The position numbers and the translations under genes are program-made. Shown here piece by piece: positions 1 through 64,000 of a DNA stretch of 64,000 bases. The DNA comes from an uncultured virus (IMG/VR IMGVR_UViG_2860837431_000002) (lineage: Duplodnaviria > Heunggongvirae > Uroviricota > Caudoviricetes), in IMG/VR virus record IMGVR_UViG_2860837431_000002, positions 62,001 to 126,000 of that record; one strand, given 5' to 3'. The notes under the pieces are model-generated. The model was not told the origin of the DNA. It saw only the letters and a program-made list of their open reading frames with translations, and searched no databases. Within the stretch, counting starts at the first letter, position 1. Every line of letters begins with the position of its first letter.

Positions 1-18
1 GTATGTTGAATAAATTAT

Positions 19-210
19 GTGGGTGATCTTGTGGAAGAGAAGTTTGAAACAAACGGGTATGATACTTCAATCGTTTATGATTACAAAGAATATCCAGATG
101 TAAAATACGGACGCTGCGACAACTGTGATTACACACTGTTCAAAAGCTCTGTGAAGAGTGGAATATTCTTGCGTGAATGCCGGCGTTGCGGTATGAAAAA
201 GAGCATATAG
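19..210 (+). CDS. Small zinc-ribbon protein (start may be GTG 31)
   Basis: CDNC...CRRC cysteine pairs; ends at a hairpin terminator. Confidence 0.65.
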   Translation: MGDLVEEKFETNGYDTSIVYDYKEYPDVKYGRCDNCDYTLFKSSVKSGIFLRECRRCGMKKSI

Positions 211-227
211 ATTAATGCTCTTTTTTG
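196..227. terminator. Bidirectional intrinsic terminator
   Basis: AAAAAGAGCAT-loop-ATGCTCTTTTTT between convergent ORFs. Confidence 0.75.
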
Positions 228-247
228 TAATATTGAACCCTTAATCA

Positions 248-883
248 CTAGTTATGATGGTATTCTTTAATTCCATCAGAAGATATCACAACAGAATAAG
301 CTGTTTTACCAATCATTTCATCGTCTGCCCGCTTTATTGCTTTAAAATTAAGTCGTGCAAAGTTTCTCGGATTTTTATAATAGTGATCTCGCTTTAACAC
401 TTCTGCAGATATAAACCTTATAGCTTCTTTCTCTGCATCTCCGTTGCTGTTTGAGTTCAATTTTACACTTAATTCTTCAATTTCTAGACCACTATAATCA
501 TCATCTGATGAAAAACCAAATAATTTTGGTTCGTGTTGTCGCATGAACCCGACATAAAATACAGATACTGGTTTGATTCCAGGATAGACCGCTTCGAAAT
601 GTGCTTTCCCGTATTTAAATGAGTCTCTAAAAATACCAAGTGGGTCAATGCTATGCAGATTTAAAACATCAACATTTTGATTTAGCAATTCAAATGCCTT
701 TTCTGCTATTAGAGTGGATCCAGCAAACGAAACAATGTACTTATTGTCTATTATTTTTATCTTAATATAGTCATCTGATTTAATTTTTAACAATTCACCA
801 GAGCAGCTGTCTGTTTCTGTCTGTCTTTTATCAGCAGTCATTATTATGTTATTGCTCCATTTTACTGCTACAATCATCGTCAT
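248..883 (-). CDS. Proteasome beta/HslV-like N-terminal threonine (Ntn) hydrolase fold protein
   Basis: After Met removal: Thr1, Asp17, Arg19 (TMIVAVKWSNNIIMTADKR), then KIKII and FAGS motifs. Confidence 0.7.
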   Translation of the reverse strand: MTMIVAVKWSNNIIMTADKRQTETDSCSGELLKIKSDDYIKIKIIDNKYIVSFAGSTLIAEKAFELLNQNVDVLNLHSIDPLGIFRDSFKYGKAHFEAVYPGIKPVSVFYVGFMRQHEPKLFGFSSDDDYSGLEIEELSVKLNSNSNGDAEKEAIRFISAEVLKRDHYYKNPRNFARLNFKAIKRADDEMIGKTAYSVVISSDGIKEYHHN

Positions 884-946
884 TTATAAATTCAAATCTC
901 CCTAATATTAAAAATAAGAATTACTGATACACCCTTACTCTTGGAA

Positions 947-974
947 TCTGAATAAAAGTACGATTTTATGCAGA
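947..974. repeat. 28-bp 11-6-11 dyad site, copy 1
   Basis: TCTGAATAAAA-GTACGA-TTTTATGCAGA. Confidence 0.85.
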
Positions 975-1025
975 CCTAGAAAACTTGTAATTCCTTCCTA
1001 TGCTTGTAACTTTAGTATACCATTT

Positions 1026-1253
1026 TCATCCTGAGTGATCGATATGGTTATGATCTTTTTGGAAAATCAATAACTCATGCAGCTCGATGTTTAGGTATGT
1101 ACATACCTTATCCAACAGCTCTCTCGGATACCGCTCCATTTCATCTCTGTATAGCTTTCTGACAGTCGGATACTCATGATCAATATCTCTGGATAGCTGC
1201 CTAATACTGATCTTCCTTTCGTCTAATATGGGCTTTAAATTAGATTTAATCAA
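1026..1253 (-). CDS. yopB: Cro/CI-type HTH transcriptional regulator
   Basis: 75 aa HTH ([21 protein letters not shown]); next to yopA. Confidence 0.85.
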
Positions 1254-1506
1254 AATTCCACTCTTTTCATTTGTCTTTTATTGATATCTTATAGTAATCA
1301 ATTGATTCATAAAAAAGACCAAGATAAGACTTGGTCAATAATGCATAAATCTAAGTGTTTTTCGTTCTTATGCGTGAACCAAACCGAAAACCGTTTAAAC
1401 CTTTTTAACTTTTTACAACATAGATACTTAGTCAAAAGCAAATGTTTTTTTTACGGCAACTCCGAGAAATTTTTCTCGCTAACTGTAAATCCTTATAAAG
1501 ACGTTT

Positions 1507-2838
1507 TTATGTTTGATTGTCTCTTGTTTTCCAAGGGACAAGTTCATACACTCCTTCTATTATAGGTACCTTCAAACGGTTTACATAACTTCCTTCATAC
1601 CCCAATATTCCAAGTGTTAGTAATTCAAGATACCAAACACCAAGATAAAGTACATGGAGCTTATCTGTCGGATTGTCAAAATCAAGTTCCCTTGTAGGAT
1701 GGACTATATTATTCCTAAATACAGTAAAAAGGTGTGGTCCATCGTCATAATAATCCTTATTGTCAATAAAGAGTTTTGGTATTGATAAGTCAATTGAAAA
1801 TCTAGATAATATTTCTCTAAATTTCTCTGCTGCATTCATAGACTTATATTTAGATTTACTAATCTTGGATTTTCCATCTACAATAAGATATACCCATGCC
1901 AAAGTTTCCAATGCAACCTGAACAGATACCACCTTGTTTTCCACTATACTTGATGAATGTGCTTGGGAGTACCAACTCAATACTTCCCATAAAACCTTAT
2001 TCCAAAAAGGATCTTCTTGCTTCTCAATCACCTTTGGAAATAAATGTTCTAAGGATAGAGATTTTTGTTTTGGGAACCAAGTAATATTATTAGTCCAGCC
2101 ATCTATTAATGGAGCTTGGTATTTCCTCCATATTACCTCCTGGTTGTGGTATCCTTCCAATGTGGGGATAGCAACATGTCTACCTACTGAAAAGGATAAT
2201 AACCAATAAAGCCCTGAGATGAGTGGTTCTACCTCTTTAGTATTAAATAATTTATCATCCACTCTTTTTAAATATCCCACATGTGTTATTAAGTATCCGC
2301 CCGAATTTTTTAATCTATTAAAGATTTTTTTGTTTGAATAGTCATATCGCTTATCCAAAATTATTTCCCAATCTTTATATTTTAAATTTGTTCTCCCTGA
2401 AAATTTAAACCTTCCATTCACAATTCCTCTACCAAAATCATTTACGAAGTTAACCACCGTGAATTCCATTCTAGTCACTTTAGTTTCAGCTGAGGTTAAA
2501 ACAGAATGCTTTAGTACCCCCGATACTTTTTTCTCTTTACTTCCGTCTGTTATACTTGTAATAAGAACTTCAGATTTCATAAATCCAGGTACATTAATCA
2601 TTATATTATTACTTTTCATTGCCTTTCTAAATTCTAAAGGCTTGCTAAGATTACCTGAAACGGCTCCTTCAAATATTAGTCTAGCTTTTGGTAAAAATGC
2701 AATTTTAACTTCTCCGATGATTTCAAAAAAATCATCAGCAACTTCAATTGTAAAGTGGCCAATATAGATTTTAATCGGTTCATTAATATCGTACTCTAGG
2801 AAGGAGGATTCAAGAGCTATATTTCCCAAATTTATCAC
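1507..2838 (-). CDS. yopA: YopA; ApeA-like protein with C-terminal HEPN RxxxxH motif
   Basis: 443 aa, SPbeta synteny, FRNNIVH near C-terminus. Confidence 0.8.
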   Translation of the reverse strand: MINLGNIALESSFLEYDINEPIKIYIGHFTIEVADDFFEIIGEVKIAFLPKARLIFEGAVSGNLSKPLEFRKAMKSNNIMINVPGFMKSEVLITSITDGSKEKKVSGVLKHSVLTSAETKVTRMEFTVVNFVNDFGRGIVNGRFKFSGRTNLKYKDWEIILDKRYDYSNKKIFNRLKNSGGYLITHVGYLKRVDDKLFNTKEVEPLISGLYWLLSFSVGRHVAIPTLEGYHNQEVIWRKYQAPLIDGWTNNITWFPKQKSLSLEHLFPKVIEKQEDPFWNKVLWEVLSWYSQAHSSSIVENKVVSVQVALETLAWVYLIVDGKSKISKSKYKSMNAAEKFREILSRFSIDLSIPKLFIDNKDYYDDGPHLFTVFRNNIVHPTRELDFDNPTDKLHVLYLGVWYLELLTLGILGYEGSYVNRLKVPIIEGVYELVPWKTRDNQT

Positions 2839-3038
2839 CTAATTATTTTCTCGAATTTTAAAGTCTATTATTTAAGTTCTTCATTACTTTTCTAATTCCT
2901 TCACTAAGGAGGTGATTCCCCTTAGAGTTCCAGACCTGCTGCTTTTAATTCTCTGTCCTTAATTCTATGCGATTATTTATTAAACCCGTCTTTTCCAGAT
3001 TGATCTTGACCACTGTATAGCTTTCTTTAAAATGTGCA

Positions 3039-3066
3039 TTTAAATGAAACTGCTGTTTTATACAGA
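3039..3066. repeat. 28-bp dyad site, copy 2 (a degenerate copy at 3022-3049 overlaps it)
   Basis: TTTAAATGAAA-CTGCTG-TTTTATACAGA overlapping the stop of ORF 3058-3279. Confidence 0.65.
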
Positions 3067-3279
3067 TATCTCTTTAAGCCAACACCCGTTTGAAGTGTAA
3101 AAATTAGCCACCACATTTCCTTTATGACTGCCATTAATAATGCTTCTAATTGCTGACTTGAGTGATCCAGTAAAATACTCAGTTTTATTACACACTGAAC
3201 CTGAACTGTCATACTGTGTGAGCTTTAATTCAATCCTAAATGTATCATTCCATAATGTAAGAGTTTTTTCTACTGTCAC
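3058..3279 (-). CDS. Hypothetical phage protein (yoyI position)
   Basis: GTG start with GGAGG SD, overlapping the upstream stop. Confidence 0.75.
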   Translation of the reverse strand: MTVEKTLTLWNDTFRIELKLTQYDSSGSVCNKTEYFTGSLKSAIRSIINGSHKGNVVANFYTSNGCWLKEISV

Positions 3280-3677
3280 TGCGCACCTCCGTTATTTGAC
3301 ATGTATCTCATATCGATTAGAGCTTCGAAAGTTGTATTGATAATTGCTGTCACACTGTTTGTATTGTATGACCTATACGGCATATCCTCATGTTCATTTA
3401 TCGCAAATTCGTACATGTTGATATCCTTATCGAATGCCAGTTTGAAGTCTTTGAATCTGTCATCAGCCTCTAACGCTTCAAGAATATCTATAACTAAATT
3501 CATATCACTCTGCATATGGTCTATACGACATCTGTAATTTCCGTCAAAATCAAATAGACTTACGGGCGATCTATTTCCTTTGCCTGTGTACGGATGCATT
3601 TTCAATAAATCAGTTATGATCACTTTAATTTTTCCGTCTTTTTTCTCCCATAAATCGATCGTGCCTTCTTTCATCAT
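3276..3677 (-). CDS. Hypothetical phage protein (yonX position)
   Basis: AAGGAGG SD before ATG 3677; the ORF-track start at 3722 runs through a dyad site and is unlikely. Confidence 0.75.
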   Translation of the reverse strand: MMKEGTIDLWEKKDGKIKVIITDLLKMHPYTGKGNRSPVSLFDFDGNYRCRIDHMQSDMNLVIDILEALEADDRFKDFKLAFDKDINMYEFAINEHEDMPYRSYNTNSVTAIINTTFEALIDMRYMSNNGGAQ

Positions 3678-3689
3678 TCCGCCCTCCTT

Positions 3690-3717
3690 TATGTATAAAA
3701 TTGTTGTTTTATTTAGA
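3690..3717. repeat. 28-bp dyad site, copy 3
   Basis: TATGTATAAAA-TTGTTG-TTTTATTTAGA, intergenic. Confidence 0.85.
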
Positions 3718-3722
3718 TTCAC

Positions 3723-4160
3723 TTATAACTTTTTCAGTTGCTGTAACGTTTGTCTTGCTTTTTCTAAATAAGCATCATCATTAAAGATTCTATACAAAGT
3801 CATATAATCATTATGTTTATCAAGAATTTGGTCTACTGTTCTTGTCTCTTTTAAAATGTACTCCTTTTCAATAGCTTTTTCTGTTTCTGCATTTTTGGAT
3901 ACATCGCTGCTCTTTTGTTCGATTTCCCCTGATTGCTCTAAAAGCTGAACAATGTCCATGCTAACTTTGTAATTTCTTTTGCCAAATTGGATGGTGGCCT
4001 CGCCCCAAAACATTTGATAATCAACCAGTACCCCTTGAGATCCTTTTTTCTTTAAAACTCTGTCTCCAGAAATCGTCGTGTGATTTTCTGTTAATATAAC
4101 AGTACTTCCAATTAGATTATGAAGTTCTTTTTGAGACAATTTTTTAAGTGTTGTTTTCAT
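3723..4160 (-). CDS. Hypothetical phage protein
   Basis: 145 aa ORF with AAGGGG SD. Confidence 0.8.
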   Translation of the reverse strand: MKTTLKKLSQKELHNLIGSTVILTENHTTISGDRVLKKKGSQGVLVDYQMFWGEATIQFGKRNYKVSMDIVQLLEQSGEIEQKSSDVSKNAETEKAIEKEYILKETRTVDQILDKHNDYMTLYRIFNDDAYLEKARQTLQQLKKL

Positions 4161-4181
4161 TTTAAATATCCCCTTTTTTCT

Positions 4182-4260
4182 ATATTATTTGTATTTGTTA
4201 TTTATATTATAACTTGATAATCTATAATGTTCAATAATTAAATACATATTTTTTGTATTT
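4182..4260 (-). promoter_or_regulatory. Two copies of the AAATACAAA(T/A)AATAT operator-like element
   Basis: 4182-4196 is the exact reverse complement of 9944-9958; 4246-4260 has one mismatch. Confidence 0.6.
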
Positions 4261-4475
4261 GATATAGTGTTAATATTAATTGCTCATGAGGGGGTTTGGG
4301 GGTGGTGTGAGCAAAAATTGTTCAGGTGAGGAACGAACCGTTTTGAACAATTAGCAGCACCCCCATTCTCTTATTTTATTATTTAATTTATTTTTGTCTC
4401 TCTTAAAGACTTAGACGGAAAAACCCTTGGTATTATTGAGCTTTTTTAAGAGTTTAAGAGGTTTATTCTCTTTAA

Positions 4476-5693
4476 CTACCCATTTAACCATTCAATTAGC
4501 AGCTCCCTCATCCTTAATGAGGGTATGTATAATGTTATTTCTTCACCATCTCTAATTGCAGATCTCCAAATCCATTGTACTAATTCGGATAATGCAAATG
4601 CATCTTGATCAATTGTTATTTGATATTTCTCTTTAAAATAATTATATAGAACAGTGTTAACGTATCTGTTTATTGTATACACCAAGTGTTTTTTGTGCTT
4701 AAAATCATTGGTAGCTCTTGCATTACATGACACAAACCCTTTTGTATATCCATTCCCCTTTACTTTGTTTTTGTGTTCTGAATAAGTCGTCCACATAGCT
4801 TCATCACTTGATGACTTAACAATGTTGTTAAAGTAATTGAATACATTGTTCTTTACCTTCTTGATCGTATATGGTGATTTATTTTTATACCAATTAGATG
4901 ATAATGAATAATCCAATTGGCCAACTGTATTTAAGTTACCTTCATATATTTTTATTTTATTTCTTAATTGAGCCTTTAGAATACTCTCATATTCAGTATT
5001 ATGTTTAGTAAACCTGTATTGCCCATCTATAAATTCAGAAACGTATTTTTGATACTTGATATTGTTTATATCATAATAATATCTTTGTATTTGAGCATCA
5101 AACATGTAAGTGAGTATATAAACTTCTTTAAACAACTTGAATATATCTGCAGGAAAATTCCAAATCAATATATTGTCTTTAAAGTACATCAGATTATTGT
5201 TTAAAGCCATATCGCGAATATCATCATAACGTGTTTCATAGTCCTTTTTTTCTTCATTCCATTTGACAAATCCGCCTTCAACATATATTAACTTTGATTC
5301 AAATAGTGTAGTTAGATCATGCTTCTTAACACGTAACTGTTCAACTACTTCCATAACTTCATCTAATATCAATGTATAGTTGCCTGAAAGCATCAGCTCC
5401 TTTGTTTCGTCATTAGCATTTTTGAATAGATTATGTGTAGCAACAATATTTTTGTTCTGAGATAAAAGTTCATGAAATGACTCAAACTTATATTGTGTTT
5501 TGTCACCTTTCTTCTTTACTTTAGGTTCATAAATTTGTTTACTGCTTATGCTCTTCTTAATGCGATCCACTTCATCCAAGTACGGTGTAATGAAAATAAA
5601 ATTTTCGTCTGTCCCTGAGTTATTCATCATGTCAATTGCTGCAGATGTTTTACCGCTACCCATAATAGAATCCACTATTTTTATCCTTGTCAT
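4476..5693 (-). CDS. yonV: YonV, P-loop NTPase/helicase-like protein
   Basis: Walker A MGSGKT, Walker B LILDE; synteny. Confidence 0.85.
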   Translation of the reverse strand: MTRIKIVDSIMGSGKTSAAIDMMNNSGTDENFIFITPYLDEVDRIKKSISSKQIYEPKVKKKGDKTQYKFESFHELLSQNKNIVATHNLFKNANDETKELMLSGNYTLILDEVMEVVEQLRVKKHDLTTLFESKLIYVEGGFVKWNEEKKDYETRYDDIRDMALNNNLMYFKDNILIWNFPADIFKLFKEVYILTYMFDAQIQRYYYDINNIKYQKYVSEFIDGQYRFTKHNTEYESILKAQLRNKIKIYEGNLNTVGQLDYSLSSNWYKNKSPYTIKKVKNNVFNYFNNIVKSSSDEAMWTTYSEHKNKVKGNGYTKGFVSCNARATNDFKHKKHLVYTINRYVNTVLYNYFKEKYQITIDQDAFALSELVQWIWRSAIRDGEEITLYIPSLRMRELLIEWLNG

Positions 5694-5711
5694 AAATCTT
5701 ATCCTTTCCTT

Positions 5712-6557
5712 TTAACCATTTTTCAACCATTCTGAAAGTAGTTCTTCCATTCGTAGTGAAGGAATGAAAATTGTTAAAGGTTTATTGATATTTCCACAGT
5801 TTACTATCCATTTTAAGATCAATGATAAAGCATATGTATCTTCATCCAACGATGATAACTCTTTGTATTTTGCAAGTAAAAATGAATTTGGAAAACAATT
5901 AGCTGCAAAGCAAAGATAACTTTTCTTTTCCTTTAGATCTTGCCCATTGAGTGGTACAAATCTTTTCTTGTTCCCTTTAAATTCTAATTGCCTTGCGTAT
6001 TGCGTGAATGTTGTCCAGCAACGATCTTTACTCATTGAACTTGTTTGATTATAAAAATAATTGTTCATATTCAATTTTAGTTGTTGCACATCTTTAGTGT
6101 TCTTACTGAACCAGGTCTTACTGTAATCATATTTAAATTTTCCGCTATGAAGTAACTTACCTCTTTTCTTATGAATCATTAAATTCTTCCTTAAAAGCTG
6201 TTGTGTTTCCTCTGAAAGTTTTTTGCAATAGAACACATCTTCCACAAAATCAGTTGGCGCCGAAATATTGTGCATTGTAGTAGAGCTTAATACATTATAA
6301 AGGTTGTTTATGTCTTCTCTATCTAACCACATTTGTTCAATTGTAAGTAAATCATTTTTGTTCTCAACATACTCCAATATTTCAAATGTGAAATCATTTA
6401 AACTATATTTATCCCAATCCTTTTGAAGAAGATGTGAATGGTGTAAACCATAATGTAGATCAGTTACATGCTGCTTCCATCGTTTAAATACGTTTATACT
6501 GCTACCTATATATTTCTTCCCGTTAAGTTTATTTGTTATTTGGTAAATCCCCCTCAT
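5712..6557 (-). CDS. GIY-YIG endonuclease fused to a YonV-C-terminus-like domain
   Basis: GIYQI...YIGSS...RW..H; C-terminal IPSLRMEELLSEWLKNG parallels YonV IPSLRMRELLIEWLNG. Confidence 0.85.
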   Translation of the reverse strand: MRGIYQITNKLNGKKYIGSSINVFKRWKQHVTDLHYGLHHSHLLQKDWDKYSLNDFTFEILEYVENKNDLLTIEQMWLDREDINNLYNVLSSTTMHNISAPTDFVEDVFYCKKLSEETQQLLRKNLMIHKKRGKLLHSGKFKYDYSKTWFSKNTKDVQQLKLNMNNYFYNQTSSMSKDRCWTTFTQYARQLEFKGNKKRFVPLNGQDLKEKKSYLCFAANCFPNSFLLAKYKELSSLDEDTYALSLILKWIVNCGNINKPLTIFIPSLRMEELLSEWLKNG

Positions 6558-6677
6558 TCATTGACTCCTTTTAACATCTTTATTCTCTCCATATAATCTC
6601 CTTATATTTTTAATTTGTATTCAAAAATAAGGAACGATAATTGTCTTACCGCTCCCTTATTTATAACGCATATTTAA

Positions 6678-6866
6678 TTATCCTTTTTCTTTTTGCTGCA
6701 CGATTAATCCTGAATCATCTTGTTTTACTTTGTTTATTTCTTTTCTGTATTCAAAAAGGTCTTTATCAATTCTGACAGTTGCTTCTTTGATGGAGTCAAT
6801 ATCTTTCTTGAGCATTTCCAATTCCTTTGTTAGCTGCTGAATAGCATCCAGGAATTTTTTCTCCAA
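6678..6866 (-). CDS. yonU: Small coiled-coil phage protein
   Basis: 62 aa, GAGGTG SD, synteny. Confidence 0.8.
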   Translation of the reverse strand: MEKKFLDAIQQLTKELEMLKKDIDSIKEATVRIDKDLFEYRKEINKVKQDDSGLIVQQKEKG

Positions 6867-6910
6867 TCATCTCACCTCAATGATTTAATTATACCATGAG
6901 GCCTATAAGA

Positions 6911-7162
6911 TTAGTGTGACTTGTTTCTTAGTTTAAGGAATACAAAATAGATGATCCACAACAATATGGCAATGATACATGTGACTATGAATATTATATT
7001 GATTAGTGTTTGTGCTTCGCTGCTGAAGTAATCCTTAATGAGTTGAAACATTAAGAATAAGCCAATGAATGTGATATGGGTAAACCATAATGAGAATCGT
7101 TTCATGTTTGCAATGTGCTTGATCATGTTATAATATGGGTAGGAACTAAAGGAGAAGTTCAT
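6911..7162 (-). CDS. yoyJ: Two-TM membrane protein of the yonT-yoyJ/SR6 type I TA locus
   Basis: 83 aa hydrophobic protein immediately downstream of yonT. Confidence 0.8.
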   Translation of the reverse strand: MNFSFSSYPYYNMIKHIANMKRFSLWFTHITFIGLFLMFQLIKDYFSSEAQTLINIIFIVTCIIAILLWIIYFVFLKLRNKSH

Positions 7163-7245
7163 TCCCCTTTAGCTTAGCTCTCATCGGCGTATACGTTGGC
7201 GTTGTCTCTTTGGTCGGAGCCGCTTGCGTATACGCTTTTTCTTTT
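7141..7245 (+). ncRNA. SR6-like antisense antitoxin RNA (ends approximate)
   Basis: Extended -10 TGTTATAAT at 7126-7134 on +; GCGTATACG...TGCGTATACGC-TTTT hairpin; overlaps yonT 3' end and yoyJ 5' end. Confidence 0.6.
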
Positions 7246-7357
7246 TGCTTGTCCCATTCTTTAGGTTTCTTACCTTCTCAACTATTGTTAGACTGTTGAT
7301 TGTAAGAACCGTTAAAGATATGAGAAAAGCAACTATGATACCCACTTTCTCAAGCAC
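7181..7357 (-). CDS. yonT: Type I toxin YonT (58 aa)
   Basis: N-terminal TM helix and highly basic tail; GTG start after AGGAGG. Confidence 0.9.
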   Translation of the reverse strand: MLEKVGIIVAFLISLTVLTINSLTIVEKVRNLKNGTSKKKKRIRKRLRPKRQRQRIRR

Positions 7358-7673
7358 TATGTACACCTCCTTTCCTATGACTCTATTATAACATAATTCA
7401 TGATTTTTATATACATATTTTTTATATTTGTAGTGAGATATTTGTGTGTTGATGGATGGTATTAAGATGCCTTGTCTGCTGTTTGATTGGGAAGAAATAC
7501 AATTGGATTGGGAATTGATTAAGGATGCTTAGAGACGTGTTATATTCAATTTGAGAGCGTGTGAGTGTGATGAGTGGTTAGTGTAGGATATATGATTGGA
7601 TTAGGAACATTTAATAAGATGCTTTTATTGTATATTTGTGAATTAAGACTAATGCAAGCCATTCCCAGCAGTA

Positions 7674-7817
7674 TTACTCAGATGAACGGTTTTTGTAATG
7701 AACTATTATTTTTAACCTATCTGCAATTAGTTCCAAGTCCCATGAACCATGCACTGTAATACTGATGCCGGTGTAAATTTTCCGTATTCTTTCCTCAAGA
7801 AGTGATAAATGATACAA
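7674..7817 (-). pseudogene. Truncated ImmA/IrrE-like anti-repressor protease N-terminal remnant
   Basis: AGGAGG SD, TTG start, MYHLSLLEERIRKIYTGISITVHGSWDLELIADRLKIIVHY then stop; LexA-like box CAAAC-TTAT-GTTCG at 7843-7856. Confidence 0.5.
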
Positions 7818-7872
7818 GGTAAAGCCTCCTACCAACCAAACGCAAACTTATGTTCGTTTTTGTTTTCTAAAG

Positions 7873-7897
7873 AAAAGCCCCAAAATAGGGCTTTTTA
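7873..7897. terminator. Intrinsic terminator after yonS
   Basis: AAAAGCCC-loop-GGGCTTTT. Confidence 0.7.
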
Positions 7898-8503
7898 TTA
7901 ATGCTCTAAGTTAATTTTTAAGTCTAGCTTGTCACCTAAAGCCTTTATGTCCTCACTAAATGGAGCAGAGATTCTAAGACGAATTGAATCTAAATCTTTT
8001 ATATCCTCTTCGTTATCAAAAACATAAATGATGGATCCACTATCATTTACTTTCCCCACGTACTCGTCAAGAAGCTCGTCACTTTCCAACAAAGATGGCT
8101 CATCGATTTGTACCCCAGTGCTTGTTGCTAATTGTGCTAGACTTGGTCTGAAACGAACTACTTCATCAGATGTATTTTCTGATTCAATTTGAACATCAAT
8201 AAAAGGTAGTTGTTCGTTGGCAACAGCCGCAATTACTTTTTTTACAGTAAATTGGATCGGGCCAGTTTTCACAGTGGTTTCTTTATTGCTGATGGCCATT
8301 ACTTTAGCTGTACCACCATCAATTTCATAAACATCCCCAACTTTTTCAGGACCATTAACTGAGATGTCTTGGCTTTCTGATGTGTTGGTATCAGTTGCAT
8401 TGTTTGTGTCTTCTGATGATGAAGAAGACTCTTCACTATTTTTGCAAGCTGCGAGCAATATCAGTGAAGTGATTAATAGTAAAATCCCCAATTTTTTAAA
8501 CAA
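7898..8503 (-). CDS. yonS: Lipoprotein YonS
   Basis: Signal peptide with LAAC lipobox, Ser-rich linker. Confidence 0.9.
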   Translation of the reverse strand: MFKKLGILLLITSLILLAACKNSEESSSSSEDTNNATDTNTSESQDISVNGPEKVGDVYEIDGGTAKVMAISNKETTVKTGPIQFTVKKVIAAVANEQLPFIDVQIESENTSDEVVRFRPSLAQLATSTGVQIDEPSLLESDELLDEYVGKVNDSGSIIYVFDNEEDIKDLDSIRLRISAPFSEDIKALGDKLDLKINLEH

Positions 8504-8709
8504 TTTTATTTCCCCTTTTTACTCCAGTTATTTTTTCTTTTTCTTTCGTCTAACTTAATGAATGTTAAACAGTTTGTTTTACAGTATAAACCCGTCCTGA
8601 ACCCTTGGTATATCTATGTTTTTTGAGGGTGTCAAAACTTTAACTTTACACTTTGTTTTCTTTTTATTAAACAAATGTTTTACCAGAAGAATTAAAGAAT
8701 TAAGAATAG

Positions 8710-9039
8710 CTACTGATGTTCGTCGAACTCTTTTTTTAAAAGATAATACAGTAACTCTTTAGCTTGCTCTTCCGAGATCATTCCATTACATCCAGCAATT
8801 AAAGTCTCTGGATCATTTAAGATCTCATCTATAACAAATTGTGGATGTGTGCCTTTTAAAAGAAAGTCAGTAGATACTCCTAATATATCGCTTAATTTAG
8901 TAAGGGTTTTTAAATCAGGTTCAGCCTTACCAATTTCATATTTCCCATATCCCTGTCTCGTAATTCCTAAGAAATCCGCCATCCGTTGCTGGCTATATCC
9001 TTTGGAGGTACGGCATTTTTTTAAACGTTCTCCAAACAT
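8710..9039 (-). CDS. yonR: Xre-family repressor YonR (start ATG 9039)
   Basis: MFGERLKKCR...SQQRMADFLGITRQGYGKYEIGKAEP HTH. Confidence 0.9.
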   Translation of the reverse strand: MFGERLKKCRTSKGYSQQRMADFLGITRQGYGKYEIGKAEPDLKTLTKLSDILGVSTDFLLKGTHPQFVIDEILNDPETLIAGCNGMISEEQAKELLYYLLKKEFDEHQ

Positions 9040-9070
9040 AGTAGGTTCCTCACTTTGACAATTATTATAT

Positions 9071-9175
9071 AAGCAAATAGTTTCGTAAACAAAAAGAAGC
9101 AAAAAGTTTCATAAAATATATCGGAAGAAACTAAAGGTTTCTTTAATTATTAACAGTGTAGAAACAAACTGTTTA
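9071..9175. promoter_or_regulatory. Four operator-like dyads upstream of yonR
   Basis: AAGCAAATAGTTTC 9071, GAAGCAAAAAGTTTC 9096, GAAACTAAAGGTTTC 9127, GAAACAAACTGTTTA 9161. Confidence 0.6.
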
Positions 9176-9938
9176 CAGAAGGAGATTTTGATTTAAAAAA
9201 GAGAACCTTAGTTAAAGACAAGTTGCTGAGTACCTTTCAAGGCTGAGATGGTCAGTAAATACAAGGGTTATATATGAAGATATGATATAGTAATGTAAGT
9301 GGATAAGAATAAATTATGTCTTCGATTCCCTCGGATTCGTTATAAATACGATTATTTTTAATGAATGGGTATTCATTTTCAAATTACTAATCAATTTATT
9401 TTTTTAAAATTAATTCTTGTGTTTGGCCTGGAATTATGTTAGCACTGTTGTAGACCTACCCAAGTCATCAAATGCACGTATAATGTTCCTTATACACGTA
9501 TTACAATACCAATATATGGGGGTATATTTACATCTAATGGTAAAATAAAGGGAACGGATGTACCCATAGCACTTCCATTTCCACACCCTATCCAAAATTT
9601 CATTTTCATAATTCCACCTCAAAATCACCCTTTTTCACATCGTAATCGCTATCGTAAAAACCTTAAATATCAACATTTTCCCCTCTTCAAATTTACTCGA
9701 TTTCTTCAATTTTTAGATAAAGCAACCACTTTCCCCTACTCTCACTTATGTTTTACGATCGTTTGTCCCCTAATCACCATTCGATACAGCAAATACCCTT
9801 ACGTTTACTGGCTTTTTGAACTCTATAATATTTTTTACGATAAGCATGTTTTTAGCTTACGATAATCACCCCCTTCCCTATATGCCTCACAATTCATTTC
9901 AATAACTTGAAGCTGTTAACATACTGGTGAAAAAACAA

Positions 9939-9967
9939 TAGACAAATACAAATAATATGTATATAAT
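9939..9967 (+). promoter_or_regulatory. SigA promoter of yonP-yonO with an operator-like repeat in the spacer
   Basis: TAGACA-17 bp-TATAAT; spacer contains AAATACAAATAATAT. Confidence 0.7.
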
Positions 9968-9993
9968 AATCTCATAGGTAAGGAGGTGAGATA

Positions 9994-10188
9994 ATGCAAA
10001 AGGATTCAAAGAAAGTAACGTACATGTTTAGTAATTTAATTGGATTTTTAGAGACTACTATTATTGAAGGAACTGCTTCACAAGAAGAAAACACTCTTTA
10101 TGAGGACTATAAACTTTTTGGAACAATCGATAAACAGAGCTATACATACAAAAATCTTGTACATAAGTATCTAAAAAGCGACTATTAA
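9994..10188 (+). CDS. yonP: Hypothetical protein YonP
   Basis: 64 aa, AAGGAGGTG SD, upstream of yonO. Confidence 0.85.
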   Translation: MQKDSKKVTYMFSNLIGFLETTIIEGTASQEENTLYEDYKLFGTIDKQSYTYKNLVHKYLKSDY

Positions 10189-10227
10189 ATCAAAAAATAT
10201 GCATAAAAGTAATAAGGGGAGAATTTA

Positions 10228-12102
10228 TTGAAAGGAAAAAAAGATGGCCTAAATAAGCAAGTACATATTTACAGTATTGATACTTCTGCTTTTTATAATG
10301 ATCAAGAAAACAAATTACATAACAAGATTTTAAAATCATATAGGTACAGAGATCATCTCAAAAAACTTGAACATGTTGATAAAAAACATAAGAAGTACAT
10401 AACGCAAAGGATTATTTCCTTAAAAGAAAATCTTTATAACGCCTTTAACAATCATAATCAAATAAGAACACTTAGAACAGATTCCCTGAAAGATAATAAT
10501 GTGATTTCATTATTTGATTCTGTCTTAACTCGAACGTTGGGAATCAAAGAAAACTCTCTCTCTGAAGAGATCATGGTTGTCCAAACTTATCACTTTCAAA
10601 TTTTAAGGGACATTATTGATAAAGGATTCATACATAACAATGAGAAATACGTTTATTTCACTAGCAGTGCCGGTCAAATACGAACCAAAAAGTCATGTTT
10701 TATCAAGCAAAGCACCTTAGATAAGTATCAAAATGCTTTAACTTGTGGCCTTAGCGTGGAGCAAATCAATGCTCAAGGTGGAAGCAGCATAAACAAATGG
10801 AATAGCTACATGGCCTTATCGAATAGCGCCAGCAGTCCATGGGAAATTGATATTGATAAAGTAATTGTGGTAAATGACTTAGAAACAAACGTTTCTAGCC
10901 TGGTTGATTATATTGACCGTGATACATATGAAATCACTCGTAAGATTATGGATATTCCTATAGAACATACAGATGGTTGCGGAATGATGCTTCCCAGTTT
11001 GAGCCAGAAAAGCTTTATGGTCAGATTACCTTGGGTTAAGGGTCTGCTAGTTCCATTTGATTTTAGAAGGTTTGCTGAAAAACACAGTTCATTTATAGTT
11101 AAGGACGTCTACGGTAAAGAATGGGACATTATTAAAGATGATATCCAAATAATTTTTACGAAAAGTCAGTTTAAGATGTGGAAGTACTATGATTCATGGG
11201 ATGACTATCGTTATAAATTCAAAAAGTATGGATGTCTTGGGGCTAAGTTAAATGAAGAAGATCCATCTGTTGAGGGAAAACTGACTTACCAAATGCTACA
11301 AACACTCACTGATATCACAGATGAAGAATTGAAACAAATCAGCTCAAAGACTGTTAGTGAGATTACTCAATTAGGCACTGATAAAGAAACAATGATGAAA
11401 GTTTTGGGGGCTACCGAGAAAAATAAACATAAGACAAGCCTTCAAGAAGCACTACTGATATATCCAGAGCTGTTAAATGATGATCACACTAAAGAAATCA
11501 TTAAAAATAAGAAGAAGAGTATGATTAAGGACGCCAAATCAGGAAAATTACTTGTTAGTGACGCCAGGTATACGTATTTATGTCCAGATCTTTATGCTTT
11601 TTGTGAAAGACTGTTTCTTGGAATTGAAAATCCAAAAGGATTGCTCGCCGGCAGCAATGTTTATTGTTCTTTATATAATGAAGGGCATATTGATATCCTC
11701 CGCTCCCCTCACCTATACAGAGAGCATGGAGTTAGGTGGAACAAAAAAGATGAGGAATATGAAAAGTGGTTTATTACCCCAGGTGTTTATACCAGCATAC
11801 ATGATCCGATATCCAAGCTGCTACAGTTTGATAACGACGGAGATAAGGCCTTAATTATTTCTGATGAGCTAATCGTTAATATAGCCAAGCGTAATATGAA
11901 GGATATTGTTCCACTATATTACGAAATGTCAGTAGCCCAGAAACAAGAGATTAATAGCAGGAACATTTATGAAGCACTAACTCTTGCCTACGGAATCAAT
12001 ATCGGGGAATACAGCAACAACATCACTAAGATATGGAACAGTGACAATATAAACCTGGACGTGATCAAATGGTTATGCATGGAGAATAACTTTACTATCG
12101 AT
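10228..12102 (+). CDS. yonO: Single-subunit phage RNA polymerase YonO, exon 1 (625 aa)
   Basis: Catalytic DxDGD (QFDNDGD), TDGCG, RSPH motifs; ends ...NNFTID at the splice site. Confidence 0.93.
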
Positions 12103-13398
12103 TAAATTTATAGTCGCGTCGCATAGCGATATGCGGATGAAAAGTCAGTGAACCTAGAAAACTAGGGTGTGCATTCAGCGAAAAGTAGCGATAGGAAATG
12201 ATCGTTAATGAGTGTGCTAACAGGGGAATTCTAATTAATACATTTTACATTTTGAACAATGATATTTAAAACAAGGGGGTGACAAAGTGAAGTTTATAAA
12301 TGAGGATGAGCATAAATATTTGAGTGGGATATATAAGATTGAGCAGATAAGCACCGGCTTAATATATGTGGGGAAAACTAAGATGAAATTTATTAAGCGT
12401 TACTGGCATCACACTTGGAAGCTGAAAAACAATTCGCACTGTAATCGACATTTGCAGAATAATTGGAATAAATATGGAGAAAACGATTTCCAATTCCATG
12501 TTTTACAAACAGTTGATCCAAACTCAGATATGAACGAATTAGAAACTCACTACATAAATGAACTAGGTGCCTATTTAAATGGCTTTAACATGACCACCGG
12601 CGGAGAGGGCAAGAGTAATTGCAAGATGTCTGACTCCACCAAAAAGATTATTGGGGAAAAGAATAGGATTAATAACATCGGAAGAAAGCTTAGTGATGAG
12701 ACTAAAGCCAAAATGAGTAAGGCAAGAATTGGCAGAAAGCTCTCTCCGCAGCATAAGGAAAAGCTTTTACAATCTAGAATGAATAAAAGGCATTCGCCAG
12801 AATCTAGATTAAAGATGCGTCAGTCTCATTTAGGGTCAAAAAATAAATCCTCAAAAATAAATGAAACGAAAGCACACGAGATAAAAGTTCGATTGATTAA
12901 TGGGGAAAAGATGTCTGAAGTATCAAAATCAATGCGTGTTTCCTACCCCATCGTTAAATCAATATTACAGTGTAAAGTATGGAATCATATTCATGTTACT
13001 GGGTGGGACGACTTTATTCTTAAATACAAAAGCAAGAAGAAAAGCACTCTTACTCCAGAAGAAGTATTTTGTATAAGAGAACTTCTTAAAAAAGGGTTAT
13101 CAGCACCCCATGTTGCAAAAATGTGTAACATAAAACCCAATGTTGTTTATGGAATTAAACAAGGAAGAACCTATAAAAATGTGAAATGAATGTTGAATGT
13201 AGAATGTATTATATGAAAACCCTGTGCCAAGCGTTTACATCATGCTGAGAAGTACTTGTAAATGAAGGTGCAACGACCATCCTTTATGGAGTAATAATAA
13301 GGTGAAATTCCTTATTATGAAGCGCTGACCATCTGTCTAGTACAGATGATGATATGGTCTATTCCCTAATAAATATCGGGAAACCGAGGGTATCAAAG
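12103..13398 (+). mobile_element. Group I self-splicing intron (IA-like, 1296 nt) in yonO
   Basis: Exon ends in U with P1 CGAU/GUCG U-G wobble; terminal G 13398; P3 GTCAGTG 12144/CGCTGAC 13323; P4 CAGGG 12221/CCCTG 13220; P7 GACCA 13275/TGGTC 13355; P8 CATCTGT/ACAGATG; P9 TCGG-GAAA-CCGA; removal restores the in-frame junction NNFTID|FAKT. Confidence 0.92.
12287..13189 (+). CDS. Intron-encoded GIY-YIG homing endonuclease with NUMOD3 repeats and C-terminal HTH
   Basis: GIYKI...YVGKT; repeats GRKLSDETKAKMS, GRKLSPQHKEKL, HSPESRLKM; own SD. Confidence 0.92.
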   Translation: MKFINEDEHKYLSGIYKIEQISTGLIYVGKTKMKFIKRYWHHTWKLKNNSHCNRHLQNNWNKYGENDFQFHVLQTVDPNSDMNELETHYINELGAYLNGFNMTTGGEGKSNCKMSDSTKKIIGEKNRINNIGRKLSDETKAKMSKARIGRKLSPQHKEKLLQSRMNKRHSPESRLKMRQSHLGSKNKSSKINETKAHEIKVRLINGEKMSEVSKSMRVSYPIVKSILQCKVWNHIHVTGWDDFILKYKSKKKSTLTPEEVFCIRELLKKGLSAPHVAKMCNIKPNVVYGIKQGRTYKNVK

Positions 13399-14031
13399 TT
13401 CGCAAAAACCTTGTTCATGCCCACCCGCCCTGATCACGTTGATGAGAAAATCAAAGATTACATAAAAAATAAAGTGCCCCACTTCTTCATCAATGCCAAG
13501 GATAAAGAAGAACATAGCGTAGAATCGATTAATGAAAGTACAGTAAATAAGTTAGACTCAATTATTCCTAATGAACGAATCAACTTTAACGCAGTTGCAG
13601 GAAAATTTGATTACCGTTTCTTACTTCGAAATAAAAAAGTGAAACTTGATGAAACGGTTATCAATGAGTACAAACGTCTTGACCGAAACAAAAAGTGGCT
13701 CATGAATAATGAAGAAATTAAACCAGGAGAAAAGCTATACGTCTATAAGATTATCAAACAAAGATTAATGGAAATACATAACGATGAGCAACTTATTACA
13801 GATGTTTTAGTTAAGTACCTATATAAAAAGAAGAGTAAATTCAAATCGACTTTGTGGGAGTGCTTTGGCGAACATATATTGGAAAATTTAAAGATTAACT
13901 TAAGGAATTTTAAGGCTTGTGGGAATTGCGGAAAAATGTTCAGTCCCTCTTCTAATAAATCTAAATACTGTAACAATTGCTCAAAAAAAATGATCTTAGA
14001 TAAACATAAACGCTACAATAAAAAAAGATAA
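13399..14031 (+). CDS. yonO: YonO exon 2 (210 aa, C-terminal Zn finger); spliced protein 835 aa
   Basis: [17 protein letters not shown]... in frame after the terminal G; CGNC...YCNNC. Confidence 0.9.
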
Positions 14032-14293
14032 CGACCAATAGAAAGTGCCTTGAGCCTTACTCCCCCAAGGGATACAGCATTTCTCGGCAAAAAAAGATCA
14101 ACAAAAAAGCACCTTGAACCCTTGGTACGACTGGGCTGAAAGCCCCTTTTGAGATAATCGCCATAAGGGAGAAAGAAAGCTAATTTCCACATAAAAGGGC
14201 GAGTAAGTCTCCCATTTTTTCAAAAAACCACAAACGTTACCGTAATTATACTTTAACACAAAAATAAACGAAATCACTAGGAGGATTTAAAAC

Positions 14294-14569
14294 ATGAACA
14301 AAACAGAATTTGTTGGAGCAGTTGCAGAAAAATTAGGTGTTACTAAGAAAGAAGCTACTCCTAAAGTTGAAGCAGTATTTAATGTCATCGTTGAAACACT
14401 AACAAAAGGTGAATCAATTAAGGTTCCTGGAGTTGGAACATTTGAAGTTCGTGAACGTGCAGCTCGTAAAGGGAGAAATCCACAATCAGGCGAAGAAATT
14501 GATATTCCAGCAACAAAAGCACCTGCCTTCAAGGCTGCAAAAGCTCTCAAAGATGCAGTGAAAGCTTAA
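14294..14569 (+). CDS. yonN: HU-like DNA-binding protein
   Basis: MNKTEFV...GVGTFEVRERAARKGRNPQSGE HU signature. Confidence 0.95.
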   Translation: MNKTEFVGAVAEKLGVTKKEATPKVEAVFNVIVETLTKGESIKVPGVGTFEVRERAARKGRNPQSGEEIDIPATKAPAFKAAKALKDAVKA

Positions 14570-14615
14570 CAATCTATAATGAGGGATTAGCATCCCTCCC
14601 CTCTCTTCAACTATA

Positions 14616-14753
14616 AATGCGGTGGCGGAATAGGTAGACGCGTAGACTGAGGTGGTATGGCTAACCTTCGGGAAACTCAGGGCCGACCTTCTTACGAAGA
14701 CTAATAGTCGGCAAATTGCCGTTCATGCGGGGTGCAAATCCTCGTCCGCATTC
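14616..14753 (+). ncRNA. tRNA-like RNA with the anticodon arm replaced by an ~85-nt branched domain
   Basis: Acceptor AATGCGG/CCGCATT; D-arm GCG-GAATAGGTAGA-CGC; T-arm CGGGG-TGCAAAT-CCTCG; no anticodon stem, no encoded CCA. Confidence 0.6.
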
Positions 14754-14759
14754 ACTTCA

Positions 14760-15630
14760 GGTGTTAAGAGAGATTATTTGATTACTGATATATGGGATAT
14801 CAGTTCTCGACTAATGTTCATTTATGAAGGTAAAGTTCAATCTAAATGAATATTAGTGGAGATTCCTCTCCAGTGTGGACTAGCTTTTCTTGATTAAACA
14901 AAATCTACTCCCTTGTTTTCTGTATCATTCTGACACAAAACTGCGGCTGGTCATTGCAGTAAGTCGGATAATAGTCATTTATGAGGGTGCGAGGTTAACT
15001 CGGATGTCTGTATCTAAAGGAGACAGGTAAATGACTATTATCGGGCTAAACATGTCGGTAAGACCTTTGCTACTCAAGTTTTTTATGTAGGGTGAATCCC
15101 ATCACAGTCTTACTATGGGTGACATGTAGCCCTGAATATTAATTGCGGTGTACTGCTTCGGCTTACACTTAGGGAAGGTAGATGCGTCTCCCTTCCCTTT
15201 AAATAATGCCCTTGTAAGCTTCGATGCTTATTATGCGGTCAACAAATTTTTTCCGGGTAAACGAGGCTTTGAAATTCATACCCTCGTAAAATAAGTGATA
15301 TGGTTTTGGGCGCTTGATCACCGCTCTCATTTCACAGAAAAGGATTATTTTCGGTCTTGCTTTTCATTTTCACTTAGGAACATATTCACTATTTATTCGC
15401 TACTTCTCCTTCAATGTTCTGAATGGAGACTTACCTTTCCCATGCACATACCTCCTTACACGGGTCAGAGAAAACTGTGCAAAATAAATGGCGAGCGTTT
15501 GAGACGCTTTGTTTCTCAATAAGGCGTATAACCTGACAAGAGAGACTGAAAATGCCATTGAGAAGGCTTATAATGGGTCTTTCCTTCTCAACCATATAAA
15601 ATAAGCCGCCCATGAAAGACGGCTTAATCT
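14760..15630 (+). ncRNA. Candidate large structured non-coding RNA or leader (strand inferred)
   Basis: Run of long hairpins including a perfect 15-bp stem 14967-14981/15028-15042; no credible ORF. Confidence 0.45.
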
Positions 15631-15647
15631 TACAAGTTCAGTTAATA

Positions 15648-16895
15648 TTATTTTAAAAACTTATTTACAAACTCTACTACTTCATCATACTTATGATCCG
15701 TTGGTTGCCTCTCCAGTTCATTATCTGGATGAGAAGATCTCTGCATTAATCTAATATTTATAGTATTTAAAGAAGCTGTCAAATTGAATATTACAAATCC
15801 AGCATTAAACAATTTCCCTATTTTCAAAAACTCTATCTCTTGCTGATTTAGAAGGACTGATAAATTTATCCAATAAAGTTCATCTGTTGAGATACATTTA
15901 TAATCTTTTTCAATAATGGATACCTCAGCGTAGTTCTCTTTTCCTTCACCATGCTTGTTTCTAAATTTAATCCCAACAATATCGCCCTGTTCATTAGTAT
16001 CAAGACTTTTTGATATTATACATAATACTGATGTAGAGATGTGTTCTTTAGATGTGATCCCCTCTTCATGAACTGGGCCAAATTCTTTGTGAATTTTACC
16101 TACAAACGCATCAATTTCAGGTTGAAAATCAGCTGATTTTTGTTGAGCCTTTTCACGTTGACCTTTAAGTAAATTTTCTTCAATTAGAAATAGTGATTTT
16201 CTAACATTGTCAATTTCCTTACAGTGTATCTTGGGCTCAAAACCATATAAAAAGTTTAATGTGTTTTCAATCCGTCCCTTAAAAGTACTAACTTCTTTTG
16301 AGTTGCTTTCTATAAGGTCAACATCTTTTATCCTGATATGCAGTAAATTCCTTCGAAAATCCACATCAATTATTGTCGGATAAGCTGCATATAAATCATC
16401 ATCATCTTGCCTATAAATTTTAACTGGATTTTTGTCAAGTAAGAGCAATCTTATGCAATCAAAATCATATCTTCTATATCCACAAATAACGAAGTCGCTT
16501 TCAGCTTCATTATTTACATTCGACAGTATTTTATTGTCAGATGGGACTCCCCACTTCCTAAGCAACTGATTTAAATCTGTCTCATTGTTGCACATTATAT
16601 TATCTGGTTGTAGTTTATATAAATATGAATTAAACAAGGTGTCTTCTATCAGGAGAAAGAGCAATTCATCTAAATCCATTTCTGTTAAGAAACCTTCCTC
16701 AATTCCTTTAACTAAAGTTTTCGCCACCTTTATAGCTCTATCTTCATCGTCACTTTGAGTTAATACCTGGCTGTAACAGTCGTTAAATTGAGGATATTTT
16801 TTGATGAAAGCAAGCTTTTGCATTACGAGACCTTTTCTAAGGTAAGGATAAAATAATTTTAAGTCTGAAAATATTTCGTTACTACTTTTCTTCAT
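15648..16895 (-). CDS. Hypothetical 415-aa accessory (moron) protein
   Basis: Long ORF antisense to the late operon; AAGGGG SD; terminator hairpin ~15602-15626. Confidence 0.85.
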   Translation of the reverse strand: MKKSSNEIFSDLKLFYPYLRKGLVMQKLAFIKKYPQFNDCYSQVLTQSDDEDRAIKVAKTLVKGIEEGFLTEMDLDELLFLLIEDTLFNSYLYKLQPDNIMCNNETDLNQLLRKWGVPSDNKILSNVNNEAESDFVICGYRRYDFDCIRLLLLDKNPVKIYRQDDDDLYAAYPTIIDVDFRRNLLHIRIKDVDLIESNSKEVSTFKGRIENTLNFLYGFEPKIHCKEIDNVRKSLFLIEENLLKGQREKAQQKSADFQPEIDAFVGKIHKEFGPVHEEGITSKEHISTSVLCIISKSLDTNEQGDIVGIKFRNKHGEGKENYAEVSIIEKDYKCISTDELYWINLSVLLNQQEIEFLKIGKLFNAGFVIFNLTASLNTINIRLMQRSSHPDNELERQPTDHKYDEVVEFVNKFLK

Positions 16896-16930
16896 ACTAT
16901 AACCCCTTTTTATTTTTTAGGAGGAATGAA

Positions 16931-17107
16931 ATGAAAATTGAAATTTTCACTAACAGACTATTCCTGGGTTGTTTTGACGCTGAAGATTTTTTTCTAAGCA
17001 ATGAATCTCTTGCGGTTGGTACAATTATTCAGATTGCAGATAAAGATTACTGTATAGTAACAATCTCTATAATTGAACCTTCCAAGATGTTTATAGAGGT
17101 CTGTTAA
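16931..17107 (+). CDS. Small hypothetical protein (58 aa), below the ORF-track cutoff
   Basis: AGGAGG SD, MKIEIFTNRLFLGCFDAEDF...FIEVC. Confidence 0.5.
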   Translation: MKIEIFTNRLFLGCFDAEDFFLSNESLAVGTIIQIADKDYCIVTISIIEPSKMFIEVC

Positions 17108-17460
17108 TCCACTCTCACTTTACATTATTCGACATTTTTCCGATTTTCCCTTCAAAAATTTTCAATCATCTTTAAAATACACTCCTTGAGTATCTTTACA
17201 GATGAATAGCCAAGACTATTGGGTCAATTATGCAATTAGAACTAGGGCATATAAAAACATAGAGCCTTTTTACGCTTACGAGCCTTCCGGTACGCAAGTA
17301 TGTCAATCAATAATCTCCTTCGGGCGTCTCCCCAACGCCTATCCGACTTATCTTTCATCTCCTTTATATCCCCTTTTCGGACGTTACCGATGCTTCGGAT
17401 CATCGGGCTTCCGAAGGAGCTTATTGCATGTAAATAAAACACATATTGGAGGAATTTAAT

Positions 17461-17646
17461 TTGGCTAAGAAAGTTCATACAGTAAATTTAAAAGGTAATT
17501 ATACTTACATTGATGGAATTATTGAAGAAGAAACAAAAACAGACATCGAGCGTTATGATCTGAATTCAATTTTAAAATCATTTGATGGTCGGAAAGTGAA
17601 AATTTCTATTACCGAAGAAGACGAACTTCCACAAATCAATGAGTAG
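17461..17646 (+). CDS. yonK: YonK protein
   Basis: GGAGG SD then TTG; MAKKVHTVNLKG...DGRKVKISITEE. Confidence 0.85.
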   Translation: MAKKVHTVNLKGNYTYIDGIIEEETKTDIERYDLNSILKSFDGRKVKISITEEDELPQINE

Positions 17647-17657
17647 GTGGTGACTGA

Positions 17658-18845
17658 ATGACAGCTATTTTAGATACTGTTTTACAACGAGAAAAAGACG
17701 AATCATTTACTGATTATCATATCAGACTTTTCAAAAACAAGGACACTTATCACATTGATACAAAAACAATTGCCACTCTTTTAAACAAAGATCAAGGTAC
17801 AAATTATGATGAGAGTAAATGGCGCAAAGATTTTAAGCAATATGAACGATGGAATGATTACATAATGTCAAAGAATTTGGATGATGAAATTCTAAGGAAA
17901 TACGAAGAAGTGCGACTTCAATCTGAAAAGGAAAAGATTAGAACTCGTGATCAAAAAAGAGAATATAGAAAAAGTATAGCCAATCAAGCTCGCTTTGAAA
18001 AAATCAAGGATGATGTAGTCCAAGCTATTGTTAATTTAGAATCAAAAAGACCTCTTCGTTTCACTTTCCCCCTCCCTGCTACTGCTGAAAAGCATGGGCT
18101 TGCTTTGTTCAGTGACTGGCACTTCGGAATGGAAATCGATAACCGCATCAATAAGTTCAATAAAGAAATATTCGATGAACGAGTTGAGCACCTCACAAAC
18201 AAAGTAATTGAGTATGGAAAGAAGAATCATGTCTCCACATTACACGTTGCAAATCTTGGCGATTTAATTGGAGGTCTTATACATGTTTCAACAAGAGTTC
18301 AGGCTAATGAAGATGCTGTAGAGCAAATTAAATATGTGTCAGAAACGCTTGCTGAGGTTTTAGCGATGTTGGCAAGTGAGTTTCAAGAAGTTAAGTTCTA
18401 CAACGTAGCAGGCAATCACGGCCGTCTCTCCCCTTCTAAGAATGATGTCGGGATTAAAGAAAACTTTGAATACCTCATTAATTGGTACCTTGAAGCTAGA
18501 TTAAGAGATATTAAAAACATTTCCATTGAACCAGAACAAGATGGTTTTATCCCCGCTAAAATCAACAATCAAGAAGTCGTGTTTGTCCACGGTCACTATG
18601 ATCGTGTTGATCAATGCGTAACCCGCCTACCTCAATTACTAGGCTATATCCCTTCTTACATATTCGGCGGTCATATTCATCACAACTATGAAAAAGAATA
18701 TGGCAGCACAACTGTTGTTGTAAACGGAGCACTTGTTGGCGCTGATGATTATGCGATGCAGGGTCGCTTTGGTACGAAACCGTCTCAAAAGTTTATGGTC
18801 TTTGATGATGACGGTGTCGAGGCTACATACATTATTCGTTTTTAA
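17658..18845 (+). CDS. yonJ: Calcineurin-like metallophosphoesterase YonJ
   Basis: DWH, GD, GNHG, HGH, GHIH motifs. Confidence 0.9.
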   Translation: MTAILDTVLQREKDESFTDYHIRLFKNKDTYHIDTKTIATLLNKDQGTNYDESKWRKDFKQYERWNDYIMSKNLDDEILRKYEEVRLQSEKEKIRTRDQKREYRKSIANQARFEKIKDDVVQAIVNLESKRPLRFTFPLPATAEKHGLALFSDWHFGMEIDNRINKFNKEIFDERVEHLTNKVIEYGKKNHVSTLHVANLGDLIGGLIHVSTRVQANEDAVEQIKYVSETLAEVLAMLASEFQEVKFYNVAGNHGRLSPSKNDVGIKENFEYLINWYLEARLRDIKNISIEPEQDGFIPAKINNQEVVFVHGHYDRVDQCVTRLPQLLGYIPSYIFGGHIHHNYEKEYGSTTVVVNGALVGADDYAMQGRFGTKPSQKFMVFDDDGVEATYIIRF

Positions 18846-18870
18846 AATGAAAACTAAAGGAGGAACCTGC

Positions 18871-19326
18871 TTGGATTTAGCAATGCATGAAGTGTATAAC
18901 CTTCACTTGTATGATAGAAAAACTGAGGAATCTTTAGTTGATTTAACAACACTTCAAGATGTTGAAATTTTTTATAGTGATGAACATAAAACATATTTGG
19001 TTTTTGCAAAGAATGCTCTGCTAAATTTTGATGCACTTAAATTTTTAGGTGATTATAAAGCTCCAACCTCCTTTGAATCAAAGTTGGGAAAGAAACAATA
19101 TATTTCTGTTTTAACTGAAACACCTAAGCATGAATTCAAACTGTTGGCTGAAACTGTCGGTTCTCGCCCTGAGTCATCAGAGGCCCATAGAGTTACCTTA
19201 GAATTTAATAATGTAGAAATTATTTCTAGAGCTGAATTAAAAGGTGTTAACGGAGAAGTATCGGGTTTAGACTTGATTTTTAAAGTGAACCCAGTTGATA
19301 AAGAATTTTTTAAAATTCACTATTGA
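18871..19326 (+). CDS. Hypothetical protein
   Basis: AAGGAGG SD before TTG 18871. Confidence 0.75.
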   Translation: MDLAMHEVYNLHLYDRKTEESLVDLTTLQDVEIFYSDEHKTYLVFAKNALLNFDALKFLGDYKAPTSFESKLGKKQYISVLTETPKHEFKLLAETVGSRPESSEAHRVTLEFNNVEIISRAELKGVNGEVSGLDLIFKVNPVDKEFFKIHY

Positions 19327-19348
19327 TAAAACTTTAATTTTATTCAGA
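19321..19348. repeat. 28-bp dyad site, copy 4
   Basis: TATTGATAAAA-CTTTAA-TTTTATTCAGA. Confidence 0.85.
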
Positions 19349-19356
19349 TTGGAGTA

Positions 19357-19692
19357 GTGCAAGTGGCTGGTTACAAAGAGGTTTACGAGTCTTTCTGGAA
19401 GCAAATCATTGAAGATGAAACAGGAAACATTAACAAAGATCAACTAATGAAAGAGCTATGTGATTATAAGTATCTATTGGATTCTATTCCTGCTGTTTAT
19501 GAAGAAGTGACTTGTAATACTGTAAGTAAGCCATTTGTTGATCCTATATATGTTATTGAGTCTCATAGAGAAGCATTTATAAATAAAAGAATTGCCCTAG
19601 ATGATTTAAGAAACATGAGTGTGGCAGCAAAACATTATTCACCTTATGAGACAGTTGTGAGCCTAGGAGCTATTGAAGGTTTATTAAAGTAA
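19357..19692 (+). CDS. Hypothetical phage protein
   Basis: 111 aa ORF, GGAG SD (start may be 19363). Confidence 0.75.
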
Positions 19693-19723
19693 TACAAAAA
19701 AACGATTGAGGATGAAGAAGAAA

Positions 19724-20224
19724 ATGACGAATGAAGACTTTAAATATCTAAATAAGCACTTAGAAACACTTGCCCAACTCAAGCAGTATGGATACAAATG
19801 TGATAAAGAGATATCTACTGTTATTAGTAAATTACATAAAATAATGGGGCTTGCATCAAAATCAAAAGTTAATTTTTACACTTTAGGTAGCAATGTTGAA
19901 AACGAAAACATTGCTGATTATAAAATAGGCGTAGATTTTCCAAAAGGAAATAGGTTGTTAATCGTTGATCCCCGGACAGACTATACAACAGTTTTACTTG
20001 TTAATATTAAAGACTCCAAATTTGAAAATATTAAAAGAAGAATAGCCCCTCAGACATTCGGATATCAAGCAGACCTATTGGTTAAGATTTTAAAAGAAAA
20101 ACGCCCTGACAAACTGTTGATTGATACATGTGGAATTGGTAAAGGGTTAATGGACATGGTGATTGAAAAGTTAAAAACACAAGATATCGAAATGTCTCCC
20201 AGTGGTGATTTGACCTATAGTTAA
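19724..20224 (+). CDS. yonH: YonH-like protein with a terminase RNase H-like fragment
   Basis: 166 aa from ATG 19724; [16 protein letters not shown] resembles Yon[17 protein letters not shown]. Confidence 0.65.
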
Positions 20225-20326
20225 ACACCTTTTTAGAACGCCCAGCGATGATTGCGGTACTCCCCTTCCGCTCTATTGCTGGGCGTTTCATAAAATGTGT
20301 TTACATCAACTTTATGGAGGTGAAAT

Positions 20327-21247
20327 ATGTCTACAGAGAAAATCAAATGCTCATGCTGCGGCAAAGAACAAAATACCAATCAATATTATATCTCGGAATC
20401 TCCTTTCAATTCTGCAACCGGCAAGCTGTCAGTATGTAAAAGCTGTCTCCAAAATGAATTCCAAAAAGACAAAGATAACTTAAAGAATGTTCAAAACATC
20501 TTAAGAATGATTGACCGTCCTTTTGTTTACGACTTGTGGGTTTCCGCTGTTAATGAATCAGAGTCCAAGAAAAAATCAGCTGGAAATGTGTTAGGCACGT
20601 ACATGAAAAATATCGGAATGAAAGATTACAAGTCAAAAACTTGGGCAGACAGTGAGTTTGACTTTGAAGAAGAACAAGAATATACAACACAATTGTTACT
20701 AGCTAAAAGTACAGAAGATATATCTAAGGAAGACATAGATGAATTAATGCAATTCTGGGGTCGTGGTCTTGATGTTGAAGATTACATTTGGCTTCAGAAT
20801 GAGTACATTGACTTCACGAATAGGTATGAATGTGATTCTAAAGGAATGGAACTTCTTATAAATGAAATATGTTTGACTCGGCTAGATATCCGCAAACGGC
20901 GTGAAAATGGCGAAAAAGTCGATCAGCAGCAAAAAACTCTTCAAGATTTACTTGGGTCAAGTAATTTAAAACCCGTTCAAGAAACTGGAGCAAGTGGAGT
21001 TGAACAAGAGTCTTTTGGCACTCTGATCAAAAAATATGAGAATGAGAGACCTATTCCTGAGCCAGAGCCTAGATGGAAAGATCCTGATAAAATCGGGAAA
21101 TACATTAAGGTATTTTTCCTTGGGCATCTGTCTCGAATGCTTGGTTTGAAAAATCAATATTCAGAGGAATATTGGGAAGAAATGAATAAGCATACTGTTG
21201 AAGAACCTGTTGCAGAAGAAGAGGATCGAGAAAATGACCTCACATAA
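20327..21247 (+). CDS. yonG: YonG, Zn-finger protein, possible terminase small subunit
   Basis: CSCC...CKSC; overlaps the terminase start. Confidence 0.8.
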
Positions 21248-23003
21248 AAATTTTACAACAGATCGCAACAAGCACAGTCGAGGAATCAATATTTTTAAAA
21301 AGGGAAACAACTTTAAAAAGAAATCAAAATCTGAACGATTAATGGATGGTATCGGCGCATGGACTTCTTTCTATAGAGCAAACCCACATCGTTTTGTAAA
21401 AGAATACTTGGGTATTACACTTAAATTGTTTCAATGTATTTTAATTTACATGATGGTACATAACCATTATTTTATGTACCTGGCCAGTCGTGGGCAGGGT
21501 AAAACTTGGCTAACCTCTGTATACTGCTGTGTGCAAGCCATACTCTTCCCAGGTACTAAAATAGTTATCGCATCGGGCACAAAGGGACAAGCTCGTGAAG
21601 TCATAGAGAAGATTGATGACTTACGCAAAGAATCACCTAATTTAAGGCGAGAAATTGAAGATTTAAAAACCTCAACAAATGATGCTAAAGTGGAGTTTCA
21701 TAATGGCAGCTGGATTAAAATCGTAGCCTCGAATGATGGCGCCCGCTCCAAGCGTGCAAACCTCCTTATTGTAGATGAATTCAGAATGGTTGATTTTGAA
21801 ATCATCAGTAAAGTACTTCGAAAATTCCTGACAGCTCCCCGTTCTCCTAAATATCTCGAAAAAGAAGAATACGCTCACTTAAAAGAACGAAACAAAGAAA
21901 TTTACTTGTCTTCCTGCTGGTACAAGGTTCATTGGTCATTTAACAGATTCATAACTTACTACAATGCCATGATGAAAGGATCAAAATATTTTGTGTGTGG
22001 TCTCCCTTATCAGATCGCAATTAAAGAAGGTCTTTTGGATAAAGATCAGGTTAGAGATGAAATGGCCGAAGAAGACTTTGATCCTATCGGTTGGTCTATG
22101 GAAATGGAAGCTCTCTGGTTTGGTGAATCTGAAAAAGCCTATTTTAAATTCGAAGACATTGAAAAGAACCGCAAGCTTGCTTCTCCCCTCTTCCCTCCTG
22201 ACTATTACAGTCTAATCAAGGATTCCAACTTCAAATATGAAGGCAAGAAACCAGGAGAAATTAGACTGGTAAGCAATGATATCGCTGGAATGGCCGGTAA
22301 GGATAATGATGCCAGTGTTTACACTGTATTCAGACTGATTCCAAGCTCCAATGGATATGATCGTCATATTGTATACATGGAGAGCATCGTAGGCGGTCAT
22401 ACAGGAACTCAAGCAACAAGAATTCGACAAATATACGAAGATTATGATTGTGATTATATTGTATTGGATACTCAGAGTATCGGACTAGGTGTGTATGATG
22501 CATTATGCCAGCCTCTATATGATAAAGAACGTGCAAAAGAATATGAGCCATTTTCATGTATTAACGATGAAAGAATGGCTGAGCGTTGCACTTATCAAAA
22601 TGCCGAAAAAGTAATTTATAGCATTAAAGGTAATGCACAATTGAACAGTGAAATTGCTGTATTACTTAAAGATGGATTCAAACGAGGGAAAATCAAAATT
22701 CCTATCAACGAAAATGAAGGGAAAGAATATCTGAAAAGATTTAAAGGCTATGAAGGGCTATCTCCTGAAGTTAAAGGGAAATTCCTTTCAAGCTATGCTC
22801 AGATTACTCTTCTGATAAATGAAATGATCAACTTAGAAGCTGAATATAGCGATAACGGACAAGTTAAGCTTAAAGAGCCAAAGAGCAAACGAAAAGACAG
22901 ATATAGCTCAGTGGCTTATGGGAACTACATTGCCACCGTATTAGAAAGGCAGTTAAACAAACAAACTGAATATGACGTTGAAGATGAACTAGTCTATTTT
23001 TAA
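21234..23003 (+). CDS. yonF: Terminase large subunit
   Basis: ASRGQGKT Walker A, LLIVDE Walker B, C-terminal nuclease with KDRYS. Confidence 0.93.
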
Positions 23004-23020
23004 AAGAAATGAGGTGAAAC

Positions 23021-24541
23021 ATGGTAACCTTAAATAAAGTTGACATTGAGTCTGAAGAGTATAAGCAAATGCTGAATGACTATTCAACTTATACTTCTAC
23101 ATTTGCTTCCGGCTTTATCTCAAATATGTTTTCCAATGGCATTGTTACGGAAATTGAGGCCGAACAATTAAAGAATTATTTTTCTAACCCCGATGAATTT
23201 CAAGAAGAAATTGAAGATCTTGCTGAGTATTTTTACATTTCGACTGCAGAGATTCACCAATTGTTTGAATTGATTGAAGCCCTCCCTACCCTCAACTATA
23301 AAATTGACTCCTTTAATAAAGTTAAGTCTTCAGATAAGCATATTTCCCTTTTGAATAAATCCTTACATAAGGTTAAACACAAAAGACTTACTAGGGATCT
23401 GTTAAAACAGGTAGCTACAGCTGGCACTCTTGTTGGTATATGGCTTGGGGATGCTAAGAGTCCCTATCCGTTTATCTTTGATGAGATTAAATATGTATTC
23501 CCCTCTTTTAGGAGAAATGGGGACTGGGTATGTGTAGTTGACATGGAGATGTTCACTAAATATGAAGATGATCGCAGAAGTGAATTGTTAAAAAGCCTCT
23601 CCCCTTATATTAAACAAAGCGATTATGAAAACTTCATAAAAGATCGAGAGAAATATCGATATAAGGAATTGCCACAAGAAAGAACTTTTCCACTACGCAC
23701 AGGAACGCTAAAGAGAAATCAAGGATTGGGAACATCTTGGGTTACCCCAGGTCTATATGACGTTCTACATAAAAAGAAGCTTAAAGATGTTGAAAGATCC
23801 ATCGCAAATAAAATTATTAACGCTGTTGCAGTTCTAACGATTGGAACAGATAAAGGTAATGGCGAATACACAAACATGAAGCTGCCTAAAGCAGTTAAAC
23901 AAAAAATTCATGGTGGCGTTAAAACTGCTTTGGAAAAAAATCAGAAAGATGGAGTAACTGTAGTATCAATCCCTGACTTTGCTGATATCAACTTTCCTGA
24001 TGTTAAAGCAGATGGATTAGATGGAGCAAAATTTGACCATATCAATAGCGATATTCAATCTGCTTACGGCTTATCCGGCTCCCTTTTAAATGGTGATGGG
24101 GGTAACTACGCAACTTCGTCGTTAAACTTGGATACATTTTATAAGCGTATTGGAGTTTTAATGGAGGATATTGAACAAGAGGTTTATCAAAAGTTATTCA
24201 ACCTTGTTTTGCCTGCTGCCCAAAAAGACAATTACTATATGAATTACGATAAAGACAAGCCGCTCACTCTCAAAGAAAAAATGGACATCTTAATTAAATT
24301 AAATGATAAGGGCTGGTCTATTAAACACGTTGTTGATAATTTGGCAGGAGTGTCTTGGGAAAGTTACCTTGAACAAACTCTATATGAAACTGAAGAGCTG
24401 AAACTCCAAGAAAAAATTAGACCTTATCAAACTTCATATACCTTCACTGGGAATAAATCAGGCCGCCCAAATGAAGGAAATAAAAACAACGACAACACAG
24501 TGAAGTCAGCTACATCCAACGGTAATGACAATCCTATTTAA
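23021..24541 (+). CDS. yonE: Probable portal protein
   Basis: 506 aa directly after terminase; synteny. Confidence 0.8.
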   Translation: MVTLNKVDIESEEYKQMLNDYSTYTSTFASGFISNMFSNGIVTEIEAEQLKNYFSNPDEFQEEIEDLAEYFYISTAEIHQLFELIEALPTLNYKIDSFNKVKSSDKHISLLNKSLHKVKHKRLTRDLLKQVATAGTLVGIWLGDAKSPYPFIFDEIKYVFPSFRRNGDWVCVVDMEMFTKYEDDRRSELLKSLSPYIKQSDYENFIKDREKYRYKELPQERTFPLRTGTLKRNQGLGTSWVTPGLYDVLHKKKLKDVERSIANKIINAVAVLTIGTDKGNGEYTNMKLPKAVKQKIHGGVKTALEKNQKDGVTVVSIPDFADINFPDVKADGLDGAKFDHINSDIQSAYGLSGSLLNGDGGNYATSSLNLDTFYKRIGVLMEDIEQEVYQKLFNLVLPAAQKDNYYMNYDKDKPLTLKEKMDILIKLNDKGWSIKHVVDNLAGVSWESYLEQTLYETEELKLQEKIRPYQTSYTFTGNKSGRPNEGNKNNDNTVKSATSNGNDNPI

Positions 24542-24571
24542 AACTTCACATTTGAAGGGAGGTGAAATTAT

Positions 24572-26008
24572 TTGACAAAGAAGCAAAAGAAAAAACTATG
24601 CCAACTTCAATTGAATGAGATTAAAACATCAGATGACCCAACAAAGTTGTCATGTAGCTTTGTCATTTTTGATTTCGATGTCTCTCACAATAACGCAGTA
24701 ATTTCTAAGGATGTTGCTCTTGAAGCTGCTTCAACAATTATTAATAAACCAATTGTTGCAAAATATTACGAGGTTGATGAATTAAATACTTCTACAGATG
24801 CATTGGGAACTCATGAAGCTTATCTAGACACAGATAAGCACGGAGAACTTGAAGTAAAAAGAGATACTGCCCCAATCGGTGTCTTTACATCCGAGGGATA
24901 CATAACTGAAATTGAAACCCCAGATGGTAAAAAAGAAGTATTGGCAGCAGATGCAATACTTTGGAGCTCTCGATTTAAAGATGCATGTGAACTTTTACTT
25001 GAATGGTATGGTCGGGGTATTAACATTAATACAAGTTGTGAGATCCTTTATTCAAATTACACTATGCAAGATGGCATTGAACACCTACAGTCCCCTATCT
25101 ATTTCGAAGGTCATGCAATTTTAAATTCAGAGAAACGAGGAGAGCATGACATTGTCCTCCCCGCTTATGATTCTTCCAAACTTCTTAGCTTTAATGAAAT
25201 TCAACAATTTGAAAGATTAGTTGCTCAAGCAGCTACAAGACAAAATAATGAGGAAGGTGAAAAAATGAATAAGTTTAGAAAAGTGTTTGAATTGTCTCAT
25301 TCTGACGTTCGAACACTTCTTTATAACCAATTAGATCCAACCCTTGACAAGGAGTCAGCATCTTATATTGCAGATGTATATGATACTTATTTCATCGTAA
25401 ACGTGTATAGCTGGTCAGATGAAAATAGCTATGACAAATACTTTAAGTACAATTACACAAGAACAGGCGATACTGTTTCAATTGATTTTGACAGTAAAAC
25501 CGAGGTATTCATGACACGTAACTGGGAGGAAGCTGTTCCTGAACCTATTCAAACACAACTTAACCAAAAAGATGAACAGATTAAAGATTTAACGAAACAA
25601 GTAAACCAAATCAATAAGAATAAGGCAGATATTGAACAGCAATTCAACACTGCCAGTGAAAAGCTTGTGCAATTAAATTCTGAAGTGGAACAATTGAAGC
25701 CTTATAAAGAAAAACACGAGAAAACTTTATTAGAGCAAAAACTAAATGAGAAAAATGAATTCTATAAAGCGAAATTTGAAGCTTTAAATGCTGAGGAAAA
25801 ATTCAGTACAGAAGAAGTACAAAACCTTATCCATGCTTCGGTTAAACAAGATGAAGAAGGAGAAAAAGCTGTATTACAACTTAACACAATGTTAGTTGAT
25901 TTAGTTAGTGTTCCTACTGAAACAAATACAACCATTAGAGAATTTTCAAGTAAACGGGAAAATTTAATCCCTAACGATGACTCTTTTGAATCACGCTTTT
26001 CACAATAA
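24572..26008 (+). CDS. yonD: Probable prohead protease/scaffold protein
   Basis: Protease-like N-terminus (HN, TSCE), coiled-coil C-terminus. Confidence 0.75.
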   Translation: MTKKQKKKLCQLQLNEIKTSDDPTKLSCSFVIFDFDVSHNNAVISKDVALEAASTIINKPIVAKYYEVDELNTSTDALGTHEAYLDTDKHGELEVKRDTAPIGVFTSEGYITEIETPDGKKEVLAADAILWSSRFKDACELLLEWYGRGININTSCEILYSNYTMQDGIEHLQSPIYFEGHAILNSEKRGEHDIVLPAYDSSKLLSFNEIQQFERLVAQAATRQNNEEGEKMNKFRKVFELSHSDVRTLLYNQLDPTLDKESASYIADVYDTYFIVNVYSWSDENSYDKYFKYNYTRTGDTVSIDFDSKTEVFMTRNWEEAVPEPIQTQLNQKDEQIKDLTKQVNQINKNKADIEQQFNTASEKLVQLNSEVEQLKPYKEKHEKTLLEQKLNEKNEFYKAKFEALNAEEKFSTEEVQNLIHASVKQDEEGEKAVLQLNTMLVDLVSVPTETNTTIREFSSKRENLIPNDDSFESRFSQ

Positions 26009-26032
26009 ATTTTAAACTTGGAGGAATAAAAT

Positions 26033-26569
26033 ATGGCTACAAGATTACAAAAAGCCCTTACTGAAGTAGGTAATCATACTACTGGAAACTTGAATTCTTT
26101 AAAAATTAAAACAGTTGCTCACGGTGCAAAAGTAACTGGTTCAGACATTGACAACTTCATGCTTGTTGAACTTGATTTTGATGCTGAGGGGAATCGTACT
26201 GCTTCAAAGCTATCAGATAAAACAAAAAAAGCATATTTAATTGCATCTCCCGAAGCACGCTACCTTGGCGAATCAATGAGAGATTTTTATAACGGTGTAG
26301 GAGAGCATGCTCGAATTGTTATCCTTGAGCCAGCTTATACCCGTTTTGATGTTTCTGCATTTTCATTTAATACAGGAGTGACTGAGGTTAAACAAGGTCA
26401 AGTAGCTCACTTTGATATTGCTACTCAAAAGTATATTCTTAGTGATCCTGCTTCTCCTCATGAGGATTATGCAGATTCTTCTGCTAAGTTCCTAGTTGTA
26501 AATAATGAAGATGACCTTGTTTACACAATGGGTCAAAAGCTTGTTCGCCTTGAAGTAATCGAGGCCTAA
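26033..26569 (+). CDS. yonC: Virion structural protein (possible head decoration)
   Basis: 178 aa between scaffold and capsid genes. Confidence 0.75.
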   Translation: MATRLQKALTEVGNHTTGNLNSLKIKTVAHGAKVTGSDIDNFMLVELDFDAEGNRTASKLSDKTKKAYLIASPEARYLGESMRDFYNGVGEHARIVILEPAYTRFDVSAFSFNTGVTEVKQGQVAHFDIATQKYILSDPASPHEDYADSSAKFLVVNNEDDLVYTMGQKLVRLEVIEA

Positions 26570-26607
26570 TACATAACAAATAAATTTCAATAAAAGGAGT
26601 ATTTTAA

Positions 26608-27624
26608 ATGAAATTAGATACTGTGAAAATCAAAGGCTTGTTTAGCCGTGTATTAAATAACAAAATGGACGGTACAGATCAAGCTGATATCCAAACTTAC
26701 ATTAAGAAAGTGTTTGGTGACGGCGGTACTACACCTGATCCTTCCATGCTCCATCAATTTAATAACCTTGTCGTTGAACAAGCTGATGAAATTGCGAAAC
26801 CAAAAGTAACTCAACTCCTCTCCCTTTTGGCCAATGTCCAACAAGAAAAACGAGGCAATATTAAAGAAATTAAAATTCCAAAAAAGAATAAGGCAAAAGT
26901 CATTTGGTCTGCTACTGGTTCTGGCGTTGATTTAGTTCGTGTTGAAGGGCAAGAATCAGTTCCAGCTGTTCCGAAAACTATGTCCACAGGTTTTTATTAT
27001 GAACCCCTAGATCTGGTAACAGATTCAATTGTTTACTTCAATAAATTGGTGAATGATATTGCAGATGCTAAAGTCCGCTTGTACCTCGATAAAATTCATC
27101 AATTAACTGCAAGCGCAATTACAGCTGGTAAAATCCCTGCAAAAAATGTTCAAACAGGCTCAAACCTTACTCTTCAACAATACAACAAAGTAGCTTCCGT
27201 GCTTCAACGTTATGGTGGAAAACCAATCTTCGTCGCTGACACTCTTCTCATTGACTACTTCGCATTCCAACAAGGAACAGACTCTACGTTTAAGAACTTC
27301 TTAACAGAAGAAGTTAAAGGAGAACTCCTCACTGCCCTAAATCCAACTACAATCGGCAGAACAACTGCTGTTAACCTTACTAACCCATTTACAGATGATA
27401 CAAATAGTAAAGTCGAACTTCCTGTCAACAAAGGTTATATGTTTGCAGGTGGAGTTTCACAGAAACCATTTTCTGTTGTTGAGTATGGCGGACTGCGTCA
27501 ATTGACAGAACAAGATATCGAAGATGAAAGAATCAAAATGAAAATTGTTCAAGATGCTTCTGTTAACCTTCTTTTTGGAGAAGCAATCGGAATTATTGAA
27601 GAACAAGCTGCAGTATCTATCTAA
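26608..27624 (+). CDS. yonB: Probable major capsid protein
   Basis: 338 aa; position and synteny. Confidence 0.8.
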   Translation: MKLDTVKIKGLFSRVLNNKMDGTDQADIQTYIKKVFGDGGTTPDPSMLHQFNNLVVEQADEIAKPKVTQLLSLLANVQQEKRGNIKEIKIPKKNKAKVIWSATGSGVDLVRVEGQESVPAVPKTMSTGFYYEPLDLVTDSIVYFNKLVNDIADAKVRLYLDKIHQLTASAITAGKIPAKNVQTGSNLTLQQYNKVASVLQRYGGKPIFVADTLLIDYFAFQQGTDSTFKNFLTEEVKGELLTALNPTTIGRTTAVNLTNPFTDDTNSKVELPVNKGYMFAGGVSQKPFSVVEYGGLRQLTEQDIEDERIKMKIVQDASVNLLFGEAIGIIEEQAAVSI

Positions 27625-27659
27625 ATCAAAATATGAGGATTTTTTAGGAGGATATTAAT

Positions 27660-28130
27660 TTGACTGAAAAAATTAAGTTAGCACGATACAGAAGTACGTC
27701 TTATTTTGTTGGGTATACCGGCGATGGCGGACATAAACAATACACTTGGGCTGGAAGTAAAAATGGGAAGGCTGATATTAAAGAAGTTCCAAAAGAAGTT
27801 GTTGAATGGCTCACAATGAACAGCGTTTGTTTCGATAAAGGTGAATTAGTTATTGTTGAAGATAATGATACCACCAAAGAAATTAAAGATTCTATTGTTG
27901 AGTCGGAGGCTTATGAAAATAACATCCATACCAAAGAAGAAATTGAAAAGATGATTAAAACAGGAAATATTGCTCAACTAAAAAATAAGCTCGATAAAAT
28001 CACAGTAGATTCTGAGAAACAATTTATTATTGACGTTGCTTCAGAATTTAGCGATGACATTGCTGCAGGCAAATTAAAAGTTTTGGCTGATTGGATGGGA
28101 GTCGCTGATCCTTCCCTTCTCTTTGACTAA
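27660..28130 (+). CDS. yonA: Hypothetical late protein
   Basis: 156 aa; synteny. Confidence 0.75.
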
Positions 28131-28144
28131 GAGGAGGGATTTTT

Positions 28145-28540
28145 ATGACATCTTATGATCAAATATGGGAAACTTTTTTAAACAACTGCGAGACGTCCGA
28201 TTTTGATGTTCCTCAAGAAGAAGAGGACATTTATAAATCAATTCGAAATGCAATCCTTCATTTCAATAACCGGCTTAGAGACAATTTAAAAGCTGATAAT
28301 TCAACTGAAACTGTTAATCGGGAATTATCTGAGGATGATCTTCTTATTCTTGCACACTTCTTGAGATACATCTTTTTGTTAAATAAAAAGACCTTGTTTG
28401 AGAATACGTGGCAGCCCTTCACTAATGACGTGGGGATCAAGAACTTTAGTACGCAACTCAATTCACTTAAACAAAGTGTAATAGATCAGAAAGACGAAAT
28501 TGAGCGCTTGATATTGAACGCTGCGGTGGATTATCTATGA
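28145..28540 (+). CDS. yomZ: Probable head-tail connector protein
   Basis: 131 aa; synteny. Confidence 0.7.
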   Translation: MTSYDQIWETFLNNCETSDFDVPQEEEDIYKSIRNAILHFNNRLRDNLKADNSTETVNRELSEDDLLILAHFLRYIFLLNKKTLFENTWQPFTNDVGIKNFSTQLNSLKQSVIDQKDEIERLILNAAVDYL

Positions 28541-28791
28541 GTACAATTAAAGTTAAATCAGCATATAAAGATGGACAAATAAAGCTTGAGGACTTAGATG
28601 TTGTTTGCAATAAACTGTGTAAGAAAAACAATTCAGTCCTCTTCAAATTGGAGAAATACCTTAATAAAAAGCTGCTAAGTGATCCTGAACTCACAGAAAT
28701 CAGGGACACTATTTTAACAGTAAGTGGTGAATTAAGCAGACTTAGGGATAACTTAGTAACAGACGGTGATTCGAATGAAGGACTACAGTAA
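28537..28791 (+). CDS. yomY: Hypothetical late protein
   Basis: 84 aa, ATGA overlap. Confidence 0.7.
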   Translation: MSTIKVKSAYKDGQIKLEDLDVVCNKLCKKNNSVLFKLEKYLNKKLLSDPELTEIRDTILTVSGELSRLRDNLVTDGDSNEGLQ

Positions 28792-29425
28792 TTACCACAA
28801 GGTTAACATTAATAATAAACTTCTTCATGATGGTAAGCTTATTTTCCAACAAGGCCTTAAGGGGTTTGAATCTGAAAAAGTCACAATTGATGGAATCGAA
28901 AAAACAGTAATGATCACTTCTAAGTACTCTAGTGGCGATGGTTCTGCAAGATATATATTAGGTGAAATTGCTGACATTTATCGTGGCGGAGTTGTTAAGT
29001 TTAATGATGAAACATGGCTCATCACCTCCCACCCTCTCAGTAATAAGATTTACAAAAAGGCTGAGATAAAAATATGTGGAACATCATTTTTTCTTACTTC
29101 AGAAGACAAGCTAATCGAAACTGGCAAAATTAACGAAATCACCGGTAAGCCAATTTGTGAAAAAGTACCTGGTGAAAAAACTGAAGTCCCCTGCATATTC
29201 GAAAGGACAACTTCAATAAATGGCACTGAATTGGCGGTAAATCTTCCGGATGGTCAAGCAAACATTACAATTCCTTATCTTGTTCATGAAAAATTAAAAA
29301 TCGGACTTACCCTCACCTTCTTTGGCGAAGATTATCAAGTCGATGATATAGACTATTCTAAAGTTTATGGAGACCACGGAACAATAAAATTGGTTGCCAA
29401 AAAGAAAGTTGGTGAAAAGACATGA
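28775..29425 (+). CDS. yomX: Probable head closure/neck protein
   Basis: 216 aa; synteny. Confidence 0.7.
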   Translation: MKDYSNYHKVNINNKLLHDGKLIFQQGLKGFESEKVTIDGIEKTVMITSKYSSGDGSARYILGEIADIYRGGVVKFNDETWLITSHPLSNKIYKKAEIKICGTSFFLTSEDKLIETGKINEITGKPICEKVPGEKTEVPCIFERTTSINGTELAVNLPDGQANITIPYLVHEKLKIGLTLTFFGEDYQVDDIDYSKVYGDHGTIKLVAKKKVGEKT

Positions 29426-29928
29426 GCATGACTGTTGAACAGATGACAAAAGTCTTCAGATTAGTTATGGATGATGTTGAACTGAATCGGCTCTTGTATT
29501 ACAAAACTGATCCTCTCTCCCCTTCTCATCCAGATGTTCAATCACTCGAAAATTATTATGACTCCACAAATGACTCTCCCGCTATAATCAATACCATATT
29601 CAAGCGAGCACCTAAAACAGATGATCTATCGGATTCACCATTATGTAGGATGTGTATTTATTTAGGGAATGCATTTCCTAAGCCGACAAATCAAAGCTTT
29701 ATGTTGTTAAATCAAGAATTGATGATCGATGTATACACACACATTAATACATTTGAGATATCTGAGTATCGAAGTTTGAAAATCATCGACAGGGTTTCAA
29801 AATTATTTTTCAATAAAAATATTGCTGGTTTTGGTGTAACAGTAGATTATAAACGTTTGCTTATTAGTAATCCCCCTGACGGATACTTGGGCTACAAGAT
29901 GATCTTTACTTTTGGAGCAAATAAATGA
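29422..29928 (+). CDS. yomW: Probable tail terminator/completion protein
   Basis: 168 aa, ATGA overlap. Confidence 0.7.
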   Translation: MSMTVEQMTKVFRLVMDDVELNRLLYYKTDPLSPSHPDVQSLENYYDSTNDSPAIINTIFKRAPKTDDLSDSPLCRMCIYLGNAFPKPTNQSFMLLNQELMIDVYTHINTFEISEYRSLKIIDRVSKLFFNKNIAGFGVTVDYKRLLISNPPDGYLGYKMIFTFGANK

Positions 29929-30635
29929 ATGAGTTAAAGGATTTCTTTTTCTTAGGAAAACCGATCCAGACTGAAATAGGTGAGATTGATTTCATCCGCT
30001 TAAAAGATTATCCTCTCTACACCAAAGAACTAAGCATGTTGAGGATGAATAAGAAAAGTCTCATTAAAGAATACTCTAGGTTTAATGAGGATGGCTCGCT
30101 TGACCCATTTATCATTGAAATGAAAAAGAGAGATCTTTATGAAATTGTACATTCGGTACTCCCTGATTTTCACGAGGCTTATTTCAAAGTTTTTTCAAAA
30201 GTATTGATAAACAAGGATTCCCTATCGTTGATTGGAAAACATAATTTTCCCCGTCTCCGAAAACTAATACTAGACATGCATTGTATCACTGAAGACAAGG
30301 TCGTTGACAATGATGAACTTCAGGAGTTCCATGATATAAGTAAATCACTCAAGCAACAAGATTCTCAAAGTGATTTAAAGGATATAGTAAGCTGTGTTGC
30401 TGCATTTAACGGATACACGTATGAAGAAATATCTGAAATGACGATGTATCAACTATATTTGTCGTTCTACAGGATGGCTGAAGTTATGAATTATAACACA
30501 ACCACACTTTTTGCTACCGTCTCTCCTGATGTCAAAGTAAGTGATTGGAGCAGTCACATTAATCTTTACAAGGAAGAGTCTTATCACCTGAGCACTAAAG
30601 ATGCTAAAAATATCGAGCAATTATTTGGAGGCTAA
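29925..30635 (+). CDS. yomV: Hypothetical tail-region protein
   Basis: 236 aa; synteny. Confidence 0.7.
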   Translation: MNELKDFFFLGKPIQTEIGEIDFIRLKDYPLYTKELSMLRMNKKSLIKEYSRFNEDGSLDPFIIEMKKRDLYEIVHSVLPDFHEAYFKVFSKVLINKDSLSLIGKHNFPRLRKLILDMHCITEDKVVDNDELQEFHDISKSLKQQDSQSDLKDIVSCVAAFNGYTYEEISEMTMYQLYLSFYRMAEVMNYNTTTLFATVSPDVKVSDWSSHINLYKEESYHLSTKDAKNIEQLFGG

Positions 30636-30677
30636 TTAACTTTAGTCTCTTTTTATTTTTATTTAGGAGGAAACAAT

Positions 30678-31475
30678 TTGGCAAAACAAACAGTAATCCA
30701 TGAAGTTGGAAAAATTACAGCTAAACGTCTGAGCGATAATAAGGTTATTGCTTCAGGTGTTACACAAATGACTCAGTTTTCCCAACAAGTTCAACAAGAC
30801 TTTTTAAAAGGCGGATGGGGTAACCGAGACCTGTATGTTATTAATTCAAGTAAAGAAGTATCGGGTAATGTCCGAAATGCTTTCTTTGATCTTGATTTCA
30901 TGGCAATGCAGCAAGGCGTAAAAATTGAAAACGAAACAATTTCTGTGTGGGAAGATGAAAGCCTAAATGTTAGTGATACTGGTACAGTTACCCTTTCATA
31001 TCTCCCATTGTCTAAAGTTTCATTAACTAACGAAGATGGAGATCAAATTGAAGTTGACGCTGCATCTAAAACAGTTACTGTGCCCGATACCTTTGCAACC
31101 AAGGGTGAAGCTTTAGCAGTTCATTATCAAATTGAAGTTGAAGCCGAGACTGTTGAAATTAACGGTGAAAAATTCTCTGAGAATTACTACTTTGAAATTC
31201 ACACAATTGAATACGATCCTAAGACTTCAAAAATCTACAGTGACCTTTATATTCAGCTCCCTAAAGTAAACTTCTCTGGTGAAGCAGATATGTCATTTGA
31301 AGCAGGAAATGCATACACTCCGGAAATCGGCTATCGAGCCCTTGCTGATAATAACGGAAAAATCGGTAACTTTGCTCGTGTGAAACGTAAAGCTGATGGG
31401 ACAAAGGGCGTTGTCACTAGTGATGAAGGAACTGGCTCATCTCAAAGTTCAGATCTTGGCGGAACAACTGAATAA
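30678..31475 (+). CDS. yomU: Probable major tail tube protein
   Basis: 265 aa beta-rich protein, strong SD; synteny. Confidence 0.75.
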   Translation: MAKQTVIHEVGKITAKRLSDNKVIASGVTQMTQFSQQVQQDFLKGGWGNRDLYVINSSKEVSGNVRNAFFDLDFMAMQQGVKIENETISVWEDESLNVSDTGTVTLSYLPLSKVSLTNEDGDQIEVDAASKTVTVPDTFATKGEALAVHYQIEVEAETVEINGEKFSENYYFEIHTIEYDPKTSKIYSDLYIQLPKVNFSGEADMSFEAGNAYTPEIGYRALADNNGKIGNFARVKRKADGTKGVVTSDEGTGSSQSSDLGGTTE

Positions 31476-31492
31476 TTAAGGAGGCGTTTATT

Positions 31493-32104
31493 ATTGCTTT
31501 TTTAAACCAGGACGGTGATAAATACACCTCTGCAAAAGATGATGGGACAGGTAATCCCATAACAGCTGTATCAATTGAACGTTCCACTGTCCCCTTGGAG
31601 GTTGGTCTAAATAATGACCAGCCTCTTAATGTTAATGTGGCCAACACTGCACTTGATGTAAATATAACTAATACGGCTTCTGTCCCTGTTTTGGTTAAAA
31701 ACACTGCAGCAATTAAAACCCAAGTTCAAAAATCCTATTCTGAATTTGTTGTTACTGATGCTGATACCGTAGCTACAGGTGCAACTAAGTCTTATACAGT
31801 TGATCTAATCGATTCACTTGGTGTTTTCAGAACTTACGGTGTTGCTATGTACACAACTCAAACAGACAGCTCAAACAGCAAAGTTTTAGCAAGTATTTAT
31901 TCCGTACCGAAAAACATCCCATTTTATTCTGCAACTACATCAGGTAATGATAATTCTGTTCTATTCAACAGCATTGCCTTTGTTCAGAATTACCCTTTGC
32001 AAAAACAATTAACTTTTACTGCCCCAAAAATACATCTGACCGTTAAAGCAGCCGGTACAGTTGATCTAACTGGGTTAAAAATCGTTGTTTGGGGGATGGA
32101 ATAA
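31493..32104 (+). CDS. youA: Structural protein, probable non-canonical ATT start
   Basis: AAGGAGG at 31478-31484 then ATT 31493, in frame with ORF 31595-32104. Confidence 0.65.
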   Translation: MAFLNQDGDKYTSAKDDGTGNPITAVSIERSTVPLEVGLNNDQPLNVNVANTALDVNITNTASVPVLVKNTAAIKTQVQKSYSEFVVTDADTVATGATKSYTVDLIDSLGVFRTYGVAMYTTQTDSSNSKVLASIYSVPKNIPFYSATTSGNDNSVLFNSIAFVQNYPLQKQLTFTAPKIHLTVKAAGTVDLTGLKIVVWGME

Positions 32105-32331
32105 TGACATTTGATGAAGTATGTGGTTTGTTCAAACAATTTGATGGCCTGGAACAAAAATTCCTATTGCTATCAGATGGATCCTATATCAGTGTTGATG
32201 ATTTCAAGCAGCGTTTTGAAGGCGACTTCAATGAGTACGAACCTTTAAGTTCGCTTCAGTCATCTCCTTCTTCTACCCCAGCTTGGGAAGGTATATGGAA
32301 TAAGCTACAAGAGGATGGGCTTTTTGAATAA
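32104..32331 (+). CDS. yomT: Hypothetical protein
   Basis: 75 aa, TAATG overlap. Confidence 0.7.
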   Translation: MTFDEVCGLFKQFDGLEQKFLLLSDGSYISVDDFKQRFEGDFNEYEPLSSLQSSPSSTPAWEGIWNKLQEDGLFE

Positions 32332-32349
32332 GTCCTCCCCTCTTGTTTT

Positions 32350-32377
32350 TCTAGATAAAAGACAGTTTTTATTCAAA
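32350..32377. repeat. 28-bp dyad site, copy 5
   Basis: TCTAGATAAAA-GACAGT-TTTTATTCAAA. Confidence 0.85.
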
Positions 32378-32394
32378 TTAAGGAGGTGGAGTTG

Positions 32395-32751
32395 TTGACA
32401 GAAACGACTGAAAATGTCGTAATCACGATTCCAGACAAAACTTCATTTACATTTCACGAAGCCACAACTTCCCCATCTGAAGGTGAAGAATTTGTAGTTG
32501 GTCATTTTCGGGAACTTACTGTTAAGATCTCCGGTTCCTCAACTTCACGAGAAATAAAGTTTTATGCAGTTGATGAAAATGGCGAAAAAACTGAACTTAG
32601 TGGCACCAATAAAACAGATTTCCAACTTGGAAGCAGTACTTTAAATACTAATGAGTATTGGGACTTTGACATTGCTGGATTGTTTAAAGTTATGTTCGAA
32701 GTTGTTTCTGTTACTGGTGATGTAACTGTTAAAGGGATTGCGGTGAGTTAA
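32395..32751 (+). CDS. yomS: XepA-like beta-sandwich protein
   Basis: 118 aa; FTFHEA...W.FDIAG motifs; synteny. Confidence 0.75.
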   Translation: MTETTENVVITIPDKTSFTFHEATTSPSEGEEFVVGHFRELTVKISGSSTSREIKFYAVDENGEKTELSGTNKTDFQLGSSTLNTNEYWDFDIAGLFKVMFEVVSVTGDVTVKGIAVS

Positions 32752-32752
32752 G

Positions 32753-33970
32753 ATGAGTAGTAGTAGATACGTTGGACAACTCAAACAAAACAATATTCAG
32801 ATCAACTCATTAAGGGAATCTAATGACAGAGCTGAAAAACATATGCTTGAGCACGAACAAACTTTAACAGAAAAAACAAATTTGTTTATGGAGTATCAAC
32901 AGAATGAGCTCAAGAAACATACTGATGATAAGTCTAATCCTCATTTAGTCACCAAAGAGCAGGTTGGTTTGGGCAATGTTTTAAATAATGTCCAAGCAAC
33001 TAAAGAGGAATTTGACGAACACCTAAACGATACTCTCAACCCCCATTCTGTAACTAAAAGCCAAGTTGGTTTAGCAAATGTCCTGAATGAAAAACAAGCA
33101 ACTAAAACTGAATTTGATCAACATGCTCAAGATACAATTATTCATATAACAGCAGCCGAAAGAACCACTTGGAATGCAGCTGAAAGTAATTCCAAAAAGT
33201 ATACTGACGCACATTCTCAGAACACAAACAATCCTCATAAAGTAACTGCAATTCAGGTCGGGTTAGGAAACCTTACGAATGATAAACAAGCGACAAAATT
33301 AGAATTTGATGCACACACAAAAGATAATGAGCGCCATATCACCAATGCTGAAAGAAACAAATGGAATTCGGCTCAATTAACAAAAATATCAGGCGACGAT
33401 GGACAACCGCTAGTTTCTATAACAAGCGACTTTCATTCTGAACTTTTGAATTCCCCTACTTTAACATATTTCGGTTATGATAAGGCTGCCCTAGAGGCAC
33501 CTCCAAGTAATGGGCGGGGATTTTGGACATGTAGTGCTGATAAACTTTATGGTCAAGCTATTGTTCTGACTAATGATAATAAGACTTACAGAAAATCATT
33601 GATAAACGGAGCATGGTCAAGCTGGGAACGATTGATAAGTAGCAGTGAAATTGATAATGTGCCTTGGTTAAGCGTTACATATAAAAATGGCGCAAAGACT
33701 GGTTCTAGGCCACTTCTATATCGTAAAGTAGCTGGAACTTTACAGCTTAGTGGGCACGTTGTAACTAACCGAGATGTAGTATTTGCTTCTATTCCAACTG
33801 AATTTTCTCCAACGCAAGGTGCTGTTAAGTCTGTTGAAGTAAGTGGAACTTTTGGCAAAAGCAAATTATTTGTAAATCCTAATGGAGACCTTCAGCTAAG
33901 TGGGGTATCGGCTGACAATAGTGCTGCAATAACTGGTTACTACATAGATGTAGTTGTTCCGTTGAATTAG
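32753..33970 (+). CDS. yomR: Tail fibre/receptor-binding-like protein
   Basis: Three NPHxVTxxQVGLxN repeats plus a C-terminal domain. Confidence 0.8.
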   Translation: MSSSRYVGQLKQNNIQINSLRESNDRAEKHMLEHEQTLTEKTNLFMEYQQNELKKHTDDKSNPHLVTKEQVGLGNVLNNVQATKEEFDEHLNDTLNPHSVTKSQVGLANVLNEKQATKTEFDQHAQDTIIHITAAERTTWNAAESNSKKYTDAHSQNTNNPHKVTAIQVGLGNLTNDKQATKLEFDAHTKDNERHITNAERNKWNSAQLTKISGDDGQPLVSITSDFHSELLNSPTLTYFGYDKAALEAPPSNGRGFWTCSADKLYGQAIVLTNDNKTYRKSLINGAWSSWERLISSSEIDNVPWLSVTYKNGAKTGSRPLLYRKVAGTLQLSGHVVTNRDVVFASIPTEFSPTQGAVKSVEVSGTFGKSKLFVNPNGDLQLSGVSADNSAAITGYYIDVVVPLN

Positions 33971-33980
33971 GAGGTAAGGC

Positions 33981-34331
33981 ATGATACAAGTCTATAAATA
34001 TGACGAAAATTTTATGTTCGTTGAACCCCTAGTTGTAACTGAAATGGATGAAAAGGGAGATTATATTTTTCCCGATAATTGCACTTCTGTTCCATTACCT
34101 GACTCTCCCTCCTATTACCTTCCACGATTTGATTTATCAAAACAAGTTTGGATTGAAACAGCCTCTCAAGAATACATAGACAGCCTCTCACCACTCCCTG
34201 AAGAACCTTCTGATGTGGAATTACTTGGACAATCACTAGCTGAAGCCAGAATTTTAATCTTAAAACAAAATCGCCTAATCTTAAATTTACAAAATGAAGT
34301 TAAAAACTTGAAAGATGGGACAACAGCATGA
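33981..34331 (+). CDS. yomQ: Tail fibre assembly-like protein
   Basis: MIQVYKYDENF...YLPRFD...W; synteny. Confidence 0.75.
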   Translation: MIQVYKYDENFMFVEPLVVTEMDEKGDYIFPDNCTSVPLPDSPSYYLPRFDLSKQVWIETASQEYIDSLSPLPEEPSDVELLGQSLAEARILILKQNRLILNLQNEVKNLKDGTTA

Positions 34332-34519
34332 GCAATTTTTGGGTTATAGCCCTAAACAAAAACTGGGCAACTCTTGATCAGGTTAAAGAAGCTTATTATT
34401 ACGATGATGTAACTAAGGAAGAACTCAAAGAAGGAGTAGACAATAACTTAATTACTCCTGAACAATATCAAGAAATTGTTGGGGAAGCCTATACTTCAGT
34501 TACCTTATCTACAGAATAA
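34328..34519 (+). CDS. yomP: XkdX-family protein
   Basis: ITPEQYQEIVGEAY motif. Confidence 0.85.
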   Translation: MSNFWVIALNKNWATLDQVKEAYYYDDVTKEELKEGVDNNLITPEQYQEIVGEAYTSVTLSTE

Positions 34520-34568
34520 ACACGTTATCATTGTTTGCTCAAAATGAGGATATTAAGGAGGATATTAA

Positions 34569-35069
34569 ATGGCATCAAAAAAATTGAATTTAAGTTTAAT
34601 TGAGGAAAGTGTCAATAAGTACGACAAGAAAGAAAAAGTCCAATTAACCGATGATGTACATGTATTCATCTACCCATACTTTTCTCCTTCTCGGTTAACA
34701 AAAATGCTAACTGAAATGATCTCTGATCAACAAAAAGCTGAAGATAAAGGTATTGATTTTAGTAAAATCAACACTGTTCAATGGGTATTCTTTTCTATTG
34801 TCAAAGAATTTTCAGATTTGGGGATTCCTAATGACATCAAAAATAAAGTTAAATGGTACCTTAAGCTTGTAGATTCCGAATTCTTCCCTATGATTATTAA
34901 CAGTTTTCCAAAAGAAAGTATGAAGAAACTTAAAGATGCAACAAAAGTTTTAGAAAAAATCACTGAAGACTTGTTAACTATGAGCCACCAGGAAATCAAC
35001 AAGCTTATTCTAGAAAAGGTAGAAGAAATAGAGACTGGTTCTGGTGAAGTTAGTGGCGAAAACAATTAA
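34569..35069 (+). CDS. yomO: Hypothetical protein (possible tail chaperone)
   Basis: 166 aa; synteny. Confidence 0.7.
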   Translation: MASKKLNLSLIEESVNKYDKKEKVQLTDDVHVFIYPYFSPSRLTKMLTEMISDQQKAEDKGIDFSKINTVQWVFFSIVKEFSDLGIPNDIKNKVKWYLKLVDSEFFPMIINSFPKESMKKLKDATKVLEKITEDLLTMSHQEINKLILEKVEEIETGSGEVSGENN

Positions 35070-35472
35070 AGATATCAAAGCTATGGTTGAACAAGCTGCA
35101 ATTCAATCAATTCATAAGTCTTCCTCTAATGTGAAACAAATTATGGTAAAAACAGGACAAGAGCATATTGTTGAAGATGTTTACGGTGCATATGATCCCC
35201 TACTTTATGAACGCACAGGACAAGTTAAAGATGCCTTTATAACCACCAACGAAAGCAACGGGGTGTCATTGGACAATATTAGAGAAGATGATGGAAAAGA
35301 CATTGCTACAGTTATTGAAACCGGGCAGGGGTATACATACCCTGATTCATATGGATATGGATACGGTAACCCTCGTCCTTTTATGAAGAATACCTCTGAG
35401 ACCTTAAGAGATGGACGATTAACCGCAGCGCTAAAAAAAGATTTAAAAGCAGATGGTATTAAAACAGACTAA
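35053..35472 (+). CDS. yomN: Tail completion-like protein
   Basis: YERTGQ...PRPFM motifs. Confidence 0.7.
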   Translation: MAKTIKDIKAMVEQAAIQSIHKSSSNVKQIMVKTGQEHIVEDVYGAYDPLLYERTGQVKDAFITTNESNGVSLDNIREDDGKDIATVIETGQGYTYPDSYGYGYGNPRPFMKNTSETLRDGRLTAALKKDLKADGIKTD

Positions 35473-35485
35473 TGGTGGTGAATTA

Positions 35486-36487
35486 ATGACCAAACCAATT
35501 GAAAAGAATATGCTCAGATCTCGAGCAATAAAACTCCCCGAGGTCACGGAATCAATGTGGGAGCAAGTAGATGAAGAGCACAGAAACTTGGTTCAAGAGT
35601 TTTTAGATGCTCATTCATTTAGAGATAAAACACGAAAGCAGTATTACTCCTCCCTTCGCCAATTCTTTTGGTGGGTACATACCTCTCTTAACGGGAAAAA
35701 ACTTTATAAGATCTCAAAGCGTGATTTCATTAGGTATCAAAGTTTCTTAAAGAATCGTGGGATGTCTTCAAGTGGGATTGCTTTAAAAAAAGCCGGTGTA
35801 TCATCGTTAAATAATTATATCGAAAATGTTGTTGCAGAAGATGATCATAATTATGAGAAATTCAGAAATTTCACCCGCGGGCTTCCAGCTATTCCTAAAA
35901 CCACTACCTATGAAAAAGTTAAAGTTACATATGATGATTATAAACTGATGATGGACGCCCTAAAAGAGGACGAAAATTATTTGGGGATGGCATGGCTTGC
36001 TACTGCCTTTAATGTTGGCGGGCGAAGAGCAGAACTCATACAGTTAAAAACAGAAATATTAGATTACCCTGTTCCAGAGGGTCAGTCATACGTGATGAGT
36101 CATAAGGTATTTGGAAAAGGTAAAGGTGAAGGAAAACCTCTTGAGTACATGATTAACACAGAAGCACTGGAGTATCTTCGCTTATGGCATGAAAAACGTG
36201 GCTATGATCATGAATACCTCTTCACTACTCAGTATGGCGGAGAGCCTAAACAGATGTCAGAGTCTTGGGCTGATTATTTTTGCTCTGATGTGTTATCAGA
36301 CATCCTTGGTCGACGTATAAACCCCCACCTCTTTAAAGCTTCGTGCATCACTTATCTCCTAGAAGTTAAGAAAATCAAAATTGAATTGATAAGCAAATAT
36401 GTAGCTCATCATGAAGATGTCTCAACAACAATCAAACATTATGATTTACGGGATTTTGAAGAAGAAAAAAATCAAATATTTGTTTAG
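35486..36487 (+). CDS. yomM: Tyrosine recombinase family protein
   Basis: SAM-like N-terminus; GGRRAEL, GKG, PHLFKAS, AHHEDVSTT, HY catalytic motifs. Confidence 0.88.
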   Translation: MTKPIEKNMLRSRAIKLPEVTESMWEQVDEEHRNLVQEFLDAHSFRDKTRKQYYSSLRQFFWWVHTSLNGKKLYKISKRDFIRYQSFLKNRGMSSSGIALKKAGVSSLNNYIENVVAEDDHNYEKFRNFTRGLPAIPKTTTYEKVKVTYDDYKLMMDALKEDENYLGMAWLATAFNVGGRRAELIQLKTEILDYPVPEGQSYVMSHKVFGKGKGEGKPLEYMINTEALEYLRLWHEKRGYDHEYLFTTQYGGEPKQMSESWADYFCSDVLSDILGRRINPHLFKASCITYLLEVKKIKIELISKYVAHHEDVSTTIKHYDLRDFEEEKNQIFV

Positions 36488-36489
36488 TT

Positions 36490-36819
36490 TTAAGCACCAC
36501 AAATACATCCTGTTGAATCTCCAGTGCTCCACCTTTTACAAAATCTATTTCCGGTACAATCTCCAAAACAACCATTGTCCCCCATCGTTCCACAATGAAC
36601 TAAGTTTAAATCAACTTCACTCGGTGAAATCCCTAAATATTTTGCAACAATATGTATATATTCTTCCTCCTCCATCGGAGCCCAATAGTTCTTACCATCT
36701 ATTTCGATAATTTTCCACCCGAATTTAGAATACATGTATTCTGGAATGGATGGCATTTCAGTTTCAAAAAAGACTTTTTCTCCTTTTTCATATACTCTGA
36801 TTCCATGGATTACTTTCAC
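36490..36819 (-). CDS. yozP: Small protein with a Cys-rich C-terminus
   Basis: GGAGGAG SD, GTG 36819, six Cys in the C-terminus. Confidence 0.75.
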   Translation of the reverse strand: MKVIHGIRVYEKGEKVFFETEMPSIPEYMYSKFGWKIIEIDGKNYWAPMEEEEYIHIVAKYLGISPSEVDLNLVHCGTMGDNGCFGDCTGNRFCKRWSTGDSTGCICGA

Positions 36820-36880
36820 GATATCTCCTCCAATTGATAATTTGAGCTTAGTGTTAACCATTAGAGAAATTCTATTCAAT

Positions 36881-36908
36881 TCAGCATAAAATCCCTCTTT
36901 TATGCAGA
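36881..36908. repeat. 28-bp dyad site, copy 6
   Basis: TCAGCATAAAA-TCCCTC-TTTTATGCAGA. Confidence 0.85.
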
Positions 36909-36998
36909 ATCAAGATTCCTCATCTGAGGGATTTTGCTTAAGTATAAAAGATTGTTAAAATTTCCCCATTTTAGTCGATAATCACTTTGAGGTGATTA

Positions 36999-37466
36999 AT
37001 GATAATGTGGCCATTTAAGAAAAAAATCGAGATAAAGTATAAAGATGTTAAAGAATGGACCAAAGAAGACGCTAAACACTTTTTCTTAACTTCATCTGAA
37101 GAGCAATTTCATCAGTTTATAGAATCGAATTTTTCAATAAAGTCTGAAGGGAATTCTATTGATATGTTAGATCTTTTAAGAAGTCTTGACAATGACGGTT
37201 TATTTTATGGCATTGCAAAAGCAACAAAAGTCGAATCACAATTTGATCACTCAAAATACTTTGCAGCAATTGTTGCTTTAATTGCACTTTCAGCAAAGTT
37301 TTATTTAGAGGTTAACTTCTGGTGGGCTTTCATTGTAACAACATTAATAATATTAGTATTGTTGAAAATGATAGCTAGGGAAACACGTAGACGAATTAGC
37401 GCCGTTTATTTAAAGAGTCTGCTTGAACAGGTTAAAGATGAGAATGTTAAAGGAAAGGCATCTTAA
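36999..37466 (+). CDS. Accessory two-TM membrane protein
   Basis: 155 aa, GAGGTG SD, own terminator ~37456-37481. Confidence 0.8.
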   Translation: MIMWPFKKKIEIKYKDVKEWTKEDAKHFFLTSSEEQFHQFIESNFSIKSEGNSIDMLDLLRSLDNDGLFYGIAKATKVESQFDHSKYFAAIVALIALSAKFYLEVNFWWAFIVTTLIILVLLKMIARETRRRISAVYLKSLLEQVKDENVKGKAS

Positions 37467-37616
37467 CTGATGTCTTTTTTATTCATAGTGAATCTTTTAC
37501 CACTCTTCTAAAAAATAAAATTAAAGGAGTGTCAGGATGTATTGAATATAAACACTACATAAAATAAGAAAGAGGAATGCATTAAGCGTTCCTCTTCATT
37601 TGGTTAAATTCTGTTG

Positions 37617-37811
37617 CTAATTCGCTATGGGCCTTTTACTTTTGAATAATCGTACGATAAAGGTGAACGCCGATGAACAAATCAAGCTAACCAACAACAA
37701 ATTCAAAATTGAAATGACTTGTAATCCATCAGTGTTTAATTGAAATCCGAAAAACAAAGCAAAAAAGAGAAATGAAAATGCGAAGGTCTTAGAAAGAAAA
37801 AACTGTTTCAT
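37617..37811 (-). CDS. Small two-TM membrane protein
   Basis: 64 aa, AAGGAGGTG SD. Confidence 0.75.
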   Translation of the reverse strand: MKQFFLSKTFAFSFLFFALFFGFQLNTDGLQVISILNLLLVSLICSSAFTFIVRLFKSKRPIAN

Positions 37812-37833
37812 AATAAAATATCACCTCCTTTGT

Positions 37834-38667
37834 TTATTTTACGCTTGTTTTCTTATAAACTGTTCCTTTTTTATTGCCTGTTAAATAAACTTTGATATAT
37901 TGATCTTGGACTACCAAGCCATAACCATTAATTTCGAGACCAAAGTGGAAATTTCCTCTTCCGTAAACCTCAGCGTAATTAGATCCTTTTTTATATGTGC
38001 TCTTTTGCCAGTTGGAAACTTGCCAGATGGACAAGAAGCCTCTTGTATACCAGGCATCATTTAACTTCGGTTTAACATCGGTACCATTATATTGGAAATA
38101 CCCCTTTGTCTTAACTGTGAAAAGCTTCATATTTAAAAAGTTTTTGGCCGTATAGCTATGTGTGTATGTTTTTGTGTTTTTATATTTTGCTGCTGCTATT
38201 TCAACATCGGATGAAGTTGGTGGTGTTTCTTCTTCGGTGGTAAACTCAATGAAGTAAACTGGAGTATTTGTGAATGTAACGGAGATGTTTTCGTTAAGTT
38301 TGTGTGTGGTGAATTGACCTATATCAACGTTTGATTGGATGTACTTATCAATATCAAGTTCTTTTTTTGTGTTGTCAACATTCGGTAATATTGTTTTGCT
38401 GTTAGTTTCAACATAATATTTTGTCAAAGCCTTTTCGGTGAATTCGTTTTTAGAATTGAACTGATCTACTGCATTTTCTAATTGTTCTTCATCTTGAGGA
38501 TTAGAGATTTTTAGTGTAACTAAAAGCAAATCTTGATATTCTTGAATTGAATTGATCTCATTCTTTTCGCTTGCACTTGCTGTTTTACTTCCAGTGGCAA
38601 ATGTGAAAGATGACAGAATTAACACGAAACCCAAAATAGAAAAAAGTGTTTTTTTAAATTTCCCCAT
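37834..38667 (-). CDS. Secreted accessory protein (yomL position)
   Basis: Sec signal peptide ending ASA; 277 aa. Confidence 0.85.
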   Translation of the reverse strand: MGKFKKTLFSILGFVLILSSFTFATGSKTASASEKNEINSIQEYQDLLLVTLKISNPQDEEQLENAVDQFNSKNEFTEKALTKYYVETNSKTILPNVDNTKKELDIDKYIQSNVDIGQFTTHKLNENISVTFTNTPVYFIEFTTEEETPPTSSDVEIAAAKYKNTKTYTHSYTAKNFLNMKLFTVKTKGYFQYNGTDVKPKLNDAWYTRGFLSIWQVSNWQKSTYKKGSNYAEVYGRGNFHFGLEINGYGLVVQDQYIKVYLTGNKKGTVYKKTSVK

Positions 38668-39026
38668 AGTAACAGCTCCTTTTTTGATTGATAATAGAGC
38701 CTTCTATGTTGATCAAACCTGTTGTAGGCATTTTATAATATGTCCCTCCTTTCAATTAGAACCATAACATATAATCTATGTCCAATTCTATACATTTTAG
38801 CAATTTTAAGGTAATATTATTTACTCATAAGTGAATGACATCCAATAATCACAATAGGACATATAAACTATTCCCTTTCTAGTGAAGGGAATTTAATATT
38901 GATATATTAGAGAGCCATTTTTATAACAATAGATAGCAGGTAAAGGCACGTTCTATTCATCCCACTCTGTTCTAAACTTTTGGCAACAGTGGTATAATGT
39001 AGGAAAATGATACCGGCGGTGGTTGA

Positions 39027-39710
39027 ATGGGATATAAGTTAATGGCTTATGGTGGCTATTTTTTATTCTGTCTTTTCTTTTTGTTAATGGATGGCTGGAG
39101 AGGCATGGGAATTTGCTTAATAATTGCAGGATTAGCCCTATTAGCACTTGAACCTTATAAAATTAAAAGCCAAAAACATATAGATAAACTAAAAGAAAAT
39201 GCGGAAACACTTAAGCACTTCGACGTTGGTTTTAATCCAGACAATTTCTTTAATACTTACAAAACTAAAATTGCTTTTAAAGAATCTGATTCTCTTGTGA
39301 AAATATATCAGCTTAATAGAGATGAACATATTGAAGAATACACAATCCCTTTTTCTAATATTATTGAATCCGAAATTACTTTGGACAATCAAATAATTTC
39401 TAAAGTATCAAAATCGGGAATTGTAGCTGGTGGCCTGTTAGCTGGAGGCATTGGAGCTGCACTTGGAGGGTTGTCTGCCTCTTCAATACAAAATGAAATG
39501 GTCAAATCCGTCACGCTAAAGATTACTGTTGAAGACCTAAGTAAACCTATCCATTACATCGATTTTCTCCCCACACAAGAAGTTGAAGGGTATAATACTC
39601 AGGGGTATAAGAAAGATAGCAATATCATTCAACAAGCACTTAAGAATGCAGAATATTGGCATGGTGTTATGGATGTAATTATTAAGAAAGCAAACAAAGT
39701 CGCTCAATAA
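39027..39710 (+). CDS. yomJ: Membrane protein YomJ
   Basis: 227 aa, N-terminal TM helices, glycine zipper [14 protein letters not shown]. Confidence 0.8.
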
Positions 39711-39763
39711 CTGAGTGGCTTTTTTCTTTGTCCTCTCCCCTACTGAAAGGAAGTGATTCTTAC

Positions 39764-42700
39764 TTGAGTCAAAACCTCAAAATTATACTAACCCCACAAG
39801 CTGATACCTCATCCAAAACTGTCGAACAGTTAAATCAGCAAATTAAATCTCTGGAAAAGAAACTCAATTCCCTCAAGCTCAATACTAATATTGATTCTAC
39901 AACCTTAAAAGCTCTGCAAGAATTCTCCTCTGCTGTCGATGCATATCAGAAAAACCTAAAATCCTATAATCAAACAGTTAGAGAAACCTCAACAGTAATT
40001 AAGAATGCTGACGGATCGGTTGAAAAACTCACCCAGCAATATAAGAAGAATGGTGAAATACTTCAACGCGAAACGAAAATAATCAATAATCGCAATACTG
40101 CTCTAAAGCAAGAAACTCAAGAGGTTAACAAGCTTACACAGGCCACTGAGAAACTAGGACAGGTTCAAAAAAAGACTGTGCAGAGAAATCTGCAAGGACA
40201 ACCAACAAAGATTGTGCAGAAAAATCGTCAAGGGTTCGATGATATTGTTTATACAACCGATCCTAAAACTAATTCGACCTCTTCAAAAACTACAACTAAT
40301 TATGATCAACAAAGGAGAGCAATTGAGCAGCTTAAGCAAGATCTAGAGAAGCTTAGACAGCAAGGTATTGTTACTGATACGACCATCTCATCTCTTGGCC
40401 GAAAAATAAACACAGCTCAATCCGCTCAACAAATTGAAGCACTGCAAAATAGGATAAGGATGTTAGATGATAAATCTGCGGCAGTTGCTAAGAACAACGA
40501 ATTAAAGAAAACTATTGAATTGTATCAGCGACAGGCACAAGTGAATGTCCAAAACCTAAATACACGGTACGGCAGTTCAATGGGCTCTAGTAATAGACAA
40601 GCTGTTCAAGATTATTTGAATGCAGTAAATAGTCTTAATGTAAGCACTGGAAGCAATAATATCAGATCACAAATTCAAAGCTTGAATATGCAATTTAGAG
40701 AATTAGCCTCCAGCGCTCAAGCAGCTGCTAATCAAGCCTCTTCTTTTGGAGCAGAACTAACCCAAACCTTCAAAAGCATGTCCACCTATTTAATCTCCGG
40801 TTCTTTATTCTATGGGGCTATCTCTGGACTTAAAGAAATGGTATCCCAGGCAGTTGAAATTGATACGCTCATGACAAATATCCGCCGTGTTATGAACGAG
40901 CCGGACTATAAATATAATGAACTTCTCCAAGAATCTATTGACTTAGGTGATACACTTTCAAATAAAATCACAGATATTCTCCAAATGACAGGCGATTTTG
41001 GGAGAATGGGCTTCGATGAAAGTGAACTCTCCACGTTAACGAAAACTGCTCAAGTTCTTCAAAATGTCTCCGATTTAACTCCCGATGATACAGTTAATAC
41101 TCTTACGGCAGCAATGCTCAACTTTAATATTGCAGCCAATGATTCAATATCAATTGCAGATAAATTAAATGAGGTTGATAATAACTATGCTGTTACAACA
41201 CTCGATCTAGCGAATTCTATCCGGAAAGCAGGTTCAACTGCTTCTACATTCGGGGTCGAGTTAAATGATCTTATTGGTTACACAACCGCAATTGCTAGTA
41301 CAACACGTGAATCAGGGAATATCGTCGGTAACTCTCTAAAGACAATTTTCGCTCGAATTGGGAATAATCAAAGCTCAATTAAAGCGTTAGATGAAATCGG
41401 TATTTCTGTTAAAACAGCTAGTGGAGAAGCTAAATCAGCAAGTGATTTAATTAGTGAAGTTGCTGGTAAGTGGGATACTCTTACTGATGCTCAAAAGCAA
41501 AATACTTCAATTGGAGTAGCTGGTATTTATCAGTTATCCCGTTTTAATGCAATGATGAACAACTTCTCTATTGCTCAGAATGCGGCAAAAACTGCAGCTA
41601 ACTCTACGGGAAGTGCATGGAGCGAGCAACAAAAATATGCTGATAGTCTACAAGCTAGGGTAAATAAGCTTCAAAATAACTTTACTGAATTTGCTATTGC
41701 TGCTTCAGATGCTTTTATTAGCGATGGATTAATTGAGTTCACTCAAGCAGCAGGTTCTTTACTTAACGCTTCAACAGGAGTAATCAAATCAGTTGGGTTC
41801 CTACCTCCCCTTTTAGCTGCAGTAAGCACTGCAACCCTTTTGCTCAGTAAGAATACCCGCGCATTAGCCACCACCCTAATTTTGGGCACACGTGCAATGG
41901 GGCAAGAAACTTTAGCAACTGCTGGGCTAGAAGCTGGTATGACTCGTGCAGCAGTCGCCTCAAGAGTTCTAAAAACTGCTCTTCGAGGGTTGCTTGTTTC
42001 AACATTAGTTGGCGGTGCGTTTGCTGCTTTAGGATGGGCGCTAGAATCATTAATTTCTTCTTTTGCAGAAGCTAAAAAAGCTAAAGATGATTTTGAGCAG
42101 AGCCAGCAAACCAATGTCGAAGCAATTACAACTAATAAGGATTCCACTGATAAACTAATACAGCAATATAAAGAGCTTCAAAAGGTTAAAGAGTCCAGAT
42201 CTCTAACTTCAGATGAAGAGCAAGAATACCTTCAAGTCACTCAGCAATTAGCACAAACTTTCCCTGCATTAGTTAAAGGCTATGATTCTCAAGGAAATGC
42301 AATTCTTAAGACAAATAAAGAGCTTGAAAAAGCGATTGAGAATACTAAAGAGTATTTGGCTTTAAAGAAACAAGAAACAAGAGACAGTGCAAAGAAAACA
42401 TTCGAAGACGCTTCTAAGGAAATTAAAAAGTCTAAGGATGAATTAAAGCAGTACAAGCAAATAGCTGACTACAATGATAAAGGTAGACCTAAATGGGATC
42501 TCATTGCCGATGACGATGACTATAAGATTGCTGCTGATAAAGCTAAACAAAGTATGCTCAAAGCTCAATCTGACATTGAGAGTGGAAATGCTAAAGTTAA
42601 AGATAGCGTCCTTTCAATTGCAAATGCTTATAGTTCAATTGATATCAGTAATACTTTAAAGACGAGTATTAGTGATGTTGTCAACAAACTTAACTTAAAA

Positions 42701-45700
42701 GATGATTTAGATCCTGAAGAATTAGAAAAATTCTCCTCTTCTTTAGGAAAGCTTCAAGAAAAAATGCAAAAAGCTTTAGATTCAGGCGATGAAAAAGCTT
42801 TCGATAACGCAAAAAAAGATCTTCAAAGTCTCTTAGAAACATACTCCAAATCCGATTCTTCTATTGATGTTTTTAAAATGAGCTTCGACAAAGCACAGAA
42901 GAACATAAAAGATGGAGATAAGAGCTTATCTTCCGTCAAATCTGAAGTTGGTGATTTAGGTGAGACGCTGGCAGAAGCAGGTAACGAGGCAGAAGATTTT
43001 GGTAAGAAGCTAAAAGAAGCTCTGGATGCAAATAGTGTTGATGATATTAAGGCAGCTATTAAAGAAATGTCAGATGCTATGCAGTTCGATTCCGTTCAAG
43101 ATGCCTTAAATGGGGATATTTTTAATAACACCAAAGATCAAGTAGCTCCTCTCAATGATCTTCTGGAAAAAATGGCTGAAGGTAAAAGTATTTCTGCAAA
43201 TGAAGCTAATACCCTTATTCAAAAAGATAAGGAACTTGCCAAGGCTATTAGCATCGAAAATGGCGTTGTGAAAATTAACCGTGATGAAGTTATCAAACAA
43301 AGAAAAGTTAAACTTGATGCTTATAACGACATGGTTAGCTACAGCAATAAATTGATGAAAACAGAAGTTAACAACGCTATCAAAACTTTAAACGCTGATA
43401 CCTTACGGATTGACAGCCTGAAAAAGCTACGAAAAGAACGAAAGCTTGATATGTCTGAGGCCGAACTGTCAGACCTAGAAGTTAAGTCAATTAATAATGT
43501 TGCAGATGCAAAAAAAGAACTTAAAAAGCTTGAAGAGAAAATGCTTCAACCTGGTGGATACTCCAATAGTCAAATTGAAGCAATGCAAAGCGTTAAATCA
43601 GCTTTAGAATCTTATATTTCTGCATCTGAAGAAGCCACCAGTACACAAGAAATGAATAAACAGGCACTTATTGAAGCTGGAACATCATTGGAGAATTGGA
43701 CAGATCAACAAGAAAAAGCCAATGAAGAAACCAAGACTTCCATGTATGTTGTTGATAAATACAAGGAAGCATTAGAAAAAGTTAATGCTGAGATTGACAA
43801 GTACAACAAGCAGGTCAATGATTATCCTAAATACTCTCAGAAATATCGAGATGCAATCAAGAAAGAAATTAAAGCACTTCAGCAAAAGAAAAAGCTTATG
43901 CAGGAACAAGCTAAGCTACTTAAAGATCAAATTAAATCCGGTAACATTACTCAATACGGTATTGTAACCTCTACAACTTCTTCTGGTGGAACCCCCTCCT
44001 CAACTGGTGGATCATATTCAGGCAAGTATTCAAGCTACATAAATTCAGCAGCTAGCAAATACAATGTTGACCCTGCCCTTATTGCAGCTGTAATTCAGCA
44101 AGAATCAGGTTTTAATGCTAAAGCACGGTCTGGTGTAGGTGCCATGGGATTAATGCAACTGATGCCAGCAACAGCAAAAAGCTTAGGAGTAAATAACGCT
44201 TACGATCCTTATCAAAATGTTATGGGTGGAACAAAGTACCTCGCCCAACAACTTGAAAAGTTTGGCGGTAATGTTGAAAAAGCATTGGCTGCATATAATG
44301 CTGGGCCTGGTAACGTAATTAAATATGGCGGTATCCCTCCTTTTAAAGAAACACAGAATTACGTCAAGAAGATCATGTCCAACTATAGCAAATCGCTCTC
44401 ATCTGCCACTTCTTCAATCGCCAGCTATTATACAAATAATAGCGCTTTTAGAGTAAGCTCCAAATATGGACAACAGGAATCTGGTCTCCGCTCCTCCCCA
44501 CACAAAGGAACTGATTTTGCTGCAAAAGCAGGTACAGCAATTAAATCTCTTCAAAGTGGTAAAGTCCAAATTGCTGGCTACAGTAAAACTGCAGGTAACT
44601 GGGTTGTTATTAAACAAGATGATGGAACAGTTGCCAAGTACATGCACATGCTTAACACTCCTTCTGTTAAAACAGGTCAATCAGTTAAAGCCGGTCAAAC
44701 TATTGGTAAAGTTGGTAGCACAGGGAACTCAACTGGAAACCACCTTCATTTACAGATCGAACAAAATGGAAAAACAATCGATCCTGAAAAGTACATGCAA
44801 GGTATTGGAACTTCTATTTCAGATGCGTCACAAGCTGAGGCAGAACGGCAACAAGGGATAGCCCAGGCTAAATCTGATCTTCTCTCCCTTCAAGGAGATA
44901 TAAATTCAGTCAATGATCAGATTCAAGAACTTCAGTATGAACTAGTTCAATCCAAACTCGATGAGTTTGATAAAAGAATTGGGGATTTTGATGTTCGGAT
45001 AGCTAAAGATGAATCAATGGCTAACCGATACACTTCTGACAGCAAGGAATTCCGCAAATACACCTCTGATCAGAAAAAAGCTGTTGCAGAACAAGCTAAA
45101 ATCCAACAACAAAAAGTTAATTGGATTCAAAAAGAAATAAAAACAAATAAAGCATTAAACTCCGCTCAACGTGCCCAGCTTCAAGAAGAGCTTAAACAAG
45201 CCAAGCTAGATTTAATTTCTGTTCAAGATCAGGTTCGTGAGCTACAGAAGCAACTTGTCCAATCTAAAGTTGATGAGACCCTTAAGTCAATTGAAAAGTC
45301 ATCTTCTAAAACCCAAGGGAAAATTAAAGATGTTGATAATAAAATTTCAATGACTGAAGAAGATGAGGACAAGGTTAAGTACTATAGCAAGCAGATAAAG
45401 CTCATTCAGCAACAACAAAAGGAAGCCAAAAAATATATCAAACAGCTTGAAGAGCAAAAGAAAGCTGCGAAAGGTTTCCCTGACATCCAGGAACAGATCA
45501 CTCATGAAATCGAAAACTGGAAAGATAAACAGAAAGATTTTAACCTTGAGCTTTATAACACCAAGAAGTCGATCAAGGACATCTATAAATCATTGGCTGA
45601 TGAAGTTGTATCCATCTACAAAGAGATGTACGAAAAAATGCGGGATATTGAGTTAGAAGCCCATCAGAAAGCGACACAAGATAAGATTGATGAGATCGAC

Positions 45701-46651
45701 AAAGAAGACGAAGAAGCTAAATATCAAAAGGAATTGAAGGAGAAAAACCAAGCAATACAGGAAACAAAAGATAAGATCAGTAAACTTTCCATGGACGACT
45801 CCTCTGAGGCTAAATCGCAAGTCAAAGACCTAGAGAAACAACTTCAAGAACAACAGGAAGCTTTGGATGAGTATATAAAAGATCGCAGCAACACAAAACG
45901 GAAAGAAGCCCTCCAGGATCAGCTTGATAAAGATGAGGAATCAATTAACAACAAGTACGATGACCTGGTAAATGATGAACGAGCATTCAAAAAGCTTGAA
46001 GATAAGCTTATGGATGGTAAAATCACTGATATCGCTAAACAGCTTAATGAATTCACCAAGTTCATAAACGAGAATATGAAGTCGATTGGGAAAAGTATTT
46101 CCAATAACTTGATTGATAAGCTTAAGGACGCTGCCAGTGCATTAAATACCGTTACAACTGGTAATACAACAGGTAAAAAGGTGTCATCATTTGCTTCTGG
46201 TGGATATACAGGCACGGGACTTGGAGCAGGAAAGCTCGCATTCTTACATGACAAGGAACTTATTTTAAACAAGACAGATACTGAAAACATGCTGGAAGCT
46301 GTGAAACAAGTTCGTCAAACGTCCACCGATAGTTCAACAAAGACTACCTCTAAATGGGGTCAACCTGGTAAAATTTCAGATGTTTTAAGTAAGAGTATTG
46401 CTCTTGTCACACCTGCTATGAACGCCGCGGTTTCTAGTCAAACAAATCTAACTAAAGGCTTTCCAACTCTTAAAAACTTCTCGACACCTACTGTACCCCC
46501 TTCTACACCTCAAGGGAATACATCAAACAATCAGAACTCAATCACAATTAATGTAACAGAAGCTAGTAATGCTAAAGAGACTGCAAGCTTAGTATACAAA
46601 CAATTAGCAAATGGGCTTAAAAATACTGGACTAAATTTCAACATCACATGA
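39764..46651 (+). CDS. cwlP: Tape measure protein with lytic transglycosylase (SLT) and M23 peptidase domains
   Basis: TMP core; IQQESGF...[18 protein letters not shown]...HLH M23; TTG start after AAAGGAAG. Confidence 0.95.
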
Positions 46652-46694
46652 GCCGGCTAAGATTGCCGGCTCTATTTATATTGGGGGTGAAAAA

Positions 46695-47456
46695 TTGATT
46701 AGGCAGAGCCAATATTTCATGTTTGATAACGTAAAGTCGATCGACTACGGTGTAGAAAACGTTAATACAGAGTCTGGGTTAGTTGAGGAATCTTTTTTGG
46801 GTTCACGATCAGTTAATGAAACTTATGTAAAAGGAAGATCAGAACCGTACACTGAAGGTGTCAAAAGAGAAGCAAAACAATTTCCTTTAAACTTTTATGT
46901 TGGTGAAAATTATGATGAGAAAAAAATAAGAGCAATTAAGCGCTGGCTAGATGTTGATGATTACAAGCCTTTAGCGTTCAGTGAAAATTTAGACATTGTG
47001 TATTATGCAATGCCCGTGGACACCAGTGATTTAGTCCATAATGCGGCTAGACATGGATATGTTCGTTTAACAATGAAATGCAACTCCCCTTATGCATACA
47101 GTCGAAACACAAGTACCCATTCCTTTGATATATCATCAGAAATGAAAATCATTGAACTCCATAATAAAGGCGATGTTGCGATTTACCCCACTGTTGAAAT
47201 TCTTAAAATTGGCGATGGCGATGTGAAAATCGAGAACCTAAGTGATTATACTGCCCCCTTTATTTTCAGCAATCTAAAAGACAGAGAAATTGTTAAAGTG
47301 AATGGCGTCAAAGAAACAATTGAATCGTCTTTATATGGGAATGAAAGATATGATGATTTTAATGACAATTATATTAAATTGGATTACGGAAAAAACCGAT
47401 TAAAAGTGACCGGAAAATGCAAACTGAGATTCACTTTCAGATTTAAGTATCGATAA
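46695..47456 (+). CDS. yomH: Distal tail (Dit) protein
   Basis: After the TMP; PYAYS, N.GD..YP motifs. Confidence 0.85.
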   Translation: MIRQSQYFMFDNVKSIDYGVENVNTESGLVEESFLGSRSVNETYVKGRSEPYTEGVKREAKQFPLNFYVGENYDEKKIRAIKRWLDVDDYKPLAFSENLDIVYYAMPVDTSDLVHNAARHGYVRLTMKCNSPYAYSRNTSTHSFDISSEMKIIELHNKGDVAIYPTVEILKIGDGDVKIENLSDYTAPFIFSNLKDREIVKVNGVKETIESSLYGNERYDDFNDNYIKLDYGKNRLKVTGKCKLRFTFRFKYR

Positions 47457-47468
47457 GAAGGTGAAAAA

Positions 47469-50111
47469 TTGATAACTATTCGCAAGGACACAGAAATAAA
47501 AAACATACGCTTATCCCTTGCTAAGCCAGACAAGACTAAAATAGCCAACATTGATGAAGTTCTGAATCCAACTGTAACTTTAAATCATGGAAGCAGCGTT
47601 CACGAACTCTCCTTCTCTATTCCGCTTAAAGCAACCTATGATGGCATAATTAAAAGAAACCATGTTGTAGATTTACTAAAACCCTGGTACCTAATTAAAA
47701 CAGCGTTCTATGGGCTTACGATTTGGTTTATTATCACTAAAAGAACCAAGTCTTTTAGCAGTGAAATGGATACTGTACAAGTTGAGTGCAGATCTCTTCA
47801 ACATGAATTGAGCAGAATAAGCGTTCTTAAATATGAGGAGACCTCTAAAAACCTCCAAGAAGTAGTTGCAGACTGTTTGAAGAATACTAGTTGGACGGTT
47901 GGATACATAGATACTCTCTTTAACATAAAACGAAGACAGTTTGATGTATCATCAACTAACAAGCTTGATTTTTTATATACAATCTGTGAGAAATTCGATG
48001 CAGTTCCAGTCTTTGATACAGTAAAAGAAACTGTAAGCTTCTATAAAGAATCTGACATTTCCAAATACAAAGGCCTTAAACTTAACCCCCGACAATATAT
48101 GATTAGCATGGACGATTCGGATGATGCAGATGAATTAATAACAAGACTATATGCTACTGGAAAAGATGGTATCGGTATTAATTCAGTGAACCCAACTGGA
48201 CAATCCTACATTGATGACTTTTCTTATTTCCTCTTCCCCTTTCAACGTGATGAACAACGAAATGTAATTTCCCACAGTGCTTATATGCCCGATGAACTTT
48301 GTCATGCAATTCTTGATTACAATGACCTTGTTAATAACGAAGGAAATGCGTTTAATAAACTTCTCACCCAAAAGAACGAAGCTGAGACTAGTTTAACCGA
48401 ATTGAATAATGAGCTTTACACCCTCGATCTTGAAGTCCAAAAGCTATTAGATCGAATTGAAGTTGCGAAGAAAGCTGGTGATGACACAAGTAAACTGAAA
48501 GCTCAACTTGTCGTAAAACAGAAAGCAGTTGCAGAAAAGAAAAACCAAATTGCTACGATTGAATCAACAATTTCTCAAATATCCGCTTCAATTTCTAAGC
48601 TTAAAGAAAAGCTTTCTTTTGAGAACAATTTTAGTGAAAATCAGCAAAAACTGCTCTCACGTTTCATTTCGACAACTGAGTGGTCAAATGACAGCATCTA
48701 TGATGAGAATGAACTTTATGATGATGCCAACGAAGAACTCGAAAGTCGCAATACACCACCAGTAAATGTAACACTCGATATAGTAAACTTTTTTAACTGT
48801 CTTAGTGAAAAACATAACTGGGATAGGTTCAGTTTAGGAGACATAGTACGAGTTCAACAAAGTGATTTAAATACCGATATTAAAGCCATACTTTCAGCAA
48901 TAACAATTGATTTTGAACAATCAAATATTAGTGTCACCGTTACAAATGGAAAAAGAGTTCAATCTGATTTTGAGAAAATTATAAAGACCGTTTACAGAAC
49001 CAACAAAATAAGTACTGAATTAAACAAAAGAAAGATTGAATGGGACAAAGTAACTGAAAACTTCAATATCCGAAATGACAGAATCTCAGTGCAGCCTGCT
49101 CCTCCTACCATTGCTTCTGATGGCACTGCAATTACCCATAAAGTAAATGATAACGGGTCAGTTGATATAACCATTCAGTGGAACTATGTTGATTCCGATG
49201 AGGACAAATACAACATTGATGGATTTGAGGTTTACTTACACGGTAGTGATGACAATGAAGAATACACATTTGGCTCTGTGCAAGCCAGTGAAAATTTACA
49301 AAATGTTAAATATGACAGGCGCACAGCTACTTTTACCGGCTTGCCTTCAAATATGTACTATACGATTGGTGTTCAAGCATATCGAAGAGTAGATGCAGAT
49401 ATTGATATTAATCAAATTCTTCTTTCGGATATAGTTAAATCAAGTCATCCTTCTGAAAACCCCTATCTCCCTTCTCCTTCTATTGAAGTAAAAGGAAGCC
49501 TTAGTGGAAAAGTTAATGGTCTCTATACAATCTCCACAGAAACTAAGCCAGAAGATCCAGAGACAGGGACAATTTGGATCAATCCTCAGAACAATAAACA
49601 AGAACTGTTTAACGGAGAAGAATGGATTGTCTCATCTGCAGGTTCAGCAGACTCCTTAAATGGTTTTACAGCTTCTACAACCACCTCGCCAAATTCAATA
49701 CCAGTGCGCAATGAATTAGGAATTATTAGTGGTTCAATAGACGGTAATGCAGAGTTGTTAGGTGGACGACCAGCATCAGATTATGTATTAGCTGAAAATA
49801 TCCCCCTACCTCCTAAGTTCGCAAAGGGTGTTTATATAGGAGACGGTACTCCAAGTAAACAAATCCCCCTCTCCTTTACTCCAGATCTAGTCAAAATAAC
49901 TCCAATTTCAAATGAAGACAGTATGCTGGTTATTGAAAGTCCTACAGGTGGTTATGCCTATCAATGTACAGCGTCTGGTCTTTCTCTAATTGGCGGAGAT
50001 TTAAGCTACGGAGCTTTAGGCGATAAAATCTTTTTAACTGGCTCAGATGAAAATTTTAGAGGAAACAAATTAAATGTCAAATATATATGGGAAGCTTACC
50101 AGCAAAATTAA
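47469..50111 (+). CDS. yomG: Baseplate hub/tail endopeptidase-like protein with FnIII domain
   Basis: [16 protein letters not shown] motifs; FnIII-like TGL..Y.I.V.A. Confidence 0.85.
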
Positions 50112-50117
50112 ACGGAG

Positions 50118-50948
50118 GTGATTAATCTGACCGACTTTGCTGAATTGTATAACGATCCAATTTTAAGTAAAAAAAGAAAAGGTTCAGTTGATGATCCCTA
50201 TCTGACTTATAATGAGACATTAACTGTCTATAACGGCAGAGTACTTCTGACTGAGATTCCAAACAGAGAGTTTCGTGTCGAAGTTATAGGAAGTAACAAG
50301 GAATGGCGAGAAATTGAAGATGGTGAGCTTGAAGACAATTATTTTAAGGTTGATTACCTTATGGGTGTTGTCTTTTTTAATGTTTCAAATGAAGGAAAAT
50401 CACTTACCTTTAATTACAGTGGTGAAGGTGCCTCCTTCTTCCCTGCCTCTCGAATTTGGATAAAACGACAAGGGAATATGGTTATTGAAACTCTTCAAGG
50501 ACTTATCGATGAAGCTGAAGATACAATAATTCGAATGAATGAACGTATAGCTGAATGTGAACGAGTTACAAAACGGTGCCAAGAAGTGGCAGCTTGGTGT
50601 AGACAGGCTACATCAAATTATGAAGAAGTTGTAGAAAATACAAGAAAAATTTATAAACCATCTGTCTATACCTATTCAGATATTTTCACCTATTACCCAA
50701 CCCCACAGATTGGTTGGACGGTGACTGTTAAAGAAACAAAAATCGTTTATCGGTGGGATGGATTTGAGTGGGTAGATATTGGAACTTCCGAAGTATATGA
50801 AGGTTTCAATATACTGCTAAGCGCAACAGAGCCATTTAATGCAAATTATATCTGGTATAAGGATGCCTCTTTTTCACCTGAGAAAAAACGAGTTGTTGTT
50901 TCAGATACAGCACCAGATTCAGGACAAGTATGGTACAAAACTGACTAA
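50118..50948 (+). CDS. yomF: Tail-associated protein (true start may be CTG 50127)
   Basis: Synteny; GGAGGTG SD; terminator after stop. Confidence 0.8.
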   Translation: MINLTDFAELYNDPILSKKRKGSVDDPYLTYNETLTVYNGRVLLTEIPNREFRVEVIGSNKEWREIEDGELEDNYFKVDYLMGVVFFNVSNEGKSLTFNYSGEGASFFPASRIWIKRQGNMVIETLQGLIDEAEDTIIRMNERIAECERVTKRCQEVAAWCRQATSNYEEVVENTRKIYKPSVYTYSDIFTYYPTPQIGWTVTVKETKIVYRWDGFEWVDIGTSEVYEGFNILLSATEPFNANYIWYKDASFSPEKKRVVVSDTAPDSGQVWYKTD

Positions 50949-50984
50949 GATCCCCTTTGGGATCTTTTTTATTGGAGGAAAGTT

Positions 50985-52919
50985 ATGGCTGGTTTTTATA
51001 GATATGATCAAAATTTAGATAAATATGTTCCGATGCCTGTTGAACTACTAGCTTCAGAAGGAGAAGAATACACCGCTCCTAAAATTACTCAGAAGTTTAA
51101 TGAAGTAGAAACGAAAACAACAGAAATTTTAAACAAGGTATTAACTGATGACAGATATTTTACAGTAACAAGTTCTTTTAAACAGGATGTCACTCTTGGT
51201 ATTGAGTACTATGTTACAAAGGTTACTCCTAAAACAACCGAAGCTAAAAAAAGTATGATTCAAAAAACGTTTGCATACGACTTTGAAAAATCCATTGATC
51301 CCACATCATCTTATTTTGGTACAACAAATCGTGAAACAGTTTTAAGTATGGCCAAACGAAAAAGATCTGTTGTTGCAATAAACGCTAGTGGTTGGCGATC
51401 AAATGGTGAAGTCATGGGGCTTCAAATTAAAGACGGAGTTCTCTACAAAGATTATGACGCTGCTGGATATACAGGCGCTGAGGCTTGTGTATTTTTTGAC
51501 GATGGAACTATGAAGGTTTACGGAAACAGAGAAGTTGATGCCGACATCCTAATTTCCAAAGGCGCACGAAACTCTTTTGCTTTTGGCATTTGGTTAGTTA
51601 AAGATTCTAAGCCAAGAACCGCTCAAATGACTACATGGGCAGATTTAAATGTTAAGCATCCTCGACAAGCCATTGGACAAAGATCTGATGGTACACTAGT
51701 TATCATTACTGTAGATGGCCGCTCACTTCGATCCAGTGGTATTACAGCTTATGATATGCCATCTTTATTTTTATCTGAAGGCTGTATTAATGCATTTCTT
51801 TTAGATGGTGGTGGAAGCTCTCAAACTGCTGTTGAAGGAAAATATATTAATAACATTAGTGATGGCATTGAACGTGCAGTGGTCGATACCTTAACAATTT
51901 CATATCCTGATGACGATACAGATAGCAGATTTTTTGAAGTTCAAGAAGGAAGAGGTTTGGCAACAAGTCTAAACAGACGTGTAGAGTTTATTGAATCCAA
52001 GCCTACTTGGAATGTATTAGATTTAGGCTTCTCACCAGATGGCTTAATCGATAATACAGCTAAGTTTAAAAAAGCCCTTAGTGATTTATCTGAAAAAGGT
52101 GGAGGGAAACTACATTTTCCGAAAGGTACATATTTAATCGGTAAACAGAATACAACTAGCGCTAGTGAAAAAATTGAACTCCCTTCAAATATCTCAATTG
52201 TTGGTGAAAGACGATCCTACACTAAACTCCTTCGAAATCCAAATCACTCACTTGATGAATTGTTGCGAATCACAGATCACAATTATATAGAAGGCATTGA
52301 AATTGATGGCAATAGCAGTGTAAATAAGAGTAGCTGCCGATTGATCGCAGGCGGAAATATAAAATCATTTAAAATGAAAGACTGCAGCTTGGTTAATGCT
52401 ACAGATAGAGGAGTGAGTATTCACGGGATCGGCAAGTCTATAACGATTGAAGGAATGTATATTTCCAATATAGCCAACGAGTGCATTAACGTTGCTGAAG
52501 GAGAAATTATTAAACTAATTGACTCTGAGATCACATTTAGCGGTACTGCCCTTTGGGTGGGTAATGCTGCAAATATCTTCACTAAGAATAACCTCGCAAA
52601 ATCCTTAAAAACCTTCGTCCGGTACAAAAACTCTCAAAATGCAATTTGTTCAGGAAACATTATCACTAATAATATTGATCGCGCAATTTGGGGATCTGTA
52701 AGAGAAGCTGTTTTCTCTGATAATGTTTTCAAGCAATGCCACTCTGATTATCACCTTTACTTTATTCAAGAAGACACTGGAACAAACGATTTAATTGTAA
52801 CTGGAAACTCAGTTTATAGTGATGTTGAAGGAACAGCTTTCATTAGAACTCCATCAGATATAGACAGAAGACGAGTGTCGGGTAACGTAGGTAATATACC
52901 TAGCTTGAACTTGGATTAA
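50985..52919 (+). CDS. yomE: Tail spike/depolymerase: phosphodiester glycosidase plus pectate-lyase-like beta-helix
   Basis: INAS, HPRQAIG, LDGGGS (NAGPA family); DNT..F...GG.LHFPKGTY beta-helix start. Confidence 0.88.
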   Translation: MAGFYRYDQNLDKYVPMPVELLASEGEEYTAPKITQKFNEVETKTTEILNKVLTDDRYFTVTSSFKQDVTLGIEYYVTKVTPKTTEAKKSMIQKTFAYDFEKSIDPTSSYFGTTNRETVLSMAKRKRSVVAINASGWRSNGEVMGLQIKDGVLYKDYDAAGYTGAEACVFFDDGTMKVYGNREVDADILISKGARNSFAFGIWLVKDSKPRTAQMTTWADLNVKHPRQAIGQRSDGTLVIITVDGRSLRSSGITAYDMPSLFLSEGCINAFLLDGGGSSQTAVEGKYINNISDGIERAVVDTLTISYPDDDTDSRFFEVQEGRGLATSLNRRVEFIESKPTWNVLDLGFSPDGLIDNTAKFKKALSDLSEKGGGKLHFPKGTYLIGKQNTTSASEKIELPSNISIVGERRSYTKLLRNPNHSLDELLRITDHNYIEGIEIDGNSSVNKSSCRLIAGGNIKSFKMKDCSLVNATDRGVSIHGIGKSITIEGMYISNIANECINVAEGEIIKLIDSEITFSGTALWVGNAANIFTKNNLAKSLKTFVRYKNSQNAICSGNIITNNIDRAIWGSVREAVFSDNVFKQCHSDYHLYFIQEDTGTNDLIVTGNSVYSDVEGTAFIRTPSDIDRRRVSGNVGNIPSLNLD

Positions 52920-52951
52920 GAATAAAGGAACAATAAAGGTGGTGGTTACGT

Positions 52952-52979
52952 TCTAGATAAAATATAGATTTTATTCAAA
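52952..52979. repeat. 28-bp dyad site, copy 7
   Basis: TCTAGATAAAA-TATAGA-TTTTATTCAAA; arms identical to copy 5. Confidence 0.88.
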
Positions 52980-53088
52980 ATACATACTTGAAAGACAGAG
53001 ATAACAAGAGCATGCGTGAGATAAGGAGAGATTGGGTTAAGTCCCCTTCTCTCTTTTTTGTGTTCAAATTTAATTATTAGGTGGATAG

Positions 53089-54123
53089 ATGGCAAGAAAG
53101 ATATCAGATTATCATTTAAAAAAACGTGAAGAAACTCAAAAGAAATTTATTGATTTATTAGCTCAGAATAACTACATTCACATTTCTGGAGACATGGTAA
53201 ATTCAAAAACAAAGGTGAAAGTCAGATGTCCACATAATCACACATGGCAAGTAAATTACGAACACTTTAAAAAAGGTACTCGTTGTCCAGAATGTAGGAT
53301 AATTGAAGGCTCCCTTAAAAAAAGGCTTAACTTAAGTACTGTGAAAAGTAGATATGCCCTTAAAGGCTATGAGATTTTAAGCACCTATAAAAACTGTCAT
53401 TCTAAACTAAAAGCTAAGTGCCCTGAAGGACATATATGGGAGCACCTTCCCAGCAACTTCTTTAAAGGTGAAGAGTGTTTTCAATGTAAAGGTGCTAAAA
53501 AATACACTGTTGAATGTGCACAAGCAGCTTTTTCTGATCGTGGGTTTATCCCTTTATTCGATACATACCATCACAATAAAGAAAATCTCCCTTTTCTATG
53601 CAAGGAACATATAGACTTAGGAGTTCAATATGCTCCACTTCATAACATGGTAAGAGGTTTAGCAAACTGCAGAAAGTGTTATTTACTTCTTTTCACAGGC
53701 GAAAATAGCTCTAGATGGAAAGGCGGTATTTCTCCTTTAAATAAAACTTTAAGAGAAGCTGTTTATGAAGTTTGGACTAAACCCTCATTAGAGAAATATT
53801 CATTTAAATGTGCAATAACAAACTCTACAAAAGACCTTCATGTGCACCACTATAAAAAGAATTTTAGCGAGATTGTTAAAGAAGCACTGAGCAATTTAAG
53901 TTTTGAACCGCAGTCTAAAATTGGCGATTTTACTGTCAATGAGCTTGAGCAAATTAAAAATGAATGTGTAAGACTTCATTTGAATTATGGACTCGGAATT
54001 CCTCTAACTAAAAAAATCCACAATCTTTTCCATGAAATTTATGGAACATCCAACAATAATGAGATTCAATTCAACGAGTTTCGAAATCGCTATGAAAATG
54101 GTGAATTCGAGGCTCTTTTTTAA
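53089..54123 (+). CDS. Free-standing HNH homing-type endonuclease with Zn-ribbon repeats (yomD position)
   Basis: Two CPxxHxW...CxxC repeats, WKGG, CAIT...LHVHH...HNLFH. Confidence 0.82.
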   Translation: MARKISDYHLKKREETQKKFIDLLAQNNYIHISGDMVNSKTKVKVRCPHNHTWQVNYEHFKKGTRCPECRIIEGSLKKRLNLSTVKSRYALKGYEILSTYKNCHSKLKAKCPEGHIWEHLPSNFFKGEECFQCKGAKKYTVECAQAAFSDRGFIPLFDTYHHNKENLPFLCKEHIDLGVQYAPLHNMVRGLANCRKCYLLLFTGENSSRWKGGISPLNKTLREAVYEVWTKPSLEKYSFKCAITNSTKDLHVHHYKKNFSEIVKEALSNLSFEPQSKIGDFTVNELEQIKNECVRLHLNYGLGIPLTKKIHNLFHEIYGTSNNNEIQFNEFRNRYENGEFEALF

Positions 54124-54146
54124 TTAGAAATTAAGGAGATGTTTTT

Positions 54147-55249
54147 ATGTCAGTTTTCACTAATAGCTACATTCCAGTCAATAAGTATACTAGACCAGGT
54201 TTGAAATTACAGGGGGTGAAAAAATGCGTCCTCCACTATACAGCCAATCCGGGAGCCGGCGCAGACAATCATCGAAGATACTTCAGCAATGCACAAGTTT
54301 ATGCATCAGCTCACATTTTCGTAGATAAGACTGAAGCAATTTGTATCATTCCGTTAAATGAAGTAGCTTACCATGCTAATGATATTCAGCAAAGAGATAG
54401 TGCCGGAAATCCTTATCGAGGAGTAGCCGCACTGAAACCTAACGCTAACTTTTTATCTATTGGGGTTGAGATGTGCCTTGAAAAAGACGGTTCATTCCAT
54501 TCGGAAACAGTTGAAAGAACTGAGGATGTGTTCGTTGAATTATGTAATAAGTTTGGTTTAGATCCTATTGATGATATTGTTCGTCATTATGACATCACCC
54601 ATAAGAATTGCCCTGCACCATGGGTATCTAACAGCCAAAAATTTGTAGACTTTAAAAATCGAGTAAAGGCAAAAATGTCAGGCAAATCTGTTTCAAAAGC
54701 TTCTCCAACTAAACCAATAGCCTCCTCTCCTTCCTCTTCATCAGCAGCAAGTGGTTCCCTTAAATCAAAAGTTGACGGTCTTCGCTTCTACTCAAAACCA
54801 TCATGGGAAGATAAAAATGTTGTCGGCACAGTAAATAAAGGTATTGGATTTCCTACAGTTGTTGAGAAAGTTAAAGTCGGATCTGCGTATCAATACAAAG
54901 TTAAGAACTCTAAAGGCGCTACATATTACATCACTGCTTCTGACAAATATGTTGATGTTACAGGATCAGTTAAAGCCTCTTCTCCTACCCCAAAAACAAC
55001 ATCAACTTCTTCAAGCTCCTCATCTATTAAATCCGTGGGAAAAATCAAAATTGTCGGTGTATCAAGCGCAGCAATCGTAATGGACAAACCTGATCGAAAT
55101 AGTTCAAAAATATTGGCACAGTCAAGCTTGGAAGCACTGTTTCAATTTCTGGTTCAGTTAAAGGTAAAAACAATTCCAAAGGTTACTGGGAAGTTATTTA
55201 TAACGGTAAACGCGGATACATCTCAGGACAGTTCGGTTCAAAAATCTAA
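54147..55249 (+). CDS. blyA: Endolysin, N-acetylmuramoyl-L-alanine amidase; apparent 1-nt deletion in A-run 55106-55110
   Basis: HYTAN, SAH, IGVE, HYD..KNCP amidase_2 motifs; C-terminal SH3-like domain continues in another frame to TAA 55249. Confidence 0.88.
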
Positions 55250-55364
55250 TTATATTCAATTATCTCGGAGGATATTTATTGATCTAATGTATCATTGACT
55301 ATCCTCTTAATTTTAGGAGGTGATGTAATGTCACCTTTCTATATTTATTAAAGGTTGGTGACAA

Positions 55365-55757
55365 ATGGATAATTTTGAGCAAAGCACCATTTCAAGATTA
55401 AGTGCACTAGAAGAAAAAGCAAAACACACTAATAACAAGATTGACTCTCTTGAAGAAAGAACAAATGTTATCGGTCGTATAGCTACACTTGTTGAGCAAC
55501 AAGTCGAAATTAACAAAGACTCTCAAGCACAATCAAGAGAACAGTTCAGTACTCTTAACGAAATGAGTAACAGTTTAAAAAATCTAAGCAAATCATATGA
55601 AAAACTGGACAATCGAGTTGAAATATTGGAACGCTCTGATTCTACTCGTAAAATTGATCCCTCACAGTTTACTAAAGACCTTGTATTCAAGGTGCTACCA
55701 AGTGTGATTGCAACTATTGTCGGTGCATGGTTGCTCATACATTTTGGCCTTAAATAA
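55365..55757 (+). CDS. XhlA-like holin accessory protein
   Basis: Coiled coil plus C-terminal TM helix; between endolysin and holin. Confidence 0.7.
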   Translation: MDNFEQSTISRLSALEEKAKHTNNKIDSLEERTNVIGRIATLVEQQVEINKDSQAQSREQFSTLNEMSNSLKNLSKSYEKLDNRVEILERSDSTRKIDPSQFTKDLVFKVLPSVIATIVGAWLLIHFGLK

Positions 55758-55777
55758 AATCAACAGGAGACGATTAA

Positions 55778-56029
55778 ATGACTAAAATCAACTGGAAAGT
55801 AAGACTGAAAAAGAAGACATTTCTTGTTGCAATTTTCTCTGCAACGCTGTTATTTGTACAAGCAATTGCCTCTGCTTTTGGGTATGACTTAACTGTATTT
55901 GGTGACAATTTGACAGAGAAATTTAATGCACTACTAACATTTTTAACTGCAATGGGTATCATTGTTGACCCAACAACTCAAGGTATTTCTGATAGTGAAC
56001 AAGCAATGGATTATGATTCACCGAGATAA
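55778..56029 (+). CDS. Phage holin (phi LC3 family)
   Basis: INWKVRLK...GIIVDPTT.G.SDS motif. Confidence 0.9.
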   Translation: MTKINWKVRLKKKTFLVAIFSATLLFVQAIASAFGYDLTVFGDNLTEKFNALLTFLTAMGIIVDPTTQGISDSEQAMDYDSPR

Positions 56030-56153
56030 AACCCCTACCCTTCTCTTAATCGAGGAGGGTATTTTTTTCGTTATTTAAGATAACATTAATCTTCCTTATT
56101 CATTTAAATATGATAAAATATTACATATTTAGATATTTAATATAGGAGGGCTT

Positions 56154-57293
56154 GTGTTGGAGCAGATGATCTCTTCTTCTAAAGTTGGAGTGAAAATAAA
56201 TGAGTGGTATAAATACATAAGATTATTTAGTGTCCCAGATTCGGAAATATTGAAAGCTGAGGTCGAGGAAGAAATAAGGCATATGAAAGAAGATCAAGAT
56301 TTATTGCTGTACTATTCTCTCATGTGTTTTCGCCATCAGCTGATGCTGGACTACCTTGAACCAAAAACATTGAACGAAGAACGACCTAAAATTTCAGACT
56401 TATTAGAAAAGATCGAAAGTAGTCAAACTGATTTGAAAGGGATTCTTGAATATTATTTTAACTTTTTCCGGGGAATGTATGAATTTGAACAATACGAATA
56501 TCTTAATGCCATAAGCTTCTATAAGCAAGCCGAGAGAAAATTATCACTTGTTGCAGATGAAATTGAAAGAGCTGAATTCCACTATAAAGTTGCAGAAATT
56601 TATTATCATATGAAGCAAACACATATGTCGATGCACCACATTGTTCAAGCAATCGATAGTTATAAAGCACATGAAAACTACACTGTAAGAGTTATTCAAT
56701 GCTCATTTGTTATCGGACTGAACTATTTGGATATGGACTACCCTGAAAAAGCGATCCCTCATTTTAAAGATGCTCTAGATAAAGCAAGAGAAATCGATAT
56801 GTCACGATTAATCGGATCATCTCTTTACAATCTCGGCTTATGTTCCTTTGCTGAGGAAGCTTATGAAAAGGCATCTGAGTACTTCAAGGAGGGCATTAGA
56901 GTATATCAGGATAATGGGTATGAACATTCAAATCGCATATTAGATATCTTACTTATGTTGACAAAAACCACTTTTAAAATGAGAAATCACTCCGAGGGAA
57001 TTTCTTGGTGTGCACACGGTCTGTCTTTGTCCAAAAATTTAAACGATGAGATTATGGCAAAAATGTTTGAATTCATTCATGCCTTATATGTAGATAATGA
57101 CAATGAAAAATTAAATTCAATTCTAAATTATTTAGAATTAAAGTCAATGCTTTCAGACGTGGAGGATTTAGCATCAGATGCAGCGAAGTATTACAATGAA
57201 AAAGAAGACCATAAAGTGGCTGTTGCTTATTATGAAAAAGTGCTTTATGCCCGTAAACAAATTCAGAGAGGGGATTGTCTTTATGAAACTTAA
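56154..57293 (+). CDS. Rap-family TPR phosphatase/regulator
   Basis: SSKVGVKINEWY...DQDLLLYYSLMCFRHQLMLDYL Rap signature. Confidence 0.95.
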   Translation: MLEQMISSSKVGVKINEWYKYIRLFSVPDSEILKAEVEEEIRHMKEDQDLLLYYSLMCFRHQLMLDYLEPKTLNEERPKISDLLEKIESSQTDLKGILEYYFNFFRGMYEFEQYEYLNAISFYKQAERKLSLVADEIERAEFHYKVAEIYYHMKQTHMSMHHIVQAIDSYKAHENYTVRVIQCSFVIGLNYLDMDYPEKAIPHFKDALDKAREIDMSRLIGSSLYNLGLCSFAEEAYEKASEYFKEGIRVYQDNGYEHSNRILDILLMLTKTTFKMRNHSEGISWCAHGLSLSKNLNDEIMAKMFEFIHALYVDNDNEKLNSILNYLELKSMLSDVEDLASDAAKYYNEKEDHKVAVAYYEKVLYARKQIQRGDCLYET

Positions 57294-57459
57294 GCATGCA
57301 TCTGTCTTTATTTTAGCCATTGTTTTAATTGGATTTGTAAGCACTTATTTAACTAACACTCAAAAAGATGTCCAAGAAGCACGCAGAGGACATACAGCCA
57401 GTATTGGTTTTACTGATGGTCATTCGTATGAAATTGCAAGCAGAGGACATACTTCTTAA
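57283..57459 (+). CDS. Phr propeptide (58 aa) with two RGHT(A/S) peptide copies
   Basis: Overlaps the rap stop; signal peptide; EARRGHTA and IASRGHTS. Confidence 0.9.
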   Translation: MKLKHASVFILAIVLIGFVSTYLTNTQKDVQEARRGHTASIGFTDGHSYEIASRGHTS

Positions 57460-57500
57460 TATGTTTTTCTTATCCCCCCTCCAAATTGAGGGGGTTATTT

Positions 57501-58751
57501 TTATGATTTATGTCCCCCAGTAAGTCCAGCTCTGTAAAGTGCAGTTCCTGCAGATGTATAAGAAACTGCTCTAAGAATCGCTTTCGATCCGTATTTACTT
57601 CTAATCCCATCCATTACAAACCCAAGTTTCCTTCTCTTTTCATTATCCACTTCAAATAAACTCAACTGTTGATTAACATCATCCTCAATATTTGATAACG
57701 TAACTGAGATACTTCTTACTGTTTTACCCGAGTAAAACTTATCAAACAGCATCAAGCAACATCTATATATGTCCATCGTGATATTTGTGGGAAGATCTAT
57801 TGTTTTGGCTCGGTGAAATCCACCACCAAGATCATCCTTACTGTATCCAATACCCAGGCTGATTGTTCGACCAGCTTTGTTGTGTGTACGTGCCCTTCTT
57901 GCGACTTCCTCACAAATTTCCAAAAGAACAGCCTTAATCTCTTCTCTCCTTATATAATCCCTCAGTAAAATCTGACTCTTACCAAAACTAATCTGTCCTT
58001 GCATCAAAGGAGCTCCTATTTCTGATAAATCGATTCCATGAGCATGATAATACAACTGGTTTCCCATTATTCCGAACTTCTTTTCAAGCAGCTCTAAAGG
58101 AAATTTAGCTAACTGACCTACAGTTGATATTCCAATCCGATTCAGATTTCTTTCCATCCTCCCTCCTATCCCCCACATTTTAGACAACGGGTGAACCTTC
58201 CAGAGTTTATTTGGCACATCTTCATATCTCCAACGTGCAATGCCACTTTTCGTTTTCTTACTCTCCAGGTCAAGTGCAAGCTTACTGAGCAACATATTAT
58301 CTCCAATGCCTACTGTACACATCAGACCAAATTCTCTCCACATGCTGCTTTGGATTGCCTTGGCCATTTCTTCAGGATCTTCTTTTCCTGCATCTAAAAA
58401 AGATTCATCAATTGAATACGTATGGACACATTTCTCAGGAACAAATCTGTAAAACAGCTTTGTAATTTCAGTTGAAACTCTGATGAAAAGCTTCATTTGT
58501 GGATTTACAATGTGTATCCTTGGATCTTCAGGTATCTCAAAAAGTCTCGATCCTGTTTTGATTCCAAAATCTTTTTTAAGTGCAGGAGATGCAGCTAACA
58601 CTACACTTCCCTGTCTCTCCGTATTCCCTACAACAGCAAGATAGCATGTTAAAGGATTAAGTCCCATTGTTACAGCCGATACAGAAGCATAAAAGGATTT
58701 CATATCGACACAAAGTATATTCTTACGTGGAAATTGTGAGTAATCAATCAT
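57501..58751 (-). CDS. uvrX: Y-family lesion-bypass DNA polymerase
   Basis: VDMKSFYASV, YSIDESF motifs. Confidence 0.95.
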   Translation of the reverse strand: MIDYSQFPRKNILCVDMKSFYASVSAVTMGLNPLTCYLAVVGNTERQGSVVLAASPALKKDFGIKTGSRLFEIPEDPRIHIVNPQMKLFIRVSTEITKLFYRFVPEKCVHTYSIDESFLDAGKEDPEEMAKAIQSSMWREFGLMCTVGIGDNMLLSKLALDLESKKTKSGIARWRYEDVPNKLWKVHPLSKMWGIGGRMERNLNRIGISTVGQLAKFPLELLEKKFGIMGNQLYYHAHGIDLSEIGAPLMQGQISFGKSQILLRDYIRREEIKAVLLEICEEVARRARTHNKAGRTISLGIGYSKDDLGGGFHRAKTIDLPTNITMDIYRCCLMLFDKFYSGKTVRSISVTLSNIEDDVNQQLSLFEVDNEKRRKLGFVMDGIRSKYGSKAILRAVSYTSAGTALYRAGLTGGHKS

Positions 58752-59076
58752 TGTATGTAACTCCTATGATGTCATTCATGTTGATATAAACTGTATTGTC
58801 GTTCTGGTCTTTTACGTGAAGCTTTTGTTGTTCAAAATTAATGTAATGGACTCTTCCGTTGACATTTTCAACGAATCCATTGTTAAAGAGTTTGAATTTC
58901 AACTCTTTATTAAATTCAAGTGCCTCAGAGACGAGAAGATCCATCTCTTCAATTTGTTGGTCATCTAAGGATGGTTTTTCAATTTTTGATACATCAATCA
59001 AATCTTGTTTAAGTTGTGTTAAATGTTCTGGAAGCATCATTGATGTCCATTTGATTGTTCCTCGATCCCTAAGCAT
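58744..59076 (-). CDS. yolD: YolD-like protein
   Basis: MLRDRGTIKWTSMMLPEH signature. Confidence 0.93.
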   Translation of the reverse strand: MLRDRGTIKWTSMMLPEHLTQLKQDLIDVSKIEKPSLDDQQIEEMDLLVSEALEFNKELKFKLFNNGFVENVNGRVHYINFEQQKLHVKDQNDNTVYINMNDIIGVTYND

Positions 59077-59110
59077 ATCGACTCACTCCTTTATTGATCT
59101 AATATTAACA

Positions 59111-59152
59111 GAACAAACGTTCTTCATTCAAGATGAACAAGAACAAAAGTTC
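59111..59152. promoter_or_regulatory. Two LexA (SOS) boxes upstream of yolD-uvrX
   Basis: GAAC-AAAC-GTTC 59111-59122 and GAAC-AAAA-GTTC 59141-59152. Confidence 0.85.
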
Positions 59153-59243
59153 GTTGTAAATGTTGGTAATTAATCGATACTATGACATTTTATACGTGAT
59201 ACACTTATTAGCAAATGGATAAGTTAATTGAGGAGATGAAATA

Positions 59244-60242
59244 ATGTCATTGACCGGCAAGCTAAGAAGTAAAAAACAAAAAGACAAGGAATTTAAAAAT
59301 ATCCTTGTTTCTATAGAGCCATTAAAAGACGACTACTATACCCTGAGTGGTAAGCTTCCTTTTTCAAAAGAATATTCAATATATGCCCCCTATAAACTTG
59401 AAAATCAATACAATTCAAGTTTAATTGGTGTTGCTTTTGATTACTTAGCAAGGTTTAGAATTGGACAGTTTACAAATAAAGAGGAAGCAAAAGATCGTTT
59501 AAAAGCTTATAAGGGACTGAGGAAATTATGTCAAAAAACTAAGGATTATTCACTAGAGGGTGCCTTCTATATACCCTTAATAAACGACATATTGGACTTT
59601 ATCAGAAGTGAATCGAAAATATCTCCAGATCTATGTCAAAAAGCAGTAAAGTTAGCTAAACTAGAACAGTTATACAGATCTCGAACCATTGGAGAGATAA
59701 ATGCAGATTCTTATACTTGCATAGATTCTTCTGATGAAATAGTCAATGACCTAATGAGCCTTTTGGATGTTTTCGAAGATAAGTTCATAAACAGTGGCAT
59801 ACTATCAAAAAACAGCGAAGTCGATTTTAATCCCTACTTTGGCGTCAGCTCTCCATTAGTAGGCGGTGCAGATGCAGATATTTGGATAGATGGGACGTTG
59901 TATGATTTTAAAACAACAATAAAGTACTCTTTGGATAAAAATGATAACCTTCAGTTAATTGGCTATTTTATATTAAATGAACTCGCTCAAGAAGTTCACG
60001 CTGCAACAGGAGTTCCTCCCCTATTAGACATAAATAGAGTGGGTTTTTATAAAGCAAGGTATGGAGAGATTGAATTTTACGATACAGAAAAATTGATTAC
60101 AAAAGAAATGCGCGACCAAACATTAGTTGAATTGGCTAAATACTTTAGTGAAAATCCAGGTAAGTTATATTTAGTTCATAACCCTTTCTTTGTAGAGGAT
60201 GCAAAAGAGGTTCTAAAATCAATTGGTGAATGGGGAATTTAG
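59244..60242 (+). CDS. PD-(D/E)XK nuclease-like accessory protein
   Basis: GADADIWIDGTLYDFKTT...LQLIGY resembles RecB-family motifs II/III and QxxxY. Confidence 0.7.
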   Translation: MSLTGKLRSKKQKDKEFKNILVSIEPLKDDYYTLSGKLPFSKEYSIYAPYKLENQYNSSLIGVAFDYLARFRIGQFTNKEEAKDRLKAYKGLRKLCQKTKDYSLEGAFYIPLINDILDFIRSESKISPDLCQKAVKLAKLEQLYRSRTIGEINADSYTCIDSSDEIVNDLMSLLDVFEDKFINSGILSKNSEVDFNPYFGVSSPLVGGADADIWIDGTLYDFKTTIKYSLDKNDNLQLIGYFILNELAQEVHAATGVPPLLDINRVGFYKARYGEIEFYDTEKLITKEMRDQTLVELAKYFSENPGKLYLVHNPFFVEDAKEVLKSIGEWGI

Positions 60243-60402
60243 AGATACATTCTATCTAATCTTAAAACATATGATTCACATTGGTAATTTATTGTGAATT
60301 TTCAACGACAAGGGTATTTATGTATAGTATAATATTTCCTGTACATCAAGTTTGCTCACTCAAGGGAGTCTTGCTCATCCCCTAATGAAAGGGGGTGATG
60401 CT

Positions 60403-60486
60403 ATGTCAACATTTCAGGCATTAATGCTGATGCTTGCGTTCGGGTCGTTTATAATTGCCCTGTTGACGTATATAAATAAAAAATAG
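60403..60486 (+). CDS. BsrE/BsrH-type type I toxin (27 aa)
   Basis: MSTFQALMLMLAFGSFIIALLTYINKK; SD sequestered by a CATCCCC/GGGGGTGATG hairpin; terminator ~60573-60608. Confidence 0.88.
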   Translation: MSTFQALMLMLAFGSFIIALLTYINKK

Positions 60487-60663
60487 ACCTCCCTTGAGCC
60501 TCAGAACCTTAAAGGGATAGGTCTACGTAGATTGAACATCGAGCAAGCCCTTTGATGGGCAGCTTTTTGTACAGATCCGGGGTGTTGGTAGCACCCTGGT
60601 CTTTTTTATTTTATGCAATCCAATTAAACAAATGCATTTTATACGTAAAAACGTATAATCTTC
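60480..60663 (-). ncRNA. Convergent antisense antitoxin RNA (SR4/SR5-like; ends approximate)
   Basis: Minus-strand TTGCAA-18 bp-TATAAT (60699-60670); hairpin TAGACCT...AGGTCTA plus U-run at the toxin 3' end. Confidence 0.7.
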
Positions 60664-60710
60664 ATCCTAATTATAACCATATAAAAATGGTATTTGCAAT
60701 ACAATTGCTT

Positions 60711-60738
60711 TATGGATAAAACCATTATTTTATTTAGA
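60711..60738. repeat. 28-bp dyad site, copy 8
   Basis: TATGGATAAAA-CCATTA-TTTTATTTAGA. Confidence 0.85.
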
Positions 60739-60810
60739 TTGGAGATGCTTATTTCTGCAACATCTCATACAATTGCAATACTTTTGCTTAGAGGAGCGTT
60801 TTAAAAAAGA

Positions 60811-61407
60811 CTAGTTGTCTTTCCCAAAGAGCATCTTTCCAAAATCATTGTCCAAAATCTCAATTTCAACATCGCTAACATTATCATCAGTTTCAATTGG
60901 TTCATCAACTAAACTTAGGATAAACTCCTCAAACGAATTAGCAATCAGGAAAAAGTCTTTCTCAGGATGACTTGATTCATGATCCCAAAACAATATCTTT
61001 TCATCATCGATGTCCATACATATTTCATTACCACCTGCAGAGCTTGCAATCGGGATAATATTTTTAGGAAAGCGATCAGAATATGTATCGATCGCTTTCT
61101 GAAGATTGTTGTGATCGTTCGCCAAACCATAAAAACCCTCTAACAATTGTGTATCATCATCCTTACCCATCCAAGGGTCTTTCTCTATAGGTTTATAGCA
61201 AACGTCATACTCAATCTCATCTGTTGTTTTTTTACTTCCTAGATAACATCCTCCATATTTCTTCAAAAAGTCCCTATAATCTGAAGGTAATTGATTGCCC
61301 ATATTTTTTTCAAGCTCTTTGAGTTGTTCGTTTGTATTAATGCTGGGATCTGTTTCAGCATCTATCGTAAACTCTTTCAACTTTTGTTCGATCTTAGTGA
61401 AGCTCAT
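60811..61407 (-). CDS. SMI1/KNR4 (SUKH) immunity protein
   Basis: LPSDYRDFLKKYGG, IPIASSAGGNEIC, IANSFEEF. Confidence 0.9.
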   Translation of the reverse strand: MSFTKIEQKLKEFTIDAETDPSINTNEQLKELEKNMGNQLPSDYRDFLKKYGGCYLGSKKTTDEIEYDVCYKPIEKDPWMGKDDDTQLLEGFYGLANDHNNLQKAIDTYSDRFPKNIIPIASSAGGNEICMDIDDEKILFWDHESSHPEKDFFLIANSFEEFILSLVDEPIETDDNVSDVEIEILDNDFGKMLFGKDN

Positions 61408-61408
61408 T

Positions 61409-63171
<1,763 letters not shown>

Positions 63172-63298
63172 TCAAGCTTACTCTATGTAAATTTTACCAC
63201 AATCAACTATTTCAATAACAGAAAAAGACAGCCTAATATGACTGCCCTTTAATGACTAACATGTGAAGCTAAAAAATCTTTGGGTGCATCTTTAATTT

Positions 63299-63832
63299 TT
63301 AATTTATGTTCTTATAGTAAGCTTTAACATCTCTTTCAACTTCCCAGTACTTATTTCCGTTCGAACTTAAAAGTCGATCAAACCAAATTTCAAAATTCGC
63401 TCTTAAATCCACTGCTTCATCAAAATGATCAATTGCATCCAAATAAAATAGATAATCTAAGTCCCCTTTTTCATATCTATTTGAATCTATAACATACCTT
63501 CCATCAAAATGATATCCAATCAAAAAACACTTTTCTGGTAGGTCTTCTGTTTCATTGTATTTCATAACATCTTCAATACTGAGTATTTCGATTCCATCAA
63601 GAAACTCCAATCCATTATGTAGAGCTAGGAACTCCTTATAATCTTTGGGTAAACTTACATTGAAATGTGATTCTAATTTTCTAATTTCGTCTTCTGTTGC
63701 AGGTTCATTAAATTCAAATGTGGCATCTTCTAATACGAAACCACCTGGTTGAATCATTGGAAAAGTGCCATACTTAGAAACAGCTTCTTTAATACCAGCA
63801 AGTGTCAAATGAATAAGTTTGCCTTCTTCCAT
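63299..63832 (-). CDS. yokH: SMI1/KNR4 immunity-family protein (yokH position)
   Basis: PATEDEIRKLESHFNVSLPKDYKEFLALHNG. Confidence 0.75.
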   Translation of the reverse strand: MEEGKLIHLTLAGIKEAVSKYGTFPMIQPGGFVLEDATFEFNEPATEDEIRKLESHFNVSLPKDYKEFLALHNGLEFLDGIEILSIEDVMKYNETEDLPEKCFLIGYHFDGRYVIDSNRYEKGDLDYLFYLDAIDHFDEAVDLRANFEIWFDRLLSSNGNKYWEVERDVKAYYKNIN

Positions 63833-64000
63833 CTCCCATCCCCCTATCAACAATTATCTAGATTTCGCCATGTCATACAGCTATAAGGAAAGCATTACTA
63901 ATAGGACATTTATTGGTATTAGGAAACAATTTTACTCATAATAGAAGCAGCATTAGTGGTGAACAAAATGTAAGTGTTATTTGCTGTTTTAATCACTACC

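Follow-up and report, generated by a model that had tools for sequence, protein, structure and literature searches.

Dyad sites in the window and in the phage genome

The stretch of DNA analysed here (64,000 nucleotides, the window) is part of a 131,607-bp SPβ-like phage genome. A first-pass annotation had claimed eight sites with two 11-bp arms around a 6-bp spacer. Scanning the window located these eight 28-bp dyads, and all coordinates and arms were confirmed. They are listed below together with a weaker copy and the yomM gene.

947..974, no strand: dyad; symmetric, both arms fit the consensus
3039..3066, no strand: dyad; one core mismatch (ATGAAA); covers the last 9 bp of a minus-strand ORF
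3690..3717, no strand: dyad; fills the gap from a stop codon (3723) to the next minus-strand RBS/start (~3677)
19321..19348, no strand: dyad; overlaps the stop of the upstream plus-strand ORF; next start 14 nt on
26585..26612, no strand: weak dyad; one arm TTTTAA; RBS-like GGAG in the spacer
32350..32377, no strand: dyad; symmetric; between the yomT-like and yomS-like genes; next start 14 nt on
35453..36487, plus strand: yomM; late operon; Xer-like tyrosine-recombinase-fold protein, a putative dyad binder
36881..36908, no strand: dyad; most symmetric copy; 394 bp downstream of yomM
52952..52979, no strand: dyad; symmetric; 32 bp past the yomE-like stop codon
60711..60738, no strand: dyad; ~110 bp past the BsrG RNA

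The pattern ATRAAA-N6-TTTTATNYARA gave 11 strand matches in the window, all of them at the eight loci, and none in any of 100 dinucleotide shuffles (mean 0, maximum 0). With up to one mismatch allowed in the bare core, nine matches were found in the window (the eight loci and 26590), compared with 2.26 expected. Since 1 of 100 shuffles also reached nine, some one-mismatch copies may be due to chance, but not the exact ones; the weak copy at 26585..26612 may be such a chance match.

All eight sites are real, but the family is far larger than had been claimed. The core ATAAAA-N6-TTTTAT is present in the phage genome in 40 copies with at most one core mismatch, 30 of which lie in the early-gene half of the genome outside the window. 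The exact core was found 22 times (0.32 expected), and it is the most over-represented hexamer dyad of this genome. When the spacing between ATAAAA and TTTTAT was varied from N0 to N14, all 22 copies fell at N6 and at most one copy was found at any other spacing. The proposed 11-6-11 geometry, with its 6-N6-6 core, is thus borne out by a strict spacing.

The consensus of the SPβ group is roughly TCTnnATAAAA-N6-TTTTATnnAGA. The outer arm positions are conserved, and the flanking AT/TA of the core hexamers are as invariant as the A/T tracts. The right arm had been described as the better conserved one throughout; this holds for five sites of the window, whereas three (947, 32350, and 52952) match on both strands. 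Genome-wide, the arm asymmetry does not follow transcription.

The sites had also been described as intergenic or overlapping a stop codon, and as absent from long coding sequences. The first description holds: by a crude gene call, 36 of the 40 copies lie between genes or at most 9 bp into a gene end, although 82% of the phage genome is coding, and four lie in predicted coding sequences, none of these in the window. Likewise, the dyad centre is outside coding sequences in 25 of 30 copies in phage E3, 22 of 25 in Kirov, and 28 of 36 in phi6255.

Distribution of the dyads and of candidate binding proteins

A comparison with host chromosomes, proposed in the first-pass annotation, showed that the copies concentrate in the prophages of the two lysogens G002 and G001. 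In G002, 11 of 12 copies are situated in a region of ~103 kb surrounding the terminase of the prophage (the reversed control gave 4), and one copy lies outside the prophage contig region compared with four in the control. G001 contains 65 copies in all (whole-genome control, 14); among the 50 copies listed, 39 are in the ~140-kb prophage and 11 outside. The dyad family is phage-specific, and the host chromosomes are not enriched. ATAAAA-N6-TTTTAT ranks first among the hexamer dyads of G000, SPBc2, SPR, Staphylococcus SPbeta-like 2, E3, phi6255, and Kirov, with about 20–40 copies per positive genome, and it is conserved in phages of Bacillus, Geobacillus, Staphylococcus, and Mammaliicoccus. Phage phiCD211 contains a related dyad, TTAAAA-N6-TTTTAA, in 12 copies (0.93 expected). 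The dyads are a genuine family with strict N6 spacing, intergenic, restricted to phages, and conserved across host genera.

Among phage proteins, the gene content points to YomM. All nine dyad-positive lineages have a full-length YomM-like gene (at least 31% identity), as does one of the seven dyad-negative lineages. The respective numbers are 9 of 9 and 2 of 7 for MrpR-like genes (that of PhiSepi-HH3 being detected only under the Pfam cut-off, at 24.4 bits) and 9 of 9 and 3 of 7 for YopP-like genes. By this measure YomM is the best phylogenetic correlate of the dyads, which is a correlation only, across ~16 lineages that are not independent (FADO/2S-4 and two Staphylococcus phages are close pairs); the dyad-positive phages may simply be one clade. 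Lactococcus phage 949 carries a YomM-like gene at 33% identity, yet only two dyads. Five smaller phages with YomM-like genes of 24–29% identity showed no dyad enrichment, and in phiCD211 only generic integrases and no YomM were detectable. Furthermore, phages with YomM proteins of just 31–35% identity have the same dyad core, which would be much conservation to demand of one binder.

By sequence, the YomM family belongs to the Phage_integrase/Xer-like fold. A profile of six orthologs matched the XerA-like chain 4a8e at 1.4e-16 and XerD at 2.6e-6, and the orthologs of Kirov and Lc949 scored 81.4 and 76.2 bits on PF00589. The YomM of the window alone gave a match to the SAM-like N-domain only (26.4 bits, below the cut-off of 27). 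By the alignment to 4a8e and the family motifs, the putative catalytic positions Arg-I, Lys, His-II, His-III, and Tyr (R191/R192, K222/K228, H292, H320, and Y330) are invariant in all six orthologs. Arg-II is intact in Kirov and Lc949, whereas a Lys is found in the other four (SPβ including the protein of the window, E3, Staphylococcus, and Mammaliicoccus).

Homology junctions and possible recombination

With two ~11-bp inverted arms around a 6-bp centre, the dyads have the form of dif/pdif sites. The Xer sites of this type are 28 bp long with an 11-6-11 layout and flank the "dif modules" of Acinetobacter plasmids. The dyads share with them the many copies among accessory genes, the often better conserved single arm, and a candidate Xer-like enzyme. 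Active site-specific recombination was weighed as a reading: YomM would recombine co-infecting genomes at dyads whose spacers match, so that a gene boundary would be an addressable crossover point and distinct spacers would block intragenomic deletion. The strict N6 spacing and the conserved catalytic positions of the YomM family are consistent with it, the Lys at the Arg-II position in four orthologs speaks against it, and on balance we consider it unlikely.

Dyads were found at synteny/homology breakpoints 11 times, compared with 2.9 expected for intergenic positions (none of 5000 draws reached 11), and a dyad centre is at most 20 bp away from 12 of 82 and from 10 of 72 boundaries. Junctions with SPBc2 fall into 19 of 35 gaps with a dyad and 29 of 138 other gaps (odds ratio 4.5, P 2e-4). 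When gaps were matched for length, the odds ratio was 2.6–3.6 for SPBc2 (P 0.02–0.05) and 1.3–1.7 for SPR, the latter not significant. Breakpoints thus map to the sites in part: they are enriched relative to intergenic positions, but 29 of the 48 junction gaps with SPBc2 are free of dyads and the effect per gap is weak or absent for SPR.

In the window, homology to SPBc2 and SPR starts inside the dyad 947..974, at 952, and homology to SPBc2 stops inside 60711..60738, at 60734; it also stops 27 bp ahead of 3039..3066 and 41 bp past 36881..36908. Orthologous dyads are present in SPBc2 for 19321..19348 (57142-57169), 32350..32377 (44411-44438), 36881..36908 (39880-39907), and 52952..52979 (24122-24149). 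Among 43 orthologous dyads, 27 show homology on one side only; at the core's outer edge the homology drops sharply, and 37 have retained the spacer. This pattern would suit recombination, but in a compact genome selection to keep ORFs intact also yields sharp junctions at gene ends. The spacers are all distinct within each of seven genomes, as the recombination reading would have it; however, only ~0.9 duplicates are expected by chance, so that this uniqueness is uninformative.

Swapping of modules between flanking sites, as had been proposed, was not borne out. None of 38 variable segments relative to SPBc2 and none of 32 relative to SPR has a dyad at both ends, whereas 11 and 10, respectively, have a dyad at one end. 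With 0 of 70 segments bounded by two sites, pdif-style modules are not supported. The dyads differ from dif/pdif sites in this respect, in their inconsistent arm polarity, and in that the partner would be a phage protein and not the host XerCD. In a phi3Ts-SPβ hybrid obtained in the laboratory, both crossovers fall within long stretches where the parents are identical (18.2 kb and 3.7 kb) and cannot be assigned to dyads.

The more specific proposal that YomM and 20–40 heterospecific dif-like sites, with spacers as "addresses" at gene boundaries, form a system for precise exchange between co-infecting phages that leaves each phage's own genome unscrambled appears doubtful to us. If true, it would be a dedicated enzyme-driven engine of mosaicism in large siphoviruses of Bacillus, Geobacillus, and Staphylococcus. 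Short conserved intergenic elements edging shuffled gene modules are also known as PeSL promoter/stem–loop cassettes in T4-type phages and as "boundary sequences" in lambdoid phages. The dyads resemble these in position, but they have neither a promoter-like call of at least 10/12 (none on the nine dyads of the window) nor a stable stem–loop, and their conserved core comprises only 6+6 bp.

Possible roles of RNA, DNA shape, and protein binding at the dyads

We considered whether the dyads could act in the transcript, as an intercistronic processing, stability, or translation signal. The typical order is stop codon, dyad, RBS; 21 dyads are situated in gaps of 20–150 bp, and the next start follows at a median of 12–26 nt (G000, E3, Kirov, and phiCD211). 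This regular layout would suit an RNA element, but it is also what results when 28 bp have to fit into gaps of 45–80 bp. Single core mismatches are found in the transcription-downstream arm in 12 of 15 cases. We ascribe this bias to the stop codon within the upstream arm, though it could signal a strand-specific role. The polarity of the sites is unrelated to transcription (25 co-oriented, 31 opposite); nine of the 40 copies could not be oriented, and copies also occur between divergent or convergent genes. As the dyad is phage-specific, an RNA element would need a phage factor, that is, an RNA-binding protein or nuclease.

The predicted folds speak against such an element. Two of the eight window sites fold better than shuffles, 947..974 (-6.4 kcal/mol, z -3.67) and 36881..36908, the sole copy with a strong predicted hairpin (-9.2 kcal/mol, z -5.5). 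The other six are marginal, with -1.1 to -4.4 kcal/mol and z of -0.1 to -1.0, no better than shuffles. Across 39 sites of the SPβ group the outer-arm pairs were complementary no more often than in column shuffles (P 0.28–0.82), over five sets 1 of 25 covariation tests was below 0.05, and no Rfam family was found at the dyads. We therefore regard an RNA-level role as improbable.

Integron attC sites were considered as well; a tyrosine recombinase recognises them in single-stranded form, folded through conserved base pairs. Like attC sites, the dyads are imperfect inverted repeats directly 3' of an ORF with a possible tyrosine-recombinase partner. Without compensatory pairing a structured RNA or attC-like element was rejected; the dyads also lack a stable fold, are much shorter, and show no attI/intI arrangement.

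The core can also be read as A4-N6-T4, an in-phase pair of an A-tract and a T-tract 10 bp apart from centre to centre, to which a nucleoid protein (host HBsu or phage YonN) would bind, or from which a cruciform would extrude. A very conserved partner would suit a core that does not vary between phages of four host genera. However, the host chromosomes of G002 and G001 are not enriched, Lysinibacillus phage LC76P1 with its Bacillales host has one copy only, the outer AT/TA are as invariant as the tracts, and no YonN homolog was found among the proteins common to at least three of the four profiled positive phages. A role of DNA shape or of a host protein is thus very improbable.

Ordinary intrinsic terminators or chance AT-rich palindromes can practically be dismissed, even though the stem_loop features 2622-2651 and 116406-116431 of the SPBc2 record overlap dyads: a G+C stem is missing and none of nine window dyads was called terminator-like, so that an intrinsic terminator was rejected, none of 100 shuffles contained any match, and a single RNA-library contig from 19255 to 34684 spans three dyads (weak evidence, because a contig does not prove a single transcript).

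The reading that we prefer, at a probability of roughly 0.45, is that the dyads are orientation-independent sites for a dimer of a phage-encoded protein that would occupy the double-stranded DNA. YomM would be the best candidate, with its paralogs YopP and MrpR-like proteins as second choices. The everyday role would be binding rather than strand exchange, possibly as regulatory or architectural punctuation at gene boundaries. The binding, the identity of the binder, and its effect are inferred. A DNA-binding protein of recombinase fold, which the first-pass annotation had offered as its alternative, fits the data at least as well as recombination. The dyads would then be preferred end-points of mosaic segments because, among accessory genes that turn over quickly, there are no other conserved islands.

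The best functional analogue of such a binding-only role are the stoperators of mycobacteriophage L5 and its cluster A relatives, ~24–30 repressor sites that block elongation from within short intergenic gaps. Like these dispersed repressor sites, the dyads number in the tens and are spread over the short intergenic gaps of a temperate phage genome. A stoperator is an asymmetric 13-mer that follows the direction of transcription, whereas the dyads are symmetric and show no orientation preference. To our knowledge, the dyad family has no known repressor.

A second parallel would come from the same phage. According to PMC10516654, MrpR of SPβ folds like a tyrosine recombinase, no longer functions as one, and binds ten copies of a repeated element. 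This element, SPBRE, is the operator of MrpR (YopR) (Kohm et al. 2023, PMC10516654, and Lazarevic 1999 as cited there). Like the dyads it is repeated and intergenic, and its binder is a non-recombining protein of this fold, which demonstrates that proteins of this kind serve as DNA-binding factors in this phage; it has 10 sites compared with ~40 dyads. From the ten MrpR ChAP-seq peak regions published there we derived SPBRE de novo as ~GACAAAtACAAAwAATATGTATA, which includes a promoter. In the window it is found at ~4241, ~7410, and ~9951, and none of these positions coincides with a dyad. Both the sequence (15-bp SPBRE motif) and the coordinates differ, so that the dyad being the MrpR operator was rejected. 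In a loose test, SPBRE was not found as a multi-copy motif beyond the SPβ group, where the dyad is multi-copy.

A further observation concerns the spacers. A near-identical 28-mer of the dyad 3690..3717 is present in the unrelated phage FADO, and identical core-plus-spacer 18-mers in non-homologous contexts are shared eight times (2.3 expected), which is left unexplained by a model of binding to the arms only.

Copies and anatomy of the dyad family

The window derives from a phage genome of 131,607 bp (G000, positions 62001-126000) and matches SPBc2, the reference record of the long-studied model temperate phage SPβ, with 97.9% identity over 80% of a 10-kb probe in inverted orientation. Gene names were taken from the SPBc2 annotation, and the genes of G000 were called by a crude prediction of our own (174 genes, 82% coding).

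The first-pass annotation had reported eight 28-bp dyads of the pattern ATRAAA-N6-TTTTATNYARA, starting at 947, 3039, 3690, 19321, 32350, 36881, 52952, and 60711 of the window. All eight are present at these positions, and the pattern is not random, giving 11 strand matches at 8 loci compared to none in 100 dinucleotide shuffles. The bare core ATAAAA-N6-TTTTAT with at most one mismatch is found nine times in the window against 2.26 expected; as nine matches were reached in one of 100 shuffles, the one-mismatch copies include slight noise. In the whole genome 40 copies with at most one core mismatch were counted (22 of them exact; 30 of the 40 lying beyond the window, in the half with the early genes). 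An unbiased scan of G000 for all hexamer inverted repeats with spacings of 0-14 ranked ATAAAA-N6-TTTTAT first (22 copies against 0.32 expected), and at each of the other spacings these hexamers occurred at most once. SPBc2 contains 13 exact dyads (2628, 12495, 24127, 39885, 44416, 57147, 95562, 99497, 111028, 113663, 116414, 128076, and 132746), two of which carry a stem_loop annotation.

The proposed location of the sites between genes or at gene ends held in the crude gene call for 36 of the 40 copies, the overlap with a gene end being at most 9 bp. From 31 copies oriented with transcription the consensus T(C/T)T(a)(a/g)ATAAAA-N6-TTTTA(T/a)n(C)A(G/A)A was derived, followed within a few bases by the ribosome binding site. 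Often the TAA within ATAAAA, or a T-R-R at arm positions 3-5, provides the stop codon of the upstream gene. We attribute it to this additional constraint on the upstream arm that the downstream arm holds 12 of the 15 single core mismatches. The regular order of stop codon, dyad, and ribosome binding site results largely from the need to fit 28 bp into short gaps; gaps of 20-80 bp contain 14 copies.

The end positions of the spacer are biased yet anti-correlated. Unrelated phages have identical 18-mers of core plus spacer in common, in contexts that are themselves unrelated (8 shared, with 2.3 expected from a letter shuffle), an excess that may stem from positional preferences ignored by the shuffle. 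Orthology of the shared spacers between distant phages is ruled out by the unrelated flanks. Phage FADO carries a 28-mer nearly identical to one of the window dyads; the match comprises only 51 bp, which rules out FADO as the source of the module between 3039 and 3690. Given this 28-mer, the recurring 18-mers, and the biased spacer ends, the spacer may be partly read by the binder.

Distribution across phages and hosts

Exact cores were counted in a small and phylogenetically structured panel of phages, with the reversed, non-complemented core as control.

Exact dyad cores per phage genome (control in brackets)
Goe11: 16 (1)
phi3Ts: 14 (1)
SPR: 12 (0)
Staphylococcus SPbeta-like 2: 10 (1)
Geobacillus E3: 17 (0)
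Mammaliicoccus phi6255: 26 (0)
B. cereus phage Kirov: 21 (0)
2S-4: 28 (0)
vB_BcoS-136: 14 (0)
FADO: 30 (0)
PhiSepi-HH3: 10 (0)
phiCD211: 1 (1)
LC76P1: 1 (0)
Lactococcus 949: 2 (0)
Sundance: 0 (0)
KKP_3916: 2 (0)
TR-TP1: 1 (1)
VRE9_2: 0 (0)

The same core was also the top dyad found de novo in E3, phi6255, and Kirov, and the outer TCT/AGA arms are confined to the SPβ group. Five smaller phages showed no excess of the 5-6-5 core. The top dyad of the C. difficile phage phiCD211 is TTAAAA-N6-TTTTAA (12 copies against 0.93 expected), mostly intergenic with a median distance of 15 nt to the next start; no orthologs of YomM, YopP, or MrpR were detected in this phage.

In one lysogen genome (G002) 11 of the 12 dyads are found in a region of about 103 kb that surrounds the prophage terminase (control 4), making the 18-bp core a clean prophage marker there. 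In a second lysogen (G001) a prophage of about 140 kb holds 39 of the 50 listed copies (65 in all, control 14). As the dyads are concentrated in the prophages, they are not a host signal. The dyad family is phage-specific and widely conserved.

We found no description of the element in the literature, and the available parts of an SPβ review and of a Spbetavirus comparative preprint do not mention it; a mention could be contained in Lazarevic 1999 or in the supplement of PMC10516654.

Nature of the site and its candidate binding protein

Hairpin formation, a function in RNA, termination of transcription, and promoter activity were considered for the dyad. Only the dyads at 947 and 36881 fold better than their shuffles; the six others have energies of -1.1 to -4.4 kcal/mol with z of -0.1 to -1.0. 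The complementarity of the outer arms was no higher than in column shuffles, both for 39 SPβ-group sites and for E3, phi6255, Kirov, and the Staphylococcus phage, and only one of 25 arm complementarity tests gave P < 0.05. Using the biased spacer ends to define a polarity, 25 dyads are co-oriented with transcription and 31 opposed to it; a polarity switch along the genome, suggested by the orientations in SPBc2, was not borne out. No terminator-like calls were obtained on the nine window dyads (the eight and a weak ninth at 26585-26612), nor any promoter-like match of at least 10/12, this latter scan being without power with counts below those of the shuffles. An Rfam search of the window identified only two RNAs:

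60342-60599, + strand: BsrG RNA, type I toxin-antitoxin locus (220.7 bits)
7143-7246, + strand: SR6 antitoxin RNA, type I toxin-antitoxin locus (128.1 bits)

The dyad is probably not a hairpin, RNA element, terminator, or promoter. The dyad at 60711 is situated about 110 bp after BsrG. A contig from a public RNA library spans 19255-34684, although such contigs show neither RNA ends nor strand. The dyad at 19321 comes about 60 bp after positions 19254-19264, where RNA-library contigs from two studies break off or begin and where the word depth falls about tenfold (350 to 34) in one run; contigs cannot prove an RNA end.

Another possibility was that the dyad corresponds to SPBRE, the repeated element of SPβ. 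According to the ChAP-seq study, SPBRE is the site of MrpR (YopR), a protein of the tyrosine-recombinase fold that has lost recombinase function, and each of ten prominent peaks coincides with an SPBRE-containing promoter region (PMC10516654). The motif common to these ten published peak regions (PMC10516654), from which we derived the SPBRE sequence, reads approximately GACAAAtACAAAwAATATGTATA and includes a promoter. In the window it is found at three places:

about 4241, - strand: SPBRE/MrpR operator with built-in promoter, yonX-like gene
about 7410, - strand: SPBRE/MrpR operator with built-in promoter, yonT-like gene
about 9951, + strand: SPBRE/MrpR operator with built-in promoter, yonP-like gene

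With up to three mismatches, a threshold that is too loose, SPBRE-like counts did not exceed the reversed control in eight of ten genomes and were slightly above it in SPBc2 and SPR, both of which have real SPBRE copies. Differing in sequence and in position, the dyads are not SPBRE and form a second, distinct repeat.

The family shows the behaviour of a symmetric site in DNA that would be recognised by a dimer of a phage-encoded protein. For candidate binders all predicted proteins of the phage were profiled against four dyad-positive and three other genomes, and few of them tracked the dyad. YopR/MrpR, YopP, and YomM are paralogs of the tyrosine-recombinase fold with separate orthologs each in E3, phi6255, the Staphylococcus phage, and Kirov. 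In 16 lineages their occurrence was as follows; as these lineages are not independent of each other, the co-occurrence is a correlation and not a proof.

Occurrence in dyad-positive and dyad-negative lineages
Full-length YomM-like (at least 31% identity): 9/9 and 1/7 (Lc949)
MrpR-like: 9/9 (PhiSepi-HH3 only below the Pfam cut-off, 24.4 bits) and 2/7 (Sundance, KKP_3916)
YopP-like: 9/9 and 3/7

MrpR-like proteins were a perfect correlate in the first panel, yet were set aside as binder, being present in the dyad-free Sundance and in KKP_3916 (2 dyads) and having their prominent ChAP-seq peaks at SPBRE. The DndB/ParB-like YopQ was also rejected; among five Pfam-searched records it occurred only in E3 and was absent from the dyad-rich Kirov. 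According to published work, YopP, YopQ, and YopR are conserved and their genes are expressed as RNA in the lysogen (bioRxiv 10.1101/2021.11.22.469490), and YopP has an integrase domain and YopQ a ParB-like one (PMC8612738).

On present evidence YomM (35453-36487, + strand) is the best candidate for the binder. A literature search for YomM found no paper. YomM hits occur in 195 phage records. The window protein alone shows only a SAM-like N-domain, just under the Pfam cut-off, but a profile of six orthologs matches Xer-type recombinases (4a8e at 1.4e-16, XerD at 2.6e-6), and the orthologs from Kirov and Lc949 match PF00589. All aligned proteins have Arg-I, Lys, His-II, His-III, and Tyr; at the position of the second Arg, Lys is found in SPβ, E3, Staphylococcus, and Mammaliicoccus, and Arg in Kirov and Lc949. 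That recombinase-fold proteins of SPβ act as DNA binders is known from the MrpR/SPBRE work (PMC10516654). Should YomM or a paralog prove to bind the sites, an orphan recombinase-fold protein that is conserved in many large Firmicute phages would gain a function, and next to MrpR/SPBRE there would be a second level at which the whole genome is controlled or organised.

In Kirov (33767), FADO (101376), 2S-4 (129705), vB_BcoS-136 (72274), and Staphylococcus SPbeta-like 2 (90847) a dyad precedes the yomM start by 1.05-1.13 kb, and in the window and E3 one follows yomM at a distance of 394 and 224 bp; this placement may reflect conserved synteny rather than function. The YomM-like frames of FADO (102527-103534) and 2S-4 (127569-128576) have one in-frame TGA inside a 499-aa open frame.

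Mosaic junctions and other features of the window

G000 was compared with SPBc2 and SPR by blastn, which places boundaries with an uncertainty of a few bases. Of the coverage boundaries, 12 of 82 (SPBc2) and 10 of 72 (SPR) are no more than 20 bp away from the centre of a dyad. The association of breakpoints and sites that had been suggested was also seen in a check run against random intergenic positions (11 against 2.9, 0/5000 draws; 9 against 2.4, P 6e-4). Counted per gap, junctions with SPBc2 occurred in 19 of 35 gaps that hold a dyad and in 29 of 138 that do not (OR 4.5, P 2e-4; length-matched OR 2.6-3.6, P 0.02-0.05), while for SPR the odds ratios of 1.3-2.2 were mostly not significant. 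This enrichment provides a concrete, testable handle on the origin of gene-boundary-precise phage mosaicism.

At junction dyads the partner genome shares the spacer and both core hexamers, and homology ends at one outer edge of the 18-bp core. One flank is below 50% identity in 27 of 43 orthologous dyad pairs, the spacer is identical in 37 of them, and the identity profile runs 0.89 (flank), 0.92, 0.99, 0.91 (spacer), and 0.90, then 0.48 and 0.28. The dyads might also serve as substrates of strand exchange. The junction enrichment and the sharp edges fit this alternative, and they also fit conserved islands at which segments come to end because selection keeps ORFs intact. The swapping of modules between sites, as initially proposed, was not supported: non-homologous segments have dyads at both ends in 0 of 38 and 0 of 32 cases and at one end in 11 and 10. 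An active cassette system with two sites is made less likely by this one-ended pattern and by the Arg-to-Lys change in the SPβ-type YomM. In the laboratory hybrid Hyb1phi3Ts-SPbeta the two crossovers lie inside stretches of 18.2 kb and 3.7 kb and cannot be placed further because these are identical in both parents; the last SPβ-specific base is 4 bp from the yomM-adjacent dyad.

Compared with SPBc2, the yonO RNA-polymerase gene is interrupted by an insert of about 1.3 kb (12104-13398) with an ORF (12287-13189, + strand) for a GIY-YIG/NUMOD3 homing-endonuclease-like protein, and the insert therefore probably represents either an intron or a free-standing homing element. A 415-aa ORF without Pfam match (15648-16895, - strand), absent from SPBc2, is situated in the yonN-yonK gap, the region of the published YonO late transcription start in SPβ. 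The gene after the dyad at 52952 (53089-54123, + strand) has matches to CapR-homology and treble-clef zinc-finger domains. At 55309-57507 other DNA takes the place of the SPβ sublancin operon region and includes an ORF (56154-57293, + strand) for a Rap-phosphatase-like protein with RapH_N plus TPR.

Follow-up and report, generated by a model that had tools for sequence, protein, structure and literature searches.

A probable mobile group I intron related to the SPO1 DNA polymerase intron splits the RNA polymerase gene yonO of SPbeta-like phages

The gene yonO encodes the SPbeta-type single-chain RNA polymerase, and in the window (the whole 64,000-nucleotide stretch that was analyzed, from an uncultured virus that is an SPbeta-like Bacillus prophage) it is interrupted, which raises the question of what separates its two parts and how a full-length polymerase could still be made. 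The first open reading frame (10228–12105; all features described here are on the + strand) ends ...NNFTID, directly followed by an in-frame TAA (12103–12105), and the gene resumes at 13399 with FAKTLF. Our answer is that positions 12103–13398 very probably constitute a mobile group I intron, of the type found in Gram-positive phages and akin to the DNA polymerase intron of SPO1.

The boundaries of the insert are exact. Exon 1 (10228–12102) has 625 codons and the catalytic motif QFDNDGD, and exon 2 (13399–14031) has 210 codons plus stop and a zinc-ribbon-like CxxC...CxxC end; both were taken from the list of open reading frames and are colinear with yonO of SPBc2, a phage that lacks the insert at exactly this point. 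A scripted join of the two exons, excising 1,296 nt, yields an in-frame yonO of 835 amino acids plus stop, as the preliminary description had claimed. The alignment with intronless yonO that it had proposed as a check agrees in both protein and DNA. Across ...NNFTID/FAKTLF, the joined protein runs colinear with SPBc2 YonO (839 aa), and SPBc2 DNA reads ACTATCGAT/TTTGCAAAAACC where the window reads ACTATCGAT, 1,296 nt, and TTCGCAAAAACC. With a T after both junctions, DNA alone permits a 1-nt slide of the boundary; the coordinates 12103 and 13398 are fixed by the G that ends the intron (13398) and by the U12102.G12113 wobble.

The host gene has full-length similarity to SPbeta YonO, with the catalytic DxDGD motif present as QFDNDGD, and its exon 1 protein is ∼97% identical to a cluster named YonO (P0001). 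In SPbeta, deletion of yonO abolishes plaque formation (PMC5467207). Across an alignment of 14 YonO homologs (56–85% identity), the Cys columns of the exon 2 CxxC...CxxC are invariant, and the insertion point, between codons D625 and F626, lies inside an invariant block (N621, F622, I624, and D625 before it; A627, K628, T629, and L630 after it). YonO relatives match the Pfam RdRP family PF05183. The preliminary description had likened the site, IDFAKT, to the VDFPKT motif of cellular RdRPs, a likeness that is at most tentative: the RdRP profile covers the intron site in one of four homologs tested (P0046), some YonO-like proteins read NNFTIDYPKTG, and a literature text search for DFPKT found nothing relevant. 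Searches of solved structures with YonO exon 1 and with the YonO-homolog alignment returned no polymerase match.

The insert resembles introns of other genes in both of its halves. Its 5' module (P2 to P4) is 73–78% identical to introns in SPO1 gene 31, the Moonbeam DNA polymerase gene, and nrdD of EFP01 and CS01. Its 3' module matches many introns, among them that of the PH15 terminase gene, which is annotated with a joined CDS; numerous phage records from Staphylococcus, Listeria, Enterococcus, and Bacillus contain the terminal stretch 13364–13398 at ∼90% identity. Covariation was scored in a scripted check of 10 intron-family members (9 distinct) and in a 6-sequence MAFFT alignment. In the latter, where three rows are close yonO alleles and rows are thus not independent, 93.8% of 484 cells are paired and 36 of 83 pairs are changed on both sides. 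None of 500 shuffles did as well, and slid controls were 31–43% paired with at most 8 doubly changed pairs.

Covariation supports a predicted fold that runs from P1 to P9 and includes the P3/P7 pseudoknot. P1 pairs exon CGAU and intron UA (12099–12104) with UAGUCG (12111–12116) and places the U12102.G12113 wobble at the 5' splice site; 96.9% of cells are paired, and the helix is kept in all five aligned sequences having letters there. The P2 hairpin (12120–12135, CGCAUA-GCGA-UAUGCG, with a GNRA loop) is 100% paired with five of six pairs doubly changed. P3 (GUCAGUG, 12144–12150, with CGCUGAC, 13323–13329) is likewise 100% paired in the alignment, is paired in 10 of 10 family members, and has four variable positions, all compensated. 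Between P3 and P4 lie two conserved, family-specific hairpins for which no textbook group I element was matched. Hairpin A (12153–12166, CCUAG-AAAA-CUAGG) is conserved in all 10 members and its closing pair covaries (CCUAC/GUAGG in BSP10, CCUAU/AUAGG in SPO1). Hairpin B (12169–12217) has a 9-bp lower stem, a 7-bp upper stem, and the invariant loop AGGAAAUG; its lower stem is fully paired in eight of nine members scored (one mismatch in SPO1), with extensive covariation (helix 5, 100% paired). An alternative P3, formed by the 3' strand of hairpin B with GAAGCGC, was rejected, as the stem of hairpin B itself covaries and, in Moonbeam and EFP01, the alternative helix is poorly paired.

The remaining core is organized in the same manner. 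P4 (ACAGGG, 12220–12225, with CCCUGU, 13220–13225) covaries, with ACCGGG/UCCGGU in Moonbeam, and P4, P6 (13226–13228 with 13267–13269), and P6a (13234–13239 with 13257–13262), which are helices 7–9, have 100% of cells paired. P5 joins a 15-nt 5' strand (12237–12251) to a 3' strand at 13196–13210 and holds an endonuclease gene in its loop. P7 (GACCAU, 13275–13280, with AUGGUC, 13354–13359) is 100% paired, with three of six pairs doubly changed. Its strands fall in J6/7 plus P7 5' (13270–13280, GCAAC GACCAU), aligned to the R element of RF00028, and J8/7 plus P7 3' (13348–13359, GAUGAU AUGGUC), aligned to its S element. That GACCA/UGGUC is a compensatory variant of GACUA/UAGUC had been noted from the window, and this holds across the family, where an intron of an Enterocloster phage supplies a third form, GGUCA/UGACC. 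An extension between P7 and P3' formed by P7.1 and P7.2 is a mark of group I subgroup IA. Here, the P7.2 hairpin (13294–13318, AUAAUAAGG-UGAAAUU-CCUUAUUAU) has six of nine pairs doubly changed. Of the core elements previously listed, the P1 wobble, P3, P4, P7, P7.2, P8, a GNRA P9, and the terminal G are present, but P7.1 is a 3-bp hairpin (13280–13290) that lacks independent or covariation support. P8 (13331–13347, AUCUGU-CUAGU-ACAGAU) covaries, and P9 (13364–13390) pairs CCCU with AGGG around an inner CGG-GAAA-CCG hairpin, followed by a tail to G13398. Judged by eye, P10 is weak and has no more than about 2 bp.

Folding without constraints points to the same structure. For the natural ORF-less 400-nt allele of phi3T, the minimum free energy has a z-score of −6.3, none of 100 shuffles folds as well, and the fold recovers P1, P3, P4, P5, P6a, P7.2, and P8. 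RNAalifold applied to eight introns of other genes found P7.2 and P8; 11 of the 13 pairs are compensated. An Infernal search with group I models, suggested earlier as a check, stayed below threshold. At the Rfam gathering threshold, the whole 64-kb window has no group I match, and a whole-window E-value scan also missed the intron. Scanned over 1.5 kb, the window gives a partial match to RF00028 of 22.8 bits and phi3T one of 19.7 bits; the gathering score of 50 is not reached. The objection is weakened because the SPO1 intron, run as a control, is also below threshold (25.4 bits, part of the model only). Three ORF-less relatives had no match at E ≤ 1, and RF00028 is insensitive to the present intron subfamily.

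The P5 loop holds a gene of 300 codons (12287–13189) with a GUG start, 4 nt downstream of a Shine-Dalgarno-like AAGGGGGUGA (12273–12282) read from the sequence. Its product matches Pfam GIY-YIG (PF01541; 3.7e-7, 30.8 bits vs. a cut-off of 22.6) and NUMOD3 (2.5e-5, 24.5 vs. 20.4), has a C-terminal HTH-like region whose HTH_38 match is below the Pfam cut-off (19.7 vs. 27), and matches PHROG homing endonuclease families. Residues 13–103 align to residues 3–92 of the I-TevI catalytic domain (1MK0/1LN0; E = 2.4e-8), and the GIY, YVG, R, E, and N positions are kept. These similarities support the prediction of an intact, I-TevI-like GIY-YIG endonuclease gene. The 300-aa intron endonuclease of Moonbeam was considered as the same protein and rejected (best E of 0.28).

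Presence and absence of the intron are polymorphic among SPbeta-like phages, in which three states coexist: the full intron, ORF-less derivatives of 400 and 330 nt, and intronless yonO. Among 24 SPbeta-like phage records, 7 have the full intron, 9 the ORF-less 400-nt form, and 8 none, as counted from match coverage with four records checked directly. An insert lies exactly between codons 625 and 626 in 12 of 80 loci in IMG/VR, and the isolated phages phi3T, Goe11, Goe14, BUCT083, and SPR carry the intron. All 22 close intronless alleles seen have the TTT form and all 16 intron-bearing alleles the TTC form. Relative to the window, velezensis-type alleles are 97–98% identical in the intron but about 80–81% in exon 1 and 74–77% in exon 2; because the intron is far more alike than the exons that flank it, it has moved recently. 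The preliminary claim that a group I intron with a homing endonuclease splits yonO is upheld by colinearity with intronless alleles, the relation to SPO1, covariation, and the I-TevI-like ORF.

Splicing, and the activity and target of the endonuclease, can be predicted from what the family does. The gene would be transcribed through the intron, and the RNA would fold into P1–P9 with the P3/P7 pseudoknot. Free guanosine would attack after U12102, placed in the U.G pair of P1, and the released exon 1 would then attack after G13398. The exons would be joined as ...ACUAUCGAU/UUCGCAAAA... (in DNA letters, an expected junction of ACTATCGAT/TTCGCAAAA) and translated to the 835-aa YonO, whereas unspliced RNA would stop at the TAA and give a 625-aa fragment only. 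Meanwhile, the endonuclease gene in the P5 loop would be translated from its own ribosome-binding site. In a cell holding both alleles, the enzyme would cut intronless yonO near the insertion site, and repair from the intron-bearing copy would transfer the intron and adjacent exon bases (homing).

Full-length YonO needs splicing because an in-frame TAA opens the intron, so this part of the preliminary description follows from the sequence, and yonO is the only late RNA polymerase gene of the phage. Both facts could suit a regulatory checkpoint, in which removal of the intron works and its rate, or a cofactor, times YonO and so late transcription. We regard this as unlikely. Viable phages that are otherwise alike carry intronless, ORF-less, or full alleles, in keeping with a selfish element that can be dispensed with; we found no regulatory feature, and relatives of the intron occur in nrdD and in polymerase and terminase genes.

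In four RNA-library runs (X1, X2, X8, and X10), Logan contigs that cross a splice site are all unspliced and no 12102^13399 joint is listed, but this neither supports nor refutes splicing because contigs drop rare forms and may include DNA. Loose ends in X10 at 12138 and 13289 look like other introns with shared conserved cores. Could the polymerase be made in two pieces from such RNA, the 625-aa exon 1 product and a separately made exon 2 protein started inside the intron, which then assemble? An ATG-started ORF (13354–14031) does span exon 2, and the annotators of phi3T and BUCT083 chose similar starts. Yet no Shine-Dalgarno-like sequence precedes 13354, the ATG sits in P7, whose RNA pairing is conserved among introns of unrelated genes, intronless alleles encode a single chain, and the whole ribozyme would be left pointless, all of which make separate translation highly improbable. 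It is just as hard to credit that the insertion is dead, with yonO broken and the prophage defective in late transcription, as unspliced contigs and the two separate genes called in GenBank (yonO_1 and yonO_2 in Goe11, two hypothetical proteins in phi3T) might suggest, given that plaque-forming isolates bear the intron although yonO is essential in SPbeta, the ribozyme helices are still compensated, all 15 intron-bearing loci examined keep exon 2 as an intact frame, and CheckV completeness of the provirus record is 100.

The mobile intron remains our reading: the yonO intron is a well-supported but ordinary selfish element that several model phages, phi3T among them, carry unannotated. In public phage genomes it appears as split genes; for phi3T, SPR, Goe11, Goe14, BUCT083, the SPbetaL series, and many prophages, the yonO entry is either two genes or a 625-aa truncated protein, where the correct product would be one spliced polymerase of about 835 aa. 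The group offers all stages in the life cycle of a homing element at one site (empty, intron plus endonuclease, and two ORF-less kinds of intron), and hence an easy genetic system for homing, co-conversion, and possible effects on competition. We tentatively raise the idea, which we think is less likely to be right than wrong, that SPbeta-like phages may use the endonuclease as a weapon against one another, a resident or co-infecting intron-bearing phage cutting the intronless yonO of a rival and disabling its essential late RNA polymerase unless the intron is taken up in repair. If so, it would parallel PhiPA3 gp210 acting on PhiKZ, and phi3T, SPbeta, and the Goe phages would make intron-mediated interference and marker exclusion tractable to study in temperate phages.

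Comparison with known systems indicates no new mechanism, as it is well known that mobile group I introns reside in conserved, essential genes of phages, those for phage RNA polymerases included. The closest in its ribozyme is the intron of SPO1 gene 31, whose record is annotated "contains intron". It belongs to the same family, its 5' module is 73.5% identical over intron positions 44–126, and it shares P3, hairpins A and B, P4, P7.2, and the S element GAUAUAGUC. It differs in its host gene (DNA polymerase rather than yonO), in carrying an HNH endonuclease ORF in the P8 loop rather than a GIY-YIG ORF in the P5 loop, and in P7 (GACUA/UAGUC rather than GACCA/UGGUC). Reportedly, Goodrich-Blair and colleagues found in 1990 that the SPO1 intron self-splices in vitro. 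For the endonuclease, the counterpart is I-TevI of the phage T4 td intron (PDB 1MK0, 1LN0), a GIY-YIG enzyme with a similar modular layout, a NUMOD3 linker motif, and the same catalytic positions in its N-terminal domain. Homology is limited to that domain, and the C-terminal DNA-binding part of the yonO-intron enzyme, with its sub-threshold HTH_38, is different.

Within the same phage group, the group I introns of SPbeta sit in the ribonucleotide reductase genes bnrdE and bnrdF, the only SPbeta introns mentioned in a review passage (PMC8270828). Our literature search found no paper describing a yonO intron, in line with the preliminary statement that none was known in a YonO-type polymerase. 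Beyond the usual hosts that it listed (nucleotide-metabolism, DNA polymerase, terminase, or lysin genes), introns in phage RNA polymerase genes are already published. A mobile intron with the HNH gene gp210 interrupts the PhiPA3 vRNAP gene (gp211/209; PMC11620839), and 201phi2-1 has an intron in a phage RNA polymerase gene (gp273/274; PMC2919709). As in yonO, the gene interrupted is that of an essential polymerase, and the mobile intron comes with a homing endonuclease. In those Pseudomonas jumbo phages, however, the genes encode multisubunit-type polymerase subunits and the enzyme is an HNH nickase, whereas the yonO intron has a GIY-YIG enzyme and splits a single-chain polymerase of a temperate Bacillus phage. 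Interference competition was shown for the jumbo-phage system, whereas for the yonO intron it is a tentative idea. The nearest parallels in position are introns at site 625 of distant YonO-like genes in IMG/VR (L105, L111, L118, and L163–L165). Their host proteins are only about 45–68% identical and their lengths range from 226 to 1,270 nt, but they share the insertion point and the ribozyme lineage, with the start TAAATT.TAGTC, the GTGAACCTAGAAAT block, and the end CGGGAAACCGAGGGTAT, and in one of them (L118) a GIY-YIG ORF with 54% identity occupies the corresponding intron position.

The yonO gene, encoding a single-chain RNA polymerase, is interrupted by 1296 nt at 12103-13398 (+ strand), between codons D625 and F626. 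The first ORF (10228-12105 including TAA; 625 aa in the ORF list) ends in NNFTID, has an in-frame TAA directly after its last codon, and is ~97% identical to cluster P0001 (839 aa; source name 'DNA-directed RNA polymerase YonO'). The frame restarts at 13399 with FAKTLF. Joined by script, 10228-12102 and 13399-14031 encode 835 aa plus a stop, and alignment to an intronless allele, the check proposed in the preliminary description, shows this product to be colinear with the 839-aa YonO of phage SPBc2. SPBc2 DNA reads ACTATCGAT|TTTGCAAAAACC where the window has ACTATCGAT, the 1296 nt, and TTCGCAAAAACC. A one-base ambiguity of the junction is settled because the U.G pair of P1 and the terminal G fix its position; thus, the originally proposed boundaries are correct. 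The window represents positions 62001-126000 of a 131,607-nt IMG/VR record of an SPbeta-like provirus, and an Rfam scan of the window found the SPbeta type I toxin-antitoxin RNAs (SR6 antitoxin RNA and BsrG RNA, at 7143-7246 and 60342-60599). A strong match to a sigma-A-like promoter (11/12; TAGACA-17-TATAAT, 9939-9967) lies upstream of a small ORF (9994-10188) and yonO.

The first description, a group I intron with a homing endonuclease, is real and well supported; the element is mobile, and its enzyme is of the GIY-YIG type. Judged by sequence similarity, the BLAST evidence for group I is clearer than that from Rfam. Over intron positions ~19-138, the element shares 70-78% identity with introns of other phage genes, namely DNA polymerase of Moonbeam and of SPO1 and relatives, nrdD of EFP01 and CS01, and genes of Enterocloster and Perkons phages. 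The last ~130 nt match the intron of the PH15 terminase, for which the annotated CDS is joined across a SegB-like endonuclease, as well as numerous records of phages from Staphylococcus, Listeria, Enterococcus, and Bacillus. The suggested search with a group I model (RF00028) aligned the R (GCAACGACCA) and S (GAUGAUAUGGUCUA) elements, but the match at 13137-13381 (22.8 bits, E 0.0034) is below the gathering score of 50; the phi3T allele scored 19.7 bits. As controls, the SPO1 gene 31 (DNA polymerase) intron reached only 25.4 bits, with a match to part of the model, and the ORF-less relatives from Enterocloster CB457P1, Perkons, and BSP10 had no match to RF00028 at E <= 1. The model is insensitive to this intron subfamily.

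Helices were first drawn by hand and then set by coordinates. P1 (12099-12104/12111-12116) contains U12102.G12113 and is followed by P2 (12120-12135, GCGA loop), P3 (12144-12150/13323-13329), P4 (12220-12225/13220-13225), and P5 (12237-12251/13196-13210), which encloses the endonuclease ORF. P6 and P6a lie within 13226-13269, P7 at 13275-13280/13354-13359, P8 at 13331-13347, P9, with an inner GAAA hairpin, at 13364-13390, and the terminal G at 13398; P10 is weak. Two further stems, hairpin A (12153-12166) and hairpin B (12169-12217; invariant loop AGGAAAUG), are located between the P3 5' strand and J3/4-P4 and are conserved across the subfamily, including SPO1-type polymerase introns. We know of no standard group I element, name, or role for hairpins at that place. 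Unconstrained MFE folding of the natural 400-nt allele recovered P1, P3, both hairpins, P4, P5, P6a, P7.2, and P8 (z-score -6.3, matched by 0 of 100 shuffles). Of the P7.1/P7.2 pair previously reported, P7.2 (13294-13318) is supported, and P7.1 has only 3 bp.

Across 10 family members (nine distinct sequences), P3 is always fully paired, with four variable positions always compensated, and P4 covaries in Moonbeam. The 9-bp stem of hairpin B is fully paired in eight of nine members scored, with one mismatch in SPO1. P7 is GACUA/UAGUC in most members, GGUCA/UGACC in Enterocloster, and GACCA/UGGUC in yonO, confirming the latter as a compensatory variant. Six introns that naturally lack the ORF were aligned with MAFFT (phi3T, Enterocloster, Perkons, one distant yonO-like allele, and the two yonO alleles of 330 nt); three of them are close relatives and one supplied the structure. 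In this alignment, 93.8% of 484 cells are paired and 36 of 83 pairs differ at both positions. No shuffle out of 500 did as well, and slid partners were 31-43% paired with four to eight doubly changed pairs.

Splicing is suggested by an indirect argument. Deletion of yonO is reported to abolish plaques in SPbeta, where YonO transcribes 37 late genes (PMC5467207), yet phage isolates carry the intron, its pairs are compensated, and all 15 loci with the intron keep exon 2 open; we therefore predict that the intron splices. In public RNA runs, contigs cross both splice sites unspliced and no joint is listed, which is uninformative because these are assembled contigs only. In a food metatranscriptome (X10), the similarity of contigs is confined to the conserved intron cores and breaks off at 12138 and 13289, where binned depth rises to 20.7 and 69.4. 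Their source is probably introns of this family carried by different phages.

SPbeta-like phages show three allelic states at this locus (full intron, ORF-less intron, and no intron). A megablast of 11600-13900 against a phage collection matched 24 SPbeta-like records, with the state directly checked in SPBc2, phi3T, Goe11, and BUCT083 (one to two per state) and other counts reflecting coverage only: seven cover the whole query (SPbetaL4, SPbetaL5, SPbetaL6, SPbetaL7, Goe11, Goe14, and BUCT083), nine cover 62% (two phi3T, phi3Ts, three phi3Ts/SPbeta hybrids, one phi3T-SPbeta hybrid, SPR, and SPbetaL3), and eight cover 42-44% (two SPBc2, Goe12, Goe13, Hyb3, SPbetaL1, SPbetaL2, and SPbetaL8). 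The phi3T insert, 400 nt at the identical point, equals the window's intron minus ~890 nt of ORF, with the final ~41 nt of that frame retained, which marks it as a deletion derivative. The 330/331-nt ORF-less introns of velezensis-type alleles (L049:5876-6205 and L053:5876-6206) have a short and different P5 without the phi3T-type scar, so either an older version lacking the ORF or a separate loss of it may account for them. A 7-nt tandem duplication (TGAATGT TGAATGT, ~13187-13196), between the endonuclease stop and the P5 3' strand, accounts for the 1296 nt in the window versus 1289-1291 nt elsewhere, and is missing in phi3T and in contigs of RNA runs X8 and X10.

Patterns of identity point to mobility. 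Among 80 IMG/VR loci with YonO relatives, some of which may duplicate phage or genome records such that the counts cannot be read as independent events, 12 carry an insert precisely at the 625/626 residue boundary (seven of 1289-1291 nt, three of 400 nt, and two of 330-331 nt), 63 are uninterrupted, and five are otherwise irregular. Relative to the window, velezensis-type L050, L052, L054, and L055 are 80-81% identical in exon 1 and 74-77% in exon 2, whereas identity reaches 97-98% in the intron 5' part, the ORF, and the 3' part, the mark of recent transfer between diverged alleles. Exon 2 opens with the codon TTC (13399-13401) in each of the 16 alleles seen to carry the intron (the window and 15 others), and with TTT in all 22 close alleles that lack it. 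Co-conversion of flanking bases would be consistent with this, as would a target-site difference. Some provirus copies of yonO (L160:3480-5938; L031/L122) align in several pieces with shifted frames and 77-97% identity, possibly frameshifted pseudogenes or sequencing errors.

The insertion site is conserved. N621, F622, I624, D625, A627, K628, T629, and L630 are invariant in 14 full-length homologs (56-85% identical), 13 among the 120 close clusters listed end exactly at NNFTID, and three of 150 diverse representatives end at NNF.ID. As to the possible likeness of the site to an RdRP motif, three of four homologs have a Pfam RdRP match, which spans the site in one of them (P0046); NNFTIDYPKTG is read in some YonO-like proteins. 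Introns of the same ribozyme lineage occupy the same site in distant YonO-like genes of IMG/VR (~45-68% protein identity; L105, L111, L118, L163/L164, and L165), and the association of lineage and site is therefore old. The L118 intron has a 54%-identical GIY-YIG ORF in the same place. A second recurrent insert in distant genes lies inside the catalytic QFD|xDGD motif near residue 535 (L096:5166-6114, L162:4732-5741, L163:2653-2897, and L165:2598-2948; proteins P0143, P0169, P0193, P0194, P0199, P0215, P0228, and P0231) and contains group I S-element-like sequences; the window's yonO is uninterrupted there.

A literature search combining yonO, SPbeta, phi3T, and Goe11 with introns or homing endonucleases found no published description of a yonO intron. 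The bnrdE/F introns are the only ones mentioned in the consulted passages of an SPbeta review (PMC8270828), and the main text of the preprint by Kohm et al. does not use the word 'intron'; further text matches were to a company name or a reference entry. For other RNA polymerase genes of phages, introns have already been published (PMC2919709, PMC11620839). GenBank annotates yonO_1 and yonO_2 in Goe11 and separate hypothetical proteins in phi3T, and none of the checked annotations (phi3T, Goe11, and BUCT083) marks an intron. The main use of the finding is a corrected annotation and a convenient model of homing in temperate Bacillus phages.

The endonuclease ORF (12287-13189, + strand; 300 aa) has a GUG start preceded by AAGGGGGUGA. 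Pfam identifies GIY-YIG (E 3.7e-7) and NUMOD3 (2.5e-5), with HTH_38 sub-threshold, and PHROGs assigns homing-endonuclease families. Its 90% cluster comprises 84 sequences, beyond which the nearest relatives share 58% identity. A promoter scan found no sigma-70-like promoter on the + strand inside the intron; the endonuclease would be expressed from the yonO transcript. Residues 13-103 align to the I-TevI catalytic domain (1MK0/1LN0; E 2.4e-8), and the I-TevI positions GIY, YVG, Arg, Glu, and Asn are all present. Kinship with the Moonbeam intron endonuclease was rejected, as the two were unrelated in comparison. The ORF is in the P5 loop in the window, whereas Moonbeam, EFP01, and CS01 have theirs in P6 and SPO1 in P8; therefore, endonuclease genes invaded one common ribozyme scaffold independently.

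Follow-up and report, generated by a model that had tools for sequence, protein, structure and literature searches.

What is encoded by the densely paired DNA at the head of the late region of SPbeta-like phages? In the temperate model phage SPbeta, transcription of the late operon falls to YonO, an unusual RNA polymerase made of a single chain. The original work (Forrest et al. 2017, PMC5467207), in the parts available to us, places the start of YonO transcription in SPbeta at position 2225998, mentions the RNA made from it only as "an unannotated non-coding RNA", states that the YonO promoter is undefined and describes the enzyme as lacking the flap domain used in hairpin-dependent termination. 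The question was raised again by a 64,000-nucleotide stretch of DNA from an uncultured virus (the window), in which an initial annotation had proposed that positions 14760–15630 are non-coding and specify either a large RNA akin to GOLLD and ROOL or a leader of the late region.

Results

The interval is a conserved and structured non-coding region

The window lies within a 131.6-kb virus record, and an Rfam search detected the SPbeta markers BsrG and SR6. The genes around the interval follow the layout of the late operon. A YonO homologue is encoded upstream in two parts (residues 1–625 at 10228–12102 and residues 626–820 at 13399–13983), and the upstream neighbour of the interval is an HU-type yonN homologue (14294–14569, plus strand); downstream lie a 415-amino-acid open reading frame on the minus strand (15648–16895), a yonK homologue with a Pfam YonK match (17446–17646) and a yonJ homologue encoding a YonJ-type phosphoesterase (17658–18845). 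The ~170 nt directly before yonK were also conserved among SPbeta-like phages.

Just upstream of the interval, on the plus strand and outside the late transcript, is an element (14616–14755) with an acceptor-like inverted repeat (14616–14629/14739–14752) that had been taken for a tRNA mimic. The element is tRNA-like only: ARAGORN called no tRNA anywhere in the window, and Rfam gave no tRNA match at E≤10 across 14000–16000. It was present in phi3T, BUCT082/083, SPbetaL1/L4 and the Herelleviridae Goe3 and BSP38, and absent in SPBc2.

The interval had blastn matches in 40 phage records, every one from a Bacillus phage, and was covered to at least 80% in 12 of these, while a plasmid search returned only two SPbeta-like records and three tiny matches. 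The yonN–yonK intervals of ten SPbeta-like phages were then aligned with that of the window (11 intervals). The block 14773–15590, which is 93.8% identical to SPBc2, was common to all ten SPbeta-like intervals, whole or partial, and 15144–15590 was kept by all ten. In all 11 intervals the conserved block ended abruptly at ~15590. It is bounded by the intrinsic terminator of the 415-amino-acid gene (15602–15626, minus strand), which gave a weak Phe_leader-type match in the Rfam search and lies outside the RNA. The conserved block is thus shorter than the proposed extent, the last 40 bases of which belong to the terminator of the minus-strand gene.

All five long stems listed in the initial annotation were recovered by inverted-repeat search and minimum-free-energy folding. 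The inverted repeats 14805–14824/14843–14862 and 14962–14981/15028–15047 are each 20 nt long and 90% complementary, the latter with a perfect inner 15 nt, and the repeat 15171–15182/15187–15198 is 92% complementary; a branched helix at 15043–15132 and the UUCG hairpin were seen in the minimum-free-energy folds. Folding energies were compared with those of dinucleotide shuffles, 20 for the whole interval and 200 for its parts. The whole interval folded better than its shuffles on both strands (z −3.8 on the plus and −6.0 on the minus strand, with 0 of 20 shuffles as good in either case). Among its parts, 14970–15211 reached z −3.3 (1 of 200 shuffles as good) and 15440–15595 z −2.3 (2 of 200), and the middle, 15212–15439, only −1.6 (13 of 200). 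Covariation was found as well: pairing was kept in relatives with compensatory changes in three parts of the region, the 5′ hairpins, a module that we term R1 and a 3′ domain, each described below.

Short open reading frames exist in the interval; outside nearly invariant DNA, none of them stayed intact in all 11 relatives, in agreement with the claim that the region is non-coding. Stops or split matches interrupted eight of nine candidate or annotated frames in several of 11 intervals; the remaining one, from BUCT082, contained stops in the copy of the window and gave split matches in two other intervals. A minus-strand frame across the 3′ domain was open in most relatives, in DNA that is nearly invariant; it is without a Shine-Dalgarno sequence in the window, and its start codon is absent in the SIOphi type. 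No Rfam family was found at E≤10 across 14000–16000, and the suggested kinship with GOLLD or ROOL was not borne out, as neither gave a match in the window at the gathering score. Searched at the same score, eight homologous loci yielded only tRNA, skipping-rope and DUF3800-VIII, all lying elsewhere. Collectively, the interval is a real, conserved, structured non-coding RNA region.

The transcript is placed on the plus strand from position 14970 by homology

The SPbeta start site was transferred to the window by way of a one-contig 4.2-Mb genome (G041) that holds the SPBc2 stretch at 100% identity (2225300–2227500). Position 2225998 is base 2199 of the locus taken for alignment (L089) and aligned to position 14970 of the window, which is base 4 in the perfect 15-bp arm. 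The motif spanning the YonO start (14964–14988, plus strand) was identical to SPBc2 at 25 of 25 positions, on the same strand and within the homologous block. Furthermore, the second PYonO primer in the supplement of PMC5467207 is the reverse complement of window positions 15066–15092; its position, 97–123 nt downstream of the start, would fit a primer-extension product and assigns the RNA to the plus strand. By homology with SPbeta, the start is 14970, and 14760–14969 is upstream DNA outside the transcript. Hence the RNA proposed for 14760–15630 held from 14970 onwards, and the first ~210 bases fell away.

The upstream DNA contains a hairpin of its own (14805–14862, plus strand), the 5′ arm of which carries a copy of the 25-nt start motif (14807–14831, 20 of 25 positions identical). 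The two copies are 157 bp apart, and each opens an inverted repeat or hairpin, so the upstream hairpin may be a second promoter/hairpin unit. The hairpins upstream are replaced in SPbetaL1 and Goe11, where a longer variant of this hairpin was found with its pairing kept; in SPbetaL4, which is without 14824–15016, it was partial. It was absent in SPbetaL2, which keeps 15144–15590 alone and has nothing before 15144, and the start-site motif was not found in that phage with up to six mismatches allowed. As SPbetaL2 is viable, the promoter module is dispensable or replaceable, unlike the downstream core.

Sequencing runs were also searched for the transcript. Thirteen runs recorded as RNA contained the SPbeta stretch as contigs, including one 22.7-kb contig for which RNA is indistinguishable from DNA. 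Two raw-read runs gave 0 reads for the region and are uninformative on expression, ends and strand, and the only 10 reads of a ribosome-profiling run, located upstream of the start site within yonN or next to it, are no gauge of expression.

The predicted RNA opens with two hairpins, both seen in the minimum-free-energy and the alignment fold. The 5′-terminal one (14970–15042, plus strand) is long and has an internal three-way branch; the extreme 5′ end of the RNA is part of its first helix and is thereby buried. The second (15043–15132, plus strand) is branched, with an apical part of variable length. When 24 sequences were aligned, the 45 predicted pairs were kept, six of them with double changes, and the first helix (columns 8–23/70–85) was paired in nearly all sequences. 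One pair with double changes lies in the 5′-terminal helix (22–71, AU to GC in four sequences), and five pairs of the branched hairpin were changed on both sides (including 94–182, 95–181, 99–178 and 102–169). The 5′-terminal helix also showed many one-sided changes to G·U on the plus strand (14–79, GU 13/AU 10; 16–77, UG 18). Such pairs are frequent in the 5′ hairpins and in R1 and would be A·C on the other strand, which supports a plus-strand RNA.

The R1 module recurs in phages and Bacillota

Beyond these hairpins lies R1, a 76-nt module (15136–15211, plus strand) made of a UUCG-capped hairpin and a 12-bp hairpin capped GGA-UGCG-UCU. We searched for it with a gapped pattern taken from the window module and built a covariance model from the resulting alignment, in which the invariant letters are partly imposed by the search pattern. 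The pattern occurred at 21 places in a collection of one genome per species, of which 15 were real as judged by flanks and pairing and six were chance matches, and at 49 places in viral contigs, with one chance match. All 15 real places were in Bacillota or SPbeta-like contigs. In the alignment of 35 distinct copies, 91.6% of the cells at 20 pairs were paired and nine pairs showed double changes (81 cells); the covariation score was 0.381, whereas shuffles gave 0.196 (0 of 500 reached the score) and sliding the partners gave no more than 0.145. The window scored 93.9 bits (E 1e-19) against the model.

R1 was found in several settings. The portal gene of Goe3, BSP38 and BM-P1 (Herelleviridae) is preceded by a true tRNA array with R1 inside it, and that of SIOphi-like phages by a 1.4-kb gap in which R1 is located. 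A Clostridioides mangenotii prophage (L034) carries an HU-like gene, tRNAs, an Rfam abiF RNA, R1 and then a YonJ homologue (27% identity, E 1e-42), with no Abi_2 gene among the five ORFs scanned; judged by this gene order, it is a distant relative that keeps the layout. There and at a second locus (L021), R1 directly precedes the YonJ-like gene. At several bacterial loci R1 has its own −35/−10 promoter and a U-run and adjoins a Pfam Abi_2 gene, an intact gene of this kind being present beside only two of the 15 real pattern places in bacterial genomes (L026 and L035). Three other copies (L017, L024 and L028) resemble a plain terminator in that they follow an ordinary gene at a distance of ~20 nt or less from its stop codon; in two more (L020 and L025) this distance is ~50 nt. 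A U-run is present in most copies outside the SPbeta-like phages, and the SPbeta-like copies are without one.

R1 is linked to AbiD-type abortive-infection genes

The link to Abi_2 was tested in reverse with 11 loci chosen by AbiD protein similarity alone, four from 401 sampled class genomes, six from viral contigs and one from 91 family genomes. Two of them (L102 and L108) end before the flank. All nine loci with a readable flank had an R1 match on the strand of the gene, 43–140 nt after it in eight and 114 nt before it in one, at E-values from 5e-19 to 5.5e-5 and protein identities down to 36%. The pattern search had already hit two of the nine, and one pair among the nine is near-identical; counting the query locus (L035) as well, the linkage was seen at nine distinct places. 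A promoter (−35/17-nt/−10) was located just upstream of all nine R1 copies examined, namely those of seven AbiD loci, of L035 and of a locus without an intact AbiD gene (L023), and a U-run followed every one of them except that at L105.

Proteins at the R1-linked loci matched Pfam Abi_2 and PADLOC AbiD, and the AbiD proteins weakly matched the solved AbiF–RNA complex 8vz6 (E 2.8e-4). Rfam found nothing at the 11 AbiD/R1 loci at E≤0.1, and R1 did not match Rfam abiF either at these loci at that threshold or in the window at E≤10 (14000–16000). The AbiD subfamily was rare in the one-genome-per-species collection (4 of the 401 class genomes and 1 of the 91 family genomes) and was found in 0 of 49 genomes in the genus of the Bacillus glycinifermentans locus (L027). 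Toxins of the AbiD/F group are described, in the literature as far as available to us, as two-part systems in which an RNA partner neutralises a HEPN RNase. The R1 family forms its own transcription unit beside an Abi_2/AbiD gene; the phage copy does not, and that of the window is without an adjoining Abi_2 gene. In summary, R1 is a family of free-standing small RNAs linked to AbiD/Abi_2 HEPN abortive-infection genes.

A 3′ domain of four helices completes the core of the leader

R1 is followed by a variable middle of small hairpins (15212–15443, plus strand), the weakly folding part noted above, which is reduced to ~60–65 nt in SIOphi-like phages and in L064; a hairpin at 15205–15250 recurs in phage BSP38 at a different position. 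The leader then ends in a 3′ domain of ~150 nt (15444–15592, plus strand), for which an alignment of 26 sequences gave four helices: S1 (15444–48/15476–80), the long-range S4 (15488–92/15555–59), S3 (15499–504/15514–19) and S5 (15561–67/15584–90). The S1 loop holds an invariant anti-Shine-Dalgarno-like run, which we take to resemble the anti-Shine-Dalgarno end of 16S rRNA. The 31 pairs in the alignment were 96.8% paired and 16 of them had double changes (0 of 500 shuffles), the covariation score was 0.314 compared with 0.149, and all four helices covaried, the long-range one included. A candidate pseudoknot, S2, was rejected, as its pairs never vary or are broken.

Positions 15430–15590 were almost invariant among SPbeta-like phages. 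Across all sequences the 3′ domain falls into four types, SPbeta-like, L064/L090, SIOphi-like and a high-GC type D, and it matched no Rfam family (E≤10, 14000–16000). A 16-mer from the invariant loop occurred at 48 viral places, with at least three distinct sequences being chance matches, and at 54 metagenome loci, four of them real (L157, L158, L174 and L195) and these in no new context. As judged by the homologous sequences, the 3′ domain is common to siphoviruses, myoviruses (Herelleviridae), other Bacillus-group phages and high-GC phage contigs.

Of 48 loci, 38 had R1 upstream of the 3′ domain, and most of these are closely related to each other. The order R1 and then 3′ domain recurs in three lineages (SPbeta-like, L064/L090 and SIOphi-like), with a spacer of ~60 to ~230 nt. 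Either module can also occur without the other: Goe3-like phages and bacteria have R1 alone, and six type-D contigs have only the 3′ domain. On this comparative evidence, the leader is a chain of separable mobile modules, with R1 and the 3′ domain as a core that is kept universally.

Discussion

We propose that the interval is the promoter-proximal end of an SPbeta-type late transcription unit. The stretch 14760–14969 would be upstream DNA with a duplicated 25-nt motif, each copy of which opens a long hairpin; YonO would initiate at ~14970, and the first ~620 nt, to ~15592, would form a heavily paired, untranslated plus-strand leader whose 5′-terminal hairpin may protect the RNA 5′ end. We give this leader anatomy, together with the membership of R1 in an AbiD-linked family, a probability of roughly 60%. 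For the function of R1 we suggest more tentatively, and with the odds against it, that the phage copy mimics the antitoxin RNA of an AbiD-type toxin: made abundantly from the late leader, it might silence such a toxin during infection, as toxins of the AbiD/F group are known to be checked by an RNA partner. The other modules might then serve stability or be further RNA cargo of the same sort. Several findings speak against mimicry, namely the rarity of the AbiD subfamily in the genomes searched, the presence of an intact Abi_2 gene at only two of the 15 real pattern places in bacterial genomes, the differences between R1 and known AbiF RNAs in position and in Rfam match, the missing U-run of SPbeta-like R1 copies, the late timing of the SPbeta RNA and the resemblance of at least three bacterial R1 copies to plain terminators of ordinary genes.

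Other explanations of the region have to be weighed against this one. The hypothetical coding sequences annotated inside the block in phi3T and BUCT082, together with the minus-strand frame that stays open over the 3′ domain in most relatives, would suit an interval that encodes small proteins, but this is very improbable: the annotations differ between genomes, eight of the nine frames are interrupted in several of 11 intervals, as that of BUCT082 is in the window, the open frame runs through invariant DNA without a Shine-Dalgarno sequence (window) or a start codon (SIOphi type), and substitutions occur as compensatory pairs. A single large and ornate RNA of the GOLLD/ROOL kind, folding and acting as one unit of ~0.6–0.9 kb, would account for the size, the dense pairing, the position beside a tRNA-like sequence in a Firmicute phage, the constant order of R1 and 3′ domain in three lineages and the sharp end of the block at ~15590 in 11 of 11 intervals. 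We consider it improbable nevertheless, since no Rfam family matched at E≤10, modules are separable (SPbetaL2 does without everything before 15144 and SPbetaL4 without 14824–15016), the spacer shrinks from ~230 to ~60 nt, R1 and the 3′ domain each occur alone elsewhere, and no conserved long-range helix between the halves was seen, short of a fold of the full-length alignment. Of the large non-coding RNA or late-region leader first put forward, a conserved and structured RNA, transcribed from the plus strand and heading the late region, therefore remains, but one indivisible ornate fold does not.

The inverted repeats at 14760–15047 could instead act as DNA, as hairpin or cruciform promoter elements or as binding sites for YonO or a regulator. 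The duplication of the start-site motif 157 bp upstream, with each copy opening an inverted repeat, would fit such elements, as would the complementarity of the second repeat, which reaches 8 bases upstream of the start (columns 3–10), and the statement that the YonO promoter is undefined (PMC5467207, in the parts available). We find this unlikely: one-sided changes give G·U and not A·C on the plus strand, even at the pair before the start (5–88, UG in 20 of 24), which argues for selection on RNA; SPbetaL2 is without the entire module; and the published MrpR/SPBRE repressor sites, in the list available to us, do not include the interval. DNA elements would cover the first third only and are compatible with our main explanation. 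A leader that acts purely in cis is possible, if doubtful. Its hairpins would keep the 40-kb late mRNA stable at the 5′ end, provide processing sites or block or insulate host RNA polymerase, and R1 would be a terminator that YonO ignores, with no role in trans or in defence. The burial of the 5′ end in a helix of more than 15 bp fits this well, as do the terminator-like stem that ends R1, with a U-run in most non-SPbeta copies, its place within ~20 nt of an ordinary stop codon in at least three bacterial loci (L017, L024 and L028) and directly before a YonJ-like gene in two (L034 and L021), and the reported lack of the flap domain in YonO (PMC5467207, same parts). On the other hand, neither a terminator nor a stabiliser would need the loop and flank nucleotides of R1 that are invariant from Bacillus phages to Listeria, Heliorestis and Clostridia, and a purely cis-acting leader explains neither the near-invariant 3′ domain of 150–160 nt, nor the presence of the same modules in Herelleviridae, whose annotated loci show no YonO gene, nor the linkage of R1, with a separate promoter, to AbiD at nine of nine loci.

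If the proposed mimicry applies more widely, SPbeta-like siphoviruses and Bastillevirinae myoviruses may carry orphan R1 copies, in the late leader or in tRNA arrays, that disarm an AbiD-type HEPN toxin. The yonN–yonK interval could then be an anti-defence RNA cargo island (R1, the 3′ domain, tRNA-like pieces, a DUF3800-VIII RNA in SPBc2 and an abiF RNA in the Clostridioides relative), and the R1 family a kind of AbiD antitoxin RNA not described before, with its gene placed after that of the toxin. We offer this broader picture, built from comparative genomics, as a speculation that has less than an even chance of being right. The late-operon leader itself gains an anatomy, with a duplicated start-site motif, a buried 5′ end and two covariation-supported modules, which alone are present in every relative. 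The link between R1 and AbiD defines a new small-RNA family for widespread HEPN defence toxins, a class said to be ancestral to Cas13, and makes R1 a testable case of RNA-based counter-defence in Bacillus phages, while the 3′ domain is a clean target for work on structure and function. R1 is a new AbiD-linked RNA family and the 3′ domain is unclassified; the literature covered contained no description of either, and the primary paper on AbiF and the origin of Cas13, which lies beyond that coverage, may describe AbiD-flanking RNAs.

The closest known counterpart is the non-coding RNA at the YonO start of SPbeta (Forrest et al. 2017, PMC5467207), which is the same locus by homology, with ~94% identity over 14773–15590 on the same strand. 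It is described, in the parts of that paper available to us, by a coordinate and a phrase only, and the structure, extent, modules, relatives and proposed function are new here; compared with SPbeta, the phage of the window has an extra tRNA-like element upstream and a two-gene insertion downstream. R1 also resembles the type III-like RNAs of AbiF and AbiD (Rfam abiF, RF03085; RCd22 of C. difficile; AbiFr, PDB 8vz6) in being a small structured RNA that adjoins an Abi_2 HEPN gene, has a promoter and a terminator of its own and is more strongly conserved than the protein. The known AbiF RNAs, as described in the sources at hand, lie upstream of the gene, match Rfam abiF and neutralise the toxin, whereas R1 lies downstream in eight of nine loci and does not match abiF, and its binding and neutralisation of a toxin would be predictions from the family link. 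ROOL and GOLLD, which occur beside tRNA-type genes in Firmicute prophages, are likewise large, highly paired non-coding RNAs; in the window a tRNA-like element alone adjoins the interval, and true tRNA arrays surround the homologous modules of Goe3, BSP38 and BM-P1. The leader described here differs from them in giving no covariance-model match and in being modular rather than a single fold. Finally, phage phiTE reportedly carries pseudo-ToxI, an orphan mimic of a type III antitoxin RNA. The phage R1 would similarly be an orphan copy of an RNA partner, known so far from its sequence and with mimicry suggested by homology, and its place is within a tRNA array or a late leader rather than a repeat array.

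Elements along the late leader

The late leader of this SPbeta-type phage was found to carry conserved sequence beyond the structured RNA block. A second conserved leader element, ~170 nt long and with several GC-rich hairpins, lies directly 5′ of yonK (window 17274-17445) and is kept in all ten relatives at 91-95% identity. Farther down the same leader, an Rfam DUF3800-VIII RNA was found in SPBc2 (positions 5175-5240 of locus L001) and in a Bacillus glycinifermentans prophage (positions 3562-3627 of locus L027); this RNA had no Rfam match in the window.

We also found that a divergent gene pair is inserted inside the late leader (window 15648-17107), and that this insertion is common to SPbetaL3 and SPR and absent from SPBc2. 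The plus-strand member is a 58-aa ORF (window 16931-17107) with a strong Shine-Dalgarno sequence. Its partner, a 415-aa ORF on the minus strand, had neither a Pfam nor a PADLOC match; to read through the insertion, late transcription would need to run antisense to this gene.

Late transcription and its polymerase

A TTGACG-like hexamer followed by GGGTTAGGGTA recurs in Bastillevirinae phages (loci L012, L013, L015 and L003), where it sits 5′ of R1, the 76-nt two-hairpin RNA module, and of other non-coding pieces; the motif may be a phage-specific promoter. In SPbetaL2 (L011 2494-3813) the entire promoter/hairpin module is missing, and with it the start-site motif published for YonO. Late transcription in this phage must start elsewhere or continue from yonN.

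The gene for the YonO polymerase (window 10228-14031) is interrupted exactly at the boundary between residues 625 and 626. Residues 1-625 (window 10228-12102) and 626-820 (window 13399-13983) are separated by a 1.3-kb insert containing a GIY-YIG homing-endonuclease-type ORF (window 12287-13189), in which Rfam called no group I intron at gathering score. The same split is annotated in several relatives, namely phi3T, BUCT083, Goe11 and SPbetaL3/L4.

The tRNA-like element (window 14616-14755), which was not called by ARAGORN or Rfam, is unusual: its ends resemble acceptor and T arms, and it carries a long insert. It occurs in SPbeta-like phages as well as in Goe3 and BSP38 of the Herelleviridae (L012 2255-2395 and L013), and in phages sharing this element R1 is always found near it.
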